Part shown: positions 1 to 64,000 of the stretch, in pieces
Layout: each line of letters starts with the position of its first letter
Numbering within the stretch: the stretch's first letter is position 1
Source: an uncultured delta proteobacterium
GTDB lineage: Bacteria > Desulfobacterota > Desulfobacteria > Desulfobacterales > JAFDCJ01
Direction: 5' to 3'
Assembly: GCA_963769935.1 (NCBI GenBank)
Contig: CAVYNY010000038.1
Coordinates: 58,448-122,447 of the forward strand
Length of the DNA stretch: 64,000 bases
Notes under the pieces: model-generated
Databases searched by the model: none
Told to the model about the DNA's origin: nothing
The model's input: the letters and a program-made list of their open reading frames with translations, nothing else
Made by a program: the position numbers and the translations under genes

Positions 1-1853
1 GACAGCCCAACCCCCTTTCTCTGCGCGTCAGTCGATTCAGCCCTGGCATTTTTGAGGGCGGCCTGGTAGAGGGGCCGCAGTTTATCGAACATTTCCGGGA
101 AGCTGTAAACTTCCGGCGCCTGACCGGTAGGGGCGGTATCGCCGGGACGGTAGATGTTTTTGTACCGCAGCTCCAGGGGGTCGATGCCCATCTTTTCAGC
201 AAGTTCGTCCATCAGGCTTTCGGATGCCAGAAAACTCTGCGGAGAGCCATAGGCGCGGAAGGCAGAGCCCCAGGCATGGTTGGTGCACACGGTCCTGCCC
301 AGGCCGCGGATGTTGGGGATGCCGTAGCCCGAACCGATGAACTGGGCCCCGCGCACAGTCAGCAGGTCGCCGAACTCCGAATAGGGGCCGTGGTCTACCG
401 CCCAGTCGCTTTCCATGGCGATGATCTTGCCGCTCTCATCCGCACCGTATTTAAGCTTGATGAAAAACGGCGAACGTTTGCCGGTGTAAGTGATGTGCTG
501 GAAGTAGTCGTATTTCAAGGTTACCGGTTTACCGGTGGCGATGGCCGCCACCCCGAGGAGGGCCTCCATGGTCGGGCTGAACTTATAGCCGAAGGTTCCG
601 CCCGCGGGATTCTGGACGATCCGCAGCTTTTCAGGCTCGATGCCGAGACCGGGACAGATCATCGCGTGATGCAGGTGGATGCCGATGCTTTTCGAATGGA
701 TGCACAGCCGGTCTTCATCATCGAAGTAGGCCAGGCCGACGTCCGGCTCCATGGTGAGGTGCGGCTGGCGCTGCAGGTAGAATTCGTCTTCGACCACGTT
801 AGCGGCCGACTGCATGAGGGGTCCGGTGTCATCGCCCTTGGCGATCTTCTGCTCGTAGTAGACGTTGGGGGTGCCGGGGTGGATCTCCATGGCATCTTCG
901 GCCATGGCGGCGGGCGCACTCATGTAAGCGGGCAGTTCCTCCAACTCAACCATGACCTTTTCAGCCGCAGCCCGGGCATTGGCCTCCGTGTCCGCGGCTA
1001 CGATGGCGATGGCGTCGCCGAACTGGAAGACTTTTTCGTCGCACAGAATGGGGCGATCCCAGCCGTCGCCCTTGTTGGAGGCGAACGTGATCAGACCGGT
1101 GATGCGGTTTTTGCCTTTAACATCTTTGTGGGTGATGACTTTGGCCACGCCGGGCATCTTTTCGGCTAGGGAGGTATCAATGGATAAAATCTTGGCATGG
1201 GACACCTTGGCCTGGACCAGGGCCAGTCTCAGGGTACCGGGCGGCATTTTAAGGCCCAGATCGGCCCCGTAGTCGGTGGTTCCGGTGACCTTGGCCACGG
1301 CCGAGGGCCGCGGATAGGCCGTGCCCCAGATCCGGCCGTCGGCCGGCAGTTTAAACGCCAGATCTTTCAAAGTCATCTCGCCCCGCACCACCTTGGCCGC
1401 GTCCATGACGGCATCCACCAGCGGCTTGTAGCCGGTGCAGCGGCAGGCGTTGCGGTGCTTCTGGAACCAATCCCGCACCTGCCGGCGTGTGGGAGCGTTG
1501 TTTTCGTCAAGCAGGCCCTTGGCCGAAACAATGAAACCGGGGCTGCAGAACCCGCACTGGGCGCCGCCGTGTACGGTCCAGGCCAGCTGCAGGGCATGCA
1601 GGTTGTCGGGGGTGCCGATGCCCTCGATGGTGGTGACACAGGCGCCGTCCTCCACGCGTTTCACTTTGGTAATACAGGAGCGGACAACCTTGCCGTCCAG
1701 AATCACCGAACAGCAGCCGCACTGCCCCTGGCCGCACCCCACCTTGGTCCCGGTGAGTTTCAGCTGCTCCCTCAACACGTCCGCGAGCATGGTGTCGGGC
1801 TCCACGATGACGGTCTTGGGCATGCCGTTGATATGAAGCGTCCTTTTGATCAT
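1..1853 (-). CDS. mop: Molybdopterin-dependent aldehyde oxidoreductase (Desulfovibrio Mop/AOR type, fused 2x[2Fe-2S] + Mo domain); runs off the left edge
   Basis: Translated by hand because it is absent from the ORF track. ATG at 1853 after a GGAGG RBS: MIKRTLHINGMPK...TGTKVGCGQGQCGCC...QCGFCSPG...NACRCTGY...GGTFGYKFSPT...AFRAYGSPQ. Confidence 0.93.
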   Translation of the reverse strand, partial: MIKRTLHINGMPKTVIVEPDTMLADVLREQLKLTGTKVGCGQGQCGCCSVILDGKVVRSCITKVKRVEDGACVTTIEGIGTPDNLHALQLAWTVHGGAQCGFCSPGFIVSAKGLLDENNAPTRRQVRDWFQKHRNACRCTGYKPLVDAVMDAAKVVRGEMTLKDLAFKLPADGRIWGTAYPRPSAVAKVTGTTDYGADLGLKMPPGTLRLALVQAKVSHAKILSIDTSLAEKMPGVAKVITHKDVKGKNRITGLITFASNKGDGWDRPILCDEKVFQFGDAIAIVAADTEANARAAAEKVMVELEELPAYMSAPAAMAEDAMEIHPGTPNVYYEQKIAKGDDTGPLMQSAANVVEDEFYLQRQPHLTMEPDVGLAYFDDEDRLCIHSKSIGIHLHHAMICPGLGIEPEKLRIVQNPAGGTFGYKFSPTMEALLGVAAIATGKPVTLKYDYFQHITYTGKRSPFFIKLKYGADESGKIIAMESDWAVDHGPYSEFGDLLTVRGAQFIGSGYGIPNIRGLGRTVCTNHAWGSAFRAYGSPQSFLASESLMDELAEKMGIDPLELRYKNIYRPGDTAPTGQAPEVYSFPEMFDKLRPLYQAALKNARAESTDAQRKGVGL

Positions 1854-1952
1854 CGCTGACCTCCTTTTTTTATCTGCTTATGGTTCAAAATGCCTATTGC
1901 AATTACCAACTTTATTCTGACATTGAAATCCTGGCCCTGGGGACAGGATGAT

Positions 1953-2972
1953 TCACTTGCCGAATCCGCATTGGGGAAAGTTGCATTGCGCGCAGCCGGA
2001 GCAGAAACCACCGTAGCCCAATCCGATGAAATCCGCGCGGGTGAGGGTTTCGCCCGCCAGGATGCGCGGTACGATCAGATCGAAGATGCTGGTGCGGTAA
2101 TACATGACGCATCCGGGCAGGCCGATAATCGGTACCGCCCCCAGGTAGGCCAGCATGAACATGGCTCCGGGAAAGACCGGTGCGCCGTAAGTCACGACAT
2201 GAGCGCCGGTATCCTGAATAGCCGCCGGCGTGCGGTCGTCCGGGTCAACCGACATACCGCCGGTTACAGCCACCATCCCGGCCCCTTCGTCGAGGAATTT
2301 TCGAATGGCGCGTGCCGTCATGGCAGGGTCATCCGAGACGAATACCTGGCCCATTACAGGGCAGCCCAGTTCGGCGAATTTGACGTGCAGCACCGGGCCG
2401 AACTTGTCTTCGATCCGGCCGTGAAACACTTCGCTGCCCGTGGTGACGATGCCGACCGGGAGTGCGCGCAGCGCCTTGACCTGAATCACCGGGGAATATT
2501 CCCGGCAGATCGATTCGACGCGCCGAACATTCTCTTCACGGGTGACCAGCGGAATGATGCGGGTGCCGCCTATCGGCTGGTTGCATTCGACCGGCAGGTT
2601 GCCGTGCAGCGTCGCAAAGACGACGTCATCGACGGAATTGATCTGCCTCAGGGCCTCGGGAGCCACTTTCAGAAGTCCATTCAGGGACGCTGTAAGGTTT
2701 ACCCGCCCTTCGCTGGGGGATGTCAGCTGCAGGCCGGGCCCGGCGGCCGCCGAGGCAATGCGCGTGGCTGCATCATCCTCGTGAAGGTACCCTTCAGCAA
2801 GATCGTAGACATAGACATTGGCTTTGCCCATGTCCAGAAGCGCCTCGACGTCCTGGGATCTGATGATGTGACCTTTTTTGAAGGCCGGCCCCTTGTGCCC
2901 GCCCTTAACAATACGGGTGGCATCGTGGCACAATACCATGCCGACGGCATCATAAACGGAAACGCTTTTCAC
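1953..2972 (-). CDS. Molybdopterin-binding protein (MoeA/MoaB-like MoCF domain), probable Mop cofactor-maturation partner
   Basis: VTTGSEV, VTGGMSVDPDDRTP, PGAMF, GLPGC motifs; C-terminal Cys cluster CSGCAQCNFPQC; directly upstream of mop. Confidence 0.85.
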   Translation of the reverse strand: MKSVSVYDAVGMVLCHDATRIVKGGHKGPAFKKGHIIRSQDVEALLDMGKANVYVYDLAEGYLHEDDAATRIASAAAGPGLQLTSPSEGRVNLTASLNGLLKVAPEALRQINSVDDVVFATLHGNLPVECNQPIGGTRIIPLVTREENVRRVESICREYSPVIQVKALRALPVGIVTTGSEVFHGRIEDKFGPVLHVKFAELGCPVMGQVFVSDDPAMTARAIRKFLDEGAGMVAVTGGMSVDPDDRTPAAIQDTGAHVVTYGAPVFPGAMFMLAYLGAVPIIGLPGCVMYYRTSIFDLIVPRILAGETLTRADFIGLGYGGFCSGCAQCNFPQCGFGK

Positions 2973-3383
2973 GGTGAGTCTTCCTTAGTCGGATAATGGG
3001 ACGCTATCCGGTTGACCCGGCTCAGACGACACCCCACCCCGCATGAGATGTTGGTTATGGTCAAAAAATATCCTTATTAGTTATTAAATTTTAAGATAGA
3101 AGTTTTATTGAAGCCTATTAACAAATAATGCCGCTATATCATCATTGACATAGCCTGACTTATATGTTAAACCCCTACCCGCTGTCAAGTCAAAAGGGTA
3201 TTAATTAAAATATGTATTTATTTCAAATAAATATACTAAATCAGCTTGCCGGCTTAGCGCTCGCCGACATATACCGAAAATTCAACCATATGGGTTATAA
3301 ATGGGAATTATTTGTCATAATAAGTGTTAAAATTATAGGGAATAATGACTATATTAACTGTAAAATTCAAATAAGATAGATAA

Positions 3384-4190
3384 ATGGATAGTTATATGAC
3401 TTTTTCGGGCCTCTTACGGCTCGATGCAGGGCAGGCTCTGGAATCCATCGTCCGACTCAGTACCGAGTTAGAGCACGAGGTTGCTTCGAACCTCATCAAT
3501 GAAAAGCTGATCGATGATTGGTGGTTGCGAGCCCGTAAATTTGACAGCCACGGTCCGGGCTACTGGCTGCTGCTGGTTCGCCTGGCCGAGGCGGCCTTGC
3601 TGTGCGCCGGAAATTACGCCGACAACTGCGAATACGAGGCTGCGGGTGATTTCCTGGTGAATCCCCGGCAAATTCTGGTCCGCCGAATGGCCGACGGCCG
3701 TGCAACGCCCAAGAACCGGCATGGACGCCTTTCGGATCAGTTCGGCCTTGCAGGCGTCAAGCGCTGTCATTTGATGAAACGATTCTCAGCCGGCGTGTCC
3801 CTGGAGATCACCAAACCTCCGTTGCTTCCGCACATGACCCAAGTTCTCAGACGGTCCAAGTGCATATCTCCGTCATATCTCGAGCGGCTGGAGGAAAGCC
3901 GGCGCCGCATTGCCGACACGTTGGCCTTTCTGGCTGCGTGGCGCATTTTCGATTCAGCGGAATTGCGGCGGCGGCTGCAGGCAACTTCAGAGCGGGAAAG
4001 AATTTTTGCCGAATCCCATCTGTGCCGGTTCGATACGCAGATCTTCGATCAGATTGGCGTGAGTCTAAAGCGAAGTCTGGCGGAGCCGGATTACCGCAGC
4101 CCGTTTCTGGCCGAACCCCATTTGAGTGAAAACAAATTGCAGCGAATATCGCCGGAGACCCTCCGGACGCTCGCCGGTTCGCCGGCCTGA
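3384..4190 (+). CDS. Hypothetical protein heading the phosphatase/XDH operon
   Basis: 268-aa ORF after an AT-rich divergent promoter region, 15 bp before the next gene; no motif recognised. Confidence 0.7.
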   Translation: MDSYMTFSGLLRLDAGQALESIVRLSTELEHEVASNLINEKLIDDWWLRARKFDSHGPGYWLLLVRLAEAALLCAGNYADNCEYEAAGDFLVNPRQILVRRMADGRATPKNRHGRLSDQFGLAGVKRCHLMKRFSAGVSLEITKPPLLPHMTQVLRRSKCISPSYLERLEESRRRIADTLAFLAAWRIFDSAELRRRLQATSERERIFAESHLCRFDTQIFDQIGVSLKRSLAEPDYRSPFLAEPHLSENKLQRISPETLRTLAGSPA

Positions 4191-4205
4191 ATCATCGGGT
4201 AAGCT

Positions 4206-4829
4206 ATGACAATGCTATACCTGTTGCGCCATGGGGCGATCGATTGGCCGGAAGCCAGGTGCTTCATCGGGCAAACGGATGCCCCGCTCAGCACGGAAGG
4301 CCGGTTGCAGGCCAAGTACTGGCGAAAAGAATTACGGAAGCTGGCGTTCACCGCCGTATGGTCGAGCGATCTGCGGCGTGCGGCCGAAACAGCTGAAATC
4401 ATTTTTGCCGGCCGCCGGGCAGATCTTCAGACCTGCAGGCAACTGCGGGAAATTCAGCTCGGCGAGTGGGAGGGGATGCCCCGGGTCCGCGTGAGGGAGC
4501 ACCACTCCGACCTCTGGTCCGCCCGCGGCAAAGATATGGCCGGTTTCAGACCCCCGGGAGGCGAGAGCTTTCGGGATGTGCAGCAGCGTGTGGTCCCGCT
4601 GGTTATGCGGATTGCTGCGCAAACACCGGAAAGCGCATGCCTGGTCACGCACGCCGGGGTTATTCGCGTGCTGATATGCCATTTCCTGCAGATGCCGTTG
4701 TCGAATCTTTTTCGAATCCATCTGGATTACGGAAGCCTGAGCATTGTTTCATATTCATCTGCGCACTTCCAGGTATGTGTTCTCAACCTTAGACCGGTAG
4801 AAAATCCTGGTCCAGCTTCCTGCCCGTAG
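4206..4829 (+). CDS. Histidine phosphatase family protein (CobC/PhoE-like)
   Basis: LLRHG, SSDLRRA, EIQLGEWEG, PGGES, VTHAGVIR motifs. Confidence 0.92.
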   Translation: MTMLYLLRHGAIDWPEARCFIGQTDAPLSTEGRLQAKYWRKELRKLAFTAVWSSDLRRAAETAEIIFAGRRADLQTCRQLREIQLGEWEGMPRVRVREHHSDLWSARGKDMAGFRPPGGESFRDVQQRVVPLVMRIAAQTPESACLVTHAGVIRVLICHFLQMPLSNLFRIHLDYGSLSIVSYSSAHFQVCVLNLRPVENPGPASCP

Positions 4830-4912
4830 GCAACAGCCCGGAGGGAGAACCAGGTTTCCAATTTTAACATAATCCGTTGCTGCTCCCCCAACGGGGGAAC
4901 TTGGAGGTAAGC

Positions 4913-5794
4913 ATGATCCTGTCAGAGTTTGAGTTTTACGAGCCCACTTCGGTTGCTGAAGCCTGTGACATGATGGCCGGCCACCCGGGAAAAGCCCGGC
5001 CCCTTGCAGGGGGTACCGACCTTCTGGTGAACATGAAAAAGAAGGTCCTGAATCCGCAGTACCTGATATCGCTGATGCGCATTGCGGAACTCTCCCGGCT
5101 GGAAAGATCCAATGGAACGCTTTGGATCGGAGCCGGTGTTTCAGTGTCCGAGATCGCCGCCTCCGAGGCGGTTGCCGGAAACCTCAGTGCCCTGGGCCAG
5201 GGCGCCCGCGCATTGGGAACTCCCCTGATCCGAAATCTGGCGACTATCGGCGGCAACATCGGTTCGGCCCGGCCGGCGGCCGACCTGCCGCCGTCGCTGA
5301 TGGTTTACGACGCCGAACTGTTGTTGGCCGGCACTTCCGGGGAACGCCGCATGCCCATCGAGGCCTTTTTCAAAGGCCCCGGCCTGACCGCAACCCGCCA
5401 GGATGAAGTCATCACGGCCGTCGTCGTTGAAATACGCGAAGGATATTCCGGCGCAGGTTACCTGAATCTGGGCGTCCGTAAAGCCCAGGACTGCAACATC
5501 GTCAATGTGGCATCCTTCCTGGAGCTGGACGAAAAGGCCGAACGCATTCAGACCGCCCGCATTGCTCTGGGTTCCGTCGGCCCCACGCCCTTGCGGGCGT
5601 TCAAGGCCGAAAAAGTGCTGGCGGGCCAAAAGCCGGACGCACGACTATTCGAGCAAGCAGCCGAGGCCGCCTCGCATGACTGTACACCGATTCTGGATTT
5701 TCGCGGATCGGCCGAATACCGGCGTTCCATGGTGGCGGTGTTGACCCGCAGGACCCTGGCTACGGCCCTGGCCGAAGCCCGAAGCAGAACATAA
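4913..5794 (+). CDS. Xanthine dehydrogenase family FAD-binding (medium) subunit, without [4Fe-4S] insert
   Basis: AGGTDL, RNLATIGGN, DFRGSAEYRR; ATG at 4913 after GGAGG. Confidence 0.92.
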   Translation: MILSEFEFYEPTSVAEACDMMAGHPGKARPLAGGTDLLVNMKKKVLNPQYLISLMRIAELSRLERSNGTLWIGAGVSVSEIAASEAVAGNLSALGQGARALGTPLIRNLATIGGNIGSARPAADLPPSLMVYDAELLLAGTSGERRMPIEAFFKGPGLTATRQDEVITAVVVEIREGYSGAGYLNLGVRKAQDCNIVNVASFLELDEKAERIQTARIALGSVGPTPLRAFKAEKVLAGQKPDARLFEQAAEAASHDCTPILDFRGSAEYRRSMVAVLTRRTLATALAEARSRT

Positions 5795-5804
5795 GGAGGA
5801 AAAC

Positions 5805-6308
5805 ATGAAGCATTTGATCCGTTTGACCGTCAACGACAGGGCCTATGAACTGGCAGTGGAACCGAACACCACCCTGGTCGATCTGCTGCGCTACCACATC
5901 GGATTGACGGGCACCAAAAAAGGATGCGACCTGGGAGACTGCGGCGCCTGCACGGTGCTGATGGACGGCAAGGCCGTCAACTCCTGCCTGGTGCTCGCGG
6001 TTCAGGCCGGCGGTCGAACGATTCAGACCATTGAAGGATTGGCAACCGCCCAGGGACCCCACCCTCTGCAGCAGGCTTTCATCGCGCATGGCGCCATTCA
6101 GTGCGGTTTCTGTACTTCGGGCATGATTCTATCGGCCAAGTCGCTTTTGGATCGAACGCCGAATCCGCAGGAGCCGGAGATCCGACGCGCCATTTCGGGC
6201 AACCTCTGCCGCTGCACCGGCTACCAGAAAATCATCGAGGCCGTCAAGGAGGTGGGCGCCGACCAGGGGTTGTCTACCGCCCCGGGCGACGCCGAATCCG
6301 ACGTCTGA
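5805..6308 (+). CDS. Xanthine dehydrogenase family 2x[2Fe-2S] (small) subunit
   Basis: GTKKGCDLGDCGACTV, QCGFCTSG, GNLCRCTGY. Confidence 0.95.
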   Translation: MKHLIRLTVNDRAYELAVEPNTTLVDLLRYHIGLTGTKKGCDLGDCGACTVLMDGKAVNSCLVLAVQAGGRTIQTIEGLATAQGPHPLQQAFIAHGAIQCGFCTSGMILSAKSLLDRTPNPQEPEIRRAISGNLCRCTGYQKIIEAVKEVGADQGLSTAPGDAESDV

Positions 6309-6373
6309 CGACAACCATAAAGCGTTGCGTCCTTTTGAATGATGCAACCTGCGCATATTCCATGGAGGATAAA

Positions 6374-8737
6374 ATGAGCAACTTTCAAGTGATCAACAGC
6401 CGGCTTCCCCGTTTGGATGCGCCCGCCAAGGCCAGCGGCCAGGCGGTGTTCATCGACGACATGTCCTTCCCGGGCATGCTGCACGCGGCCTTGCTGCATA
6501 GTCCGGTGCCGCATGCCCGCCTATTGGGAATCGACACCTCCAGGGCCGAACGTCTGCCCGGGGTTAAGGCGGTAATAACATCCAAAGATGCCGGTCTGGT
6601 GCATTACGGGGTCAGTCCGGCCCGCTATGATGAAACCGTATTCTGCCACGACCGGGTGCGCTATGTCGGCGATGAGATTGCGGCGGTGGCGGCCGTCGAC
6701 CGGGAAACGGCCGAGGAGGCGCTAAGCCTGATCAAGGTCGATTACGAGGAGCTGCCCGCGCTGCTGACCATTGAGGATGCCATGGCCGAGGGGGCCCCGC
6801 AGCTGCATGACGAGTTTCCGCGCAACATCTCCGCCGAGGTGCACCAGGAGTTCGGCAACGTGGCCGAGGCCCTGAAGGCGTGCGATCTCGTTAAAACGAT
6901 GACCTTCAAGAATAAGCGCCAGGACGGCGCCTTCCTTGAACCACCCGGCTGCATCGCCGTCTTTGGCCCGGACGGCCGCCTGACCCTGCACAGCTCGACC
7001 CAAACGCCGCACTACGTTCAGCGTACGGTGGCCATGGTCCTGGGCTTGCCGGTAGGCCGCGTGCGCGTGGTCAAACCCTATGTGGGCGGCGGTTTCGGCA
7101 TCAAGGCCGCCGCCAACACCGGTGAGCTGGCCGCCTGCCTGCTGGCGCGCAAAACCGGCAAGCCCGTCAAGTTCATCTACTCGCGCGAGCAGGTCTTCAT
7201 GCTGTGCCGCGCCCGGCACCAATTCGTGCACCATATGACCACCGGGGTTAAAAAAGACGGCACCCTGATGGCGCTGGAGCACGACTGCTATCTGGACGGC
7301 GGCGCCTATTCCAGCTTTGGAATTGCAACGGTCTACTACGCCGGCAGCCTGCTGGGAGGGCCTTACAAGCTGCCCAACATGAAGTACGACGGGTATCGGG
7401 TCTATACCAACAAGCCGACCTGCGGGGCGCAGCGCGGCCACGGGGGCGTGGCGGCACGCGCCGCCTGGGAGCAGCAGCTGGATATGATCGCCGAAGAGCT
7501 GGGCCTGGACCCCATCGATTTCAGGCTGAAAAACATGATGCAGGCCGGGGATGTGACCTGCAATGATCTCAACATGAGCAGCCTCGGAATGAAAGAGTGC
7601 ATCGAAGCCGTGCGCAATTCCTCGGGCTGGGAGTCCAAGAAGGGCAAGCTTCCCAAAGGCAAGGGAATCGGCATGTCCTGTGGTTTTTTCGTGTCCGGAG
7701 CCGGCTACCCGATCTACCGGTCCGAAACCTACCACTGCACAGCCACGGTCAAACTTGCCGAAGACGGCGGAACGGTCCAACTGTACTCCGCCTCGGCCGA
7801 GATCGGCCAGGGGTCGGACACGGCCTTCGGCATGATCGCCGCCGAGACGCTCGGCGTTTCGCTGAACAGCGTGCGGGTGATTTCCGGCGACACGGATTTC
7901 GGGGTGGATCTCGGGGCTTATTCCAGCCGGCAGACGCTGATGACGGGTCATGCCGTCAAAGAGGCGGCGGAAGACGCGAAACGCCAGGTACTGGCGGTGC
8001 TGGCGATTGAACTGAACGTGCCGGCGGCGGATATGGACATCAAAGCCGGACGCATCGTATTTAAAGGCGAACCGCCGGACTTCAGCGGCCTTCGCAACCG
8101 CTACATCAAGGAGCACCGCGGGTGGACCGACAACCCCCGGGAAGATGCCCTGACCTTCCGCGAAGCCTCGCGCATCGCCTACCTGGCCAAGGGTACCATC
8201 ATCGGAACCGGCAAATACAAGCCGCCCGCGTTGGGCGGCAAATTCAAAGGGGCCGCGGTGGGCACCTCCCCGGCCTACGGGTGCTCGGCCCAGGTGGTGG
8301 AGGTGGAGGTGGACCTGGAAACCGGCAAGATCGTCATCGAAAAGATGACCGACGCCCACGACTGCGGCCGGGCCATCAACCGCACATCCGTGGAAGGTCA
8401 AATGCAAGGCTCACTCGCCATGGGCATTGGTGAAGCGCTTTTCGAAGAAGTAAAGTTCGACGACCGCGGCCGGGTCATCAACTGCGATCTGGCGGAATAC
8501 AAGCTGGTCACCGCGCTGGACATGCCGCCGGTGGATGCCATCATCGTCGAAAGCGATGAGCCCAACGGGCCTTTCGGTGCCAAGGAGGTGGGCGAAGGCG
8601 CCATCATGCCGACCATCCCGGCGATTCTAAACGCCGTTTACGACGCGACGGGCGTACGTATTTTCGAACTGCCGATGACCGGCGAGCGGATGCACGCGGC
8701 GCTCAAGGCAGAAAAGGACAAGCAGAAAAAATCCTGA
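6374..8737 (+). CDS. Xanthine dehydrogenase family Mo-binding (large) subunit, HcrA-related
   Basis: VGGGFG, GAQRGHG, EIGQG, GAKEVGE motifs; ATG at 6374 after GGAGG. Confidence 0.92.
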   Translation: MSNFQVINSRLPRLDAPAKASGQAVFIDDMSFPGMLHAALLHSPVPHARLLGIDTSRAERLPGVKAVITSKDAGLVHYGVSPARYDETVFCHDRVRYVGDEIAAVAAVDRETAEEALSLIKVDYEELPALLTIEDAMAEGAPQLHDEFPRNISAEVHQEFGNVAEALKACDLVKTMTFKNKRQDGAFLEPPGCIAVFGPDGRLTLHSSTQTPHYVQRTVAMVLGLPVGRVRVVKPYVGGGFGIKAAANTGELAACLLARKTGKPVKFIYSREQVFMLCRARHQFVHHMTTGVKKDGTLMALEHDCYLDGGAYSSFGIATVYYAGSLLGGPYKLPNMKYDGYRVYTNKPTCGAQRGHGGVAARAAWEQQLDMIAEELGLDPIDFRLKNMMQAGDVTCNDLNMSSLGMKECIEAVRNSSGWESKKGKLPKGKGIGMSCGFFVSGAGYPIYRSETYHCTATVKLAEDGGTVQLYSASAEIGQGSDTAFGMIAAETLGVSLNSVRVISGDTDFGVDLGAYSSRQTLMTGHAVKEAAEDAKRQVLAVLAIELNVPAADMDIKAGRIVFKGEPPDFSGLRNRYIKEHRGWTDNPREDALTFREASRIAYLAKGTIIGTGKYKPPALGGKFKGAAVGTSPAYGCSAQVVEVEVDLETGKIVIEKMTDAHDCGRAINRTSVEGQMQGSLAMGIGEALFEEVKFDDRGRVINCDLAEYKLVTALDMPPVDAIIVESDEPNGPFGAKEVGEGAIMPTIPAILNAVYDATGVRIFELPMTGERMHAALKAEKDKQKKS

Positions 8738-8849
8738 TCCGGAGGAGGCGGCTTTGACTTTACCTTCAAGGAGAACCGTTCACCTTTGGCCTTGAATGGA
8801 ATAGTGGAATAGTGGATTAATGGAAAATTGGGGTTTGGACGAAGAGTCT

Positions 8850-9596
8850 ATGCTGAGCGAGGAAGAGCTTCAGCGGTACCGGAGGCAAATGGCGCTGCCG
8901 GAAATCGGGGTGGCAGGCCAGCTGCGGCTTAGCGCCGGCCGGGTCATGGTGGCCGGCCTGGGCGGCTTGGGGTCGATCGCGGCCTACTATCTGACGGCAG
9001 CCGGCGTGGGATATCTTAAACTCATCGACCGCGACCGGGTAGCCCTGGATAATTTGAACCGCCAGATCCTGCACACCAGCGCCGATATCAATCGTCCCAA
9101 GCCGGCGTCGGCGGCCGAAAAGCTGGCTCGCCTCAATCCCCACTGCCGGATTGAGGCGGTCCATGAGGCGATCATAGATGAAAACGCCGAAGCCCTGCTG
9201 GGCGACTGCAGCGTGATCTTCGATGCCACCGACAACCGCGCCACCAGGCAGGTCCTCAATCGGGTGTCCGTGCGGCGCCGCGTGCCGTTTGTCTACGGGG
9301 GGATCAGCGGCTGGGAGGGGATGGCCTCAACGTTCATTCCCGGTCAGAGCGCCTGCTTCAGCTGCCTGTTTCCGCCGCACAATCAAGCGGCGGAGACCGC
9401 GCCTCCCCCCGTACTGGGACCCACCGCCGGCATCGTGGCATCGATCCAATGCCTGGAGATTCTGCGGCTTTTAACCGGGTCCCCACCGCAGCTGGCGGGA
9501 CGGCTGCTGCGGTTTTCCGGACTGACCATGGAATTTCGGATGCTGCCGATCGAGCGCAATCCGCACTGCCCGGTCTGCGGCGGCCTGCAAGGTTAG
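8850..9596 (+). CDS. HesA/MoeB/ThiF family adenylyltransferase
   Basis: RYRRQ, GLGGLG, DRDRVALDNLNRQ, DATDN, CFSC and CPVC Zn motifs. Confidence 0.93.
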   Translation: MLSEEELQRYRRQMALPEIGVAGQLRLSAGRVMVAGLGGLGSIAAYYLTAAGVGYLKLIDRDRVALDNLNRQILHTSADINRPKPASAAEKLARLNPHCRIEAVHEAIIDENAEALLGDCSVIFDATDNRATRQVLNRVSVRRRVPFVYGGISGWEGMASTFIPGQSACFSCLFPPHNQAAETAPPPVLGPTAGIVASIQCLEILRLLTGSPPQLAGRLLRFSGLTMEFRMLPIERNPHCPVCGGLQG

Positions 9597-9605
9597 ATCA
9601 TCTCC

Positions 9606-9818
9606 ATGAATGCCGTCATTCAAATCACCGTAAACGGATTGCCCGAAAATGTGCCGGCTGCGGCTACACTCGCCGAGCTGATCATCCGCTTCGACGAGGC
9701 GGACCCGGACCTGATCGTCGAGCACAACGGCCGGTTTGTATTCCCCCGGGACTATTCCGCGATACGAGTGGCTCCCGACGACCGCATCGAATTTATTCAT
9801 CCGAATTTCGGAGGATAA
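9606..9818 (+). CDS. ThiS/MoaD-like sulfur carrier protein
   Basis: 70 aa, ITVNG start, C-terminal Gly-Gly, follows the ThiF-like gene. Confidence 0.9.
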   Translation: MNAVIQITVNGLPENVPAAATLAELIIRFDEADPDLIVEHNGRFVFPRDYSAIRVAPDDRIEFIHPNFGG

Positions 9819-9859
9819 CGTGCAGCCCCGGAGTGCTTGAACCGGCTGTCCGCCGGCCT

Positions 9860-10075
9860 AAAAGACGGCTGGATTAATCGAGAAAGAAACTTTGGCAATT
9901 CGGACACAGTTGGATTTACTATCACGCCCACTTTCAGGCTTCGCTCTTCGAGCTACGACCCGACAAGCCGTTAGAGCTCACAGAGACCGCGGTCCGCCGG
10001 AGGCGGATTTCTCTCGCCGCAGGCGGCTGCCAACCCTTACCTTACCTCTGTGACCTCTGAGCGCTCTGTGTGAAA
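9860..10075. repeat. Composite palindromic intergenic repeats between convergent genes
   Basis: ctcacagag...ctctgtg(t)ga inverted pair, ccgccggaggcgg hairpins, and a copy of the atcgagaaagaaact motif also seen at ~13435, ~13583 and ~26580. Confidence 0.55.
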
Positions 10076-10104
10076 TATATTTTCATATAAAAGGGTGGTG
10101 AATG

Positions 10105-10926
10105 CTATTCGGGTGCGGCCTCATTGTAAATTAAAAATCGGGAGCCCTTGGCGCGCGCCACCAGGGTAATTCCCAGGTCCTGTGACAATTCCAGGGCCAT
10201 GCTGGTCGCACCGGATTTGGAGAGCAGTATGGGGATTCTCATGATGGCGGCTTTAATGACGATTTCAGAAGTGATGCGCCCGGTTGTATATAAAATTTTA
10301 TCACTGCCGGATATCTCCTCGATCAGCATTTTGCCGGAGATGACGTCAGCTGCATTATGCCGCCCGATATCTTCAATGTATATTAGAACGTCGCTTTGCC
10401 TGCAAAGCGCACACCCGTGAACGGATCCGGCCTTTCGATAAATCTCATTGTAACTATGAAGCTTTTTCAGTAAAGCAAAAACCGTTGACCGGTGAACTCG
10501 TCCTCCATTCAGGCGCGATTCATATATTTTATCCAATAGGCAATTGAATAAATTGCCTTGGCCGCATCCGCTGGTTACAATCCTGCCAAAGGCGGTCTGT
10601 CTCTCGTTAGGCAAGGGTTTATTCGAAGGCGTCGAGACGCTGACAACTTCATTTTCCCAGTCCACCGTTATGGAATCGATTTCACCTATATCGTTTATCA
10701 GGAGCTGATTCCGTAAAAATCCGACCGCCAATTCCTTGGGATGCGTTCCGATCGTCATCAGTGTTGCGAGATCGCTGTGATTTAACCGGATGGTCAAGGG
10801 GTTTTCGACCGGGACAAGCGTCGTGCAGGGATTTCCATCCTGATCTTTTGCTGCTGCCTGATGAACCTGCTTAAATTCCCCTGGAATCAATCCCGAACTT
10901 TGGTTTTTTTTCTCATGCCGGCTCAT
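10105..10926 (-). CDS. fdhD: FdhD/NarQ-family Moco sulfurtransferase
   Basis: ELAVGFL, TSGCGQG, GSVHGCAL, EDIGRHNA, TTGRITSEIV; ATG at 10926 overlaps the hcrA end. Confidence 0.9.
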   Translation of the reverse strand: MSRHEKKNQSSGLIPGEFKQVHQAAAKDQDGNPCTTLVPVENPLTIRLNHSDLATLMTIGTHPKELAVGFLRNQLLINDIGEIDSITVDWENEVVSVSTPSNKPLPNERQTAFGRIVTSGCGQGNLFNCLLDKIYESRLNGGRVHRSTVFALLKKLHSYNEIYRKAGSVHGCALCRQSDVLIYIEDIGRHNAADVISGKMLIEEISGSDKILYTTGRITSEIVIKAAIMRIPILLSKSGATSMALELSQDLGITLVARAKGSRFLIYNEAAPE

Positions 10927-13210
10927 GCTCTTTTCGCTTCTCTTCCAAGGCGGCCAGAACCTTCTCGGGTGTAATCGGCAGTTCCATGAAGTCAACGCCG
11001 ATGGCGTCGTAGATGGCATTGACGATGGCGGGCGCCGGCGACAGCTGGGTGCCCTCCCCGGCTTCTTTGGCGCCGAAGGGTCCGATCGGATCGTCGGTCA
11101 CCACCTCGATGGCCTCGATCTGCGGCATTTCGAGAAAGGTCGGAAAGCCGTAGTCGAGAAATGACGGATTCATCACCTGGCCCTTTTCGACAATGACATC
11201 TTCATACAAGGCCTGTCCCATGCCGCCCACAACCGATCCTTCCAGCTGACCCTCCACCAGCATTGGATTGATCGGACGGCCGCAGTCATGGGCCGTCACC
11301 ATCTTCAACAGCCTGACCCTGCCGGTCTGAAGGTCGACTTCCACCTCCGCGGCCTGGGTCATGAAGGAATAATTGGGCGCAAAATTGCCGCTTTCTTTAA
11401 ACAGGGTGGTCGGCTCGGAGGCGGGTGCCATCCAGGATCCCCGGCCCACAATGGGCATGGGAAGATCCGCGTATTGATAGCCCTTGAGAGCTTCGAGCAG
11501 CGTCAAGCCCTTTTCCGGCGATCCTTTAACATAAATTTTGCGGTCCCTGGCCTCCAGATCGGCCGGATTGGCTTCCAGTTTATCGGCCACGAATTCGAAT
11601 ATCTTGTTTTTGACGGCAATTGCTGCCAACCGCGCGGCATTGCCGGCCCTGACCGTCACCCCGCTGCCGAAGGTGCCGGGATCCAGCGGGGTAATCCCGG
11701 TGTCGGCCGCCGTTATCCGAATGTCTTCGATCGGCACGCCGAGTTCTTCGGCCACAATCTGGCTGATCACGGTTTCGGCGCCCTGCCCGATGTCGGCGGC
11801 ACCCGACAGTACATTGACGGCCCCGTCCCGGCCCACCTGAACCACCGCGCCGGAGCTGATATGACTCATATTGCTGACGCCGCTGGGAAAAGAGGCCCCG
11901 GCCAGACCGACACCCCTGCCGAATGGCAGCTTACCGCGTTTATCCTGCCACCCGATGGCAGCGGCGGCTTTGCCGACCGATTCGGCAAATCCGCAGGTAT
12001 TGATCACAAAACCGCCCGGATGGGGCTCACCGGCATGAATACTGTTTTTGATGCGGATCTCGGCCGGATCGACGCCGATACGGTCCGCGATCATGTCCAG
12101 CTGCCGTTCCACCGCAAAACGGGCTTGCGGAATGCCGTGGCCCCGCATGGCGCCGCCCACGGGTTTATTGGTATAAATATGCGAGCCTTCATAGTAGAGA
12201 TTCGGTACGCGATAGGGAATCATGAGGAAAAAACATGACAGGGCCATCATCGTCGGGGCGGTGCTGTTGTAAGCCCCGCCGTCCGCAAAAGCCTTATAGT
12301 CCTGTGCCAGAATCGTCCCATCCTTTTTCACGCCGGTCTTAACGGTAATATACATCGGATGCCTCTGCCGGGTGGCGATAAAGACTTCTTCACGCTCGTA
12401 CAGAAACTTAACCGGCCGGCCCAGGTGCATCGCAAACCAGGCCGCACAGAAATCCTTGGCAAACATATCAATCTTCTGACCGAAACCGCCGCCGACCTTG
12501 GGTTTGATGACGCGCACCTTGCTTTCCGGTATTTGAAGGGTATTCGATAAGTTCCTTCTGAGAAAAAACGGTATCTGGGTCGACGACCAGACCGTGAGTT
12601 CGCCGTTGAGCGGGTCAAATTGCGCCAGGGCCGCATGGGGTTCCAGCGGGGCATGATTCACCGGCTGGGAGTAAAAGGTGTCCTCAAAAACGGCATCACA
12701 TTCAGCAAACGCCTTGGCGACGTCGCCGAATTCCTTTTTGATGAAAAAAGAAGTATTGTTCTTGATCCCGTCATGGATCACGGGCGCACCATCTTTTTTG
12801 GCCTCCAGGGGATCGAATACGGCCGGCAGTTCTTCATAGTCCACCACGATTAGGCTCAGGGCCTCCTCGGCGATCTCGGGATCAACGGCACACACGGCCG
12901 CGACGTCGTCGCCGATATAGCGCACCTTGTCTTTGGCCAGCGCGTATTCATCCTTGGCCATGGGGACAATGCCGTACTTGCGGTCGGGTATTTCCCTGCC
13001 GGTCACGATCCCCTTGACGCCGGTCAGTTTCGCGGCCCTGGAAGTGTCGATACTGATAATTCTGGCATGCGCCACGGGGCTTCGCAATATCCTCCCGAAG
13101 AGCATTCCCGGCAGAACAAGATCATCGGTGAAAAGGGCGGCCCCTTTGACTTTCTGGGCTGCATCCAACATGGGCACGCGGGTTCCTACAACGTTAAATT
13201 CTTTTTCCAT
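10913..13210 (-). CDS. hcrA: 4-hydroxybenzoyl-CoA reductase-like alpha (Mo) subunit
   Basis: VGGGFG, GAMRGHG, ADIGQG, GAKEAGE; in an operon with an HcrB-type FAD subunit. Confidence 0.8.
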   Translation of the reverse strand: MEKEFNVVGTRVPMLDAAQKVKGAALFTDDLVLPGMLFGRILRSPVAHARIISIDTSRAAKLTGVKGIVTGREIPDRKYGIVPMAKDEYALAKDKVRYIGDDVAAVCAVDPEIAEEALSLIVVDYEELPAVFDPLEAKKDGAPVIHDGIKNNTSFFIKKEFGDVAKAFAECDAVFEDTFYSQPVNHAPLEPHAALAQFDPLNGELTVWSSTQIPFFLRRNLSNTLQIPESKVRVIKPKVGGGFGQKIDMFAKDFCAAWFAMHLGRPVKFLYEREEVFIATRQRHPMYITVKTGVKKDGTILAQDYKAFADGGAYNSTAPTMMALSCFFLMIPYRVPNLYYEGSHIYTNKPVGGAMRGHGIPQARFAVERQLDMIADRIGVDPAEIRIKNSIHAGEPHPGGFVINTCGFAESVGKAAAAIGWQDKRGKLPFGRGVGLAGASFPSGVSNMSHISSGAVVQVGRDGAVNVLSGAADIGQGAETVISQIVAEELGVPIEDIRITAADTGITPLDPGTFGSGVTVRAGNAARLAAIAVKNKIFEFVADKLEANPADLEARDRKIYVKGSPEKGLTLLEALKGYQYADLPMPIVGRGSWMAPASEPTTLFKESGNFAPNYSFMTQAAEVEVDLQTGRVRLLKMVTAHDCGRPINPMLVEGQLEGSVVGGMGQALYEDVIVEKGQVMNPSFLDYGFPTFLEMPQIEAIEVVTDDPIGPFGAKEAGEGTQLSPAPAIVNAIYDAIGVDFMELPITPEKVLAALEEKRKEHEPA

Positions 13211-13297
13211 CTGAGGCTCCTAGTACGTCCTACAAGGTCATGCTTGCAGGAAATTTAGTCATTGGCGCAGCGAATGTGCTGTAAAGTCGTATGGTTG

Positions 13298-13660
13298 AGT
13301 TTCAGGTGTCAGGTGTCAGCGTCCCTGCAAGTTGCCGAAACGGCAAAGTTAAAAGAAGAAAAGACTTTTTCACTACCCAAAAAATTTATAATATTTTCCA
13401 ATTGCTGAAGCCTTATATGAAACTACACTATAAAAGTTTCTTTCTCGATCAGACTGGACGCTGGCGGCCAGAGGCGGTGCTCGTATGAAACTTTGTTTAT
13501 TCTGACTGCTGACGTAGGGGGGGCCTCCGTGCCCGCCGGAATGGTTCGGCGCGGAGGCCGACCCTACGTTCGTACATGGTCGGAGTTTCTTTTTCGATCA
13601 AACTAGCCAATTCGACGATCTGCGGCTTGGCTGAAACCTGACAGCTGACACCTGGAACTT
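13298..13660. repeat. Nested inverted repeats and GTAG-type REP doublet inside the hcrC-hcrA spacer
   Basis: tttcaggtgtcaggtgtcagc (~13300) versus gctgaaacctgacagctgacacctg (~13630); gtagggggggcctccgtgccc...gcggaggccgaccctac (13513-13567). Confidence 0.7.
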
Positions 13661-13714
13661 CTAAAAAATCCGATCACTCGGCAACATCTCCCCAAACCTT
13701 TCGATATGTCGCCG

Positions 13715-14194
13715 CTAAGCATCCGGCGTGCTTTGCTCGGCGACACTCATCACGGCTTCTAAAATTTTCTTGTACCCGGTGCAGCGGCAGAGATTGCCGG
13801 CCATCTTTTTCTTGACCACCTCCTCGGTGGGATGCTCGTCTTCGTTTAAAATGGCCTCGGCCGTCAATATCATCCCCGGTGTGCAGAAACCGCATTGCAG
13901 TCCACCATGGTCGATGAAGGCTTTTTGCAGTGGATGCAGATCACCGCCGGCGGCTAAACCTTCAATGGTGATAATTTCTTTCCCCGCCGCATCGACAGCC
14001 AGCATCAAACAGGACAAATAGGCCTCGCCGTCGATCAGGACCGTGCAGGCGCCGCAGGCTCCCAGATCACATCCCCGTTTGGTTCCCATTAAGCCTAACT
14101 TTTCCCGCAGCACCTCCAGCAGGGTGTGGTTGGGAGCAACCAATAATTCATACGTATCGCCATTGACATTGAGTTCTATTGCCCGCTTCATCAT
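13715..14194 (-). CDS. hcrC: 4-hydroxybenzoyl-CoA reductase-like gamma ([2Fe-2S]) subunit
   Basis: GTKRGCDLGACGACTV, QCGFCTPG, GNLCRCTGY. Confidence 0.85.
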   Translation of the reverse strand: MMKRAIELNVNGDTYELLVAPNHTLLEVLREKLGLMGTKRGCDLGACGACTVLIDGEAYLSCLMLAVDAAGKEIITIEGLAAGGDLHPLQKAFIDHGGLQCGFCTPGMILTAEAILNEDEHPTEEVVKKKMAGNLCRCTGYKKILEAVMSVAEQSTPDA

Positions 14195-14279
14195 TTTTGC
14201 CTCCGCAGAGCCTTATTCGTGGTTTTTTTCAATCTAAAAGACAGAATTCTGTAAATATTCAATCTTCAATATTCAATAT

Positions 14280-15251
14280 TCATTTCAAATCCCGGCTTTT
14301 CTCGGCAGCGCCGCGCAGCAGCAATCCCATCATCTTGCGTTTATGGGACGGGGAATAGAGCGAAGTTTTCACCGGACTGGCCTCCTTGGCGGCAAGGTCG
14401 CAGGCGGCCCTGATGTTCTCGTCGGTGAGCTCCCGGCCCTGCAAAAATTCTTCGATGTTTTTGCCTCGCAAGGGCTTGCGATCAACGGCTGTAAAAGCGA
14501 CCCGGTATTCTTTTTCCTCCGCGGACGCCCAGAAAGCAGTACCCACAATCGGAAAATCAATGCTGTCGCGATTGGCAAATTTCATATAACTTAAAACCCC
14601 GTTGATTGACGCGCCGGGGATTACGATTTCGGTTAAAATCTCGGTACCTGCCAGGGTGAGGGGCGCCTTGCCGTTGCCGGTAAAAAGCTTCTGTAATGGT
14701 ATCTCCCGTTCACCGCCACTGCCGGCCAGTTTGACGCCGGCATTCAAGGCCAGAAGCGCCGGTGCCAGATCGCCGCAGTAGGTTGAATAGCAGATCTCTT
14801 TTTTGTTGACCACGTGGCAGATCTCGCCGCCCGCCTTAAAGCAGGTCGGCCGGGAACTTCGCCACCATTTGGATTGATTGAAGTACTTGCAGCGGTTCTG
14901 CTGGCAGATATTGCCGCCGACGGTTCCCATCACCTGGTGATGATAGGAACCGACGCAGGAAGCAGCCCGGGCTAAACCAGGCAGGTTGTCCGCAACCGGG
15001 CCGGTCATGTAGAGGCGTTTCAGGGGAGCCAGGGCGCCGACCCGCATATCTCCGTTATCCTGCCGTATGTAATTCAGATCGGCGATTCGTTTGATATTGA
15101 CGACAGCCGGCGGGCATTCAACGCGGTATTTCATGTTAACCAGCAGATCGGTTCCGCCGGCGAGGATTCTGGCATCCGGTTCATTTTGCAGAATAGACAC
15201 CGCCTCCCGGATGTTCTTGGGCTCAAAATATTCAAATTTAGGTAGTCTCAC
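14280..15251 (-). CDS. hcrB: 4-hydroxybenzoyl-CoA reductase-like beta subunit (FAD + [4Fe-4S] insert)
   Basis: AGGTDL plus the HcrB-type four-Cys insert RCKYFNQSKWWR...TCFK...ICHV...ICYSTYCGDLAPAL; GTG start. Confidence 0.85.
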   Translation of the reverse strand: MRLPKFEYFEPKNIREAVSILQNEPDARILAGGTDLLVNMKYRVECPPAVVNIKRIADLNYIRQDNGDMRVGALAPLKRLYMTGPVADNLPGLARAASCVGSYHHQVMGTVGGNICQQNRCKYFNQSKWWRSSRPTCFKAGGEICHVVNKKEICYSTYCGDLAPALLALNAGVKLAGSGGEREIPLQKLFTGNGKAPLTLAGTEILTEIVIPGASINGVLSYMKFANRDSIDFPIVGTAFWASAEEKEYRVAFTAVDRKPLRGKNIEEFLQGRELTDENIRAACDLAAKEASPVKTSLYSPSHKRKMMGLLLRGAAEKSRDLK

Positions 15252-15401
15252 AGCGGGCCCCCTTTTGGGATTGAATATTGAAGATTGAAGATTGATGGTA
15301 TGCTATCTTATTTTAAATGTATTAATCTAATTTATATGGTAATGCAAATTCAAAAGTTTGCTAAGTTGAATGCTGATGAAACTTTAAATGGCAGAAAATA
15401 A

Positions 15402-15418
15402 ATTTCATATCGTGAAAT
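15402..15418. promoter_or_regulatory. Candidate IclR operator between divergent hcrB and iclR
   Basis: Palindrome ATTTCA-tatcg-TGAAAT; a related TTCA-taata-TGAA overlaps the iclR start codon (~15717-15729). Confidence 0.5.
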
Positions 15419-15574
15419 ATAGTTTCAAGATACCTGTCTCTATTATGATCCCGATCTTATTGTCAACAATTAAATTCTTATAAGAGTTCAGGGTTCAAAC
15501 GTTAAAATGTGAAATTATTTTTGAGTGAGCCCTAAGTAGGGGCGGGCTTTACGCCCGACCGGATTAGGTGCCGT

Positions 15575-15656
15575 CAACCGAACTCTCTGAACCCTTGAAC
15601 CTCTGAACGTTTGAACCCTGAACCCTGAAACTCTGAACCCTGTAACTCTGAACCTG
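15575..15656 (+). repeat. Short-period (7-9 bp) tandem repeat ctgaacc(c)
   Basis: Directly visible; the same motif recurs at ~30590-30620 (inverted) and ~30795-30835. Confidence 0.7.
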
Positions 15657-15724
15657 CCATTTTCTTCTTGACCTTAAAATAAAACATGATATAGGTTCCA
15701 CATATTAAACTAGAGATTCATAAT

Positions 15725-16516
15725 ATGAAACTATCGGCTGCGGAAAATTCAATCTACCGGGTCCAGGCCCTGGAGCGAGCGCTGGACATTCTGGACTGTT
15801 TCAATTTCCAGAACAGGGAACTAAGCCTGGCCGATGTGGTATGCCGCACCGGACTCAACAAGACCACCGCCAAGCGGCTGATTTCGAATCTGACAACGCG
15901 CGGTTATTTGCAGCAGGACCCCCAAACCAGAAAGTATCAGCTCGGCATGCGTCTGTTTGAGCTGGGCGGCGTTGTTTTTTCATCCTTTTCCCTGCGCCGG
16001 TCAGCCGCCTCTCCCATGACCGGCCTTCAGAATAAAACCGGTGCCACCGTGCTTCTGGGCGTCAGAATGGAGGATCAGCTGGTTTATGTCGACAAACGCG
16101 AGGGCGACGGTATGATCCGTATTTCATCGGATGTCGGCTGGCGCCGGCCGTTGCACTACGGCATGCTGGGCATGGTGCTGATGGCCAGTCTCGAATCAAA
16201 GGAAGTTGATCGGATCCTGAAAAAATATCCCCTTGAAGCCCACACCCCCTTCTCGATTACCGATATCGATGCATTCAGCCTGCGGTTGGAAGAAATTCGC
16301 GTTCAGGGGTATGCCGTTGAGAAAGAAGAAGCCGTTGAAGGTCTGGTTGGTATTGCCGCCCCCATAAAGAATTACAGCCGTCAGGTCGTGGCGGCGCTCG
16401 GCCTGGCGTTGCCCCTCGGCCGGCGCAATCTGAATGAAGATTTGGCTGGAATTGTGAAATCGGTGAAATATACTTGCGATTTGATTTCATCCGAATTGGG
16501 TTATTTGAAGATATAG
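15725..16516 (+). CDS. IclR family transcriptional regulator
   Basis: ALERALDIL HTH start, YQLGMRLFELG, RVQGYAVEKEE..GLVGIAAPI. Confidence 0.95.
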   Translation: MKLSAAENSIYRVQALERALDILDCFNFQNRELSLADVVCRTGLNKTTAKRLISNLTTRGYLQQDPQTRKYQLGMRLFELGGVVFSSFSLRRSAASPMTGLQNKTGATVLLGVRMEDQLVYVDKREGDGMIRISSDVGWRRPLHYGMLGMVLMASLESKEVDRILKKYPLEAHTPFSITDIDAFSLRLEEIRVQGYAVEKEEAVEGLVGIAAPIKNYSRQVVAALGLALPLGRRNLNEDLAGIVKSVKYTCDLISSELGYLKI

Positions 16517-16526
16517 AGGTTTAAAT

Positions 16527-18134
16527 ATGAAAATCTACGAATCTTTATCACTGGGACAAGTCCTGGAAAGAGGTGCCGCTCAAGCGCCTGATAAAGTCGC
16601 CGTGGTGGATGGCATTCAACGGAAGACTTACCGCGAATTGAACGCCATGGTCAACGCGCTGGCCGTCAGTCTGTCTGAAATCGGATTAAAAAAAGGAGAT
16701 CGAATCGCCCTTCATATGCCCAATTCCATAGAGTTGCTGACCGCCTTTTATGCCCTGCAAAAATTAGGCGCCGTCGTCGCCTGGGCCAATCCCATTTATC
16801 GCCGGAACGAGGCTCAGTTCATACTTAAAAATTCAGAGGCCCGAGGGGTGTTTATTTTCAGCAATTGGGATGGCAGAAATTATCATGATGACATTCTGAA
16901 TCTGAAAGACGAGCTGCCGGACCTGGAGTTCGTTTTCGCCGTCGGCAGCAATCAGGGCCAGGGCGTGTATTCCTTCTCTGATTTAGTCGGCAAGGGGATG
17001 GAGAAAACTTTTTCTGCTGAGCCTGTCGACCCTTTAACCGATCTGGCCATGCTGCTTTATACCTCCGGAACCACCGGCCGTCCCAAGGGGGCGATGATCA
17101 CCCATTATGCTGCGGTCAGGGCGGCCTGGGAATACTCCTTAGGTGTTGAGGCTTCTTCAGAAGACATTTTTATCGGCTTTTTGCCCATGAGCCATTCCTA
17201 CGGCTGCGGATCGATTCTGATTCAGCCCCTGCTGCTTCAGGCGACCGTGGTATTGATGGACAAATTCGAGGTGGAGAAAGCCTTTCAACTCATCGAGCAG
17301 GAAAAGATTACCCTGCAATTGGGCGCACCACCTCACTATATCCTGGAGTTAAGCCACAAAAGTCGACCCGCTTTTGACCTCAGTTCCGTGCGCGCCGGGA
17401 TGATTGCCGGCATGATCGCACCCGAGGGCCTGATAACGCGGGTCGATAAAGAGATGGGGATATATTTGACCTCTTTCTGGGGGGCTTCCGAAGTCGGGCC
17501 GGGACTGGGAACCATGTGCCCCTACCCTTCCCCGCTGGATATCCGGGAAAAATACATCGGCCAACCGGTGGCCGGCACTCAAATGCGAATTGTCGATCCC
17601 GTCACCCATGAAGAGCTGCCCGACGGGGAGATTGGAGAGCTGACCCTCAAAGGCTGGCATGTCATGCAGGGCTATTGGAAAAATCCGGCGGAAACCCAAA
17701 GACAGATTATCGATGGATGGCTTCACATGGGAGATCTGGCATCCAAAGAAGCAAACGGCTACCTGAAAATTTACGGGCGCACCAAGGACCTGATCAACCG
17801 CGGCGGCTATAAAATTTATCCCTATGAACTGGAATGCCTGCTGGTCGAACATCCCAAAGTCGAACAAGTCTGCATCGTCGCAACGCCGAATCCGGTTCTG
17901 GGCGAATCCATCTGCGCTTGTGTAGTCCCCAAACCGGGTCAAACAGTTACTCTGGCAGAAGTCAGGGAGTTACTGCAGGATCGGGTTGCCCCGCATAAAC
18001 TGCCCGACGAACTTTGTGTCATGGAAGATTTCCCGAAGTTATCCGGCGGTATAAAAATTAAAAAATTCGGCCAGGGCGGCCTGGCGGAGTTGGCCGATAA
18101 GGACGAATCCAGGCAAAAAATTCGAAAGAAATAA
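16527..18134 (+). CDS. Acyl/aryl-CoA ligase (AMP-binding, ANL family)
   Basis: YTSGTTGRPKG, WGASE, GWLHMGD, GRTKDLINRGG. Confidence 0.95.
   Translation: MKIYESLSLGQVLERGAAQAPDKVAVVDGIQRKTYRELNAMVNALAVSLSEIGLKKGDRIALHMPNSIELLTAFYALQKLGAVVAWANPIYRRNEAQFILKNSEARGVFIFSNWDGRNYHDDILNLKDELPDLEFVFAVGSNQGQGVYSFSDLVGKGMEKTFSAEPVDPLTDLAMLLYTSGTTGRPKGAMITHYAAVRAAWEYSLGVEASSEDIFIGFLPMSHSYGCGSILIQPLLLQATVVLMDKFEVEKAFQLIEQEKITLQLGAPPHYILELSHKSRPAFDLSSVRAGMIAGMIAPEGLITRVDKEMGIYLTSFWGASEVGPGLGTMCPYPSPLDIREKYIGQPVAGTQMRIVDPVTHEELPDGEIGELTLKGWHVMQGYWKNPAETQRQIIDGWLHMGDLASKEANGYLKIYGRTKDLINRGGYKIYPYELECLLVEHPKVEQVCIVATPNPVLGESICACVVPKPGQTVTLAEVRELLQDRVAPHKLPDELCVMEDFPKLSGGIKIKKFGQGGLAELADKDESRQKIRKK
17638..18126 (+). 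repeat. Direct repeat copy 1 (489 bp, 3' end of the CoA ligase)
   Basis: Matches 25124-25612 with two substitutions seen (~17951, ~18098). Confidence 0.95.
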
Positions 18135-18265
18135 AATCCAAGAAGTTATGCTTTGCAATGACCGAAATTTAATCTTACATCTAAGAAAATCGAGACAGAA
18201 CTTGATCTGACAATATGCCTGAAAATGGTATGTTTACAGTACCTGTAATTTTGAGAGGCCCGATT

Positions 18266-18400
18266 TTATGCAGATACCCCAACTAATTCAAATTCTGCAT
18301 CCTCAGTAAACATTGTCAATACTTTATCTACGTCTTTTCGATTGACCGCGTCCTTAAAAGATTCAACCAGACTTTGGAGATTGATAGTTTCTGCCATCAT
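18266..18400 (-). pseudogene. Truncated SnoaL/NTF2-like protein (44 aa)
   Basis: GAGGAG RBS; MMAETINLQSLVESFKDAVNRKDVDKVLTMFTEDAEFELVG then a stop. Confidence 0.6.
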
Positions 18401-18469
18401 TCAGTCTCCTCTTTTTGAATATTAAGACGGCAATTTTTGACTTGAGTAACAGAGAATAAAGTAATATCC

Positions 18470-18498
18470 CCCAACCCCCGGCTCTGCCGGGGGTTGGG
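18470..18498. other. Perfect 13-bp hairpin; terminator or IS200/IS605-like end
   Basis: cccaacccccggc-tct-gccgggggttggg. Confidence 0.6.
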
Positions 18499-18624
18499 AG
18501 CTACCTAAAGTAAATTATTAATCGGAGCAGGTGAAGTTTGATGCTGAGTCGACTACACCGTACCCGTTGTATTTCGGCCATGTCGGATACTCGCACAGCC
18601 GCTGGGTGCGGCCCACATGGACGG

Positions 18625-20687
18625 CTATCGGTTCCAATTTCGGTCCCAGTCTCGGTTCCAATTTCGGTCCCAGTCTCGGTTCCAATTTCGGTCCCAACCT
18701 CGGTCCCAATCCCGGTCATGATCTCGTTCGCGGGCGCAGGTGAAGCTTGATGCCAAGTTGGGGTCGCCGGATCCCTTGTATTTCGGCCAGGTCGGATACT
18801 CGCACAGCGGACGGGTGCGGCCCACATGGACAGCGGTATCGGTCACGATCTGGTCCGCCGGAGCGTTTCCCTTTTCTACCCAGTTTTCAAGCGCGGTGAG
18901 CGAGTCCCAGCCAGGGGTAAACGCGGCACCGAAGGCATGACCGACCCCGGGACCTCGTAAAACCTGGCAAACTTTCTGACTCTCGTAGGCCCGAATTGAG
19001 CCTGCAATAGTTCCCAGTACATCTCGCTGGCACGGGTGCTGACAAGCACGTCCTGCAGGCCGTGGGCAAGCAGCAGCTTGCCGCCACGGGCGACGAACGC
19101 CGAGATGTCCGTTTTCGTGTCGAGCTCTTTGCTGAGCTCGCTGATGCGATGAGCATAGGGGCCAGGGTTTTCGGGGTCGATCGAGAGTGTGTCGAAAGTG
19201 CCGGTTGGGTCGCCCACCACGGCGTATTTCATGAACTGGTCCATAAACGGACTGAGATACGGCATGCTTTGGTTCGCGGGGAGCGCCGGCTGTAAATACC
19301 CAAGGGTCAGGAAGATTACGTAGGCCTGCAGCGAATATCCTCCGGCGTCCGCTTGGGTCCTGCCAAGATCCGCGCCCCATACATTGCAGCCGGGGAATGA
19401 CTGCAATCCGCTCGCCATATAGAAGTGAAAGTTCGCGGGCGTGTTGTAAATGTTCAAGGCTTCAATTTGCGCATCCGACAGGCATTGTCAGCGGTGTCCT
19501 CACTTCCATCGCAGCGCACTACATCCGGATCGAATATCTCATTGCATTCCGTCTGGTTGCTGATTATGCCATCGGCGACACCATCCAGCTCATCGCAAAC
19601 CATCATTGCCGCGTCATAGAGCACCTTCCGCTGTGCCTGGTTGGGATAGGCATCCGGCTCCGCCATAGCTCTCATAATGCGCTGGCCTTGAAGCAGGGCG
19701 CCCATATCGTTCCAGGCCGGATACAAAGCGATGGCGCCGTCCCAGTCCGCGGGCCAGCGTTGAATGGCGGCCAATGCCTCACGCCCGCCGGTCGAGCCGC
19801 CCATAAAATACGATCTTTTTCGGATTCCGGCCATAGTAGTAATTGATGATGTAGACTGCCGCATCGCGGGTCTTCTTCGGTGCCTCGACGGTGAAGTTGC
19901 GCAAAGCCTCGTCGTTGAGGGCGAAAGAGCAGTCCTGCGAACCTAAGGACCCGGCCTGGTGACCGGAGTCACTGCCGAAGGTGGCATAGCCACGCCCCAA
20001 CGGCACCAACTGATCCGTTGGACCGAATCCCACATTCCCGGCCACATTCGGGATCGAGCCGTCGAAGCCGCCGCCGCCAAACGCCATCGCTTTATGGTTC
20101 CAACTTGCAGGCAGGTCGACCTGGAACTTGATATTCGGCGCAGTCGGGTCCACCGGACTGATTTCGCCCAGTACCATGCAATATGCTCCGATGGCTGCAG
20201 CCCCAGTGCCGGCCGCTGGGACTACTGTTGTGCCGGTGACCACGGCCCCGGTAGTCGGCAAGTCAATCGATGCCGCGGGAATCACCATACCGTTGATTTC
20301 CGCGCAGGCCAACGCCTGAGTCGTATCCTCCAGCGCATCAATTAAATCGGCCCTTTGAGAGGCGACAATCCATTTGGCAATTTTGTTTTCGATATTCTTC
20401 TTCAGTTTGTCCTTGGCACCCGTGTAAGCGCCGGCCTCGAGCTGGTCAAAAGTTGCATCGATTTTGTTAAGCAGCGCATCCCGATTGTTACGGTTCCGGA
20501 AAGCTGAGTCCGGAAGATCATTGATGAGGTCTTCCACATTCGTCAGGGCTTTCCAAGCGCTGTCAAAAGCGCTCGCAGCCTGAGCCGTTGTTATCTGAGG
20601 AGAAGGCACCCAGGTCAATCCCAGACTCACAAGGCAGAACAGAACGGAATACAGAATCCTAACAGCTCCATTTCCAATCTTCTTCAT
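18625..20687 (-). pseudogene. Secreted tannase/feruloyl esterase (MHETase-family) hydrolase with 3 frameshifts
   Basis: Signal peptide; GGGGFDG, SDSGH, GGSTGGRE nucleophile elbow, CDELDGVADG, AHGLQD, PGVGH, RPLCEYP spread over 4 consecutive frames; shifts at ~19810, ~19485 and ~18947. Confidence 0.85.
18628..18723. repeat. 12-bp tandem repeat (about 8 units, 24-bp higher order) encoding an RDWD/RNWN tail
   Basis: Alternating tcggttccaatt / tcggtcccagtc units. Confidence 0.9.
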
Positions 20688-20688
20688 T

Positions 20689-20985
20689 TTAAGACCTCCT
20701 TTTCAATAAGGCATGAGTTGCATTTTCATAAATCTTAAATGTTATTTCGAATTGGGAATTGTTTAATGAAACTAAGGCCTTGCACGCGGATGGTGGACAC
20801 CAATCATCCTTTTCGCCTGACAAAATCAGCAAATCAGCGTTAAGCTTAAAAATATCAGAACAATATGGATAAAATAAAACTGCACATTGGAATAGTTCTT
20901 CCTTAGATTTCGTAAATTCGCGGTGCCCTCCGCATTTTCCCTTAAACAAGCGGGGAAAATGAGAGGCGCTGTTGAACCCCATAGA
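20689..20985 (-). pseudogene. Chimeric remnant: AraC HTH fragment fused to a dienelactone-hydrolase C-terminal fragment
   Basis: GFNSASHFPRLFK (AraC-like) followed by FYPYC...LILSGEKDDWCP...YENATH (DLH-like Asp/His region). Confidence 0.55.
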
Positions 20986-21076
20986 TAATGCACACAACAA
21001 CCGCTGATAAAGTACAGAACCCCGGGGGACGGAAATTATCACCGCCCCTCTGGTTTCCGGTTTCGAGCATTAACTG

Positions 21077-23008
21077 CTATGGAATTAGTCCAAAAGCATT
21101 AAAAACAGGTCCGGCTGTGGGAAACCTGTCTCTTGCCGCCTGAATATCTTGGGAATAATGATCCATGGCCGTGGTGCTCTCCACACTGATATCATAGGCG
21201 GTGAGATCGGCATCGAAGACGATCACTTTCGGTTCTCCAACCGCATTGGACCACTGGGGCCACTCCGGGCGAGGGTAACCCATCAAATTGGGATCTCCCG
21301 TCCATACAAACGATCCCAGATAATCCATCATTGCACGCTGGAGAGCTTCGCGACCGGGCCGATTGGTCTCCGAGAAACCCCAGCCAAAGAGGTCGTCGTC
21401 CCAACCGAAGAAAAAAGGAAGCTCCGCAGCGTGGCAAGGGCCGACAAGCAACCTGAAAGCTTCTTTCTCCGGATCGCCTCCGCCCCCCCATTGGAAGACA
21501 TAACTGTAAACCGGATTCTCATCATTTTCGTCCTTGATTGCAGCCGCCGGCTGGTCTGCGCCTCCGTCCCGCCACTGGCGAGTCCAAAGGTCCCGCTATT
21601 GTTTCATAAAGAGCCTTGTCCTCTGGGGAAGGCAATACGTCATCGAGTGTCAGGTCGCCCGGGTCAAAGACCCTGAATGCATCTCCCCAGGAGTAATCGC
21701 CCGATGGAAAACCAAGTAACTTCGGATAGGCACCGTAGTATCGCATATACGCCTTGTACTCGTAACGGTTGGTTCCGATCAGCAGGGGCACCCGGTTATG
21801 TTGTCCACTCTCGATTGTGGGATAAAAGCCTTCAGCCGGGACAACGTTCCCATCGAGGAAAGGTTGTACACTCCCTCCCGCCGCGATGTGGGCTGCCATG
21901 ATTTCTTCAGCAGACTTCCATCTGAGGTAATCCTCGATCTCGTCGTTGGTCATGTTTGCCCGATATGCTGCGGGATCCCCCCCACACCGACGGTTCCGTC
22001 ATCCACGAGGAGCCACTCGATCATCTTATTTGTCTTGGCATCCCCTGTTGCCGGAGTGTCGAAGGTGGCTGAAGGCGGTGCGCCGCTCTCCACGACAGCA
22101 GATCTAAAGAGCCCCGAAGCCTTGGGCGATATGAGCAGGGTAAGCGTATCCAGCGCCCCTGCCGACTCACCGGCCAAGGTAACACTTAGCGGATTTCCGC
22201 CGAATGCACCGATGTTTTCTCTGGTCCACTTAAGCGCTTGGATTTGGTCGAGGATACCGAAATTTCCGGATGCGTCCAGTGCATTTTCGTCATCCCGAAA
22301 AGCAGGGTGAGAGAGCCAGCCGAAGGGGCCCAGACGGTATTGGACCACCACGACAATGATGTTCTCTCTTTTGGCCAGTGCTTTCCCGTCGTAATTCGTG
22401 GCGCCACCGAAAACATTGGATCCTCCGTGAAGCCATACGTAGACGGGAAGATGTTTGTCATCCGTGTCAGGGCGGTAGATATCTACGTAAAGGCAATCCT
22501 CACTCCCTACAATTTCCCCCGAGGTAATCCACGTGCGGCTTGTCAATCGTTGCGTGCACTCGCTGCAAGGTTCCGTAGCATCTCTGACTCCCGCCCAATG
22601 CTCAGGGTCTTCGGGAGCAGTCCAGCGAAGCCCTCCCACCGGTGGTTTCGCAAATGGGACGCCTTTCCAGACCCAGGTTCCGTTGCTCTCCTGGTAGCCC
22701 TTGAGTTTGCCGTATTTCGTCTCTATAATCTCTTTATTCCATCCATCATTCCACCTGTATTCAGGAGAACCCCACGACGGTCGTCTCTTAAATGGGACGT
22801 TTTTCCAAACCCAGGTTCCGCTGCTCTCCTGGTAGCCCTTGAGTTTGCCGTATTCAGTCTCTATAATCTTTGTGTTCCGGTTATCATTGCGCGCGTGATC
22901 AGGAGGACCCCACGACGGTTGCTTCCCCTGCCCTTGACCTGCGATCGCAACGCCACAAGCGAAGAAAAGAAACACTCCGAGAATCATAATAGCAATCGCT
23001 TTTTTCAT
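21077..23008 (-). pseudogene. Secreted type-B carboxylesterase (pNB-esterase family) with 2 frameshifts
   Basis: GVPFAKPPVGGLRW, SEDCLY, WLHGGSN, GESAG, GTNRYE, CHAAEL; shifts at G-runs ~21980 and ~21593. Confidence 0.85.
22652..22919. repeat. Diverged 138-bp (46-aa) tandem duplication in the carboxylesterase N-terminus
   Basis: PSWG...IIET(E/K)YGKLKGYQES(S/N)GTWVWK(N/G)VPF occurs twice. Confidence 0.9.
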
Positions 23009-23574
23009 ACCGTTGCCTCCTTTATAGTATAGACTTGATTTGTAATGAGATCTTTCTTTGCAATACTATCGAGATTACCCATAATTGTTCTTTGAAAAAT
23101 TTACTTAATTTTAACAGGCTGATATGCGCATTTGAATGCCTTTTGGCATTCGAAGGTATGGACGAATTATATCAAGCGACATCATTTCGAAACTAAAGGA
23201 TCAGACAGCACCTGTTCATAAGGGCTCATTATGGTTCATTCAGAAAAACGGTTGAAACTCAAATATAGATATGGAAAATATATAGAGATGAAAAAAGTGA
23301 GCTGAATAATATTCTAATATAAAATCTCTGTCAAGTTCTAATTATAATCTGATATAACATATTAAATATATATGGAATATATTATTTTTTTTAGATAACT
23401 CCGAATTTTAGTTTTTCCCCTAATTAATATATATTTTGTCGAATATTGCTCGATATTAGTGAATAATATTGCCAAAATCAAATAAAGAGCTATAGGTTTA
23501 TTGCCGTTTTAAAGACAATCCGTTTGATCCCGCTGCTTTTCAGCAGGGCTTACTGATTTTGCAAGGGGTAACTA

Positions 23575-24747
23575 ATGATGAGCGAAAAGAAGCAAAAAAT
23601 TCTGGATGCGGCCGAGCGTATTATGTCTGCCAAGGGACGAAGCGCTACAATCAGCGAAATAAGCGCCGCTTCTGGGGTAACGGATTCTGTGCTCTATCAT
23701 TATTTCGAAAACAAAGAGGACTTACTTTTCTCTGTCGCACAAGAGCACCTCAGGGATGCACTGGAAAAATTGGATGAACAACTCCAGGGCATCATGGATC
23801 CGGTCAATCAGCTTAGTAAGTTAATATGGTTTCAACTGTATTACCATGACACTCACCCTGACTATGGAAATCTCCTTTTGTTCGAATGTCGCTCAAGCAA
23901 GCGGTTTATGAACCATGAGGCTTACGGATTGATTAAGCGTTGGTCCGGCATCGGAATAGAAATTCTCAACAATGGAATTTCTGACGGCTCTTTCCGCAAA
24001 GACCTTGCCCTCCCAATAGTTCGTGATGCAATTTTTGGATTGGTTGATATGGAAAATATTCAGTTCCTGACTGCACGAGAACAGCTACAGGCACATAAGG
24101 ACCTGGACGCTATTTTGGACCTCGTGCTGCCGATGATTCGACCCGATACAGAGGAGTGTGCCCCTAAAAACAACAAGGCCGGCAGAATACTGGCGTCTGC
24201 TTTAAGCGTTTTTGCCGCAAAAGGATTTCAGAACGCTACGGTACAGGAGATTTCAAAATCGGCGAATGTGTCTGAAGGAACTATTTACGAATATTTTAAC
24301 AACAAGGAAGATTTGCTCTTTTCCATACTTGAGCGGCAATTTCAGAACAATCTTGATTTGCTTGATGAGTTGTTTGAAGTCAGGACCCCGCTGCGCAAAC
24401 TAAAACGCTTCATGCGCTATCATTTCACGATCTATCTTACCCAGCCTGTTTTTGTAAAAGTTTTTTTGTTTGATGCGATTTACAATTCCGGCTTCTACGC
24501 CTCAAACGCCTATCAACCCTTTAAGCAATACATCGAAAGCATCTATGCGATTCTTGACGAGGGTAAAAAAGATGGCAGTATACGGCCGGAAATCAATAAT
24601 CGTGTATTCAGAAATCTTTTTATGGGAATCTTCAGCCACATGGCCTTGAGGTGGCTGTTTACGCAAAAAGGCCGCCAGACTGATAAAATCGAAGAGATTA
24701 ATGCGGCCGTTGCCCTTTTAAGCCGATCCATTGCGTCAAAAAAATAA
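23575..24747 (+). CDS. Tandem double-TetR transcriptional regulator
   Basis: Two TetR HTHs: ATISEISAASGV..LYHYFENKEDLL and ATVQEISKSANVSEGTIYEYFNNKEDLL. Confidence 0.92.
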   Translation: MMSEKKQKILDAAERIMSAKGRSATISEISAASGVTDSVLYHYFENKEDLLFSVAQEHLRDALEKLDEQLQGIMDPVNQLSKLIWFQLYYHDTHPDYGNLLLFECRSSKRFMNHEAYGLIKRWSGIGIEILNNGISDGSFRKDLALPIVRDAIFGLVDMENIQFLTAREQLQAHKDLDAILDLVLPMIRPDTEECAPKNNKAGRILASALSVFAAKGFQNATVQEISKSANVSEGTIYEYFNNKEDLLFSILERQFQNNLDLLDELFEVRTPLRKLKRFMRYHFTIYLTQPVFVKVFLFDAIYNSGFYASNAYQPFKQYIESIYAILDEGKKDGSIRPEINNRVFRNLFMGIFSHMALRWLFTQKGRQTDKIEEINAAVALLSRSIASKK

Positions 24748-25123
24748 AGTTCACGGACCGTGAGGTCTAATCCGGCTAACCGAATATCGGCACAAAAAAC
24801 TGATGCTAAATTGCCTGTTCGCAGCCGTATCCAAAACCCTGGTGACTTTCGGTGAAATTTAATCTTAATTTCGGTATACATAAAAGTAGGCGGGAAACTA
24901 TATGCAACTAAGACGTTGTTGATCTATTAAAATCTCAATTTTATCTTTAATTTGGGGGTTGTAGGCAAAAAAAGTGCTAAAATTTGCTAATCTTTTAATC
25001 CGAATCGAATGATATTAATGAGTTAGGTGGTTTGTACCTTTAGCCGAAGCTCAAAAACTTGTAGGCACATGTTTTAACAATATTTGAGTGCGAAACAAAT
25101 TAAAAAGAACCGTTATGTTTAAA

Positions 25124-25620
25124 AGCTGACCCTCAAAGGCTGGCATGTCATGCAGGGCTATTGGAAAAATCCGGCGGAAACCCAAAGACAGATTATCGAT
25201 GGATGGCTTCACATGGGAGATCTGGCATCCAAAGAAGCAAACGGCTACCTGAAAATTTACGGGCGCACCAAGGACCTGATCAACCGCGGCGGCTATAAAA
25301 TTTATCCCTATGAACTGGAATGCCTGCTGGTCGAACATCCCAAAGTCGAACAAGTCTGCATCGTCGCAACGCCGAATCCGGTTCTGGGCGAATCCATCTG
25401 CGCTTGTGTAGTCCCCAAACCGGGTCAAACAGTTACCCTGGCAGAAGTCAGGGAGTTACTGCAGGATCGGGTTGCCCCGCATAAACTGCCCGACGAACTT
25501 TGTGTCATGGAAGATTTCCCGAAGTTATCCGGCGGTATAAAAATTAAAAAATTCGGCCAGGGCGGCCTGGCGGAGTTGGCCGAAAAGGACGAATCCAGGC
25601 AAAAAATTCGAAGGAAGTGA
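25124..25620 (+). pseudogene. Direct repeat copy 2: 5'-truncated CoA ligase 3' end
   Basis: Near-identical to 17638-18126; no upstream ligase sequence; ends KIRRK versus KIRKK. Confidence 0.9.
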
Positions 25621-25648
25621 TGGTCGCTCAACAAACCACCGGCAATAC

Positions 25649-26464
25649 CTACCTTTTCTTGAGACTCAAAATTTCTCGGGCCTCATCGGGAGTCGCAATT
25701 TCACGTCCGCACTCCCGGGAAATCCTGACAATACGCTCGACAAACTGGGCATTGGTTTTAGCCAGAACACCTTTGGCGTAGTATAAGCTGTCTTCCAAAC
25801 CGACCCGGATGTGACCTCCCATCACGAGCGCCAGCATGGACATCGACAGCTGCCATCTGCCGGCCCCGATGACGGACCAGGTGGAAGACTGCGGGATATG
25901 ATCCAGCAAGTGCAGCAGGGATTTCGGCGTTGCGGGAGCACCCCAGGGTGTTCCCAAAACCAATTGAAAATGAAGCGGTTCATCTACCTTTCCCTGATCT
26001 CTCAAATGCAAAGCGGTAATCAGCATGCCGAGGTCGAATGTTTCAAATTCAGGCTTAACCCCGTTGTCTCTCATTTTTTCGGCTGCCCGATCCAGAAACT
26101 CCGGTGAATTCACATAAACAGAACGGCCCCGATTGAAGGAGCCGGCATCAAAAGAGGCCAGCTCCGGTTTTAAATCAACCGGTGCCAGCCGTTCCTCGGT
26201 GGCAAAGTTTCCGCTGGTGGTCAGGCATAAGATCAGATCGGTTCTCTCCCGCAGCGGTTCCACCACCTGCCTGAAAACCTCCACATCCTGCGTGCCAAGG
26301 CCCGTTTGCGGGTCCCGGACATGGATATGAGCGATGGCGGCCCCCGCCTGCCAGCATTCATAGGCCGACTGGACAATTTCTCCCGGCGTTAAGGGAATAT
26401 AGGGAGTCATCTCGCGGGTGATCCGGCCGCCGGTAATGGCGGCGGTAATGATGAGTTTCTCCAC
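25649..26464 (-). CDS. Beta-keto acid cleavage enzyme (BKACE/Kce, DUF849)
   Basis: IITAAITG, AGAAIAHIHVRD, PELAS, GGHIRVGLED, EIATPDEAR. Confidence 0.93.
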   Translation of the reverse strand: MEKLIITAAITGGRITREMTPYIPLTPGEIVQSAYECWQAGAAIAHIHVRDPQTGLGTQDVEVFRQVVEPLRERTDLILCLTTSGNFATEERLAPVDLKPELASFDAGSFNRGRSVYVNSPEFLDRAAEKMRDNGVKPEFETFDLGMLITALHLRDQGKVDEPLHFQLVLGTPWGAPATPKSLLHLLDHIPQSSTWSVIGAGRWQLSMSMLALVMGGHIRVGLEDSLYYAKGVLAKTNAQFVERIVRISRECGREIATPDEAREILSLKKR

Positions 26465-26702
26465 GTCAGGAACCTCTCGCGCTTGAGTTAAAAACCAGCA
26501 GGAAGTATTGGTTACTAGTCGCCTTAGTAGGTTTCAGGTGTTCCGCCTTCGGCGGACCGATGGCCAAAGCAACGGCCGGTCTGATCGAAAAATAAAACTG
26601 AATAATTCACCGCCGAGTTCGCGGAGGAACGCTGAGAAAATTCTCAGACAATTTTTCTTAACCTCAGCGATCTCAGCGGTCTCTGCGGTGAGTTGCATCT
26701 AA

Positions 26703-28061
26703 CTATTTATCCCGATGCTGTTTGACCTGCTCCAGGACGCGATCAATAAAGTGCTGGGTTTGACCGAGATAATTTTCCGGTTTGGCCAGCGTCTCCCAGT
26801 CTATTTTATTCTGCGGCGCTGTCGCGCCGAACTTTTGTTTGACAACTTCAATCAGTGAGCGGTTTTCAGCGGCGGCAACGCCGCAGGCCTGCTTCACCAG
26901 GGCCTGGGCCTCGGGACGTGAAATTTCGGCCGACAGCGCCTGAACCGCGGCCTCCGCCAGCACGAGATCATTCGAACGTGCAATATTTTCCCGCATCGCG
27001 TCTTCATTGACCTTGAGATTTTTAGCCAGAAACAAGGCGTTCCTGAGCGCTCCGCCCGTTAATACGATCATCTGGGAAAGGGTCAGCCACTCAACCTGCC
27101 AGCCATGGGTGGCCCGCTCGTGTTCCTGGATCATGGCCTGATGCATGGCCGACAAAAGGGATGCATTCGTGCGGGCTGCTGCAATGATGAGTTCGCTGAC
27201 AATGGGATTGCGCTTCTGCGGCATGGAGCTGCTCCCTCCGCGGTCCGGCTCGCCCGATTCCGCGACCTCCCCGACTTCATTCTGGGCCAGCAGAATGATG
27301 TCCTGGGCCATCTTGGCCAGGCTGGCTGTGAGCATACTCAACCAACCGGCGAACTCGGCCAAACTGTCCCGCTGACTGTGCCACGGCATCAGCGGCAGAC
27401 TCAAATCCAGCTCCCGCGCAAGGGCCTGCATCACAGCCATTCCATTGTCTCCCAGCGCCGCCAGGGTGCCGGCTGCTCCGCCGAACTGGAGCTGCAGCAG
27501 CCCGCTGCGCTGGGCGGCCAGCCGGTTTCGGTGCCGCAGCAGCGGCGCGAGCCAGCCCGCTGCCTTTAAGCCGAAGCTGACGGGCAGGGCTTGCTGGCCA
27601 TGGGTTCGTCCGGCCATCACCGTTGCACGATGACGATCGGCCAATTCTGCCAGGCCACCGATGATCATTGCCAGCCGATTCTCCATGATTCCCAGCGCGG
27701 AACGAATCTGAAGCACCGTTGCCGTATCGACAATATCCTGCGTGGTTGCCCCCCAGTGGACGTAGGGTGCCGCTTCCCGGCCGACGGCTGCCCGCAAAGC
27801 CTTTACCAGCCCGATGACGGGGACGCCGTCGCGCAGCATGCCTTGTCCGATCTGCTGTGGATCCAAGGCGACGCTGCCGGCAATTTTTGAGATCCGTTCG
27901 CCCGCCGCGGAAGGGATGATGCCCAGCCTCGCTTCAACCCGGGCCAGGGCGCCTTCGACCGCGAGCATGGCCCGCAGAAAAGCATCGTCGTCAAAGAGCC
28001 CGGCAATTTCCGGATCACTGAAAAGCGGGCCGAATATTTTAGAATCGAGAGGTAGAGTCAT
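26703..28061 (-). CDS. pcaB: 3-carboxy-cis,cis-muconate cycloisomerase
   Basis: HWGATTQD, GRTHGQQA, GGSSSMPQKRNP, QEHERATHGWQVEW; next to pcaG. Confidence 0.9.
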   Translation of the reverse strand: MTLPLDSKIFGPLFSDPEIAGLFDDDAFLRAMLAVEGALARVEARLGIIPSAAGERISKIAGSVALDPQQIGQGMLRDGVPVIGLVKALRAAVGREAAPYVHWGATTQDIVDTATVLQIRSALGIMENRLAMIIGGLAELADRHRATVMAGRTHGQQALPVSFGLKAAGWLAPLLRHRNRLAAQRSGLLQLQFGGAAGTLAALGDNGMAVMQALARELDLSLPLMPWHSQRDSLAEFAGWLSMLTASLAKMAQDIILLAQNEVGEVAESGEPDRGGSSSMPQKRNPIVSELIIAAARTNASLLSAMHQAMIQEHERATHGWQVEWLTLSQMIVLTGGALRNALFLAKNLKVNEDAMRENIARSNDLVLAEAAVQALSAEISRPEAQALVKQACGVAAAENRSLIEVVKQKFGATAPQNKIDWETLAKPENYLGQTQHFIDRVLEQVKQHRDK

Positions 28062-28064
28062 GCT

Positions 28065-28667
28065 TCACGCATCAAAAAACGCGGTTTCGTTCTCGCCCTG
28101 GATGTGAATATCGAAGCGGTAGATTACTTTGCCTTCCGCCTTTTCGCGACCGGCAATCAGGGTATTTCTCCGGGCTGGGTCGTCAATGCTCACCAGGACG
28201 GGATCGTTTTGATTGGCGGCTTCGCCTTCGAAGTAGATCCGGGTGAACGCATGCGACAGCATGCCACGCGCAAACACGATGACATTGATATGCGGCGCCT
28301 GCAGGGTATCATTCGATCCCGGAACCATGCCCGGTTTGATGGTTTCAAACCAGTAGTTGCCGCTGGTGTCGGTTGCTGTCCGTCCGTGTCCCATGAATTC
28401 GGGATCGAGCGGTTTAGCCTGTTCGTCTAAAGGGTGATGGTAGCGTCCATGCCTGTTTGCCTGCCAGATTTCGATCAAGGCATCTTCAATCGGATGTCCC
28501 TCGCCGTCGGTAACACAGCCTTCGATCCGGATTCGCTCACCTTCCGTTTTTTCTGAGACCAGAACATTGGTAAATATTTTATCACCTGCACGCAGAAGCC
28601 CCTGGGAAAAATAGGGGCCGACCGTCTGGGAGGGGCTTTGAGTCATCATCGGATTGTAGGGTTTCAT
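28065..28667 (-). CDS. pcaG: Protocatechuate 3,4-dioxygenase alpha subunit
   Basis: PSQTVGPY, IEIWQAN, QAPHINVIVFARG, TRIYF, ETAFFD. Confidence 0.95.
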   Translation of the reverse strand: MKPYNPMMTQSPSQTVGPYFSQGLLRAGDKIFTNVLVSEKTEGERIRIEGCVTDGEGHPIEDALIEIWQANRHGRYHHPLDEQAKPLDPEFMGHGRTATDTSGNYWFETIKPGMVPGSNDTLQAPHINVIVFARGMLSHAFTRIYFEGEAANQNDPVLVSIDDPARRNTLIAGREKAEGKVIYRFDIHIQGENETAFFDA

Positions 28668-29383
28668 TTTCTCCCCTTAAACGGTGTCTCCTCCCGTCCT
28701 CTGAGCACAAAATCAAACCGGTAGCCCAGCGCCGAACCGGGTTCGGAAACATCGTGGGAAAATTTGGCAACCAGCCGCTGCCGGGCTTTCTCATCGGGGA
28801 TACCGTTGAATATGGGATCCAGTGGAATCAGCGGGTCGCCGGGAAAATACATCTGAGTTACGAGGCGCGTCACGAATGCCGAACCAAACAGCGAAAAATG
28901 GATGTGGGACGGGCGCCAGGCATTATAATGGTTGCCCCATGGATACGGTCCCGGTTTTATACTGACGAATCGATACTCGCCCTTTTCGTTGGTCATGCAG
29001 CGGCCGGCACCCGAAAAGTTGGGATCCAGGGGCGCATCGTGCTGATCACGTTTATGCGGGTAGCGGCCGGCGGCATTGGCCTGCCACACTTCGATCAGGG
29101 TGTTGGCCACCGGACGTCCATCCTCTTCCAGCACCCGCCCGGTAACGATGATCCGTTCCCCTATGGCTTCACCCCCCCTGCCCGCGTTGGTGGTCAGATC
29201 ACTGTCGCCGGGTTGAACGGTGTCATGTCCGTAAACCGGTCCGGTAATTTCCGATAAGGTCTGGATCAGCGGTATGAGTGGTTTGCGGGGCGACCGCAGC
29301 GGCGTCGACCGGTAGGGTTCATAGAGATACGGCGGATGTACGCTCCAGTCCCGTGGTCCGTACCGCTTGATTTTTAATTGCAT
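28664..29383 (-). CDS. pcaH: Protocatechuate 3,4-dioxygenase beta subunit
   Basis: SEITGP, WQANAAGRY, PGPYPW, WRPSHIHFS (Fe ligands Tyr, Tyr, His, His intact); overlaps the pcaG start. Confidence 0.95.
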   Translation of the reverse strand: MQLKIKRYGPRDWSVHPPYLYEPYRSTPLRSPRKPLIPLIQTLSEITGPVYGHDTVQPGDSDLTTNAGRGGEAIGERIIVTGRVLEEDGRPVANTLIEVWQANAAGRYPHKRDQHDAPLDPNFSGAGRCMTNEKGEYRFVSIKPGPYPWGNHYNAWRPSHIHFSLFGSAFVTRLVTQMYFPGDPLIPLDPIFNGIPDEKARQRLVAKFSHDVSEPGSALGYRFDFVLRGREETPFKGRK

Positions 29384-29655
29384 GTTTATCCCTCGCAAGA
29401 TGGCACTTCAGAAACTGCCTAGGATTCCAAAATACTGCATGTGTCTAAAGCTCAAAAAAATGCCTAAAATGCGCTAAAGTGACTAAAATGCCTAAAATTA
29501 ATGTATTCTGTCGTTTTATATGAACTATCAACCGGCGCGTCAACGCCATAGCCTTCTTTCTTTATCTTTTATCCTTTAGCCTTTCACCTTTTTCCTTTAT
29601 CCAGCAGCCAAGCCAACTCAATAAACTCAACAAACTCAATAAACCCAATCCACGC

Positions 29656-30039
29656 TCACCCCTTCCCATCCATCTCGTCATACACGCGCTTGGCAACGGC
29701 AAAGGCCGAATTGGCAGCCGGAACGCCCGCATATACAGCGACCTGCATAAAGACTTCTTTGACTTCATTGCGCGTAACGCCTGTATTGCGGGTGGCCCGC
29801 ACATGCAGGGCCAATTCCTCATGCTTGCCCAGCGCCGCCAGCATTGCGATGGTGAGCAATTGCCGCGTCTTAATTTCAAGACCCGGCCTGACCCAAACGG
29901 AACCCCAGGCACATTCTGTAATGTAGCGCTGAAAGTCGTTGTCAAAATCCGACTTCTGGGCTTCGGCGCGTGCGACATGATCTTCGCCGAGCACAGATTT
30001 ACGAATCTGCATACCTTTTTCGAACTTTTCGTCAATCAC
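29656..30039 (-). CDS. pcaC: 4-carboxymuconolactone decarboxylase
   Basis: RKSVLGEDHV, FQRYITECAWGSVW, VYAGVPAANSAF. Confidence 0.93.
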   Translation of the reverse strand: MIDEKFEKGMQIRKSVLGEDHVARAEAQKSDFDNDFQRYITECAWGSVWVRPGLEIKTRQLLTIAMLAALGKHEELALHVRATRNTGVTRNEVKEVFMQVAVYAGVPAANSAFAVAKRVYDEMDGKG

Positions 30040-30313
30040 TGCGGATGCCCTCCAGAAAATCGATTACCTGTCGCGAAAATAACTCCGGTTGCTCGACACA
30101 GGAAATATGAGAGGCACCTTCAATAAGGGAAAATTCCGCCCCGATCACGGCCCCGGCGAGTTCCCGCGCAAGTTCAGGCGGCGTGGCCAGGTCCTGGTCG
30201 CCGCACAACACCAGCGTCGGCCGCTTGATGGCGGCGGCGACTTCACGCAAGTCGGCGTCCCGAACTGCGCAGCACGTGCCGATGTACCCCTCGACGGGTG
30301 TTCTTTCCAGCAT
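30032..30313 (-). pseudogene. pcaD: 3-oxoadipate enol-lactonase, C-terminal third only
   Basis: EGYIGTCCAVRDADLR, PTLVLCGDQDLATP, HISCVEQP; the N-terminal part with the catalytic Ser is absent and upstream DNA is AT-rich non-coding. Confidence 0.8.
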
Positions 30314-30856
30314 AATGAACGACTTTATTTACTTCTACAAAAGACATGCCTGAACACCCGACCAGGTTAAAAGAAAATCCAACAGGCGGAACCCGAAAAT
30401 GAAAATAACAAGGAGAAAATCAGCTCTGATTGCCGGAGTCGAATAAGTATACCTGCAAACTAAACACTGGTGAAGAATTATCAAGTAGTCTGCTTTAAAA
30501 TATCTCCTTCGCCCTGGTGTTTCTCGGATCGTGGCAAAATCAGAAAGTTGACTTTCATTGAGTTAATGCTTAAGTAACCGTTCAGGAATATGAGGTTCAG
30601 GGTTCAGTGTTCAAAGGTTCATGGCTCTATTTCGATTGGAAATGTGACCAATAATGTGACCAATAAATATGGAAGTTAATGAACTCTATCGTTATAATTT
30701 AGGCTGAAGTTAATGGCGGGAAGACTTCGGCAGGTAGCGACTGGGCTAAACCCTGCCTGTGCGATCAAAGCGCGCAGCGCGAAGCCCCAAACCACTGAAC
30801 CTCTGAACCCCCTGAACCCTGCACCTCTGAACCCTTTCCAAAAAGGAGTTCTTCCA

Positions 30857-32038
30857 ATGAAGACAGAGACGCAAGTCGGCATCATCGGGGCCGGTCCGTC
30901 CGGCCTGCTGCTCTCTCATCTGCTGCACCTGGAGGGCATCGACTCGGTTGTGCTGGAAGCGCGCAGCCGCCAATATGTCGAGGAACGCGTGCGGGCAGGC
31001 GTTCTTGAGCAGGGTACGGTCGACCTGCTGTGCGAGACCGGCCTCGGCGACAGACTCCGGCGTGAAGGACTGGTGCACCACGGCATCGAGCTGCGTTTCG
31101 ACGGCCGCGGTCATCGGATCGCCCTGAGCGATCTTACCGGCGGCCGTGCCATCTGGATCTACGGCCAGCAGGAGGTCGTCAAAGACCTGAACAATGCCCG
31201 GCTGGCAGCGGGCGCAACGATCCACTTCGAAGTAAATGACGTGCGGCTGGCCGGCATCGAGTCTGCCAGCCCTGTTATTCAATACCGCAAAGATGACCGG
31301 GAGCACACTCTGGCCTGTGATTTCATTGCCGGGTGCGACGGATTCCACGGTGTGTCGCGGGATTCGATTCCGAGCGGCGTCCTGCGGACCTACCAGCACG
31401 ATTACCCGTTCGGATGGCTGGGGATTCTGGCCGCCGTCGCACCGTCGACCAAAGAGTTGATTTATGCCTCTCACGACCGGGGGTTCGCCCTGCACAGCCT
31501 CAGAACCCCTGAAATCAGCCGCCTATACATTCAGGTGAACCCCGACGCGGACATCAATGAATGGCCGGATGAACGCATCTGGGAAGAACTCAGCCTGCGC
31601 CTGGCTACCGATGACGGCTGGACGCTGACCGACGGACCGATCCTGGAAAAGGGCATTACTTCTCTGCGCAGCTTCGTTGTCGAGCCCATGCAGCACGGCC
31701 GGCTGTTCCTGGCGGGGGACGCCGCGCACATCGTGCCTGCCACCGGGGCCAAGGGGTTGAACCTGGCGGTGCATGATGTGCGGATACTCGCGGAAAGCCT
31801 CACCGCCTGGTTCCGCACCGGTGCCACCGAGCTCCTTGAGCAATACTCAACCAAGTGCCTGCGCCGGGTTTGGCGAGTCCAGGATTTCTCGGCATTTATG
31901 AGCCTGATGCTGCACCGTTTTCCCGACGACGACGGATTCAGGGGCCGCCTGCAACGCGCGCAGCTGGCGTACGTCTGCAGCTCGGAAGCTGCGGCACGCA
32001 GCCTGGCGGAGAACTATGTCGGACTGCCGCATGTATAA
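30857..32038 (+). CDS. pobA: 4-hydroxybenzoate 3-monooxygenase
   Basis: GAGPSG, RAGVLEQG, GCDGFHG, YPFGWLG, LAGDAAHIVPATGAKGLN, AENYVGLP; ATG at 30857 after AGGAG. Confidence 0.95.
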   Translation: MKTETQVGIIGAGPSGLLLSHLLHLEGIDSVVLEARSRQYVEERVRAGVLEQGTVDLLCETGLGDRLRREGLVHHGIELRFDGRGHRIALSDLTGGRAIWIYGQQEVVKDLNNARLAAGATIHFEVNDVRLAGIESASPVIQYRKDDREHTLACDFIAGCDGFHGVSRDSIPSGVLRTYQHDYPFGWLGILAAVAPSTKELIYASHDRGFALHSLRTPEISRLYIQVNPDADINEWPDERIWEELSLRLATDDGWTLTDGPILEKGITSLRSFVVEPMQHGRLFLAGDAAHIVPATGAKGLNLAVHDVRILAESLTAWFRTGATELLEQYSTKCLRRVWRVQDFSAFMSLMLHRFPDDDGFRGRLQRAQLAYVCSSEAAARSLAENYVGLPHV

Positions 32039-32179
32039 TTCCGATTGAAGTTATTAGTTGATAGTTATTAGTTAATAGCTTTAGAGGAATACTATCCTGC
32101 CTTATTGTTTCCTTTACCGATTATTTTGCAGACATGGAATGGATCTCCATTTACAACCGCCCAACCAATCAACGATTAC

Positions 32180-32308
32180 CTATATCCTTAAATATGCTTT
32201 TTTGACGTGTTCGTTTCCTAGCAGATCCCTGCTCCCGCCGCTCAGTACAATGCGTCCGTTTTCCAGGACATAGGCTCTATCGGCGACCTCCAGCGCGTGC
32301 TGCACATT
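32180..32308 (-). pseudogene. C-terminal remnant of a LivF-type ABC ATPase
   Basis: Hand translation NVQHALEVADRAYVLENGRIVLSGGSRDLLGNEHVKKAYLRI*. Confidence 0.75.
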
Positions 32309-32317
32309 TTTTTATGC

Positions 32318-32375
32318 TTGACACATTTAAATGAATCGTTTAATATCCAGAACAGTCGTTCTACATAGAGAACGA
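32318..32375 (+). promoter_or_regulatory. Sigma70-type promoter plus palindromic operator upstream of the second iclR
   Basis: TTGACA(32318)-17 bp-TAATAT(32341); palindrome TCGTTCT-acatag-AGAACGA at 32356-32375. Confidence 0.65.
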
Positions 32376-32399
32376 TTTATTAATCAGGGCGGAGTAATT

Positions 32400-33176
32400 A
32401 TGCCGAATGAATTCAAAAACGTCCCGGCCATCGAAAAGTGTTTTGCAATCCTGCAGCTTTTTGCAAAATCAAAACAGGGGCTTGGCATCAGCGAAATTTC
32501 CAAACAGCTCAAATTGAACAAGAGCACGGTATTCGGCATCATTTACACCCTGAAACATCTGCAGGTCCTCGAACAAAATCAGGACGGTAAATTTCACTTC
32601 GGCACCCTACTCTATCTGTTGGGCAACGCCAACGGACAAAAATCCGAACTCATTCAAACGGTTCACCCCTATTTGGAAAAGATAAACCGGGAGACGAAGC
32701 TATCGGCCTTCCTGGGAATTCGATCCGAAAACCAGGCAGTTATCCTCGACAAGGTCGATACGGCTTATGACATCAAGATCTCATCCGAGATCGGCATGCG
32801 CCTGCCTTTAACGGCCGGTGCCGGCGGCAAAGCGCTGCTGAGCCAGCTTGCGAACCGTGAGATCGACCGGATTCTGAGCGCCGCCACCTTAAAAAAATTC
32901 ACCGCCCGAACATGCGTGAACAAAAGCCAAATTAAGATGGATATCATAAATATCAGAGAAAAGGGCATTGCTGTCGACGATGAGGAATATATCGACGGCG
33001 TCCTCGCTTTGTCGGTGCCGCTTAATGCGTACCGGCCGGATCTTCAGGCCGCCCTATGGGCCGTGGGATTAAGGCAGCAGATTCGACCGGAAACTATACC
33101 CGCAATCAGCGATTATTTAAAAAATACTGCAAATGAGATAAACCAACGGTTCTATAAAATGCCGGTCGAGTTTTAA
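32400..33176 (+). CDS. IclR family transcriptional regulator
   Basis: VPAIEKCFAIL, GISEISKQLKLNKSTV, GAGGKALL, AVDDEEYIDG. Confidence 0.93.
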   Translation: MPNEFKNVPAIEKCFAILQLFAKSKQGLGISEISKQLKLNKSTVFGIIYTLKHLQVLEQNQDGKFHFGTLLYLLGNANGQKSELIQTVHPYLEKINRETKLSAFLGIRSENQAVILDKVDTAYDIKISSEIGMRLPLTAGAGGKALLSQLANREIDRILSAATLKKFTARTCVNKSQIKMDIINIREKGIAVDDEEYIDGVLALSVPLNAYRPDLQAALWAVGLRQQIRPETIPAISDYLKNTANEINQRFYKMPVEF

Positions 33177-33234
33177 AAAAATTTGTCCTTTTTAATTCGA
33201 GTTTATCAGTAATTAGAGTCTTAGGAGGTAGAAA

Positions 33235-35319
33235 ATGGGTGATGTCAAAAAAGTTAGAACGGCCTGCCGCCAGTGTCATGGGGGATGCGGGGTTATCGCT
33301 CACGTGCAGGACGGTAAAGTCATCAAGGTCGAAGGGGATCCGAATTCTCCCATCAGCCACGGCACGCTGTGCAGCAAAGGGCTCTCGGTGACCCAACTGG
33401 CCTATCATCCCGATCGCATACTTCACCCCATGCGCAAAACTGCGCAGGGCTGGCAGCGGATTACCTGGGACGAAGCCCTGAATACGATCGTCGAAAAGTT
33501 CAACGCCGTCATTGCCGAGCACGGACCGGAATCCATCGTTGTCGGGCAGGGTACCGGCCGGGATTATGAAAGTCATCTTTACCGGTTTGCCAACCAGCTG
33601 GGTACACCCAATGTCCTGACCGCCGGACATATGTGCTACGTCTCGCGCGTTGCGTCAACCCTGGTTACGGTCGGCAATCTTCCCATCTGTGATTATGCCG
33701 GCGGACCCAAATGCATTGTTTTGTGGGGCTGCAACCCGCTGTGGACCAACCCGGATGAATATAAAGGCGAGGGATTCTGGCGCGCCTACAAGCGGGGGGC
33801 CAAACTTATTTGCATCGATCCACGCAAAGGATTCACGGCCCAAAAAGCAGATCTCTGGCTGCAGCTGCGACCGGGCACCGATGCGGCCCTGGCCATGGGG
33901 TTTCATCATGTGATTCTGGAGGAAGAACTTTACGACCGGGAATTCACCGAAAACCATATCAACGGCTGGGACGCTTTCAAGGATAGGGTCCAAGCGTATC
34001 CGCTGGAAAAGGTGCAGGAAATAACCTGGGTCGATAAGGAACTTATCCGCCGGGCCGCCAGAATGTATGCCAAAACCAAGCCGGCCTGTATTCATTGGGG
34101 CGTTCCCACCGAGCAGACCAACAACTGTGCCGACTGCACCCGCACCCTTACCGGGCTGATGGCGGCAACCGGCAATCTGGATGCGCCCGGAGGCAACGTT
34201 CTCTATGTCAATCCGCCCACGCGGACCGTGGCTGAATTTTCCCGCCACAAAGATCTTTCCCGGGAACAGCGGGCCAAACGGCTGGGCGGCGACCGGTACA
34301 AGCTCGGCGGCAGGGTGGCTTTTATCACCCCCAAGGTCGCCTGGGAGGCCATTCTCACCGGTCAACCTTACCCGCTGAAAGCGGGCTTGTTGTGCGGCAC
34401 CAATCCCGTATCGACGCGGGCCAACGCCGGGGAGGTTTACCGGGCGCTTGATAAGCTGGAGTTTCTGGCAGTGATTGATTTTTTCATGACCCCCACGGCC
34501 GATCTGGCCGACATTTTTCTACCGGCCGGCACCTGGCTGGAGCAGAATCATGTGGCCGACAACTGGAAGCGGCACGGGTATGTTCTGGCCCGCCAGAAGT
34601 GTGTTGAGATCGGTGAGGCCTGGCAGGACCATAAAATCTTTTTAGAGCTCGGCAAGCGCATGGGTCAGGAATGGTGGGACACCGTGGAAGATTCCCTTGA
34701 CTACCTGCTCGAACCGGCCGGACTTACCTGGGAAGAGTTTAAAAAGGTCGGATATTTAAAAGGCGAGATGGTCTACCACAAATACAAAGAGCGGGGATTT
34801 TCAACCCCCACGGGCAAAGTGGAGCTTTATTCAACCGTGCTGGAAAAATGGGGCTATGATCCCCTGCCCAAGTATACGGAACTGGCCGAAAGCCCGGTTT
34901 CCAAGCCGGAACTGTTGGACCGCTTTCCTTACATTCTCAATGCCGGGCTGCGCACCCCGACCTACTTTCACTCCGCGAACCGCAACCTGCCATGGCTGCG
35001 GGAAATCCGTCCCGATCCTATCGTGGAGATCCATCCGGACACCGCGCAAAAGCATGGCATCAAGGACGGGGATTGGGTCTACATCGAATCGCCGCGTGGC
35101 GGCGCCAGGGAGCGGGCCAAGTTGAACGACGGGATCGACCCCCGGGTAATCGTTGCCGAGCATGGCTGGTGGTACCCGGAAATCAAAGAACACGGTCATG
35201 GCTGGGATATATCCAACATCAACATGCTGACGGACAATTCCCACGAAAGCATGGATCCGGCCATCGGCGCCACCAATCTAAGGACGTGTTTATGCAGGAT
35301 CGCGCCGGCTGAGGTATAA
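33235..35319 (+). CDS. Mo/W-bis-PGD oxidoreductase (DMSO reductase superfamily, acetylene-hydratase-like clade), cytoplasmic
   Basis: CRQCHGGC...LCSKG [4Fe-4S] motif, no Tat signal, GHMCY candidate Cys ligand, PGTDAAL, FSTPTGKVELYS, AEHGWW. Confidence 0.88.
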   Translation: MGDVKKVRTACRQCHGGCGVIAHVQDGKVIKVEGDPNSPISHGTLCSKGLSVTQLAYHPDRILHPMRKTAQGWQRITWDEALNTIVEKFNAVIAEHGPESIVVGQGTGRDYESHLYRFANQLGTPNVLTAGHMCYVSRVASTLVTVGNLPICDYAGGPKCIVLWGCNPLWTNPDEYKGEGFWRAYKRGAKLICIDPRKGFTAQKADLWLQLRPGTDAALAMGFHHVILEEELYDREFTENHINGWDAFKDRVQAYPLEKVQEITWVDKELIRRAARMYAKTKPACIHWGVPTEQTNNCADCTRTLTGLMAATGNLDAPGGNVLYVNPPTRTVAEFSRHKDLSREQRAKRLGGDRYKLGGRVAFITPKVAWEAILTGQPYPLKAGLLCGTNPVSTRANAGEVYRALDKLEFLAVIDFFMTPTADLADIFLPAGTWLEQNHVADNWKRHGYVLARQKCVEIGEAWQDHKIFLELGKRMGQEWWDTVEDSLDYLLEPAGLTWEEFKKVGYLKGEMVYHKYKERGFSTPTGKVELYSTVLEKWGYDPLPKYTELAESPVSKPELLDRFPYILNAGLRTPTYFHSANRNLPWLREIRPDPIVEIHPDTAQKHGIKDGDWVYIESPRGGARERAKLNDGIDPRVIVAEHGWWYPEIKEHGHGWDISNINMLTDNSHESMDPAIGATNLRTCLCRIAPAEV

Positions 35320-35560
35320 ATTCCAAATTTCAAATACCAAAATACAAATAAATCCCAAATCGCAATACTCAATGACCGAAACATGCCAATCTGAGAAAAT
35401 TTTGTTGTTCTTTTTCTTTTTTGAATTTTCGTTCTTTCGCGATAAAGGATCGCTTATTTATCAGAAGCGATATAAAAACAGATGAAGTCCGGTTTGGAAT
35501 TTTGAATTTTGGTCATTGTAATTTGTTTGGGATTTGTGATTTGAAATTTGAGATTTTGAA
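35318..35560. repeat. Inverted pair of degenerate heptamer-repeat tracts
   Basis: aaattccaaatttcaaatacc...aatgaccgaaac versus gtttggaattttgaattttggtcattg...; a single arm recurs at ~39983-40050. Confidence 0.7.
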
Positions 35561-35569
35561 TAAGCATAC

Positions 35570-35947
35570 ATGACGGACAGAGCTATTAAACAAGGAGCAG
35601 CTGATACGTCCACCTGGATCGATCCCGCCACCGGACTGGAATGGCAGTGTGATTCTCCGGGCCCGATGAACTGGCACGCCGCGCAATCCTATGCCGGCTG
35701 CCTGTCAATAAACGGCAAAGACGATTGGCGCCTGCCGACCGCCAGTGAACTGGAAACCTTATTGGACCGGACTAAATATCGACCGGTTATGCGTGAAGAG
35801 ATTCCTTTTCGAGACACCTTGAGCTATTGGTCGTCCACCACCTTTGAACCCGCTAAAGCCAGCGCCTGGATCGTGATGTTCGACGGCGCCTATGTGCTCA
35901 GTTACTATAAGACGAACAAATATCATGTCCGCTGCGTCCGGGGATGA
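35570..35947 (+). CDS. DUF1566 (Lcl C-terminal, C-type-lectin-like) domain protein
   Basis: DPATGLEWQ, DDWRLPTASEL, YWSSTT, AWIVMF, VRCVR. Confidence 0.85.
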   Translation: MTDRAIKQGAADTSTWIDPATGLEWQCDSPGPMNWHAAQSYAGCLSINGKDDWRLPTASELETLLDRTKYRPVMREEIPFRDTLSYWSSTTFEPAKASAWIVMFDGAYVLSYYKTNKYHVRCVRG

Positions 35948-36040
35948 AACCTAATTCAAAACGATTTAAATTTATTCCGTTAAACCTTATTGTCTTTTGT
36001 TTAACCGGGACGATCTCAGCGAACAACAGGAGTAGCAGCA

Positions 36041-36508
36041 ATGCCGAAATTTTCTTTGATGTTTTACAAGAAAGACTGTATGGGGTGCCATGCCTGTGAG
36101 GTGGCCTGCAAACAGGAACACGAACTGGGTGTCGGTCCGCGACTGGTGCGGGTCATCGAAAAATCACCTGATTTTTTCCCGGTTTACTGTCACCATTGTG
36201 CCGACGCACCGTGCCGGGAGGCTTGCCCGGTGGGAGCCATCTCAAGAAATGAAATGGGCATCGTCCTCATCGATGAAAAATTGTGCATCGGGTGCAAAGA
36301 GTGTTTGGAGGCCTGCCCGTTCGGAGCCATGCAGTATGATGACAATCGGGAAACCGCCGTCAAATGCGATCTCTGCCGTGATCGTCTGCAAAACAACCAA
36401 GCACCGGCCTGCTATTCGGTGTGCCCCACGCGCTGCATATCCTGGGGAGAAACAACCGCACTTTCCGCACGCATCGTCCAGGAGGCCCTGCCTCGAAGGA
36501 TGAAATAG
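36041..36508 (+). CDS. 4Fe-4S dicluster electron-transfer subunit (DmsB/NrfC-like)
   Basis: CMGCHACEVAC, CHHCADAPC, CIGCKECLEACP, KCDLC...PAC..VCP. Confidence 0.93.
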   Translation: MPKFSLMFYKKDCMGCHACEVACKQEHELGVGPRLVRVIEKSPDFFPVYCHHCADAPCREACPVGAISRNEMGIVLIDEKLCIGCKECLEACPFGAMQYDDNRETAVKCDLCRDRLQNNQAPACYSVCPTRCISWGETTALSARIVQEALPRRMK

Positions 36509-36676
36509 GCACATAGTTCCGGGCGGGCGAGGATAAGCTTCCGCCCCTACCTAACCGGTCAACGAGAAGGGTCGACAATTTTCGGAACCTGGCTATTGGG
36601 CAACGGCCGCCGGCAGCGGAAGCAATTTTTGCAAAAAAATCTACCGATGACAAAAGCCGGTGCCCGCAACGGCATA

Positions 36677-36850
36677 ATGGCTTTCTCGCACATTTATTAC
36701 GGCTGGATCATTGTAGGGATGGCATTGGTCTCTAGGGCCCGCTTCTGCTTTTTGAAACCAGCGGCGCCAGGCTGTTGACGTAAGGCTTCTTTATTTTTTT
36801 CGGAATGGGATGGGGAGTTACGGCCCCGATGTTTATGTCGGTGGCGGCCC
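36677..36850 (+). pseudogene. Internally deleted MFS transporter remnant
   Basis: MAFSHIYYGWIIVG (MFS-type N-terminus) abutting FFIFFGMGWGVTAPMFMSVAA (late MFS helix), with a stop between them. Confidence 0.55.
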
Positions 36851-36889
36851 CCCCCAAAGTTCGCCGCTGGCAGGACTCATGCGATACTG

Positions 36890-37078
36890 TTAAGATTCAC
36901 TGTCCAGCTCGACCAGGTCCGCAACATTAATTTCCAGCATCTTGATACTGGCTAAAATTCGAATGCTGTTTCTGGCCAAGGCCGGAAAATTTTCTCCCAT
37001 CCGGTTCAATTCCTCAGCAGTGCTCTTCAACTCCCGAATTTTATCATAAATCTTTTTTATATCGTATTGAGCCTTCAT
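36890..37078 (-). CDS. Small helical hypothetical protein coupled to the PaaK-like gene
   Basis: 62 aa, ATGA overlap with the ligase stop. Confidence 0.7.
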   Translation of the reverse strand: MKAQYDIKKIYDKIRELKSTAEELNRMGENFPALARNSIRILASIKMLEINVADLVELDSES

Positions 37079-38409
37079 TGATTTTTCTTTCTCAGATCTT
37101 TAAAGCGTTTGGCCTTGATCTCATACCGCGGCAGCGTATCACAGCCGCAGATTTCCAGGTCGTAGCGCAGATTGGTCTTCAATCTGAGCTGATCGGCCAG
37201 CTCCTCTTCGATTAATTGACACTGGTCCTGGGCTTCGGGCAACACCTCCACTTTAAGCTTTATCCGATCCGTATCGCCGACTTTGTCGACAATCACCTCG
37301 TACTCGTCGCCCAGTCCGTCCACGCTTCGCACAACTTCTTCAATCGCCGACGGAGCCAGCAGCACGCCCTTGACCTTGGTGATATCATCGGCCCGGCCGA
37401 GGACGCCGCCTTTGATCAGGCGCGCTGTTCGGCCGCAGGAGCAAGGTTCGACCGACCATTCGATGATATCCTTGGAATCAAAACGCACGCAGGGCTGGGC
37501 CTGACGGTCCAGGGCGGTGATGATCATTTTCCCGCGCCGTCCGGGCGCTTCGATAATTTCACCGGTCTCGACATCCGCGATTTCAACCAGAAAAAAGGCT
37601 TCATTGACATGCATGCCTCCCGGTTGATCCCGACATTCGAAGGACCAGGCGCCGATTTCGGTCGCCCCGGCGTGGTCAAAGACCTTGGCACCCCAGGCAT
37701 CTTCCAGGCGCTTTTTGGTGCTGGGAATGCTGGCACCGCACTCGCCGGCGCAGGTGATTTTGTCGATGGACAACTTGGACGGATCGATATTCATTTTCAT
37801 GCGGGCCGTCTCAGCCATCCCCAGGATGTAAGTGGGCGTGCCCATCATGGCAGTGGCCTTCAATTCCTGAATTTTAAGGATGCGGGCCTTGGTATCCAAA
37901 ACACCTCCCGGAATGACTTCACAGCCGATCTTTTCGGCCGCATAGTGGCCGGCCCAAAAGGCGACAAAAATGTTATACCCGAAGGGAATAAAGACCCGAT
38001 CTCGGGGGCGATATCCCTGGGCCCAGAGAATGTAGGACCAGCATTCCATCCACCACTCCCAGTCCTGCCAGGTATCCGGCTGATAGACGGGTTGACCGGT
38101 AGTGCCGCTGGTCTGGCGAAAGACCGTAACCTCTTCCAGGGGGACGCACAGGGCATCCCCGTAAGGAAACGGATCTTTGCCCTGGATTTCCCGCATCATG
38201 GATTTTTCCACCGTGGGGACCCGCGCAATATCTGCAAAAGACCGGATATCATCCGGTTTAAGGCCGGCTTCGTCATATAGACGCCGGTGAAATTTCGAAT
38301 GATCGTACGCCCATTTGAAGATCTTTTGAAATTTCTTCAGCTGCAGCCGCCGGATTTTCTCCCGCGGCAATGTTTCAAGAACCGGATTCCAGTATTTTTG
38401 TTCGTACAT
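37075..38409 (-). CDS. Phenylacetate--CoA ligase family protein
   Basis: QTSGTTGQP, HAGATE, CSCGRT, GRADD...KGV, KAKRFKDLR. Confidence 0.92.
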   Translation of the reverse strand: MYEQKYWNPVLETLPREKIRRLQLKKFQKIFKWAYDHSKFHRRLYDEAGLKPDDIRSFADIARVPTVEKSMMREIQGKDPFPYGDALCVPLEEVTVFRQTSGTTGQPVYQPDTWQDWEWWMECWSYILWAQGYRPRDRVFIPFGYNIFVAFWAGHYAAEKIGCEVIPGGVLDTKARILKIQELKATAMMGTPTYILGMAETARMKMNIDPSKLSIDKITCAGECGASIPSTKKRLEDAWGAKVFDHAGATEIGAWSFECRDQPGGMHVNEAFFLVEIADVETGEIIEAPGRRGKMIITALDRQAQPCVRFDSKDIIEWSVEPCSCGRTARLIKGGVLGRADDITKVKGVLLAPSAIEEVVRSVDGLGDEYEVIVDKVGDTDRIKLKVEVLPEAQDQCQLIEEELADQLRLKTNLRYDLEICGCDTLPRYEIKAKRFKDLRKKNQ

Positions 38410-38465
38410 TTGCAGCTATCCTTTTAGGACATGGAATTTATTTAACACACTTGGTGGATCCGCTG

Positions 38466-39903
38466 TTATTCATATAACGCCCAGCGCGGAGCCGGTTTCG
38501 TCTTGGGTTTTTGTCCATAGAAAATATCGTCCATCCGTTTAAATAAACGCCTGGCATACTTGTTACGGGTGATTAAGGCCCGGATTAACTTATGGGGAAA
38601 AGTATTGGCGTGACTCCAGGGACAGACCCGCATGCAGACGTTGCAGTCCGTTCCCACCTTGCCCCAGTAATCAAAGCAGGTTTCCGCATTCAATTTCCAT
38701 CGCAGCGTGCCGTTGACTTCTTTTGGGTCATCCATGGGAATGGAATTGGAAGGGCAGCAGTTCGCACACTTTTGACAAATTTTGCAAAAGTCGGCAACAC
38801 CCAGGTCGAGCGGTTGATCGGGAATCAGCGGAAGATCGGTTGTCACCGCTCCCAGTCTGACTCGCGGGCCGAATTCTTTGGTCATCAAATAACCGAGCCG
38901 TCCGGTTTCCCCCAGACCGGCATCGACCGCCAGGGGCACCAGCACGGCATCATAATGCCGCAGATGATTGGCGGTTGCCGAATACCCAAGATTGACAATA
39001 TAGGCCGCCAGCTGGGTTGCAATGAAGGCGCCCCGGGCATAATTGGCCATCGAGGCAATGGTGGTGGGGGTATGGGGGGCGGTGCCGACCAGGTCGAGGG
39101 CCATCTCAGTGGCAAAGACGACTGCGTACTTATGGTCTAAATCGATCGTCCGGCCCCAGTCGTCCCAGTTGTCTTTGAATATCTCTCCCCGGTTGGAATA
39201 AATCCAGAGGGGGTTGATTTCGGTGATGCCGACCAGATCGGCGCCAAGGGACAACGCGTAGCCTTTGACCCTGCCGGCGGCTGCTTCAGGAGTCATCGCC
39301 ACCCGCTGGGCATTGAATTCCGGGTGGACCGGCGGGTTAAATTTATCGGGCGTTGAAAGATGCACAGGGATTAGAAAGACAGGCCATGGCGGCTGCCACG
39401 TTCGGTCGGTCTTGGGGTTTATCAATCGTACCGGGCTGGCCAAGAGGCCCGCCCCTTTTCCGGCGGGCGGCATCGAATTGCTCGTTCTCCGGATGCGATT
39501 CATAATAGGCCTCATATTGTTCCGATCCCGGACGAATGGAACGATTGCGGGCAAATACGATATCTCTTTCATCTATTCTTGTCACCCGGCCGACGACATG
39601 TCCCTGCGTACCTGCCAGGGCCTTCTGATTGTACCCGGTTGGCCAGATGAGACCAACCATAAGTCCGCAGGCAAACAAAAGACCGACAATTAAAACGGAA
39701 AAACCGGCACCGGCGGCAAAAAAACCGATTGCCCGCAGGTAAAACAGCACAATCACCAGCCCCAGCATGAGCAAAAACTGGGCCGCCCCGAGAAGCGCTG
39801 CCCGAGCTTCCTGTTCCCGAACACTGGAAAAAAAATAACTTAAACCGATACCGGCCTGTAAAATGCTCAGTACAGCTGCGATAGAGAACACGATCGTTTC
39901 CAT
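38466..39903 (-). pseudogene. Reductive dehalogenase-like protein with N-terminal transmembrane helices; one frameshift at ~39372
   Basis: About 3 TM helices, then DERDIVFAR; after the shift LGADLVGIT, AVDAGLGETGRLG, FGPRVR, TDLPL, FCKICQKCANCCP and CNVCMRVCP. Confidence 0.85.
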
Positions 39904-40203
39904 GAACCATCTTATTAGATGAAAGAGAGGCATTGTGTCAAGAACCTGTTGCCATGCTGCAACTTTGGTCATAGGGACCAAATGTTTTGGATTTTGAATT
40001 TCGGTCATTGGTATTTGTTTGATATTTGTAATTTGATGCTTGGAAATTTTATGGTCCTAATAAAGTGAGCGACTTTGCCCGGCACTTACCCGGTTAAATA
40101 ACGTGCCCCTGCTCGCTGCCGATCCGGACTTGATCGTGCCGGCGGATATGGTATAGAGCGTTTAGCATGGATTTTCGCGCAGGGATTAAAACGGAGGCGA
40201 GTC

Positions 40204-40626
40204 ATGGATCCAAAGGTGAAAGTAGCAATTGAAACGGCTGTAAAAAAAGAGCCGTTTGCACAGGCATTACGGATGGAGCTGATGGAACTGGCAGAGGGCT
40301 ATTCGGTTGTCAGCATGATTTTCGAACCTGAAAAAATGAACAATATTTACGCCCGGGCGCACGGCGGGGCCATATTCGCCCTGATCGACGAAGCCTTTGA
40401 AACCGCCTCACAGACCGAAGGCACCATCGCGGTAGCGCTGAATGTCAACGTTACCTATGTGTCCAGCCCCGAACCGGGCCTGCGGCTGCTGGCCGAGGCC
40501 CGCCGGGTAAGCCAGACCCGCAAAACGGCCAGCTACGATATCCGGGTCACCGATCAGAACGGGCAGATGATTTCTCTGTGCCAGGCGTTGGCGTTTCGCA
40601 CCGGCAAGCCGATTCCGTTTCTGTAA
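40204..40626 (+). CDS. PaaI-family hotdog thioesterase
   Basis: NIYARAHGGAIFALIDEA. Confidence 0.92.
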   Translation: MDPKVKVAIETAVKKEPFAQALRMELMELAEGYSVVSMIFEPEKMNNIYARAHGGAIFALIDEAFETASQTEGTIAVALNVNVTYVSSPEPGLRLLAEARRVSQTRKTASYDIRVTDQNGQMISLCQALAFRTGKPIPFL

Positions 40627-40682
40627 TTAATTCACCCCGCAATATAGCGCTTTCAGGATTGTAAATTGTTTTGAGACCACTT

Positions 40683-41276
40683 CTAACGACCGATTCGGAT
40701 TCCGATTCCGCTGCCCCCGGAGCCGACACCAATGCCGACACCGGTTCCAAACCCCCAGTCGTCGTCTCTCAACCAGGGAGAATCGGTGTAAATAGATACC
40801 TTTTTAGTTTCGTCGTCCACCTTGAGGCTTCTGATCGGTAGACTGGAATACCAGTATCCGATCTGATTTCCCATGGAATCCATAAGGTATGATCCATAGG
40901 CATTCGAGTAATTTACCGGAAATCCCTTGACAAGATCCACCTCCTTTTTCAATTTGCCGTTCTGCGGGTCAAATTCAATCCAGCGGTTGTCTGAAATCGT
41001 ATAGCCGGCCTGCAAAGCGACGACCGCATAGGGATTGTTTTCCTGGTTCAAATAGTAATACCGGTGGTCCGGATAGACATGGTAGGTTTCAAAGGCCTCA
41101 GTAACCTCCCGGCTGTGTTTCAAGCCGCCGTAATTGGCCCCGGTGCATCCGACACAATAAAGAAGGGCAATGAAGCCTAAAAGGGCAAAGATGGCGTTGA
41201 GGTTGCTTGCCTGGCTTTCAGATCGGCACCTAAATCGGGCCTGCGATTTTCCACTGTTGTAATATATCCCGGACAT
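40683..41276 (-). CDS. Hypothetical, probable lipoprotein (start uncertain)
   Basis: Hydrophobic stretch ending VGC; Gly-rich C-terminus GVGIGVGSGGSGIGI. Confidence 0.65.
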   Translation of the reverse strand: MSGIYYNSGKSQARFRCRSESQASNLNAIFALLGFIALLYCVGCTGANYGGLKHSREVTEAFETYHVYPDHRYYYLNQENNPYAVVALQAGYTISDNRWIEFDPQNGKLKKEVDLVKGFPVNYSNAYGSYLMDSMGNQIGYWYSSLPIRSLKVDDETKKVSIYTDSPWLRDDDWGFGTGVGIGVGSGGSGIGIRIGR

Positions 41277-41391
41277 ATGGCTCTTCCCTTGGTCCCCGGA
41301 ATTACTCCATCCTGATAAATCCGCGCGCAACGGCACCTAAACACCGATACGGGCCGTTGAAATTGAAAAAAAAGGGCAAGAATATCGTCAG

Positions 41392-42015
41392 CTATTTTTT
41401 CTGGAAATAGAGCTTACCGGCGGAAACCTGACTTATAATTTCCCCCTCCGTTTTCAGCTGCTCTAACTCTTTTAAAATCAAGTCAAAGTCATAGTCATGA
41501 GAATCATTCGATAGATATTTTGCTATTTCAGAATAAGCCACCGGCCTATTGGATATCTTTAATAATAACAGTATCTTACTCTTTATCTCAGACATTTTTC
41601 CCCCATCGTCTAAGATTTCATCTTCCCCTAGACCCAAATCAGCGCTATTAATAGCCTGAGTTTTCGTTTGATCATCGATTTGCGAAGGTAATTTTAACCT
41701 ATTTGAAATTTGGTCAACCGGTTTATTGGCACCCTGTTTTTGAAATTTAAACTCTGAATTTTCGTTAACTTTTTTTAATTTAAATATTTCGGCTTTTAAG
41801 CTTACCATCTCCGATTGTATTCTTTGATTTAAGGTACGCAAACCACTATTTAACACCATCAGGTTTTTTCTAATCCTGCTGACTTTATTCAGTATCACCA
41901 AGCCGAAGATGAATATAAAGAAAAATAGAGCAATGGTGCAAATAAGGACTAATGGTGGTAAGCCGATGGATTTGGATGAATGACTAAAGTAATTAAAAAT
42001 ATCAGAAAATAGCAT
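41392..42015 (-). CDS. Hypothetical membrane-anchored protein (TM, coiled coil, possible C-terminal winged helix)
   Basis: N-terminal TM; KILLLLK..PVAYSEIAKYL...ELEQLKTEGEI. Confidence 0.6.
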   Translation of the reverse strand: MLFSDIFNYFSHSSKSIGLPPLVLICTIALFFFIFIFGLVILNKVSRIRKNLMVLNSGLRTLNQRIQSEMVSLKAEIFKLKKVNENSEFKFQKQGANKPVDQISNRLKLPSQIDDQTKTQAINSADLGLGEDEILDDGGKMSEIKSKILLLLKISNRPVAYSEIAKYLSNDSHDYDFDLILKELEQLKTEGEIISQVSAGKLYFQKK

Positions 42016-42059
42016 AACTCAGGATCGATGGGTTCGTAAAAAGTTCAAAATTCACTCCT

Positions 42060-42257
42060 CTACAGCAACTCTGAAATTCTTTTGACTTTCAGCTTAAGCA
42101 AATTCAGGTCTTTTTCTATCTTGGTTAAATAGTATAATAAAAAAAGATAAAACAATGCTACTGCAATAGTCGATGTCCAAATAACTATAAACTCTCCCAA
42201 ACTCAAACGTCCCAGAAAAATAAGCACCGCATTCATAATTTCCAAAACATCCATCAA
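42060..42257 (-). CDS. Small membrane protein
   Basis: 65 aa, hydrophobic, co-oriented with its neighbours. Confidence 0.5.
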   Translation of the reverse strand: MMDVLEIMNAVLIFLGRLSLGEFIVIWTSTIAVALFYLFLLYYLTKIEKDLNLLKLKVKRISELL

Positions 42258-42324
42258 ACAGTATTCATCATAAGATCTTCATAATTATTTTCAATTCTGC
42301 CGAGTATTCTACCTATCACCCTAC

Positions 42325-44085
42325 TCAAACTGCCCGCACCACGACAACCGTCATATCATCGTACTGCAGGCTGTCGCCTTGATGTTCGGCTAAGGCGTTG
42401 ATTAGCTTATCGCAAACCATCCCGGCCGGTGACTGCGGCATGCGGCTGATGGTGCGACGAATCCCCTTAAATCCGAACCGCTCATTTTGTCGGTTGGTCG
42501 CGTCGGTTATCCCATCGGAGTATAGCAGCATCATTCGATTTTTAGAGAGTTCAATGGTCTGTTCGTTCAGGGCAACCGTATCAAATATCCCCAGCGCCTG
42601 ACCGTTGGCTCTTGGCAGGCGTTTGACGGTCCCCTGTGCATCGCATAAAATCGGCGGCTCATGCCCGGCCCGTGCATATAAAAACTGCCGGGTGGTGCGG
42701 TTCAGTGTGCCGAATAAAATGGTTACGAACATTTCCTTGTCGTTCATATCCAAAAGGTGACGGTTGACCCTTTGAAGCACCTCTTTGGGAGAATGTCCCG
42801 GATGGGCTTCGGCCCGCAGCAAGCTGCGCACCATGGCCATAAACAGGGCGGCGGGTACGCCCTTGTCGGATACGTCACCGACTGCAATTGCCAGCACATC
42901 GTTCGTAAGAGGGATAAAATCAAAGAAGTCGCCGCCCACGGATTTGGCAGGGATCATGCGCGCGCTGAATTCGTAGCCTTCAAGCCGGGGAGTTGATCTC
43001 GGCACCATGCTCTGCTGAATTTCACTCGCCAGTGAAAGTTCATGTTCCAGCTTGGCAAGCTGCTCAAGCTGGGCTACCTGCGCTGCAACGCGGGTTTCAA
43101 GCATCGCGTTCCACTCGGCAAGCTCCCTGGCCTGCTCCTGCACTTTGCGGCTTTTTTCCTGAATTTCGTTGAACAGTCTCACGTTTTCAATGGCGATCGC
43201 CGCCTGGTCGGCAAACGTCATAAGGAGCGCGATCTGTTTATCGGTGAGCGGTCGGACTTCAAATCGGCGAATTAAAATCGCCCCGATCGCATTCCCTTCC
43301 CGCATCAACGGAGCGGCAAAAGTGGTCCGGTGGCCGGATTTCTTCGCATAGCCCCAACCCTCCGGAAATTCAGCCTCAGCCGCCTGCAGATCGATCACAT
43401 GAATTGGCGTGCGATCGACAACCGATCGCCCTGTCACCCAGTTTCGGTTTATGCGCCGTTTGTTTCCTACCTGCATCCATTTTCGGGACGACCCGTATTT
43501 CGCTACCAGCCGTAGTTCGTCACCCTCAAGCTGCAGGATTTCAGCATCGGTCACATCGCACAATCGTGCGACATTTTCGGCCAGGGATTCCAGTAATGCC
43601 TGAACATTGGTCGGCGAGTTGGAAATCGCACGCAGGATCTCACTGATCGCTGATTTTTGCTGCAGCGCTTCGGAAAGTTCACGCGCATGCTCTTCGGCTT
43701 CGCGCACAATTTTCTCAAATACGCGCGCCGCGAAAAGGTGATTCTTGGGCAGGAATGCCTTGCAGTCACGCTTCGGCAGCACCAGAAACCGGCTCGGCTC
43801 GACGGTCATGATGGAAACTGAAGCAGGTCCCTCGTCAAATCCCGTTCCGCCGATATATTCTCCCGGGCCAAGGTGGGCTATCACCGTCTCGTTGCCGTTT
43901 GAATCAGTTAGGAAGGTTTTTACCCGCCCCTCGACAATAATATGCAGGGAATCGCTTCGATAACCATTTTGCAGGACGAAGGTGTCGGGCGGGAGATCAC
44001 GGGTGGCAGCTCGCTCCAGGATTGTGCGTGACTCTTTCTTCGTCAGCCCTACACCGGATAGGGCGATCCCCGTGTTCTTGGTCAT
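42325..44085 (-). CDS. cNMP-binding + GAF + SpoIIE/PP2C phosphatase (RsbU-like)
   Basis: IVEGRVK..LGPGEYIG; FADQAAIAIENVRLF; VGGDFFDF, GDVSDKG, YSDG, DDMT. Confidence 0.9.
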   Translation of the reverse strand: MTKNTGIALSGVGLTKKESRTILERAATRDLPPDTFVLQNGYRSDSLHIIVEGRVKTFLTDSNGNETVIAHLGPGEYIGGTGFDEGPASVSIMTVEPSRFLVLPKRDCKAFLPKNHLFAARVFEKIVREAEEHARELSEALQQKSAISEILRAISNSPTNVQALLESLAENVARLCDVTDAEILQLEGDELRLVAKYGSSRKWMQVGNKRRINRNWVTGRSVVDRTPIHVIDLQAAEAEFPEGWGYAKKSGHRTTFAAPLMREGNAIGAILIRRFEVRPLTDKQIALLMTFADQAAIAIENVRLFNEIQEKSRKVQEQARELAEWNAMLETRVAAQVAQLEQLAKLEHELSLASEIQQSMVPRSTPRLEGYEFSARMIPAKSVGGDFFDFIPLTNDVLAIAVGDVSDKGVPAALFMAMVRSLLRAEAHPGHSPKEVLQRVNRHLLDMNDKEMFVTILFGTLNRTTRQFLYARAGHEPPILCDAQGTVKRLPRANGQALGIFDTVALNEQTIELSKNRMMLLYSDGITDATNRQNERFGFKGIRRTISRMPQSPAGMVCDKLINALAEHQGDSLQYDDMTVVVVRAV

Positions 44086-44401
44086 CGCCGTCCTTCACTC
44101 TTATCGAAACATAGGTTGAGCGATTTATCCGATATTCATTATTGCAATCTTATTGATGGAATCGCTCAATTTAGATGAAAGTCTCAGGCGGCAATGAAGC
44201 ACCCGCCTGCAACCCAACCTTCAGCTTAATTTGTTTGGAGATAGTGATCTTCCCTCACTCACCGGCGTCTTTTACACCTTATCCAGAACGAGTGTGGTAA
44301 ACCGGTTTCGTCATAGAAAATGCGAACCTGTTGTCTACCGGTTTGAATACTGTGAGGTAAGGGGTAATCACAGTGTGAGGCTATGTCAAGCAGGGCATTT
44401 T

Positions 44402-46633
44402 TTATTGCGACTTCTTTTTAAGCACCCAATCGATTATATCTGCCGGATTGGGTGATTTTGTTGCCTCTTCCGGTAATTGCATATCAGATGGGGGCTTTGG
44501 CTGTGTATCAAAAGCAGCAGGCTTCATTGGACCGGCGGATGTCTGGGCTTTAAGTTCCGCCACTTGGACCTGGAGTTGGGCGGTCTTTGCCCTGTTCTTA
44601 TTATATTCGTCTTCCAGGGCAGCCTGATCGGCTTGAGAGGCTTGCAATCTTTTTTGCAGGTCGGCTATCAGGGCGGCCTGGGCCGCGAACTCGCCGTCGA
44701 GCTTGTTTTTGCCGTCTTTCACCTGCGCTAATTTTTTTTCCAACTCCTGCTGCCGCTGCTCACTTTGCGCTAACTGGCGGTCTTTAACGGCCAGCGCATT
44801 TTCCAGGTCGGCAGCTTTTTCGCTGCGCTGCTTCAGCTCTTCGAGATCAGCGGTGAGCGCATTGTACGCGGTCTGTAAATTTTCGAACCGGCTTTCGGAT
44901 GATGTCTTCTGCGCGGCCAGCGCCTCCAGCTGCAATTTGAGCTGCGCCGCCGCTTGCCGGCCCGCTTCGACTTGACCTGCCAGCCCGCTCTGATCGGCTT
45001 GAGAGGCTTGCAGCCTTTTTTGCAGGTCGGATATCAGGGCGGCCTGGGCCGCGAACTCGCCGTCGAGCTTGTTTTTGCCGTCTTTCACCTGCGCTAAATT
45101 TTTTTCCAACTCCTGCTGCCGCTGCTCACTTTGCGATATTTGGCGGTCTTTGACGGCCAGCGCATTTTCCAGGTCGGCAGCTTTTTCGCTGCGCTGCTTC
45201 AGTGCTTCGAAATCAGCGGTGAGCGCATTGTACGCGGTCTGTAAATTTTCGAACCGGCTTTCGGATGATGTCTTCTGCGCGGCCAGCGCCTCCAGCTGCA
45301 ATTTGAGCTGCGCCGCCGCTTGCCGGCCCGCTTCGACCTGACCAGCCAGCCCGGCCTGGTCGGCTTGAGAGGCTTGCAGCCTTTTTTGCAGGTCGGATAT
45401 CAGGACGGCTTGGGCCGCGATTTCGCTGGCGAGTTTGTCCTTGCTGTTTCTCTCCTGATCCAGATCCTTTTCCAATGTAACGGCCTTTTTTCCGTCCGGC
45501 AACGGCATTTGAACTTTAACAGCCGGTGCACTTTGTAAAAAAGCCTCATATATCGGTTTGGCATAAGAGCTTTTGGCCCGTTCGATAAACGCTCTCATTT
45601 TTAAAATCGATGAATTGGAGCTGCGTCCATAAAAATTCAAGCCGATTATAAAAATCAGGATAATGAAAGGGATCGGAGCAAGATAAGCTGTTTTGTGTCG
45701 ACTGACAGTTGTCTTAATTGCGGGTATAGACCTTTTCCAGGACCGGCTTAAATTTTCCGACGGTTTTTCCTGAATTGATTTTCCAAGAATTTGTGTCGGA
45801 ATATTCAACTTTTCCGGCAGCGGCTCAATTTTTATAAATGGGATTGATGTTCTCTCTATGCATTCTCTAATTATTGCCGGTTCTATCTTTCTCGTTTCGG
45901 CTGTATAACCGTATAACAAAGCAAGATCGCAAATGATATTTATTTGGCGCGGATTGCCTTTTGAGAAAGAATATATTTCATGGACCGCACTCGGGCTGAA
46001 GATTCGAAATTCTGAACCTGCTACTTTAAGGCGATGCGTGATATATTTTTCGGTTTCAATCTCCGTCAACGGTTCAATTTTGTAGTTAAAAGCCAGTCTG
46101 TTCCTTAGCGCTTTGTTATTACTTAAGATTTCATTAAAATTGCTTTGACCGGCAAAAATAATGGTTATCAGCTTTTTTTCGGGTTTCTCAATATTTGAAA
46201 TAAGTCTGATTTCTTCCAGCAATTCCGGCTTTATCCGCTGGGCTTCATCAATAATCAGTATGGCTTCCCTGTTATTCTCGTAAGAATTATTCAAAAAGAT
46301 CGACAGCTCTCCTAGAAAATCACCTTTGCCGCTAAACCGCTTATTCATTTCGAAAGCACTTGCTGTTATATTAAAAAAATCAAGTTCTTCCAGAGATGGA
46401 TCGGAAATCCTGGCGAAAATATAATTTTCGTCGAATGATCTTATCAATGCGTTTAACAACGTTGTTTTACCCGTGCCCACGTCCCCGGTAAGAGAGATGA
46501 AACCTTTGCCGGTCAGGACGGCATATTTCAAGGCGGCAAAACCTTCTCTATGCTTTTCGCCCACCCACAGAAATCTTGGGTCCGGGCTTATCTCGAAGGG
46601 CTTAACCTTCAAATTAAAGTATTTAAGGTACAT
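44402..46633 (-). CDS. ExeA/GspA-like AAA+ ATPase with TM and long repeated coiled-coil C-terminus
   Basis: KPFEISPDPRF, GDVGTGKT, IIDEAQ, GNPRQINIICD; ATG at 46633. Confidence 0.88.
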   Translation of the reverse strand: MYLKYFNLKVKPFEISPDPRFLWVGEKHREGFAALKYAVLTGKGFISLTGDVGTGKTTLLNALIRSFDENYIFARISDPSLEELDFFNITASAFEMNKRFSGKGDFLGELSIFLNNSYENNREAILIIDEAQRIKPELLEEIRLISNIEKPEKKLITIIFAGQSNFNEILSNNKALRNRLAFNYKIEPLTEIETEKYITHRLKVAGSEFRIFSPSAVHEIYSFSKGNPRQINIICDLALLYGYTAETRKIEPAIIRECIERTSIPFIKIEPLPEKLNIPTQILGKSIQEKPSENLSRSWKRSIPAIKTTVSRHKTAYLAPIPFIILIFIIGLNFYGRSSNSSILKMRAFIERAKSSYAKPIYEAFLQSAPAVKVQMPLPDGKKAVTLEKDLDQERNSKDKLASEIAAQAVLISDLQKRLQASQADQAGLAGQVEAGRQAAAQLKLQLEALAAQKTSSESRFENLQTAYNALTADFEALKQRSEKAADLENALAVKDRQISQSEQRQQELEKNLAQVKDGKNKLDGEFAAQAALISDLQKRLQASQADQSGLAGQVEAGRQAAAQLKLQLEALAAQKTSSESRFENLQTAYNALTADLEELKQRSEKAADLENALAVKDRQLAQSEQRQQELEKKLAQVKDGKNKLDGEFAAQAALIADLQKRLQASQADQAALEDEYNKNRAKTAQLQVQVAELKAQTSAGPMKPAAFDTQPKPPSDMQLPEEATKSPNPADIIDWVLKKKSQ
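44626..45420. repeat. Intragenic 366-bp (122-aa) tandem repeat, about 2.2 copies
   Basis: Near-identical blocks offset by 366 bp (e.g. 44703 versus 45069). Confidence 0.92.
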
Positions 46634-46807
46634 CGGGTATCCACCCAGGTTGAAAATGTCAGGAAACGGAAAATATAACCCCGGCCGCAAAGTCCGGTAA
46701 AAAACCCCGACCCAGCTTGGGGCCCGTAGGAAGCACCAGGTCTTCAATGTCCGAATAAAGTTCCACCTTTTCGCGAAAAGTTAATGGGCTTTGCATTCAG
46801 GCACGAA

Positions 46808-47791
46808 TTAAGGCCCGAGAATATCCTTGACTGCTTTTAAGATAGGGTTGATCTCAGCCGCTGATTTATTAACAACCCGCTTATGTTGCAGGCGACTTTT
46901 AACGCAATCGTATTGTTCCCAGCCCTTTAAGGGATAATCAAGATCGACCGACTTCCACTTTGAGTGTCCGTTTGCAATGAGCCAGTCCATATTCTCATAG
47001 ATGTCTTTGGAAAATTCGCCGACATTTTCGCAATTACCTCTTCTAAAGTCAAACGATACCAGGACGGCTTTCACTGCAACGGTATCTATCGTCACCTGCT
47101 GCCAGGGGTAAATGTTGGCCGGAATTTTAGTCTGCGGATAAAATTCGACTATGCTTTTGTTTAAAATCGGAATCAAGGCCAGTCCATCATCCCCGGATAC
47201 ATCTTCCATGAATAATTTAACAGGATATCCGGCGACATAGAACATGGCGTCGATTTTCCCTGATTTTAATTGTGACATCGCCTCACCGGTACCGATGGGA
47301 ACCATCTCTGCCGGTTTCACCTCCGATACTTCAAACAGAAGTCTGGCGGTTAAGTAAGTGCCGCTTCCTTCCTCTCCAATGGCCACTCTTCTGCCGGCCA
47401 AGTCATCAAAATCCTTTATCTCCCGACGGCCAAGCAGGTGCACCTCTTCATTGTAAAGTGGAAAAATCATCCTGGTTTTAGTTGCAATTCTTTTTAGCAC
47501 CGGATCTGACTGAACCCGGGATACAAAGGCCAACACGTCGGATTGGACGATGCCCATTTGGGTGTTAGGTCTTCGATACACGGCGTATAAATTTTCTATA
47601 GAGCCGGTGGAATTCAGGACTTCAAGCTCAATGCCTTTTGGTTTAACGAGTTCTTTTAAATTCAAACCGAACTGGTAGTAGGTTCCTTTTTCTCCACCCG
47701 TCATGATGGTTAGGTCCACTGCAAAAGAATCAGTCCAGAAGGCGCCCACCAGAAAGATCACTACGCATAGAGTTGCAAATCCTTTTTGCAT
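46808..47791 (-). CDS. TAXI-family TRAP solute-binding protein
   Basis: Signal peptide, TGGEKGTYY, TGSIEN, IVQSD, LYNEEVHL, GEEGSGT. Confidence 0.9.
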   Translation of the reverse strand: MQKGFATLCVVIFLVGAFWTDSFAVDLTIMTGGEKGTYYQFGLNLKELVKPKGIELEVLNSTGSIENLYAVYRRPNTQMGIVQSDVLAFVSRVQSDPVLKRIATKTRMIFPLYNEEVHLLGRREIKDFDDLAGRRVAIGEEGSGTYLTARLLFEVSEVKPAEMVPIGTGEAMSQLKSGKIDAMFYVAGYPVKLFMEDVSGDDGLALIPILNKSIVEFYPQTKIPANIYPWQQVTIDTVAVKAVLVSFDFRRGNCENVGEFSKDIYENMDWLIANGHSKWKSVDLDYPLKGWEQYDCVKSRLQHKRVVNKSAAEINPILKAVKDILGP

Positions 47792-48269
47792 GACATGTTC
47801 CCCTTTCTGAATTCAGATGATAACAGCGATTGGTATCGCCATAAAAACCAGAAGCACGTGAATGCCGCGCTAATCACAACTTGAGGGTCCGGATTAGTAC
47901 GGTCAACAGATTGCAGCATATGCCGGGCAGACGGAAAGAAGGAATCGCAAATGAAATCGATGGTAACGCTGAGTGCTCCTGTATATTCTCAAGCAAAAAT
48001 TATGCAAATATTAAATATTTCACCGCAATACGGATTTTGATTAAATTTCAGTTAGATACATTAAAATAGCAACTGTTGCAGCTTGAAAAAGATAGGAAAT
48101 AAATTCCATAATATTGAGAAATTTTTTCTACACCGTGGAATATTGAATCTGGCTTGAATATAGTGCACAGATTGACAGATGATAGATCCGTCCGTAAGTT
48201 TTTGTGACAGGCTGTTGCCTGGACCAAGGGCTCCTTTAAAAATAACTTCACCTTGCGGGAGCGTTTCTG

Positions 48270-49520
48270 ATGAGCAAGGATTCCGACGATCCCATCCGTG
48301 AGCGGGTCGATGCGGTATACCGCGCCGAGTCGCGCCGCGTCTTCGCCACCCTGATTCGGCTGATAGGCGACTTCGATCCTGCCGAGGAGGCGCTGCACGA
48401 AGCATTCAGGGCCGCGCTTGAGCAGTGGCCGCGCGACGGAATACCCGCCAATCCCCGAGCGTGGCTGGTGTCGGTGGGGCGTTTCAAAGCCATTGACAGC
48501 CTTCGCCGGCATGCCCGCTTCCAACCGCTGGACGATGCTGCCAAACCCGTCGCCGCTCCAAGCGATGATGCCTCTCCGGAGGTAGGCGAAGGTTTCGAGG
48601 ACGATCGCCTGCGTCTGATCTTCACATGCTGCCATCCGGCCTTGTCGCCGGACGCACAGGTTGCCCTCACGTTGCGCGAGGTGTGCGGCCTCACGACCGA
48701 GGAAATCGCCCACGCATTTCTCATTCCTGCGCCTACCCTGGCCCAGCGCATCGTGCGCGCCAAGGCCAAGATTCGCGATGCGCGCATTCCATACCGGGTT
48801 CCCACCCACCTCGAGTTGTCGGAACGTTTATACGCGGTACTTCGGGTGATTTATCTTGTGTTCAACGAGGGTTACGCCGCCTCCTCGGGCGGGTCGCTGA
48901 TCCGGCCGGATTTGTCGGGCGTGGCGATTTATCTGGGTCGTCTGCTGGTTGAGCTGCTGCCCGAACCCGAAGCGGCAGGGCTTCTGGCGCTGATGTTGCT
49001 GCAAGAGTCGCGACGCGCTGCGCGCACCTCCCTCACGGGGGATCTGGTATTATTGGAAGACCAGGACCGCTCGCTTTGGAATCGGGGTCAGATCGCAGAA
49101 GGGTTGGTGCTGGTGGAGCGGGCAATGTCGTCGCAGCGATTCGGCTCGTACACGCTCCAGGCCGCGATCGCAGCGGTGCATGCCGAAGCATCCACCGATG
49201 CTGCTACGGACTGGGCCCGGATTGTGGGATTATACGACATTCTAATGCGCGTGGAACCGTCGCCCGTGGTCGAGCTGAACCGTGCCGTAGCGGTAGCTAT
49301 GCGAGACGGTCCGGCGGCGGGTTTGGTGCTGATCGACGCCATCCTGGGCCGGGGCGATCTTGCGGACTACCACCTGGCGTATGCAGCCCAGGCGGACTTG
49401 TGCCGGCGTCTCGGGAAAACGGCGCAAGCCCGGGCATCCTACAAACGCGCGCTCAGCCTTACGCTGCAGATACCGGAGCGACGGTTTATCGAGCGGCGGC
49501 TGCACAACCTGCAGGATTAA
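48270..49520 (+). CDS. ECF sigma factor with C-terminal TPR-like extension (ECF42 group)
   Basis: AEEALHEAF, DDRLRLIFTCCHPAL, LAQRIVRAK, YLVFNEGY, LEDQDRSLW, VVELNRAVA; DGPF genes downstream. Confidence 0.9.
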   Translation: MSKDSDDPIRERVDAVYRAESRRVFATLIRLIGDFDPAEEALHEAFRAALEQWPRDGIPANPRAWLVSVGRFKAIDSLRRHARFQPLDDAAKPVAAPSDDASPEVGEGFEDDRLRLIFTCCHPALSPDAQVALTLREVCGLTTEEIAHAFLIPAPTLAQRIVRAKAKIRDARIPYRVPTHLELSERLYAVLRVIYLVFNEGYAASSGGSLIRPDLSGVAIYLGRLLVELLPEPEAAGLLALMLLQESRRAARTSLTGDLVLLEDQDRSLWNRGQIAEGLVLVERAMSSQRFGSYTLQAAIAAVHAEASTDAATDWARIVGLYDILMRVEPSPVVELNRAVAVAMRDGPAAGLVLIDAILGRGDLADYHLAYAAQADLCRRLGKTAQARASYKRALSLTLQIPERRFIERRLHNLQD

Positions 49521-49550
49521 TGCAGCAAATGCAGCTTTTTTTTGTTCGCT

Positions 49551-49577
49551 TGTCGATTTTAGGTCTCGCCGAACGAC
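49551..49577 (+). promoter_or_regulatory. ECF42-type promoter for the DGPF operon
   Basis: TGTCGA-17 bp-CGAC, matching the ECF42 consensus as I recall it. Confidence 0.75.
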
Positions 49578-49667
49578 TATAGAGTGTCAACCAGCGGGCA
49601 AGGGCTCACTCCACGGTCAAAACCGTGCAGGGTGTCGCTTTCCCCCAAACCAAAAGGAGACACGATC

Positions 49668-50084
49668 ATGCGTTTCATGATTATTGTCAAGGCCACCAGG
49701 GACTCGGAAGCCGGCGTCATGCCGGAGGAAAAGCTTATTGCTGCGATGGCGGATTACCACGAGGAGCTGGCCAAAGCCGGTTTGCTGCTGGATGCCTCAG
49801 GGCTCCAGCCGAGTTCCAAAGGTTGGCGCATCCAATACGCCGGAAACAAGCGAACCGTCATTGACGGCCCCTTGGCCGAGACGAAAGAGCTCATCGCCGG
49901 CTATACGATCATCCAGGTAAAGTACAGGGAAGAGGCAGTCGAATGGACCAAGCGGTTTCCGAACCCCGCCGGTGACGGCCGCGAAGGCGAGATCGAGGTG
50001 CGCCCGCTGTTCGAGCTGGACGACTTCGGACCCAGCGAGGCGGTGGAACGCTTTCGCAAATTAGATGTGGAAACAAAGCATTAA
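49668..50084 (+). CDS. YciI/DGPF-family protein
   Basis: VIDGPLAETKELIAGY, EIEVRP. Confidence 0.92.
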   Translation: MRFMIIVKATRDSEAGVMPEEKLIAAMADYHEELAKAGLLLDASGLQPSSKGWRIQYAGNKRTVIDGPLAETKELIAGYTIIQVKYREEAVEWTKRFPNPAGDGREGEIEVRPLFELDDFGPSEAVERFRKLDVETKH

Positions 50085-50176
50085 CCGCGGAGCACCTCGG
50101 TTTGCTGCGGAGGATGCATTAGTTCGCGCCGCGACGGCTTCCGATGCTGTTGTGCGTGCGGTGCGGTCAGGAGGAA

Positions 50177-50578
50177 ATGATGAAATACATATGTCTTGGT
50201 TATATAGACGAAGATAAATGGGGTGGGATGTCCGAAAGCGAGCGGAACACCTTCATGGACCAGTGCTTCGCGTACGACGATGTGCTTCGCAAGAATGGTC
50301 ACTTTGCCGGCGGGGATGCGCTCCAGAGCGCTCGGAACGCCGTCACCCTACGCCGGAAGAATGGCAAGGTGTCCATCACCGATGGCCCGTATGCCGAAAC
50401 CAAAGAGCAGCTGGGCGGCATCCTCATCCTCGAAGCCGGAGACCTGAACCACGCGATCCAGTTGATGTCGGAACACCCGGGCGTGAAGGCAGGACCCTTC
50501 GAGATTCGCCCGGCCGCGGATTTATCGGCGCTGGTGGCGGAAAGCCAGCGGCGCCGCTCAACAACAAAAGGCGAGTAA
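50177..50578 (+). CDS. YciI/DGPF-family protein
   Basis: [20 protein letters not shown]. Confidence 0.92.
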
Positions 50579-50591
50579 AAGGAGGAATACC

Positions 50592-51002
50592 ATGGCAGAT
50601 AAATCTATCAAAATGTATCCGGTCGTTCACTTCGAGATGCCGGCGGTAGACAGCAAACGCATGGCAGGCTTCTATACCAACGTGTTTGGCTGGCAGACAC
50701 AGATGCTTGGCCCGGAAATGGGCGACTATGTTCTCGCCGCCACGACCGACTCCGACGAAAACGGCCCCAAGCGGCCGGGCGCCATCAACGGCGGCTTCTA
50801 TCCCAAGTCGGACGATAGACCGGCGCAATATCCGTCGGTCGTGATTGCGGTCGAAGATATCATGGTGCATATGAAAAAAGTGGAAAAAGCGGGCGGCAAG
50901 GTGCTTGGAGATCCGTGGGATATCCCCGGCGTCGGATTGTATGTGTCATTTTTTGACACAGAAGGCAACCGGGTGAGCATGCTCCAACCGAAGCGCTCAT
51001 AA
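50592..51002 (+). CDS. VOC/glyoxalase family protein
   Basis: VVHFEMP, FYTNVFGW, GAINGG, FFDTEGN. Confidence 0.92.
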   Translation: MADKSIKMYPVVHFEMPAVDSKRMAGFYTNVFGWQTQMLGPEMGDYVLAATTDSDENGPKRPGAINGGFYPKSDDRPAQYPSVVIAVEDIMVHMKKVEKAGGKVLGDPWDIPGVGLYVSFFDTEGNRVSMLQPKRS

Positions 51003-51092
51003 TTGTTTTTTAAAATGAAAAAATTCGACATCAAAACTTTAATACAGGTATTTGAGCAACGATAGTTGTCTCGACGAAATGAAGGAGGGAGT

Positions 51093-51542
51093 ATGGCAGC
51101 AACGAAAGACAGGCTGCAAGTGACCCAGTTCATCAGCGGCAAACGCGAGAAAGTATTTCAAGCCTGGACCGACCGGGATTTGGTCAATAAGTGGCTCTGC
51201 CCGGAGGAATGCCGCGTGACTCGCAACGAGGCGGATGTGCGTGTGGGAGGAAAGTTTCGCGAGTCCATGAAGTGCGGCAAGGACATCCACACCGTCTTTG
51301 GTGCTTACCGAGAAATTGTTCCCGGCAAAAAGCTCGTCTTCACCCACCAGTGGGACGAGCCGAACTCGATTGAAACTGTAGTGGCAGTGGAACTAACGGA
51401 CAAAAACGGCGGCACCGAGGTAATGCTCACCCAGCAGGGGTTTACAAACGCTGCGTCGGCGAAGGGCCATGAAGAGGGGTGGGCCAGTGCTCTCAGGAAT
51501 CTGGCTAAGCAGTTTCACGAGGCCGGCTGCGCGCACCGATAA
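51093..51542 (+). CDS. SRPBCC/AHSA1-like protein
   Basis: EKVFQAWTD, DVRVGG, YREIVPGKKLVFT, GHEEGW. Confidence 0.9.
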   Translation: MAATKDRLQVTQFISGKREKVFQAWTDRDLVNKWLCPEECRVTRNEADVRVGGKFRESMKCGKDIHTVFGAYREIVPGKKLVFTHQWDEPNSIETVVAVELTDKNGGTEVMLTQQGFTNAASAKGHEEGWASALRNLAKQFHEAGCAHR

Positions 51543-51634
51543 CCGCTGCCCGGCCAGTGCGAACTGCTGCAAATAGAACGGGCTCGCCGTTTACCAGGCG
51601 GCCCGTTCAATCAACCATTGAAGGAAGAAACACC

Positions 51635-51994
51635 ATGCAATATTTACTGCTGTGCTGCTTTGACGAAAAACAGTGGGAAAAGATACCGGTATCGCAGCGG
51701 GATGCGATCATGGAGGCGTATCAGACATTCGAGCAAGACCTCGTAAAGAGCGGTCACTACCGCGCCGGCGCAAAACTAAAACCAAGTTCGACCGCCACGA
51801 CCGTGCGCCTGAAAAACGACAAGTCGGCTGTTACCGACGGCCCGTTTGCGGAAACCAAAGAGCAAATCGGCGGCTACCACCTCGTCGAGTGCAAGGACCT
51901 TGATGAGGCGATCGCTATCGCGAAGCGCATTCCGACGCTGCCCGTGGGCGGAACGGTCGAAGTGCGCCCAATTGAGCATGTGATCCAGGGTTGA
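51635..51994 (+). CDS. YciI/DGPF-family protein
   Basis: VTDGPFAETKEQIGGY, VEVRP. Confidence 0.92.
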   Translation: MQYLLLCCFDEKQWEKIPVSQRDAIMEAYQTFEQDLVKSGHYRAGAKLKPSSTATTVRLKNDKSAVTDGPFAETKEQIGGYHLVECKDLDEAIAIAKRIPTLPVGGTVEVRPIEHVIQG

Positions 51995-52229
51995 AACGCA
52001 ACGATCTGGGTTCTAAGAGCATTTTTGACTCTTATAATGCCCTGATTTTAAAATGATTCAATAAAATGGTGCCGATAAATTTCCACCAATTACCAGGACT
52101 CTCCGGACTCAAACCTTTTTTGGACGTCGGCCAGAGCCGATAGTTTCATGATCTCAATCACCATTGGATCATGTTCAGTGTGGCTGACTACTTTAATTAT
52201 AGGTTGAAAGGGCATTATAAAAAATTTAT

Positions 52230-53039
52230 TCATTCAACAAGTATCTTTAGGTCATCGGCACATTGTTTGACAATATCTCCAGTAATCTTTTTTGTTTCTG
52301 AAATATAGCCGGTCAAAAGCGCACGATCACAAATGATGTTGATCAATCGGGGGTAGCCTTTGGAAAATGAAAATATTTCATGATTAGCTTCAGGGCTGAA
52401 AATTTCTGTCTTGGAACCGGCTACGCTCAGGCGATGTCTGATGTACTCCTGTGTTTCGGGTTCCGTCAGCGGTTCAATAGTATAGTGTACCGTTAGTCGT
52501 TGACGCAAGGCTTTGTTTTTTACATCCTTTATCATGTCAATGACTTCATTCTGTCCGACCAAAAAAACATTGATCAACTTAGTATAATTTCTTTCAATGT
52601 TTGATAAAAGTCGAATTTGTTCCATAAGTTGCTGATTCAATCTTTGAGCCTCGTCTATTATCAGTAGTACCTTTTTCTTCCCTGAATATGTGGTTTGCAA
52701 AAATTGTTCGAATTGGATTAGAAAATCGCCTTTGGTATTGGAATCTACTTTGAGATTAAATTCCTTGGTAACTAATTTGAAAAAATCGTGAATATTGAGA
52801 TCCGGATCCGGAAGTGCCGCTACAATGGCATCGATATCATTATCGAGCAAAAAATAATTAATCAGCGAAGTTTTTCCAGTCCCGATATCGCCATTAATTA
52901 AAATGAATGCTTTATTTTCTTGAATACCGTATTTTAGTGATGCAAGCGCCTCTTCGTGTTTTTCACTGAGCCAAAAAAACCGGGGATCTGGGCTTTCCTC
53001 AAAAGGCTTTAATTTCAGATTATAAAAAGAAAGATACAT
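52230..53039 (-). CDS. ExeA/GspA-like AAA+ ATPase, ATPase domain only
   Basis: KPFEESPDPRF, GDIGTGKT, IIDEAQ, GYPRLINIICD. Confidence 0.88.
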   Translation of the reverse strand: MYLSFYNLKLKPFEESPDPRFFWLSEKHEEALASLKYGIQENKAFILINGDIGTGKTSLINYFLLDNDIDAIVAALPDPDLNIHDFFKLVTKEFNLKVDSNTKGDFLIQFEQFLQTTYSGKKKVLLIIDEAQRLNQQLMEQIRLLSNIERNYTKLINVFLVGQNEVIDMIKDVKNKALRQRLTVHYTIEPLTEPETQEYIRHRLSVAGSKTEIFSPEANHEIFSFSKGYPRLINIICDRALLTGYISETKKITGDIVKQCADDLKILVE

Positions 53040-53154
53040 TTGAATGCTTAACTCCATATATTCATTTAACGCACAAGGCTAATTCTAATCGTATTTTTCC
53101 AATAAATCAAGATGGAATCAGCAAGGAGTTCCCCCATATTTTCACCAGAGGGGT

Positions 53155-53270
53155 AACCGCTGCGAAATATGACCCCGCCAAAACCAAGGTGGCCATGCTT
53201 TTCAACCTGTTGTAGGTCGGTACACGGATATCCTCAAAATCGTAGCTCTGCTTAATAAAACTGCTTTCCT
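53155..53270 (-). mobile_element. Probable DDE transposase C-terminal remnant
   Basis: FIKQSYDFEDIRVPTYNRLKSMATLVLAGSYFAAV resembles the post-catalytic-Glu region of IS4-like transposases (from memory). Confidence 0.5.
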
Positions 53271-53715
53271 GACTGTTTTTGGGTGAACTCCTTTCAAATA
53301 TACACCTTGACAACCAAATCCGCCTTTGATAATTGGCTACCAAAAATTTCCGCTATTATTATGCCTCAATATGTGGGGCTGGACCTGATACCGATACACA
53401 ATTTGCAATTTTCAATTCGCCCGTTTTGAAAAAACAACTTCTTGTCTTTTTTAGAGAGTATTTAGTCAAGCGCCTGAAAATACAACAATAAAAAGTAAAG
53501 AACCGAACACAAAATGCGCGAGAAAGAACAAAAACAAATGCCGCAGATTGAACCCTCAACAGGTCATCCCAACATATCACAAATATGACAATTTAGAAAC
53601 CTCGCTAATATTAAAGCTACGGCAGTACGAAGTACTATAGATTTTTTTACTTCGGGGTGAGTGTTAAAATTCACAGTTCATGGAAGGACACTAATTATAG
53701 ATAAAGGAGAGTTGC

Positions 53716-54702
53716 ATGGCCAAGCTTCTTATTTATCTAATCACTGTAGAGACAAGTCACGCCGCTAAAAAACGTTCTATTGACAATTCATTCGTGCTTT
53801 TAAAGGATCATATGAAAACATGTAATGCAATGCGGCAAAAGAATCACAATCTTTTTGATTCAATCCTGGTGGCACCGGAATATCTCTTTTCGCATTACGC
53901 TCAGAAGAAAATTGGATTTTTTAAAAAAAATCCGGTTGCTGGACAAAGAATAGCCATCCCCAAGAATAAGAAAGATAATATATTGGCCAGATTGAAAAAT
54001 TTCAGTAAGCAGTATAGTAAAACTATAATAATTCCCGGAACGATCTACTATGAAGAAAATATTGCTACCGGAGAAAAAAAAGACGAAGTTTCTAAAAGCC
54101 TGTTAATAAGAGAGTTTGAACTTAGACATGGTAATAGTAGTGGAGATAAAATTATAAAACCCTCGGAGCGACGTGGCATAGAAGTTATGAACTATAATCC
54201 TAAAACTAATGGAAGCGATATGGCTGACAAGCTGAAAACCTTTACAAAAGAGATGCAAAAGCAGCCTGTCAAAGCGGTGAAAAATACTTGCGTCATATTA
54301 TTTAACTCCGAAGTCGTTGCCGGTTATGAAAAAAAAACAGGATTTAACGAGACTTATGACCGGTCAGTAGATGAAGGTTTCTTTGTAAGTACCAATAAAA
54401 ATTCATGCCCAGTTATCGGCGGCTTTAGATTTGGAGTTGAAATTTGCTTTGATCATAATCAAGGAGTCTTAAAAAAAAGGAACGCCAGTGATTTATTCTT
54501 CCATGTGGTTGTGTCAGACTTCGTAGAAACAAAAAAGGGGAATATTGCTGTGCAAGAGGGAGGATACTTCATTCATTCTTCATCAGATTCGAGCCAAACT
54601 ATGGTGAAGGAAAAAAAATTAAATGTGATTCAAGATTGTATAATCTATAAATCAGGGCCCAACTACAAGGCCTACCTCCTTGATATTCCAGACAGAGTAT
54701 AA
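53716..54702 (+). CDS. Divergent carbon-nitrogen hydrolase (nitrilase-fold) protein, AT-rich
   Basis: VAPEYLF, IIIPGT, YEKK, GVEICFDH give a Glu-Lys-Cys triad pattern; AGGAG RBS. Confidence 0.65.
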   Translation: MAKLLIYLITVETSHAAKKRSIDNSFVLLKDHMKTCNAMRQKNHNLFDSILVAPEYLFSHYAQKKIGFFKKNPVAGQRIAIPKNKKDNILARLKNFSKQYSKTIIIPGTIYYEENIATGEKKDEVSKSLLIREFELRHGNSSGDKIIKPSERRGIEVMNYNPKTNGSDMADKLKTFTKEMQKQPVKAVKNTCVILFNSEVVAGYEKKTGFNETYDRSVDEGFFVSTNKNSCPVIGGFRFGVEICFDHNQGVLKKRNASDLFFHVVVSDFVETKKGNIAVQEGGYFIHSSSDSSQTMVKEKKLNVIQDCIIYKSGPNYKAYLLDIPDRV

Positions 54703-54723
54703 CTCGAAGTAGATAGAAGTAGT

Positions 54724-55016
54724 TGAGGAGCCCTGCGTAAAATAGCCGATTAATAGGGTCCGGCACGATTTATTGCGTGGATTAGGGCCGGACCAATCTA
54801 TTATATACTGTATTTGTACCCAGGTATCGGCAGAAGCAGCTGTACGGCAAATTTCGATCCCGAGTTGGCGAGATACTGCGGGATTTACGCCGGCAGGGTG
54901 GAGTGGAGTTGATAGAAGGGCATTTGATGACACGTAAATAGCCCCAACGGGGCTTTCCCAAAGTCATCTCCCCCCTCCTGGGGGCTTCGATAGGCCTCCC
55001 GCTCTGCGGGAGGAGC
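54724..55016 (+). mobile_element. IS200/IS605-family remnant (tnpA fragment + terminal hairpins)
   Basis: 54804-54929 translates YTVFVPRYRQKQLYGKFRSRVGEILRDLRRQGGVELIEGHLM; downstream hairpins include cctcccgc-tct-gcgggagg. Confidence 0.75.
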
Positions 55017-55621
55017 AGTCACTAACTTATTGCCAAAATTTTAATCCGTTCCCATCTTTTTTTGTATTTTCTCTGCCACTCATTTCCCCACATGTTTATT
55101 TTCAGCTTGATAAAAGTTATTGATTTTGTTGTAAGACGGTCAATATGCCGACGTATGGTTTCATTTTTCTCCTCAGGCGGTTTATGAATGTCAAACCCAA
55201 AAACCAAAAGAAGGTAGACCATTAAAATGTCTCAAGCCTCAAAAATGATCAGATCATTTTCAGAACCACCAAGCTCTGGAATCGCTTGAGGCTTGAATTG
55301 ATGGCTCGCGGGGGGAGCGTATCGGTGAGGTGTTAAAACTTCGATTCATCGAAATTCAGGATCGTGAATTGATCATAGAGGATCCAAAAAAAGCGGAAAA
55401 GAACAGGAGGTTGTATTTATTCCCCAAAAGCACATATCCGAAACGACCACTTTTTATGATTATAAGATGCGCAGGGTCATCAACCTCGATAATGTCAGCC
55501 CCAATCCATAGTGCCCGATCTCAGAGACTGATGGCCAGAAACTTGATGGACTGGGCGGAGACAAATAAAAAATCAACCAATAATCCAATGGGATGTCCCC
55601 AAAATTCCTTGGAACAAAATT

Positions 55622-56173
55622 TTAATTCCCCCTTCTTTCTTTTTTTCTTGCTTCGCGTCCCGCCTTTTCAACTTCCCCTATCCTTTTTTCTTCTCTTTCG
55701 CCTTCTTTTCTCTCTTCTCCTCTGGCTTCTTTCCGTTCTTCAGCTGCCAGCTCTTCTATTTTATCTTGTTTCTTAGACACCCTTTTCTCTTTTCTTCCCA
55801 TCCCTCTTCTTTCTTGTTTTCTTGCTTCTCGCCCCGCCTTTTCAAGTCCCTCAATTCTCCTTTCTTCCCACTCAGCTCCTCTTCGATCTTCTCTTCTCTC
55901 TTCTCTTCTGGTGTTTTCCCCCAGTTCCACCAATATCTCATTGTAGAATTTAAAAGCTACGTTTATAATGTCTTCGGCTCTTTCACTCATAAATTTATTT
56001 TTTTCAATTTTTCTCTCAAGAGAAGCAGCCTGATCGGTGTGTCCTTCCTTCTCTATCTTTTCTTTTTCTTGCTCCGTTGTGTGCATGGTCTTCGAAGCTA
56101 GGTTTTGGATAACCTTGATGTATCTTTCCATTTTCCCCATGTTTTGAGCGGATTCGAAAATGGCCTTATCCAT
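55622..56173 (-). CDS. Hypothetical protein with low-complexity E/R/K-rich C-terminus
   Basis: 183-aa ORF, purine-rich, with the internal repeat EKAGREARK twice. Confidence 0.5.
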   Translation of the reverse strand: MDKAIFESAQNMGKMERYIKVIQNLASKTMHTTEQEKEKIEKEGHTDQAASLERKIEKNKFMSERAEDIINVAFKFYNEILVELGENTRREERREDRRGAEWEERRIEGLEKAGREARKQERRGMGRKEKRVSKKQDKIEELAAEERKEARGEERKEGEREEKRIGEVEKAGREARKKERRGN

Positions 56174-56402
56174 TGCCGGTCTAAAGTTAATGATAAGAAA
56201 TTATTTTATATGATGAATCGTATTCATATAATAAATGAAGTGGTAATTCAAGAAAGAAGTCCTTAACATATGGATCTTTTCCAAGCCCTCCAGGGGAGAA
56301 CCTGGCAGGAGCAGGAAGCTTTTGTAGTGGAATATCTGACATAAAGGTATACGTATTTATAAAATCTGCTCAAATATTTCTAATTCTCTACTGTGAGTTT
56401 GA

Positions 56403-56619
56403 TGACAACGACGGGCTTTGCGGCGAGCTAAGGGCTCACTCAAAAATAACTTCACATTTTATACGCCGATGCATCTCATGCGGCTGCGTTGCGAAAGCTC
56501 GGAATATCCAGATATTCCTGCGTTTTCGCGCCTTGCCGCAAGAGCGCCTCAACGCTTAAAACTGTGAATTAATTTTTTCGTGAACCCTAAGCGAGTCCGG
56601 CAACAGCCCAAGGTTAGGT
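56403..56619 (-). other. attC-like site interrupted by a MITE
   Basis: Minus strand: ACCTAAC..gggctgttgccgg..[insert]..ccgcaaagccc..GTTGTCA. Confidence 0.65.
56432..56587. mobile_element. 156-bp MITE with imperfect TIRs and TAA target duplication
   Basis: gggctcactcaaaaataacttcaca / tgtgaattaattttttcgtgaaccc, flanked by TAA (56429-31 and 56588-90). Confidence 0.75.
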
Positions 56620-56744
56620 CCATCCTTTTTTATATATGTCAAAGGAAAAACAAGAGGGTCGTAACTTCATACTTGACATAATTTGCCAGTGAGTGAAAAA
56701 TGAAGACCTGACCCTTATGTTCTTGTTTTGATTCGATTTGCTCT

Positions 56745-58061
56745 TCATGTTTTTGGAAGCGATCCGTCCGGGGGAAAAACCGCTATATCGCCCACCGGAT
56801 TTTTCCATGCCTGATAGCCGGCGCGGCCCAATGCTTCTATCGCGCCGTCGGTATAGCCTTCATCTTCAACCTGGGTCCACAGTGCCGACACCCTTTCCAT
56901 GATTGCACCGGGAGATGCGTTAAGGGAAGCTTCTGTGAAATATATAAAACCGCGACTGTCCCTATCGCAGATACCATATTTTACACGTAGCAGGTCGACA
57001 TAACGGTTGAAATCCGCCCAAAAGCTTCCATCGGCACGAATGGCATTTGTCAGGTCGGCAAGCAGTTCGGCCTCCCGGTCTTCATCAGCCAGTGTTAACC
57101 AAGGACCGACACCCAGAGGCCGGAGATTGTCCATACTAAACGAGAATTCCAAAGGATGTACACCTGTTTTATCCTTTGTATAGACAGAATATCGGGCGTA
57201 AATGCCGAAAGGATGATTGAATCCGGTGATCAATAGACCGCCATCATCAATCAGGGTAAAAATCTTTGACAGCATTGATTCCCTGATGTCTTTTTCAAAG
57301 TAGAGGAGGACGTTCATGCAACGGACAGTACCGGCAAGAGGAAGTTGGAGATTATCGATGTCTGCTTTTAAAAATTTTAAGTTTTTCCCTTCGAAATCTC
57401 GGATATGGTTATATACCAAGCGGTAGCCGTTTTTTTCGACGGTTACGCTGCAATGCTTATCGAAAATATGTAACTGGGGACACAACTCGGTAAAAAGCGA
57501 GTTGAATCGTTCCTTGGTCACATTGGAATGTTCGTTAAGCGGTTTCGTCTGAGCTTGGAGATATTGCAGTTTTCCGTAGCGATTGAAACAGGCGTAGTTG
57601 CCATCGATATCATACAGCACATAGCGCGAAAACGATCGGTCTATCCCGAAAACGGTCCAGTCCGGTAAGCGTTCAGCCGTATCGATCGTTGTTGCCGGCG
57701 GGAATCCGCACCCTAAGTCGATATATACGGACCGCTCATTGATTGAAGCGTGCATTTGATTAATTACATAGTCATCAAGTTTCTTATGCCGACCCGGTGA
57801 GGTGACAGGTGGGATATGCCCACCCCAGGCCGGTGGAAGCATGCCTGGGGTTACAGATGCCAACAGCCAGACCATTTGACTGTTGATTTCTGTTGCCGGA
57901 CATGCTGACCGTTTCATAAGGGTTAGCAGCCTTAAAATAACGCCTTTGGTTTCAGTCGATAACTCTGAAAAGGAAATACGGTCGGATAACCTGCTTGGCA
58001 ACCGTGTGCCAAGGTAATGCTCTACGAGAGAGTTAAATGATATTGCCTCTACTGATGCCAA
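56745..58061 (-). CDS. Class I SAM-dependent methyltransferase-like protein (cassette gene)
   Basis: YIDLGCGFP, FGID, VRCMNVLLYF; TTG start after GAGG, just downstream of an attC end. Confidence 0.75.
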   Translation of the reverse strand: MASVEAISFNSLVEHYLGTRLPSRLSDRISFSELSTETKGVILRLLTLMKRSACPATEINSQMVWLLASVTPGMLPPAWGGHIPPVTSPGRHKKLDDYVINQMHASINERSVYIDLGCGFPPATTIDTAERLPDWTVFGIDRSFSRYVLYDIDGNYACFNRYGKLQYLQAQTKPLNEHSNVTKERFNSLFTELCPQLHIFDKHCSVTVEKNGYRLVYNHIRDFEGKNLKFLKADIDNLQLPLAGTVRCMNVLLYFEKDIRESMLSKIFTLIDDGGLLITGFNHPFGIYARYSVYTKDKTGVHPLEFSFSMDNLRPLGVGPWLTLADEDREAELLADLTNAIRADGSFWADFNRYVDLLRVKYGICDRDSRGFIYFTEASLNASPGAIMERVSALWTQVEDEGYTDGAIEALGRAGYQAWKNPVGDIAVFPPDGSLPKT

Positions 58062-58082
58062 TTTTTCCTCTTTTTAGTCATC

Positions 58083-58189
58083 GTCGAACGTTTAGCGTGA
58101 GATGCGGCCCTCAGTAGTTCGCGAATCTAAAGACGTTACGAAAACCCGCCGGTTTCTTCTCGCCGTCACCTCAACCCGGCTGTTTATAT
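58083..58189 (-). other. attC-like site (degenerate)
   Basis: Minus strand: ATATAAAC..gaggtgacggc...gccgcatctc..GTTCGAC. Confidence 0.55.
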
Positions 58190-58292
58190 GCCGGCCTTTA
58201 GCCTCTTTTGAATGATGTCACCGATATAGGTGAGGGCAATGGTCGACGCGGGAATTGCCAAAATAATATAAAGGGCGTACCCGTGCGCTACG

Positions 58293-59657
58293 TCAGTCCT
58301 TTATTTCAGCTGAAGGACGAGCCGTGTTTTGAAATGAGTCTTTAGGCTTCTTCAGGCTCTTGACTAGTTTCTTGAAGGAATCCTCGAAGGATGCGTCCAC
58401 GACCTCCTGTTGAGGGTCGAATTCAAAATCGAGTATGGGCACATCTTTGAAGGTATTCCAGATGAAGTCATGCTTCTGGATCTCATCGATGGATGTGATC
58501 CTGATGGGGTAGAGCGATTGGGGATCTTTTTTCAATGCTTCCTGAATCTCTTTCTTGACCCAATCGCTTTTGAGGCTGTTTTTGGAAAGGACTATGATCA
58601 ATTTCTCATGCTTACCGACCGCACTCTCTATCTGTTCAGTCAATTGTCCCCCATGGATAATATTGTCGAAATCGAGCCACGTGGATATGAGCTCACCCCG
58701 GAGCCTTTCCTTCAGATATTTGACGAAACCATCATCTTTGCTGCTATAGCTGATAAAGCAAGACCAATAACTATCATCCGCCGTTTCATCTGCGTCTTGT
58801 GTGTAATTGACCTTGAGATCTTTGTATCGATACAGCGCGAACCGGGTTTCCATAGGAAGATTGACGTTGATGAGCTCGATGGCCGCCGGTCGTGCAAACT
58901 CTATGTGGTGGAAAGAAACCAGATCGGGGCGCTGAAACATGGGTTGTGCGCCCTCGTGCCAAAAGCGCTCTACGGACCTCGTCTCATCCGGAGAGAGGGG
59001 ATTGGATTCCAGCGCTTCAAGGTTGGCGAGGAACTGGTCAAAGGACTTGATCCCCTCAGCGAACAGGTATAACGAATGGACTTCCGGCTTGCCCACATAT
59101 TTGATCGTTGGGCTCTCAACGTCCGGTCTCAGGATGCCCTTTTGAGTCAAAAGCTCCAGCTTGTCTGCGTCCATCACCTGAGCGGGGATCTGAATCTCCG
59201 ATTTAGTCCCACAGAACAAGGCCCCATCTTCGCCAAAGACTGCACCCTCAAAATCCACCTTTTGGTAGAAAAGTGTTCTCCAAAAAAAGGTCTTCCCCCC
59301 AAATCGCGCCCATTTGAAGACCGCCTCATCATAGAATCTGGCCCAACTGAAGTTGGCCTCACCGGGGTAAATATGACCGGCCGGCGCGTTGGGATCCTTC
59401 ACCACCACGAGGTTATGGAAGTTGGCCGGCCCTCTGAACCGGGCATTCCAAAACCATATCCTGTCCTGCACGGTGCACATTCGAAAGCCGGCTCTTTTCC
59501 TGAAAAGCGCGCCGCTAAACGACGCTCCCCGCTCGAAGGTCGCATGCGAAAAATCCACTTCGTCTTCGAACACAACATTGTCAAAATGAGCAGGGTCCTT
59601 GAAGACGTGCCCACAGAAGTCCTGCCTGTCTCGGTACACCGCTGTTGGGGTGATCAT
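58293..59657 (-). CDS. Pentapeptide-repeat + C-terminal TIR domain protein (cassette gene)
   Basis: VDFSHATF/ASFSGALF/ANFSWARF repeats; CFISYSSKD...IIVLSKNSLKSDWVKKE. Confidence 0.88.
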   Translation of the reverse strand: MITPTAVYRDRQDFCGHVFKDPAHFDNVVFEDEVDFSHATFERGASFSGALFRKRAGFRMCTVQDRIWFWNARFRGPANFHNLVVVKDPNAPAGHIYPGEANFSWARFYDEAVFKWARFGGKTFFWRTLFYQKVDFEGAVFGEDGALFCGTKSEIQIPAQVMDADKLELLTQKGILRPDVESPTIKYVGKPEVHSLYLFAEGIKSFDQFLANLEALESNPLSPDETRSVERFWHEGAQPMFQRPDLVSFHHIEFARPAAIELINVNLPMETRFALYRYKDLKVNYTQDADETADDSYWSCFISYSSKDDGFVKYLKERLRGELISTWLDFDNIIHGGQLTEQIESAVGKHEKLIIVLSKNSLKSDWVKKEIQEALKKDPQSLYPIRITSIDEIQKHDFIWNTFKDVPILDFEFDPQQEVVDASFEDSFKKLVKSLKKPKDSFQNTARPSAEIKD

Positions 59658-59748
59658 AAAGCATATTCCAACGTGGCCATCACCGGTGGGGATGAAGCCC
59701 TGCTAACCGGGTCGGACCCAATAACATTTTTTTTCAATCGGCCCATCT

Positions 59749-60261
59749 TTAGGGCAAGCCAAGTGCTTGTTTGTAATCGTTCGAAGAAAAACCGCCAATT
59801 TTTTTTCCGTTTATGATGGCAAACGGCACACCGCGGGTGCCACCTAATGCCCTCATCCTGGCAGCAGCTTTCCGGTCTTTCTCGACGTCATATTGACTGA
59901 AATTGATACGATTAGAACGTAAAAAAGCGATCGCTTGCTTACAATAGGGACACCAACTAGTAGTATATATTTCTACATCATCGGCATGGTTTAACTTGTC
60001 TTTGCTCTTATTATATGTATTTTCTTGAGGAATTTTTATTGGAATTGGCTTGGTTACAATTTGACGATTTGCCGAATCAGCGCCTGGCGCCGGGTAATCG
60101 GGTGTCTCTAAATTTTTTACATGTTGTTCAGAAGTTGGCGGATTGTCACTTATATGGCTTACCCCATCATGGTCCACCCAGATATATATTTTGGCCAATG
60201 CTTGGTTTGTCAAACAGAAGATAGAAACTATTAATGAGGCAGTGGCAAGTAAATTTTTCAT
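59749..60261 (-). CDS. Secreted DUF4124 + glutaredoxin (CPYC) protein
   Basis: Signal peptide, IYIWVDHDGVSHISDNPP, IYTTSWCPYC, GVP. Confidence 0.88.
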   Translation of the reverse strand: MKNLLATASLIVSIFCLTNQALAKIYIWVDHDGVSHISDNPPTSEQHVKNLETPDYPAPGADSANRQIVTKPIPIKIPQENTYNKSKDKLNHADDVEIYTTSWCPYCKQAIAFLRSNRINFSQYDVEKDRKAAARMRALGGTRGVPFAIINGKKIGGFSSNDYKQALGLP

Positions 60262-60559
60262 CTGGTCCTCGATTAGTGTCTGTAACAAAGGTTCTCGTCA
60301 CCTAGTACGAAGATTTATCTCCTGGTTATTGGGTGAATATGGAAACGGCTGCAAATTCGGGGGCAGCCTGCCAGAATCCCAGCTATCAATTTCTATAAGG
60401 TTAATGCAGACGCGATATGAATTCACTTTATCGTAAGTTTATATCGAGAGTCAAATCGAAATCAAAAGAAATGGGGTCTTGAGTTCCAAAAATTAAAAAT
60501 TCGGATTGCCAGACTCACCTCTTTGCATTCGCCTGCGCCAGGGTACTCTGGGCGAAAAG

Positions 60560-60746
60560 GGCTGTCAAATCATGATTAGTGATTAGCTGGCATTTTTAAT
60601 AACAAATCAAGACACGACCCCTTTCTTCTCCATACGTGATATAAAGCACCCCCATATACGATTCTCCGTGCACGGGCCATAGAATCTTTTTAGCAAAACT
60701 TCAATAAAGATTTCAACTTTTAATCACTAATCAAGATTTGACACCC
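60560..60746. repeat. Inverted repeat pair (REP-like)
   Basis: tgtcaaatcatgattagtgatta versus taatcactaatcaagatttgaca. Confidence 0.7.
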
Positions 60747-61083
60747 TACGATGATTCCACGCCACAAAAAAGAATCCGGCTGGCTTTCGAAAAACTGCCC
60801 GGTGTAATCTTTTTCAAAGAGCTGATGAATAACGGAGTACTTAACTTGTATTTCCAAAAACCTTACAGACCCAAAAGAGAATAAGATTGCTTCTTTTCTC
60901 TTCTTATTCCTTTTGCTAAATTGCCTAAAGACAATTGGTCTTTGTGGAGAAGTATTTCCTAAATCTTGCTGCTTTTTATCTTATTAAAAATTAGGCTTGC
61001 AAAATTATTAAAACTAAAGCACTTTACCTTCTTAACAACTTATTTTTTTCATGCTTCATCTGCAAATGATCCATCCTAATTGC

Positions 61084-61235
61084 GCCTAACTTAAAATCTC
61101 ACCGCGGGGTTCGCCGGGCATAAGTGGCGGGCGGGAGGAATACCGGCAAATATGAAAGCCACGGCAGTTGAATTTAAACAAGGTTGCTAAAATCCGCAAG
61201 ATTTTGCCCGTCCATCTTTATGCCTTCGTTATAAG
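61084..61235 (-). other. attC-like site of the HicBA cassette
   Basis: Plus strand GCCTAAC...gggcataa...tgccc..ttatgcc..GTTATAAG; its core is complementary to the cassette start at 61809. Confidence 0.55.
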
Positions 61236-61309
61236 ATGTCAACTTAATGGTTGATATAAGGAAAAATTTTAGCAACTTAAAAGACAATCGATAATAAATA
61301 TATCCGCAT

Positions 61310-61338
61310 TTGACACTGGTTAAAATAATGCGTAAAAT
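61310..61338 (+). promoter_or_regulatory. Sigma70 promoter of hicBA
   Basis: TTGACA-17 bp-TAAAAT. Confidence 0.75.
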
Positions 61339-61361
61339 GATTCAAAGTTTGGAGGTTCATC

Positions 61362-61598
61362 ATGATAAATTATACCGCAAAATACACAAAAATTGAATCC
61401 GGTTATCTTGGACAACTCATAGAATGGCCAGAAGTCGTTACCGAAGGTACAGATCTCGAAGATTGCCGCTCTATGCTTCGTGATGCGCTTAATGAGATGA
61501 TACTTGCGTATAAAAAGCTTGGTAAAGAAGTTCCATTAGGTAACGCACTCATTGAACAGCTCCCCGCAGAGGTCGAACATGTCGGTCAAGCGACGTGA
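61362..61598 (+). CDS. hicB: HicB-family antitoxin (short, no DNA-binding domain)
   Basis: YLGQLIEWPEVVTEGTDLEDCRSMLRDAL. Confidence 0.85.
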   Translation: MINYTAKYTKIESGYLGQLIEWPEVVTEGTDLEDCRSMLRDALNEMILAYKKLGKEVPLGNALIEQLPAEVEHVGQAT

Positions 61599-61767
61599 TT
61601 TAATCCGCTATTTGGAGAAAAATGGTTTCCACTTGCTAAGAGAAGGCGGTAAACATCCCATCTATACAAACGACAAGAAAGTAATTCCGATAAAAAGGCA
61701 CAAACAACTCGATAGAATTACAGCCAACGAACTCTGTAAACAGGCCGGGCTGGATCCGAAATTTTAG
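61579..61767 (+). CDS. hicA: HicA-family mRNA interferase toxin
   Basis: LEKNGFHLLREGGKH, IPIKRH, LCKQAGL. Confidence 0.88.
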   Translation: MSVKRRDLIRYLEKNGFHLLREGGKHPIYTNDKKVIPIKRHKQLDRITANELCKQAGLDPKF

Positions 61768-61809
61768 CCTTCCGTTTTCACAAACACACCCAACCTGATT
61801 TCCCCAACC

Positions 61810-61881
61810 TTATAACGTATTTCTCACCTGTCCGGTGTGGAGCGCAGCGGAACACCGGTCAGGTGCAGAAAATGGTTATAA
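61810..61881 (-). other. Canonical integron attC site (72 bp)
   Basis: TTATAAC-tttctcacctg-ccggtgt...acaccgg-caggtgcagaaa-GTTATAA with extrahelical bases; the CMD stop codon lies inside the inverse core. Confidence 0.85.
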
Positions 61882-62244
61882 ATTCGATTTATTTTTTTCT
61901 TTAAAATATTCCAAGGCCTTAAGGACGAAACGTGCATATGCTCCAGCTTGCCCCCCACCCATTTCGATTGCGACATCAATGGTTTCATAAATTTCCTCAT
62001 CTTTAGCTCCAGCTTGCATGGCTTGATCCAGGTGCCATTCCATACATGGTTCGCATTTAGTCACTATAGAAATTGAGAGAGCCATCAGCTCTTTTGTTTT
62101 TTTTGTTAACGCACCATCGCTAAAAGCCTTCTCTTCTAATTCCAGAAATGGCTTATAGGTTTTCACATTCTCAAGAAATGAAAGATGTAGCTTTTTTCTG
62201 TCCTTAATACTTTGATCAATTTTTTTAAAACTCAAATCATTCAT
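61876..62244 (-). CDS. Carboxymuconolactone decarboxylase/AhpD family protein (cassette gene)
   Basis: DGALTKKTKELMALSIS..KCEPCMEWH. Confidence 0.9.
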   Translation of the reverse strand: MNDLSFKKIDQSIKDRKKLHLSFLENVKTYKPFLELEEKAFSDGALTKKTKELMALSISIVTKCEPCMEWHLDQAMQAGAKDEEIYETIDVAIEMGGGQAGAYARFVLKALEYFKEKNKSNL

Positions 62245-62281
62245 CCGCAGCCCTCCACTTTTTTTACCTTTAACAGGGTTG

Positions 62282-62668
62282 TTATACACTGATCGAATCA
62301 TTGCCGATAGGATCTATTGCGGCAGTTTCGACCATCAGCATAACTGTTTTTTCAGGCGCTCGCGGGCGGTGCGCCGTGCCTTTCGATATCGTCACGCCCT
62401 GATGCGGATTTAACTCAATCGTCTTGTCTTTCAAGTCGATAAAGAGCTTGCCGCTCAATACAAAGAAAAACTCGTCGTCGTCTTCATGCGTATGCCAGTG
62501 GTACTCGCCTTCTACGATGCCAATTCTCGCAACGCTATCGTTTATACGTGTTAGTGTTTGGTTAAACCATTTGTCGTCACAATCATTGACAATGCTCGAA
62601 ATGTCAATCAGTTCTTGATGCTGAAATTTGACATCCATGAACTGGTTGTATTCATACTTCTTTTTCAT
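62282..62668 (-). CDS. Cupin domain protein (cassette gene)
   Basis: GEYHWHTHEDDDEFFFVLSG, GTAHRP. Confidence 0.9.
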   Translation of the reverse strand: MKKKYEYNQFMDVKFQHQELIDISSIVNDCDDKWFNQTLTRINDSVARIGIVEGEYHWHTHEDDDEFFFVLSGKLFIDLKDKTIELNPHQGVTISKGTAHRPRAPEKTVMLMVETAAIDPIGNDSISV

Positions 62669-62707
62669 GTCGACTCCTCCAAAAAATTAATCTCCTCTTG
62701 GTAAACT

Positions 62708-62835
62708 TATAACGACGTTGATGAGCAGGGCCGGATTAATTGCGTAATTGTTCAAATTAAAAATACAATTCCAAAGATTGTGCAACAGATTTAATACAAT
62801 CTGATTTTAGACATCTGCTCAATCATTTTGGGTGA
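62708..62835 (-). other. Degenerate attC-like site
   Basis: TTATAAC..tgatgagcag ... ctgctcaatca; the far core site has decayed. Confidence 0.5.
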
Positions 62836-63489
62836 TTTGTTGCTGCTTAGTCAATATATCAATACCCGTCCCCAACATTCCCCATTCAGTAAACTGGTCG
62901 CTGAAATATTTCTCAGTTAAGGAAGTCTCTCTGACACCTCCACTTTATTAAAATCAAAAAATGCCGTCAATAATTAAAAATTAAGATGCGACCTCCTTGT
63001 CATTCCCTCGCTTCCGCGCGGATCTTCACACTTACCCGTTGAAAGACCAGTTGATGATCACAGTAATAAGGCCAGTTGATGATCGGCGCAATGGAGCCAG
63101 GCGGTGGTCGATTTTTGAAATTTAGCGGCAGCTATTCATCGAAACTGCGAACCCAGGTCGGACCTAATCCATAAACTTAAGCCTTCTGACCGTTATGTGA
63201 TAGCTGTTCGCGTCATTCCGGCGAAGTCCGGAATCCAGTCTTTTCAATCTTCCCCGGTCTCCAGAGCTCGGCGAGAGATGACATCAGTTAAAAATATTTT
63301 TCTTAAGTTGACGGCATTAGGTCCGACCCAATATCGCACAGGAGCGTCTATGCGGGCTTTTCGAGGCATGTCCAGCATGGATCAAATAAATCCAATTTTG
63401 TAAACCGTAAATCCGAGGAACGTCCCCTATATCCCCCCACACAAGTGGCAGTCGCCACTTTGCGCACTTTACTGGAATTTGGTGATACA

Positions 63490-64000
63490 GTTCGTGGCTT
63501 CTGAGTGCCTCCTGTAGTTCTTCCCAGTAAAACGTCATACCCGGCTTCACCTTCCCTGCAGTGGGTCGCTTGGGCCTCACTTCCCCACCTTACCGGTCAG
63601 CCATACTGCGCCGACCATCGGTACTATGATCCGCTAAGACTGCCGAAAGCCCATCTCGGGTTCGTTCGCTCGTCGCTATCCTCCCCCGGTACCTCGTATC
63701 GCTCCTCTTATTCGTATATCACTGAAGAACTGGTGCTTTCTCCTCAGCGCCTGGATTTTCCCCGGTTCGCCGCCGGGTGGCATCCCTGCCATCATTGTAC
63801 AAGGAGACAATTCGGCCCTCCCCAGTTCCCGAGTTACCCCTTTGAACACATGCCCTGGTCTCAGACCCCGACGGTACCACGGACACTCGCCATTTCGCGC
63901 CCGGGGCTGCTGCCTTCCGCTCCACTGGAAAGCGTCGGCTTTCATTCTGCGCAGCAGAATTTATCCTAACGGACCGCAACTATACATTTTTCGGGGCTCA
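63490..64000 (-). mobile_element. Group II intron 5' ribozyme region without RT ORF (remnant; continues past the right edge)
   Basis: Antisense tracts that I recognise as typical of bacterial group II intron domains I-III (ggtactatgatccgctaagactgcc, cccagttcccgagttacccc, ctgctgccttccg, ttcggggctca); an AGGAGG RBS followed by ACG and an early stop; no YADD ORF or domain V seen. Confidence 0.65.

Follow-up and report, generated by a model that had tools for sequence, protein, structure and literature searches.

The locus analysed here raises the question of whether an O2-dependent and an anaerobic reductive route for 4-hydroxybenzoate can belong together in a sulfate-reducer-type genome. Thauera, Aromatoleum and Rhodopseudomonas, which are facultative Proteobacteria, carry both routes. 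The window, a stretch of 64,000 nucleotides, comes from an uncultured member of the Desulfobacterales, and profile searches of its genome recovered dsrAB, bamA and several terminal oxidases. DsrA (contig C18, 620 bits, cut-off 393) is 90-94% identical to proteins from uncultured Desulfobacterales MAGs, in agreement with the Desulfobacterota-like host proposed in the initial annotation, and bamA lies elsewhere in the genome (563 bits, cut-off 464). The same annotation assumed a strict-anaerobe lineage. This is not established, given genes for a CtaD-type oxidase (684 bits, cut-off 671), CyoB-like and CcoN-like oxidases and two cytochrome bd oxidases. As in the three facultative genera, both routes appear in one genome; unlike there, they are physically joined as a conserved cluster and occur in a sulfate-reducer-type lineage. 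We favour, with moderate confidence and judging from sequence, a native, lineage-conserved hybrid aromatic-acid cluster that would allow 4-hydroxybenzoate use under micro-oxic and anoxic conditions, with O2 availability presumably choosing the route. Native pob/pca genes beside hcr-like genes suggest that supposed anaerobes also use O2 on aromatics.

Table 1. Features of the hybrid cluster and its surroundings, in window coordinates (bit scores are compared with model cut-offs where these are given)
Feature	Position	Strand	Evidence
FdhD/NarQ-family sulfurtransferase-like gene, downstream of hcrA	10105..11019	-	PF02634, 232 bits
hcrA-like, molybdenum subunit, xanthine-dehydrogenase family	10913..13210	-	TIGR03194 best family, 752.6 < 994.55
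hcrC-like, [2Fe-2S] subunit	13715..14194	-	Fer2_2 and Fer2 domains; TIGR03193 183.7 < 257.8
hcrB-like, FAD subunit with Cys-rich insert	14280..15251	-	TIGR03195 249.2 < 404.55
iclR1, IclR-family regulator, divergent from hcrB	15725..16516	+	PcaR/PcaU/PobR subfamily best, 152.9 < 284.75
Acyl-CoA ligase	16527..18134	+	Only generic AMP-binding models match; benzoate-CoA ligase family 201.6 < 375.25
Tannase/feruloyl-esterase family gene, split over three frames	18625..20687	-	PF07519 pieces in three ORFs
Carboxylesterase (PF00135), frame-broken in the window	21522..23008	-	ORF holds N-terminal 222 of 515 profile positions only
Tandem-fused double TetR regulator	23575..24747	+	Two TetR_N domains and C-terminal domains
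Ligase 3'-end duplicate	25124..25617	+	Copy of last 494 nt (17638-18131), 4 differences, 99.2%
BKACE-family beta-keto acid cleavage enzyme	25649..26464	-	PF05853, 340 bits
pcaB, 3-carboxy-cis,cis-muconate cycloisomerase	26703..28061	-	TIGR02426 403.9 > 355.75
pcaG, protocatechuate 3,4-dioxygenase alpha subunit	28065..28667	-	TIGR02423 238.1 > 126.25
pcaH, protocatechuate 3,4-dioxygenase beta subunit	28664..29398	-	TIGR02422 353.3 > 296.4
pcaC, 4-carboxymuconolactone decarboxylase	29656..30039	-	TIGR02425 184.9 > 155.7
pcaD remnant, 3' third only	30032..30313	-	TIGR02427 positions 164-251 of 251, 101.5 < 255.85
pobA, 4-hydroxybenzoate 3-monooxygenase	30857..32038	+	PRK08243 610.6 > 351; TIGR02360 533.3 < 538.7
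iclR2, second IclR-family regulator	32331..33176	+	Profile matches
Acetylene-hydratase-like Mo/W bis-MGD enzyme, first gene of collinear native flank	33235..35319	+	PDB 2e7z, 403 bits

The O2-dependent half resembles the protocatechuate branch of the beta-ketoadipate pathway in Pseudomonas putida, Acinetobacter baylyi and Actinomycetota, in that pobA and pcaHGBC match the family models. These five genes have full reading frames, as initially claimed. The pobA ORF spans 30713-32038, but its actual start is the ATG at 30857, preceded by AGGAG. The gene is divergent from the pca genes and its product matches PDB entry 7on9 best (497 bits). A gapless alignment of PcaH with P. putida chain 2pcd_M matches Tyr108, Tyr147, His160 and His162, the four Fe-ligand positions of that chain. 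An adjacent IclR-type regulator is a further likeness to the known branch; an ortholog of iclR2 with 52% identity lies beside a Mo enzyme in G286, a genome of another Desulfobacterales family. PobA would yield protocatechuate, PcaHG would cleave the ring, and PcaB and PcaC would process the product. Unlike in the known carriers of the branch, the host is a dsrAB-bearing member of the Desulfobacterales and pcaD is truncated. The gene order is D-C-H-G-B, compared with H-G-B-D-C in the nearest Actinomycetota loci.

At a distance of 11-16 kb, close to the initial estimate, lies the putatively O2-sensitive half, consisting of iclR1, the acyl-CoA ligase and an HcrBCA-like reductase. Like Thauera aromatica HcrABC (PDB 1rm6, 1sb3), the latter is a three-subunit Mo/FAD/[2Fe-2S] enzyme. 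The best PDB match of HcrA is 1rm6_A (557 bits) and that of HcrB is 1rm6_B (172 bits). The HcrB alignment has no gaps through the extra segment and matches all five Cys of 1rm6_B residues 116-154, which confirms the hcrBCA-like operon with an HcrB insert. In the whole genome, this Cys-rich insert was found only in the window copy and in one at a locus on C20. The order B-C-A and the FdhD-like gene downstream differ from Thauera, as do scores below the NCBIfam equivalog cut-offs, and the substrate is putative. The FdhD-like gene is below the cut-offs of the NCBIfam FdhD models and its true start is probably internal, because the family match begins at residue 62-71. The divergent CoA ligase of the initial annotation is present and divergent from hcr, but only generic acyl-CoA ligase models match it; by its position it is a candidate 4-hydroxybenzoate-CoA ligase. 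It would convert 4-hydroxybenzoate to the CoA ester, the reductase would remove the hydroxyl reductively, and the product may enter the benzoyl-CoA pathway, to which bamA belongs.

A different substrate for this half has to be considered. The Hcr-like enzyme and the ligase could act on another aromatic acyl-CoA, in which case the two halves would be neighbours as parts of a general aromatic island and not as a 4-hydroxybenzoate redox switch. This fits the scores of HcrA, HcrB and HcrC and the presence of at least four HcrA-like paralogs in the genome, two of which outscore the window copy (894.9 and 798.5 bits). It also fits the generic ligase, whose 80% identical counterpart in G224, a genome of the same genus, shares its operon with the gene that directly follows, encoding an acetylene-hydratase-like enzyme, and the tannase-family and carboxylesterase genes that share the island. 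However, two subunits match 4-hydroxybenzoyl-CoA reductase chains best and the insert Cys are conserved. Moreover, the hcr operon and the ligase have a PcaR/PobR-like IclR regulator between them, and the hcr-iclR-ligase unit is conserved beside pca in four genomes. We regard a different substrate as possible, though rather unlikely. The sub-cut-off subunits, the higher-scoring paralogs and the coupling of a generic ligase to a different Mo enzyme in G224 nevertheless speak against the hybrid 4-hydroxybenzoate cluster that we prefer.

The late steps of the O2-dependent route deviate from the known pathway. The window cluster lacks pcaIJ and pcaF and has a BKACE gene instead. The encoded enzyme could cleave 3-oxoadipate with acetyl-CoA, standing in for PcaIJ and PcaF. 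In G286, a BKACE gene between pcaG and pcaB passes the 3-oxoadipate:acetyl-CoA acetyltransferase model NF053568 (462.9 > 350). The window gene likewise adjoins pcaB, but its product shares only 40% identity with that of G286 and falls below every curated cut-off (222.4 < 350 for NF053568; Kce, the best model, 331 < 382). BKACE relatives with 63-79% identity are common in Desulfobacterales, and 34 of 38 loci have no pca or hcr neighbours.

A remnant of pcaD, overlooked in the initial annotation, consists of the final ~91-93 codons, and the O2-dependent route is therefore not complete in cis. Homology to the full-length gene of locus L133 ends near 30317, and a contig from run X2 (30284-30809, 2 differences) spans the break. 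Loss or truncation of pcaD has occurred repeatedly: the gene is missing from locus L225, only 29 codons of it are left in L226, and neither pcaC nor pcaD turned up in 40 kb of sequence around the cluster of G255, another genome of the genus. Full pcaD genes are kept in L133, L227 and G286. In total, the route is incomplete in cis in four of the seven clusters seen. Another hydrolase may cover the PcaD step; the sole other PcaD-like gene of the genome, on contig C13, scores 266.7 bits (cut-off 255.85) and has unrelated neighbours. The pcaD defects, the sub-cut-off BKACE scores and the patchiness of the cluster also count against the preferred reading.

These losses would suit a module kept mainly for O2 consumption; O2 scavenging is one of two candidate roles put forward in the initial annotation, the other being a hybrid island for changing redox. 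PobA and PcaHG would each use one O2 per substrate molecule and, whenever a pulse of O2 arrives, protect the adjoining Hcr-like and benzoyl-CoA enzymes, which are O2-sensitive, while carbon gain via the beta-ketoadipate route would not be selected. The PcaHG/protocatechuate pair serves as an O2-scavenging system in vitro. The repeated decay of a late step in the window, L226 and L225, the lack of pcaC and pcaD beside the G255 cluster, the continued purifying selection on pobA, pcaH and pcaG and the conserved position immediately next to the hcr operon all point in this direction. In contrast, pcaB and pcaC use no O2 and are still conserved (dN/dS 0.14-0.17), three clusters retain full pcaD, the PcaD-like paralog could fill the missing step and the host has dedicated O2 reductases. 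Such an oxygen sink is unlikely as the main function, and we retain the hybrid cluster for 4-hydroxybenzoate use.

The pob/pca genes are under purifying selection. Compared with L133 and G255, dN/dS across pobA, pcaH, pcaG, pcaB and pcaC was 0.05-0.20 and not near 1 (pcaH 0.05-0.11, pcaG 0.12-0.20, pobA 0.08-0.12; pcaB 0.14 against G255), ratios that are rough because dS is near saturation (0.9-1.7, and 2.7 for the 157-codon pcaB piece of L133). Contigs from two RNA-library runs of one study, 95-99% identical, cover hcrC, iclR1, the ligase, BKACE, pcaB, pcaG/H and pobA. Almost none lie over 18.1-24.1 kb (one X17 bin, depth 0.55) and none in these two runs over 32.1-33.4 kb. This is a weak hint at cluster expression and no proof of transcription.

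It is distinctly unlikely that the pob/pca genes are nonfunctional leftovers of an old transfer. Such decay would agree with the pcaD defects, the patchy occurrence within the genus and the broken frames of the adjacent esterase genes. However, pN is far below pS, the pobA and pcaHGBC frames are intact with matched catalytic residues, at least six genomes share conserved copies of the genes and RNA-library contigs cover them. The esterase frame breaks correspond at three places to single-base differences in another data set. For the tannase gene, contigs from run X1 show an additional G behind 19485 and one base less at 19813, which lengthens the longest frame from 307 to 608 codons, the C-terminal domain match remaining in another frame. 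For the carboxylesterase, X1 has an additional C behind 21976, at a C run, which extends the frame from 371 to 514 codons.

In the window, a 7-kb esterase/TetR block parts pca-BKACE from ligase-iclR-hcr. The ligase duplicate marks the original ligase end, at a distance of 31 nt from the stop codon of BKACE. The full-length ligase of L224 and L226 terminates directly next to the BKACE gene. The two halves directly adjoin in three further genomes of the Desulfobacterales, among them that of a gutless-worm symbiont. In L225, L226 and L227 (three of the 38 BKACE loci), pcaC-H-G-B-BKACE faces ligase-iclR1 and hcrB comes next (66-90% identity), so that BKACE sits between pcaB and the ligase; pobA was found in all three. 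The arrangement is thus no peculiarity of this contig but that of a conserved cluster shared with at least three further Desulfobacterales genomes. By accession prefix, the assemblies of L225 and L227 also hold DsrA (94% and 93% identity). G255 has pobA beside pcaHGB and, on a separate contig, hcrACB beside iclR1-ligase (HcrA 83% identical), L133 has pcaGHCD beside pobA, and iclR1 is kept beside hcrB in G255 and L224-L227. Ancestrally, the halves would have stood back to back with ligase and BKACE convergent, as still in three relatives. Later, the block would have been inserted in the window genome, the ligase 3' end duplicated and the 5' two-thirds of pcaD lost. The clade probably gained the pob/pca half by an old horizontal transfer, with purifying selection holding it since. 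The combination is rare, as had been expected for sulfate-reducer-like hosts: counting the window genome, pcaH scored above its cut-off in 3 of 301 genomes of the order and 2 of 401 of the phylum, and one of seven other genus members has it, which makes the cluster patchy.

That aerobe DNA was joined to a sulfate-reducer genome in a chimeric or contaminated contig is extremely unlikely: although the contamination estimate of the bin is 5.4% and the nearest PobA relatives outside the Desulfobacterales come from Actinomycetota MAGs (74-76% identity), the composition is typical of the genome, host-wide repeats lie within the pca spacers, the 99.2% ligase copy adjoins the BKACE gene, both flanks are collinear with G224, identical junctions occur in three other assemblies and contigs cover both halves in DNA runs of two studies. 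The initial argument against simple contamination, based on native repeats shared between the pca/pob spacers and the hcr region, is thereby upheld. Tetranucleotide distances from the genome centroid, measured in 8-kb chunks over 13.5-45.5 kb of the window, lie at the 4th-21st percentile. Repeats of the hcrB-iclR1 spacer gave 115 hits on 30 contigs of the genome, those of the BKACE-pcaB spacer 78 on 21 and those of the pcaH-pcaC spacer 130 on 25. The density of strict 7-9-nt tandem arrays is 11.8 per 100 kb for the genome and 2.55 per 100 kb for a control set of 79 loci taken from other phyla; the arrays of the genome at 29457, 29615 and 30790 lie in pca/pob spacers. Besides the ligase, the collinear G224 flanks comprise the acetylene-hydratase-like Mo enzyme (92% identity), a ferredoxin (85%), a PaaK-like protein (83%) and a thioesterase (79%).

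The gene order of the cluster is given in the table below. The initial annotation had reported intact pobA, pcaG, pcaB and pcaC genes together with a pcaH gene retaining its Fe-ligand positions, and this was borne out: all frames were intact, the four pca genes passed curated cut-offs and pobA passed its subfamily model. PcaH and PcaG scored 353.3 and 238.1 against cut-offs of 296.4 (TIGR02422) and 126.25 (TIGR02423), and their adjacent genes overlap by 4 nt. PcaH aligned without gaps to the Pseudomonas putida chain 2pcd_M, and Tyr108, Tyr147, His160 and His162, which we take to be the Fe(III) ligands of the beta subunit, were all matched. PcaB (403.9 against 355.75, TIGR02426) and PcaC (184.9 against 155.7, TIGR02425) were likewise intact. 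The 441-aa PobA frame scored 610.6 on the subfamily model PRK08243 (cut-off 351) and 533.3 on the equivalog model TIGR02360, about 5 bits short of the cut-off of 538.7; its PDB matches at E <= 1e-50, 26 in all, are without exception p-hydroxybenzoate hydroxylases. No pcaIJ or pcaF gene was found within the cluster. The beta-keto acid cleavage enzyme (BKACE) gene next to pcaB reached 222.4 on the 3-oxoadipate:acetyl-CoA acetyltransferase model, below its cut-off of 350. PcaR/PobR-like regulators of the IclR family stand at both halves.

Gene order of the hcr and pob/pca halves and their surroundings (window positions)
Feature	Positions	Strand	Basis or remark
fdhD-like	10105-11019	-	family scan and ORF listing
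hcrA-like	10913-13210	-	family scan and ORF listing
hcrC-like	13715-14194	-	family scan and ORF listing
hcrB-like	14280-15251	-	family scan and ORF listing
iclR1	15725-16516	+	family scan and ORF listing
acyl-CoA ligase	16527-18134	+	family scan and ORF listing
tannase-family gene, in three frames	18625-20687	-	family scan and ORF listing
carboxylesterase, broken frames	about 21522-23008	-	family scan and ORF listing
double TetR gene	23575-24747	+	family scan and ORF listing
494-nt copy of ligase 3' end	25124-25617		4 differences
BKACE	25649-26464	-	family scan and ORF listing
pcaB	26703-28061	-	family scan and ORF listing
pcaG	28065-28667	-	family scan and ORF listing
pcaH	28664-29398	-	family scan and ORF listing
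pcaC	29656-30039	-	family scan and ORF listing
pcaD remnant, 93 codons	30032-30313	-	family scan and ORF listing
pobA	30857-32038	+	family scan and ORF listing
iclR2	32331-33176	+	family scan and ORF listing
acetylene-hydratase-like Mo/W enzyme	33235-35319	+	best PDB match 2e7z, 403 bits

The subunits of the Hcr-like operon all stayed below the equivalog cut-offs (TIGR03194, 752.6 against 994.55; TIGR03195, 249.2 against 404.55; TIGR03193, 183.7 against 257.8). The best PDB matches of the alpha and beta subunits were chains of the Thauera 4-hydroxybenzoyl-CoA reductase. HcrB aligned without gaps to 1rm6_B across the extra Cys-rich segment of this FAD subunit, which presumably binds a [4Fe-4S] cluster, and all five Cys of chain residues 116-154 were matched. 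Within the source genome this segment occurred only in the window HcrB and at one locus on contig C20; at three other loci of xanthine-dehydrogenase type (C38:63366, C36 and C11) the FAD subunits had 36-38 gaps there. Two other HcrA-like paralogs scored higher than the window copy, at 894.9 bits (window 6404-8704) and 798.5 bits (C18). The CoA ligase matched generic models alone. The first of these paralogs is the Mo subunit of a second xanthine-dehydrogenase-type operon (window 4877-8737; FAD, 2Fe-2S and Mo subunits) of atypical composition (GC 0.60); its score is the highest HcrA score of the genome, below 994.55, and its FAD subunit lacks the Cys-rich insert. At the C20 locus (290870-293959), also xanthine-dehydrogenase-type, the FAD subunit retains five of the six insert Cys, and the Mo subunit, matched in three separate pieces, may be frame-broken.

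The host had been described as Desulfobacterota-like and of an apparently strict-anaerobe lineage. The affiliation held. The window is the final 64 kb of the 122-kb contig C38 in a genome of 7.99 Mb (41 contigs; estimated 96.7% complete and 5.4% contaminated). This genome carries dsrA on contig C18 (620.2 against 392.85) with dsrB adjacent, and bamA, for the ring-hydrolysing BamA/Oah, on C34 (TIGR03200, 563 against 464.45). Almost all of the nearest DsrA loci (81-94% identity) carry titles that name Desulfobacterales, Desulfobacteraceae or a delta proteobacterium, and identities of 90-94% were found with uncultured Desulfobacterales MAGs, including a gutless-oligochaete symbiont. The lineage is of the sulfate-reducer type. 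Strict anaerobiosis of the source organism is not established, since terminal oxidases are encoded: four heme-copper-oxidase family genes, including CtaD-type (684.4 against 670.75), CyoB-like and CcoN-like genes, and two cytochrome bd genes. Of 151 genomes sampled from the order, only 7 gave strong A-type oxidase matches; within the genus, the source genome and G255 have them and G010, G094, G147, G224 and G281 do not. A link between the pca cluster and A-type oxidases was considered and dropped, as the pca carriers G286, G688, G689, G690 and G692 gave no strong A-type match.

The joined arrangement is conserved in relatives. The BKACE protein as query retrieved 38 loci. Three of them show pcaC-pcaH-pcaG-pcaB-BKACE facing ligase-iclR1 and then hcrB, at 66-90% identity, with pobA at the far end of the cluster. 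These are L225, whose assembly contains the closest DsrA, L226, from a Desulfosarcina sp. MAG, and L227, from the gutless-worm symbiont. A fourth (L224) has BKACE-ligase-iclR1-hcrBC without pca, and the remaining 34 have neither. The ligase ends directly at the BKACE gene in L224 and L226; an AAA-ATPase gene of about 375 aa lies between the two in L225 (6093-7208) and L227 (5958-7100). In the window the full ligase stands 7 kb off, past the esterase/TetR block, and the 494-nt copy of its end lies exactly at the relatives' ligase-end position, 31 nt from the BKACE stop. From this position and the relatives' junction it follows that the two halves were originally back to back; the source genome acquired the 7-kb insert together with a duplicated ligase end. 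The BKACE-ligase junction is a recurrent insertion site, taken by the AAA-ATPase in relatives and the 7-kb block in the window. Misassembly at the 300-nt exact repeat was rejected, as both copies have unique flanks, and because the second copy lies at the relatives' ligase 3' end, it marks a real rearrangement.

Further carriers hold parts of the arrangement. In G255, of the same genus, pobA and pcaHGB lie on one contig and hcrACB with iclR1-ligase on another; locus L133 has pcaGHCD next to pobA. The dsrA-positive genome G286, of another family, carries a separate, complete pobA-pcaD-C-H-G-BKACE-pcaB cluster, whose BKACE exceeds the 3-oxoadipate:acetyl-CoA acetyltransferase cut-off. This cluster (L102, G286:C111) is also flanked by anaerobic-type genes at 5256-7705 and 17125-19202, encoding an aldehyde-ferredoxin-oxidoreductase-family protein, an Fe-S protein and a double-cubane reductase with its activase.

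That a contaminant explains the joined genes is poorly supported. Tetranucleotide composition is atypical at window 1-13 kb and 53-64 kb; 8-kb chunks over 13.5-45.5 kb fell in the 4th to 21st percentile of tetranucleotide distance, among the most typical of the genome. DNA runs of two different studies gave short contigs of at least 95% identity over both halves. The spacers of both halves contain dispersed repeats, present in dozens of copies on 12-30 other contigs of the genome. Hits elsewhere in the genome numbered 50 for the hcrA-hcrC spacer, 71 for hcrC-hcrB, 115 for hcrB-iclR1, 78 for BKACE-pcaB, 130 for pcaH-pcaC and 15 for the spacer between the pcaD remnant and pobA. A ~35-nt element at 15492-15540 (peak 15503-15536), in the hcrB-iclR1 spacer, has 115 copies of ~94% identity on 30 contigs, and depth spiked there in all four sequencing runs. 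A lenient tandem-repeat count (score >= 30) failed as a marker of nativeness, with 39.2 per 100 kb in the genome and 32.7 in controls, and was replaced by stricter criteria and the dispersed-repeat counts. The genome carries strict 7-9-nt arrays at 4.6 times the density of 79 control loci from other phyla, and such arrays were found in the pca/pob spacers of the window and in the matching spacers of L133 and G255. The dispersed repeats bear out the initial annotation, which had seen native repeat families in the pca/pob spacers. Repeats of ~65-80 nt at 35312-35560 and 39980-40056, with 133 and 54 further copies in the source genome, had dozens of matches (80-90% identity) across all five genomes searched from the same genus, and make up a genus-wide family of small repeats.

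On either side of the block the window is collinear with the same-genus genome G224, which lacks pcaH. In G224 a gap of 11 nt separates the end of the ligase (80% identical) from the acetylene-hydratase-like gene (92%), followed by a ferredoxin (85%), a PaaK-like ligase (83%) and a thioesterase (79%). An insertion of window 18135-33222 with respect to G224 was considered and not retained; because L225-L227 carry the same block, the comparison gives no direction and shows a presence/absence difference only. The acyl-CoA ligase heads the Mo enzyme unit in G224, and in the window (33235-36508) genes for an Lcl_C-domain protein and a 4Fe-4S dicluster protein come after the Mo/W enzyme; the G224 arrangement suggests an anaerobic pathway linking the CoA ligase to the acetylene-hydratase-like enzyme.

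The pcaH gene is rare. Among the sampled genomes (source genome included), it passed its threshold in 3 of 301 from the order and 2 of 401 from the phylum, and in one of seven other genus members. The nearest PobA proteins outside the clade are from Actinomycetota MAGs (74-76% identity). In a quick-search tree of 82 rows, whose loci were retrieved with query-derived patterns and in which no starred branch holds the Desulfobacterales group, the source genome, L133 and G255 grouped together (SH-aLRT 92) inside a mostly Actinomycetota group (89-92). Gene order differs from that of the nearest Actinomycetota loci. An old transfer of the pob/pca genes is likely.

We also considered whether the pob/pca genes are a relic. 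The window pcaD covers only model positions 164-251 of 251 (101.5 against 255.85), and no intact copy lies in the cluster. Full-length pcaD was found in L133, L227 and G286, 91 aligned codons in the window, 29 codons in L226 and none in L225; in G255 both pcaC and pcaD are absent beside the cluster. All breaks point toward the repeat-rich pobA spacer, and the window break was bridged by one contig from public DNA runs. The one other PcaD-like gene of the genome (C13, 266.7, just over 255.85) was considered as a possible substitute; it lies in an unrelated neighbourhood (an aldolase, amidohydrolases, a peptide ABC transporter), which speaks neither for nor against this role. For pobA, pcaH, pcaG, pcaB and pcaC, dN/dS against L133 and G255 was 0.05-0.20, at dS values close to saturation (0.9-1.7, and 2.7 for the 157-codon L133 piece of pcaB). 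A relic is poorly supported. Two RNA-library runs of one study gave contigs 95-99% identical over hcrC, iclR1, the ligase, BKACE, pcaB, pcaG/H and pobA. This is a weak hint of expression, because DNA can occur in such libraries; stretches lacking cover were not counted as silence.

The tannase and carboxylesterase genes between the halves are frame-broken in the window. Single-base indels at 19485, 19813 and 21976, only one of them at a homopolymer, set the contigs of the public run X1 apart from the window. With these changes the longest frames grew from 307 to 608 codons (tannase, whose C-terminal match still lies in another frame) and from 371 to 514 codons (carboxylesterase), so we did not retain the reading as pseudogenes; the indels may reflect either assembly errors or polymorphism between strains. 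A 12-nt tandem array of 7.5 copies (18616-18735) lies at the 3' end of the tannase region, and a 138-nt tandem duplication of 83% identity (22640-22915) in the 5' part of the carboxylesterase gene.

The best-supported reading is a hybrid cluster, native and conserved, that combines two routes. The O2-sensitive route would run from the ligase through Hcr-like reductive dehydroxylation to the benzoyl-CoA pathway, and the O2-dependent route from PobA through PcaHG, PcaB and PcaC, perhaps to BKACE. We infer that both act on 4-hydroxybenzoate or protocatechuate, the substrates being predicted for the Hcr-like enzyme, for the ligase and for BKACE, and that O2 would control the choice of route. Aromatic-coupled O2 scavenging, as proposed in the initial annotation, is conceivable because pcaD was lost repeatedly and the O2-consuming steps were retained. 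A bolder version, which we consider unlikely, is that this Desulfobacterales clade, the gutless-worm symbiont included, retains pob/pca in fusion with the O2-sensitive hcr operon because it serves as an oxygen sink and switch built into the cluster. On O2 intrusion, PobA and PcaHG would burn the shared 4-hydroxybenzoate/protocatechuate pool, stripping O2 and protecting the anaerobic aromatic enzymes; this would account for the repeated loss of late steps such as pcaD and the purifying selection on the O2-consuming ones.

Sulfate reducers of the Desulfobacterales are regarded as degrading aromatics by strictly anoxic chemistry, and both routes in one genome are known from facultative Proteobacteria. 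The enzymes themselves are ordinary members of known families; new are the lineage, the physical fusion, its conservation (including the symbiont) and the BKACE link. In the searchable literature we found no description of pobA or pcaGH in sulfate reducers or of the joined cluster. In passages from PMC11704145 and PMC11742803, Desulfobacterota MAGs are credited with benzoyl-CoA pathways alone, or pobA is named with no lineage attached. An oxygenase route that is conserved, under selection and physically joined to an anaerobic route in uncultured Desulfobacterales, with carriers in data sets of soil, marsh and marine sediment and in a worm symbiont, suggests direct O2 use on aromatic substrates at oxic-anoxic interfaces. 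Transcripts and enzymes of pobA, pcaHG and hcr are targets for studying O2-dependent substrate partitioning in such "anaerobes", and marker surveys that score pcaGH or pobA as "aerobic degraders" can include sulfate reducers.

Elsewhere in the window, an ECF-type sigma factor with DUF6596 is followed by three YCII-domain genes, one glyoxalase-family and one AHSA1-family gene (48270-51994). Two AAA_22 ATPase genes and a pentapeptide-repeat/TIR-domain gene (44402-46747, 52230-53057 and 58293-59657), which may be defence-related, sit in the low-GC (0.37-0.46), compositionally atypical contig end.

Follow-up and report, generated by a model that had tools for sequence, protein, structure and literature searches.

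A Kce-like BKACE gene closing a protocatechuate gene run in a dsrAB-bearing Desulfobacterales genome: a candidate second lineage for 3-oxoadipate cleavage

The window analysed here is a 64,000-nt stretch of contig CAVYNY010000038.1 (assembly GCA_963769935.1) from the dsrAB-bearing genome of an uncultured member of the Desulfobacterales (JAFDCJ01). Open reading frames and family scans yield, on the minus strand, the order pcaD' (a remnant), pcaC, pcaH, pcaG, pcaB, a 238-bp gap and an intact gene of the BKACE family, which bears out the co-oriented run ending in BKACE that a first-pass annotation had described; pobA and an IclR-family regulator gene diverge from this run.

25649-26464, minus strand: BKACE (DUF849), 271 aa, GTG start; PF05853, 340.2 bits, profile positions 1-274
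26465-26702: pcaB-BKACE spacer, 238 bp, with a dispersed REP-like repeat (core ~26562-26592)
26703-28061, minus strand: pcaB, 3-carboxy-cis,cis-muconate cycloisomerase; TIGR02426, 403.9 bits (cut-off 355.75)
28065-28667, minus strand: pcaG, protocatechuate 3,4-dioxygenase alpha subunit; TIGR02423, 238.1 bits (cut-off 126.25)
28664-29398, minus strand: pcaH, protocatechuate 3,4-dioxygenase beta subunit; TIGR02422, 353.3 bits (cut-off 296.4)
29399-29655: pcaC-pcaH spacer, with short tandem motifs (9-nt units) and dispersed repeats
29656-30039, minus strand: pcaC, 4-carboxymuconolactone decarboxylase; TIGR02425, 184.9 bits (cut-off 155.7)
30032-30313, minus strand: pcaD', C-terminal 93-aa remnant of 3-oxoadipate enol-lactonase; TIGR02427, 101.5 bits (cut-off 255.85)
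30713-32038, plus strand: pobA, 4-hydroxybenzoate 3-monooxygenase; NF006091, 610.6 bits, above cut-off
32331-33176, plus strand: IclR-family regulator, PcaR/PcaU/PobR-like; PF01614 and PF09339; TIGR02431, 123.4 bits, below the cut-off of 284.75

Each of pobA, pcaC, pcaH, pcaG, pcaB and BKACE is full-length against its model; pcaHG, pcaB and pcaC, of the classical protocatechuate branch, are intact with scores above all equivalog cut-offs, and every pca gene is single-copy in the genome. The pcaD' remnant covers only positions 164-251 of the 251 in its model and matches residues 182-273 of the complete PcaD (274 aa) encoded at a related locus (L037). Among nine other loci holding both pobA and pcaC, pcaD is a remnant or undetectable in five, and the end points of this erosion differ between relatives that have kept all other genes, a pattern more suggestive of a dispensable pcaD than of a lost pathway. 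No PcaD exceeds the cut-off in two cluster-bearing genomes (G003, G004); the present genome encodes a stand-alone PcaD equivalog on contig 13 (266.7 bits, cut-off 255.85), an enzyme that may supply the missing step.

The gap between pcaB and BKACE had been described as filled with repeats, and a dispersed repeat, with a CCGCC-GAAG-GCGG hairpin in its core, does occupy it. The pcaB-BKACE spacer has 55 further blastn matches across the genome, and the pcaC-pcaH spacer has 78. No terminator-like site was found on the minus (coding) strand of the pcaB-BKACE gap, in which only the ribosome-binding stretch is conserved among relatives, and the two genes may be co-transcribed across the REP-like insertion. 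The other flank of BKACE is rearranged and comprises the following features.

10913-13210, 13715-14194 and 14280-15251, minus strand: Hcr-like three-subunit molybdenum hydroxylase (Pfam)
15725-16516, plus strand: IclR gene of the ligase/Hcr-like block (Pfam)
16527-18134, plus strand: full-length acyl-CoA ligase (Pfam)
18131-25123: ~7 kb of gene fragments separating the ligase from the copy of its 3' end (partial-profile Pfam matches, duplication borders)
25124-25616, plus strand: duplicated 3' end of the acyl-CoA ligase (ORF 25150-25620), convergent on BKACE

The duplicate spans 493 bp and is 99.4% identical to 17638-18130, and the fragments enclosed by the two copies include a split tannase, half a carboxylesterase and a tandem TetR. 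In relatives the Hcr-like/IclR/ligase block adjoins BKACE directly, in an order common to four loci (L034-L037), and the block at 10913-18134 of the window is 66-75% identical to its counterpart beside BKACE in L034.

Membership of the encoded protein in the BKACE family is clear, since the PF05853 score compares with a gathering score of 24.8 and the match covers positions 1-274 of 274. The model for 3-oxoadipate:acetyl-CoA acetyltransferase, NF053568, gives 222.4 bits, and 239.9 bits for the pca-linked orthologue in L037, both below its cut-off of 350. The best NCBIfam model is NF052387 (Kce), at 331 bits under a cut-off of 382, and the best PDB match is the Kce structure 2y7d (235.5 bits), with which length and residue numbering agree as far as residue 52. 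Residues H46, H48, E141, R220, E224 and D225, invariant in 20 relatives, align to H46, H48, E143, R226, E230 and D231 of Kce, which work of Bellinzoni in 2011 is said to have identified as Zn ligands and catalytic residues; for another family member, BKACE15, E171 and R254 have been named (PMC11961710). The position of Kce Glu14, necessary for binding the 5-amino group of the substrate according to PMC10470551, is Arg in the window protein, in all 22 clade sequences compared and throughout a 20-sequence alignment. Arg14 thus characterises the clade at large and is not confined to its pca-linked members. As Arg14 occupies the site of a residue that binds an ammonium group, the pocket should favour an anionic tail.

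In a quick IQ-TREE phylogeny with midpoint root, the protein falls in a Kce-like clade of Desulfobacterota, apart from the 13 proteins that pass the NF053568 cut-off, which form a clade of their own (SH-aLRT 100) and share 32-39% identity with it. A pocket signature derived within this analysis from those 13 sequences, not taken from the literature, reads G-S-[LV]-P-[TR]-K with [KQ]-N at 173-174 (Leu/Val14, Lys17, Lys/Gln173-Asn174), against G-G-R-I-T-R and P-W in the window protein (Arg14, Thr-Pro-Trp). Placement in an active-site subgroup had been named as a check on the proposed function, with clustering among lysine-fermentation Kce as a refuting outcome: Kce is the nearest curated model, which limits the proposal, but the score lies below the Kce cut-off too, and Arg14 stands where Kce needs Glu14. 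The window subclade has many members (18 clusters, 82-94% identical), and the gene is under purifying selection, with dN/dS values of 0.10-0.15 against orthologues and 0.05-0.09 between orthologue pairs.

The adjacency of pcaB and BKACE, for which the first-pass annotation suggested a synteny test, is conserved in part of this clade. In three of 38 genome loci (L035, L036, L037), as in the window, BKACE follows pcaB immediately and in the same orientation; so it does in 11 of 22 metagenome loci with a BKACE at least 76% identical, six of the others being unlinked and five too short to tell. None of 58 more distant loci shows the linkage. The pca-linked loci span two sister subclades, with the window in W and all others in P, and all belong to one clade, so that the adjacency may stem from a single event; unlinked members of the window's own subclade also occur (L096, L098, L102). 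As a neighbour of BKACE, the convergent ligase/IclR/Hcr-like block is no less constant than the pca genes. It stays with BKACE where these are missing (L034) or where an ABC transporter takes their place (L113, L114), and L108 retains only its Hcr-like part, while most members of the Arg14 clade adjoin 3-hydroxyacyl-CoA-dehydrogenase-like genes, MFS/TRAP transporters or biotin carboxylases. Across 301 genomes of the order, the Arg14 clade is found in eight and PcaH in three; G320, of the same genus, has pobA-pcaHGB and an Arg14 BKACE on another contig, and L095, from another family of the order, has a true NF053568 gene (462.9 bits) in the classical position between pcaG and pcaB.

Neither a CoA-transferase nor a thiolase is found among the 65 ORFs of the window scanned with Pfam, and tblastn of the window, queried with ScoA, ScoB and a thiolase from this genome, gave no match at E<=1e-3, in agreement with the earlier description. 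The suggested search of the whole genome for pcaIJF gave a divided answer. None of 12 matches to the PcaF-equivalog thiolase reaches the 597-bit cut-off; contig 18, on the other hand, carries the genome's only PcaIJ/ScoAB-family pair (227.5 bits, cut-off 128.5; 283.2 bits, cut-off 243.55), unlinked to the pca cluster and adjoined by amino-acid ABC transporter and deacylase genes. With at least six generic thiolases elsewhere in the genome, this pair could provide a classical exit.

On the basis of these data we tentatively favour, at somewhat less than even confidence, the view that the window BKACE represents a second lineage of the family recruited to cleave 3-oxoadipate with acetyl-CoA. It would close a 4-hydroxybenzoate/protocatechuate island spread by horizontal transfer, in which PobA, PcaHG, PcaB, PcaC and then an enol-lactonase would produce 3-oxoadipate (beta-ketoadipate); its Zn2+ centre would convert this compound and acetyl-CoA to succinyl-CoA and acetoacetate, and the acetoacetate would be activated by the ScoAB-type CoA-transferase of contig 18 and split by a generic thiolase. 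Since acetoacetate must in turn pass through a CoA-transferase and a thiolase, such a route replaces the specificity of PcaIJ/PcaF and not that chemistry, and the label "one-step exit" given to it in the first-pass annotation was overstated. The underlying proposal that BKACE takes the place of PcaIJ/PcaF gains from published precedent, synteny and the lack of a PcaF equivalog, and loses from the clade, which is not that of the precedent, and from the transferase pair elsewhere. The eroded pcaD, whose product would form 3-oxoadipate, also weighs against it, as does the separation of BKACE from the pca genes in G320.

Much of the same evidence accommodates a different assignment, in which the adjacency is incidental: BKACE, a resident of the ligase/IclR/Hcr-like locus or free-standing, would cleave another anionic beta-keto acid, perhaps one formed by a 3-hydroxy-dicarboxylate dehydrogenase or a biotin carboxylase, and 3-oxoadipate, if made, would leave through the contig-18 transferase and a generic thiolase. 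This is the main rival, held with somewhat lower confidence. It draws on the BKACE-ligase-IclR-Hcr order kept without pca genes, on the dehydrogenase, transporter or carboxylase neighbours of unlinked members, on the distribution across the order, including the unlinked pair in G320, on a transferase pair above both cut-offs, and on pocket positions, Arg14 included, that do not differ between pca-linked and unlinked members. Against it, the co-directional position after pcaB is kept across the W/P split, at dS ~0.8-1.1, the ligase is convergent and cannot be co-transcribed with BKACE, no thiolase reaches the PcaF cut-off, and neither a thiolase nor a pca gene adjoins the contig-18 transferase.

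That the island is decaying and without flux in this genome, with BKACE surviving for another role or being lost, we regard as improbable. The pcaD' stub, the near-identical duplication flanking tannase, esterase and TetR gene fragments, the REP-like insertions in two spacers and a dN/dS of the window BKACE about twice that of orthologue pairs would fit such a state; yet that dN/dS is still far below 1, the other six genes are full-length, a PcaD equivalog stands on contig 13, and erosion of pcaD in relatives that keep everything else points to its dispensability. Identity with the Kce of lysine fermentation is scarcely credible: the nearest model and nearest solved structure are Kce and source databases label relatives so, but the score falls short of the Kce cut-off, Arg replaces Glu14, window Pfam scans show no lysine-fermentation gene beside BKACE, and PF09043 (lysine 5,6-aminomutase) has no match in this 96.7%-complete genome, although control genomes gave none either.

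If the favoured activity on 3-oxoadipate is real, such cleavage has evolved in the BKACE family on two or more occasions, with different pocket solutions, Arg14 in the window clade and the Lys17/Lys173 type in the known one, and a complete O2-dependent route for lignin-type aromatic acids would exist in sulfate reducers from marshes and sediments as well as in the symbiont of a gutless worm. A broader version, held with a little less confidence, is that the Kce-like Arg14 lineage was recruited independently of NF053568/G4 as the exit of an O2-dependent protocatechuate pathway, and that this pathway, accompanied by a 4-hydroxybenzoate module of anaerobic type, spreads among Desulfobacterales that reduce sulfate; recurrent pcaD loss would then mean a lower pathway wired unlike the textbook one. 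Its boldest form, that BKACE or an unknown partner also handles the enol-lactone step, is a very long shot. If the activity is absent, the locus is a caution that position alone does not suffice to annotate pca-adjacent BKACE genes.

BKACE in place of PcaIJ/PcaF has already been published (PMC8963497, 10.1101/2025.03.17.643779, PMC6449761 and 10.64898/2026.03.02.709203), and the idea concerns another clade, that of Bastard 2014 as cited in later papers, of Methylobacterium kce and of NF053568. The window gene shares with this NF053568/G4 type the Pfam family, the catalytic residues and the proposed reaction, as well as a place inside a pca operon without pcaIJF or at its end, the pca/cat-operon setting; it differs in pocket residues at 14, 82-84 and 172-176 and in following pcaB, whereas the known type lies between pcaG and pcaB. 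In Table S1 of PMC4922564, which reproduces Bastard 2014, activity on beta-ketoadipate was detected 25 times in G4 and four times in the Kce-related G3. G3, which was split with the Kce group G2 from one active-site branch, includes Desulfobacterales proteins (Desulfatibacillum alkenivorans B8F8T5 and B8FJB3, Desulfococcus oleovorans A8ZUE2), and the window BKACE is most plausibly a candidate for that group. Kce itself, for all its nearness in model and structure, is set apart by Glu14, by a cut-off that the window protein falls short of and, as far as the window goes, by the lysine-fermentation genes that are absent here. In CsTAL, the triacetate acetoacetate-lyase of Clostridium scatologenes and likewise a Kce-like BKACE, PMC10470551 ascribes the change of substrate to Trp16 replacing Glu14, which indicates that this position can switch specificity; that residue is hydrophobic and the substrate a neutral diketo compound, whereas the window residue is cationic. 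With classical PcaIJ plus PcaF the proposed route shares the net conversion, from 3-oxoadipate to succinate or succinyl-CoA and acetyl-CoA, and departs from it in a cluster and window devoid of pcaIJ and pcaF and a genome devoid of a PcaF equivalog.

The minus-strand order pcaD'-pcaC-pcaH-pcaG-pcaB-BKACE at 25,649-30,313 is borne out by open reading frames and family scans, with pobA and an IclR regulator oriented divergently from the run. The pcaC, pcaH, pcaG and pcaB genes are each full-length and above their own NCBIfam equivalog cut-offs, the 271-residue BKACE matches PF05853 end to end (340.2 bits), and pcaD' is a 93-residue stub whose match to the PcaD model is confined to positions 164-251 of 251. 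The first-pass annotation had proposed that this BKACE stands in for PcaIJ and PcaF, and its premise that the window lacks a CoA-transferase or thiolase holds: Pfam finds none among the 65 ORFs, and tblastn with the genome's ScoA, ScoB and a thiolase gives no match. Equally, the 238-bp pcaB-BKACE gap does contain a repeat, a REP-like element; no terminator-like site was found on its coding strand by a site scan, and no promoter-like site by a consensus scan. The corresponding gap measures ~80-190 bp in relatives and is unconserved outside the ribosome-binding stretch, the sole part common to the spacers upstream of BKACE in the window and in four related loci (L034-L037). Contigs from two metatranscriptomes (X13, X19) and two DNA runs (X1, X6), compared with 25300-30800, are short, come from relatives 90-96% alike and cover parts of pcaB, pcaG, pcaH and pcaC, with one piece (X13, 26011-26446) in BKACE; none of those listed bridges the pcaB-BKACE gap. 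As the RNA libraries may contain DNA, these contigs inform neither for nor against co-transcription.

Two spacers of the run hold dispersed repeats, one with a 31-nt core bearing a GC hairpin and the other with tandem 9-nt units:

26465-26702, dispersed repeat in a pca spacer, 55 further copies in the genome
29399-29655, dispersed repeat in a pca spacer, 78 further copies in the genome

The recurrence of these repeats on many other contigs argues that contig 38, which carries the window, is part of the genome and not contamination. The assembly (8.0 Mb, 41 contigs, 96.7% complete, 5.4% contamination) encodes dsrA (620 bits) with a dsrB-like gene adjoining, and the nearest relatives of the BKACE are all from Desulfobacterales or Thermodesulfobacteriota MAGs, one of them from Desulfosarcina and another from the Olavius 'Delta 1' symbiont. 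Among 301 sampled genomes of the order, PcaH is above cut-off in three and the clade of BKACE proteins with arginine at position 14 (Arg14) occurs in eight.

In the genome as a whole, one PcaIJ/ScoAB-family pair is present on contig 18, surrounded by amino-acid transporter and deacylase genes, and none of 12 thiolase matches is above the PcaF cut-off (best 338 vs 597). A stand-alone PcaD equivalog lies on contig 13 (266.7 bits vs 255.85). Among other genomes carrying the cluster, a ScoB-family gene was found in G002 and G003 and not in G004, and PcaD above cut-off in G002 and not in G003 or G004.

In relatives, the full order consists of divergent pobA, pcaD-pcaC-pcaH-pcaG-pcaB-BKACE, a convergent acyl-CoA ligase with IclR, and then an Hcr-like molybdenum hydroxylase. 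It recurs in 3 of 38 genome loci (L035, L036, L037), so that the adjacency is indeed seen in other genomes, and the window shows it as well, with the ligase/IclR/Hcr-like block at 10.9-18.1 kb. Among metagenome loci, 22 have a BKACE of 76% identity or more, of which 11 are linked to pcaB, 6 are unlinked and 5 are too short to tell; none of 58 more distant loci is linked. These counts are not independent, as some metagenome loci are genome loci (L112 is L037). Since both flanks are common to the window, whose BKACE belongs to subclade W, and to the sister subclade P, which holds nearly all pca-linked genes, the arrangement probably predates the W-P split. The linkage to the ligase side is kept without pca genes in L034, or with an ABC transporter instead in L113 and L114 (partly in L108); the other W loci with sufficient flank (L096, L098, L102) have neither pca nor ligase-side neighbours, and 301 genomes of the order and 401 of the class yielded no further gene contexts for W. 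Between ligase block and BKACE, the window has the following:

17638-18130 and 25124-25616, direct duplicate of the ligase 3' end, 493 bp, 99.4% identical, bordering the fragments
18131-25123 (~7 kb), gene fragments: both pieces of a split tannase, an N-terminal carboxylesterase half and a tandem double TetR

The stretch bracketed by the duplication was either inserted recently or joined in assembly. Elsewhere in the genus, G320 has a cluster of only pobA, pcaH, pcaG and pcaB (L094:8239-12970), with sigma-54 two-component genes downstream; pcaC, pcaD and BKACE were not found near it, and the Arg14 BKACE of G320 is on another contig.

The ligase, IclR and three-subunit hydroxylase genes form an anaerobic-type module (10913-18134) that adjoins an O2-dependent one (25649-33176) comprising pobA, pcaHG and the rest, both in a dsrA-bearing genome. 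A search of the accessible literature on protocatechuate or pcaH in Desulfobacterales, Desulfosarcina or Olavius returned no report of such a pairing. The window also contains:

4877-8737, plus strand, second three-subunit xanthine-dehydrogenase-family set (FAD, 2Fe-2S, MoCo), followed by ThiF-like and FdhD-like genes
61876-62668, further carboxymuconolactone-decarboxylase-family gene with an adjoining cupin gene

Of the ten loci that hold pobA and pcaC, the window included, four have a complete pcaD (L037 and L112, which are identical, L109 and L111), two have none that is detectable (L035, L101) and four keep remnants with different end points:

window 30032-30313, residues 182-273
L107:3182-3409, residues 1-43 plus 239-274
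L036:3234-3332, residues 242-274
L115:2408-2482, residues 250-274

In the eroded clusters pobA, pcaC, pcaHG, pcaB and BKACE are intact, except for frameshifts in pobA and pcaB of L035. Such repeated, independent loss indicates that these clusters can do without PcaD, which weakens the simple chain in which PcaD makes 3-oxoadipate and BKACE takes it.

The window BKACE itself scores below the cut-offs of the NCBIfam models for Kce, the lysine-fermentation enzyme (331; cut-off 382), for a dioxohexanoate transferase (237.8; 430) and for NF053568, the known 3-oxoadipate BKACE (222.4; 350). Its best solved structure is Kce (2y7d), with metal and catalytic positions kept in the alignment. In Kce, Glu14 is needed to hold the 5-amino group of the substrate, and a triacetate lyase has Trp there, according to PMC10470551. 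Where Kce has Glu14, the window BKACE has Arg14, as does each of the 22 Desulfobacterota-clade sequences and, invariantly, the 20 of a second alignment; in the adjacent Bacillaceae clade the position is taken by Gln, Phe, Val or Ala. A cationic residue at this tail-reading spot would suit a substrate whose tail is anionic, as in 3-oxoadipate, and it is very hard to credit that the enzyme is a true Kce.

Subclade W, marked by the motifs G-A-G-R-W-Q-L and E-D-S-L-Y-Y and counting the window BKACE as a member, comprises 18 clusters at 82-94% identity, 9 of which share the window's 4-residue loop deletion. The membership of this populated subclade and a dN/dS of 0.10-0.15 against orthologues indicate that the gene is functional, not a wreck. 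Accelerated decay had been considered for its long branch, which turned out to reflect unsampled W: with metagenome sequences, the protein falls within the populated subclade. The idea that Arg112/Arg114 compensate for the loop deletion (IPGR) was dropped, as the related proteins P0004-P0006 and P0012 have the loop Arg together with R-G-R. Functional decay of the island in this genome, to which the pcaD stub and the fragments next to the ligase block would be congenial, is improbable given the intact pcaC, pcaHG, pcaB and BKACE.

Although it falls outside the known family, the window BKACE has a conserved operon position and a charge-reversed specificity residue, which would fit a 3-oxoadipate cleavage job. 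That the window BKACE cleaves 3-oxoadipate in vivo we hold tentatively, at slightly below an even chance. A smaller but substantial likelihood attaches to incidental adjacency, the substrate being another anionic keto acid; Arg14 is not confined to pca-linked genes, and a second Arg14 BKACE of the same genome, 76% identical, has a 3HCDH-like gene and an MFS transporter ~3 kb away. Were 3-oxoadipate the substrate, the term 'one-step exit' would still not apply, as the acetoacetate produced would have to be activated and then split.

The genome encodes six full-length BKACE paralogues, five of them further to that of the window, and two fragments. The neighbours of this expanded set (contigs 9, 11, 20, 32, 33, 37 and 7) comprise TRAP, Tct or MFS transporters, 3HCDH-like dehydrogenases, an acyl-CoA ligase, an enoyl-CoA hydratase and a biotin carboxylase. 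In the related loci L046 and L050, an Arg14 BKACE adjoins biotin-dependent carboxylase subunits (PYC_OADA/HMGL-like, biotin carboxylase, carrier protein), which hints at a ketone-carboxylation route that may feed BKACE a beta-keto acid.

A BKACE bypass of PcaIJ/PcaF is already in print. Published accounts describe Methylobacterium pca clusters in which pcaIJF are missing and a DUF849 gene separates pcaG from pcaB (PMC8963497, which credits Bastard 2014 with a beta-ketoadipate-cleaving 'G4' BKACE); a pcaHGBL-kce operon transferred into M. extorquens, with a mutation upstream of an acetoacetate CoA-transferase gene in evolved strains (10.1101/2025.03.17.643779; 10.64898/2026.03.02.709203); and COG3246 homologues that frequently accompany protocatechuate dioxygenase genes (PMC6449761). 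The Bastard groups, as reproduced in Tables 7 and S1 of PMC4922564, assign KAH to G2, five subgroups to G3, one of them active on beta-ketoadipate (4 detections), and negatively charged substrates to G4, with 25 beta-ketoadipate detections. An NCBIfam equivalog for the bypass enzyme exists, NF053568, with passing matches in 18 of 61 genomes sampled at the Methylobacteriaceae level. Twelve of these loci were kept, at least three of which adjoin pcaH/G/B or pcaC/D. The comparison set (n = 13) was completed by L095, from another family of the window's own order (G351), with a textbook pobA-pcaD-pcaC-pcaH-pcaG-BKACE-pcaB run (7853-14005). The L095 protein scores 462.9 bits on NF053568, above the cut-off, so that pca genes are accompanied by both BKACE lineages within one order. 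The interpretation extends an established idea to an enzyme outside the known 3-oxoadipate BKACE family: the 13 NF053568 proteins are 32-39% identical to the window BKACE, form a separate clade (quick IQ-TREE, SH-aLRT support only), carry Leu or Val at position 14, and differ from it in their pocket columns.
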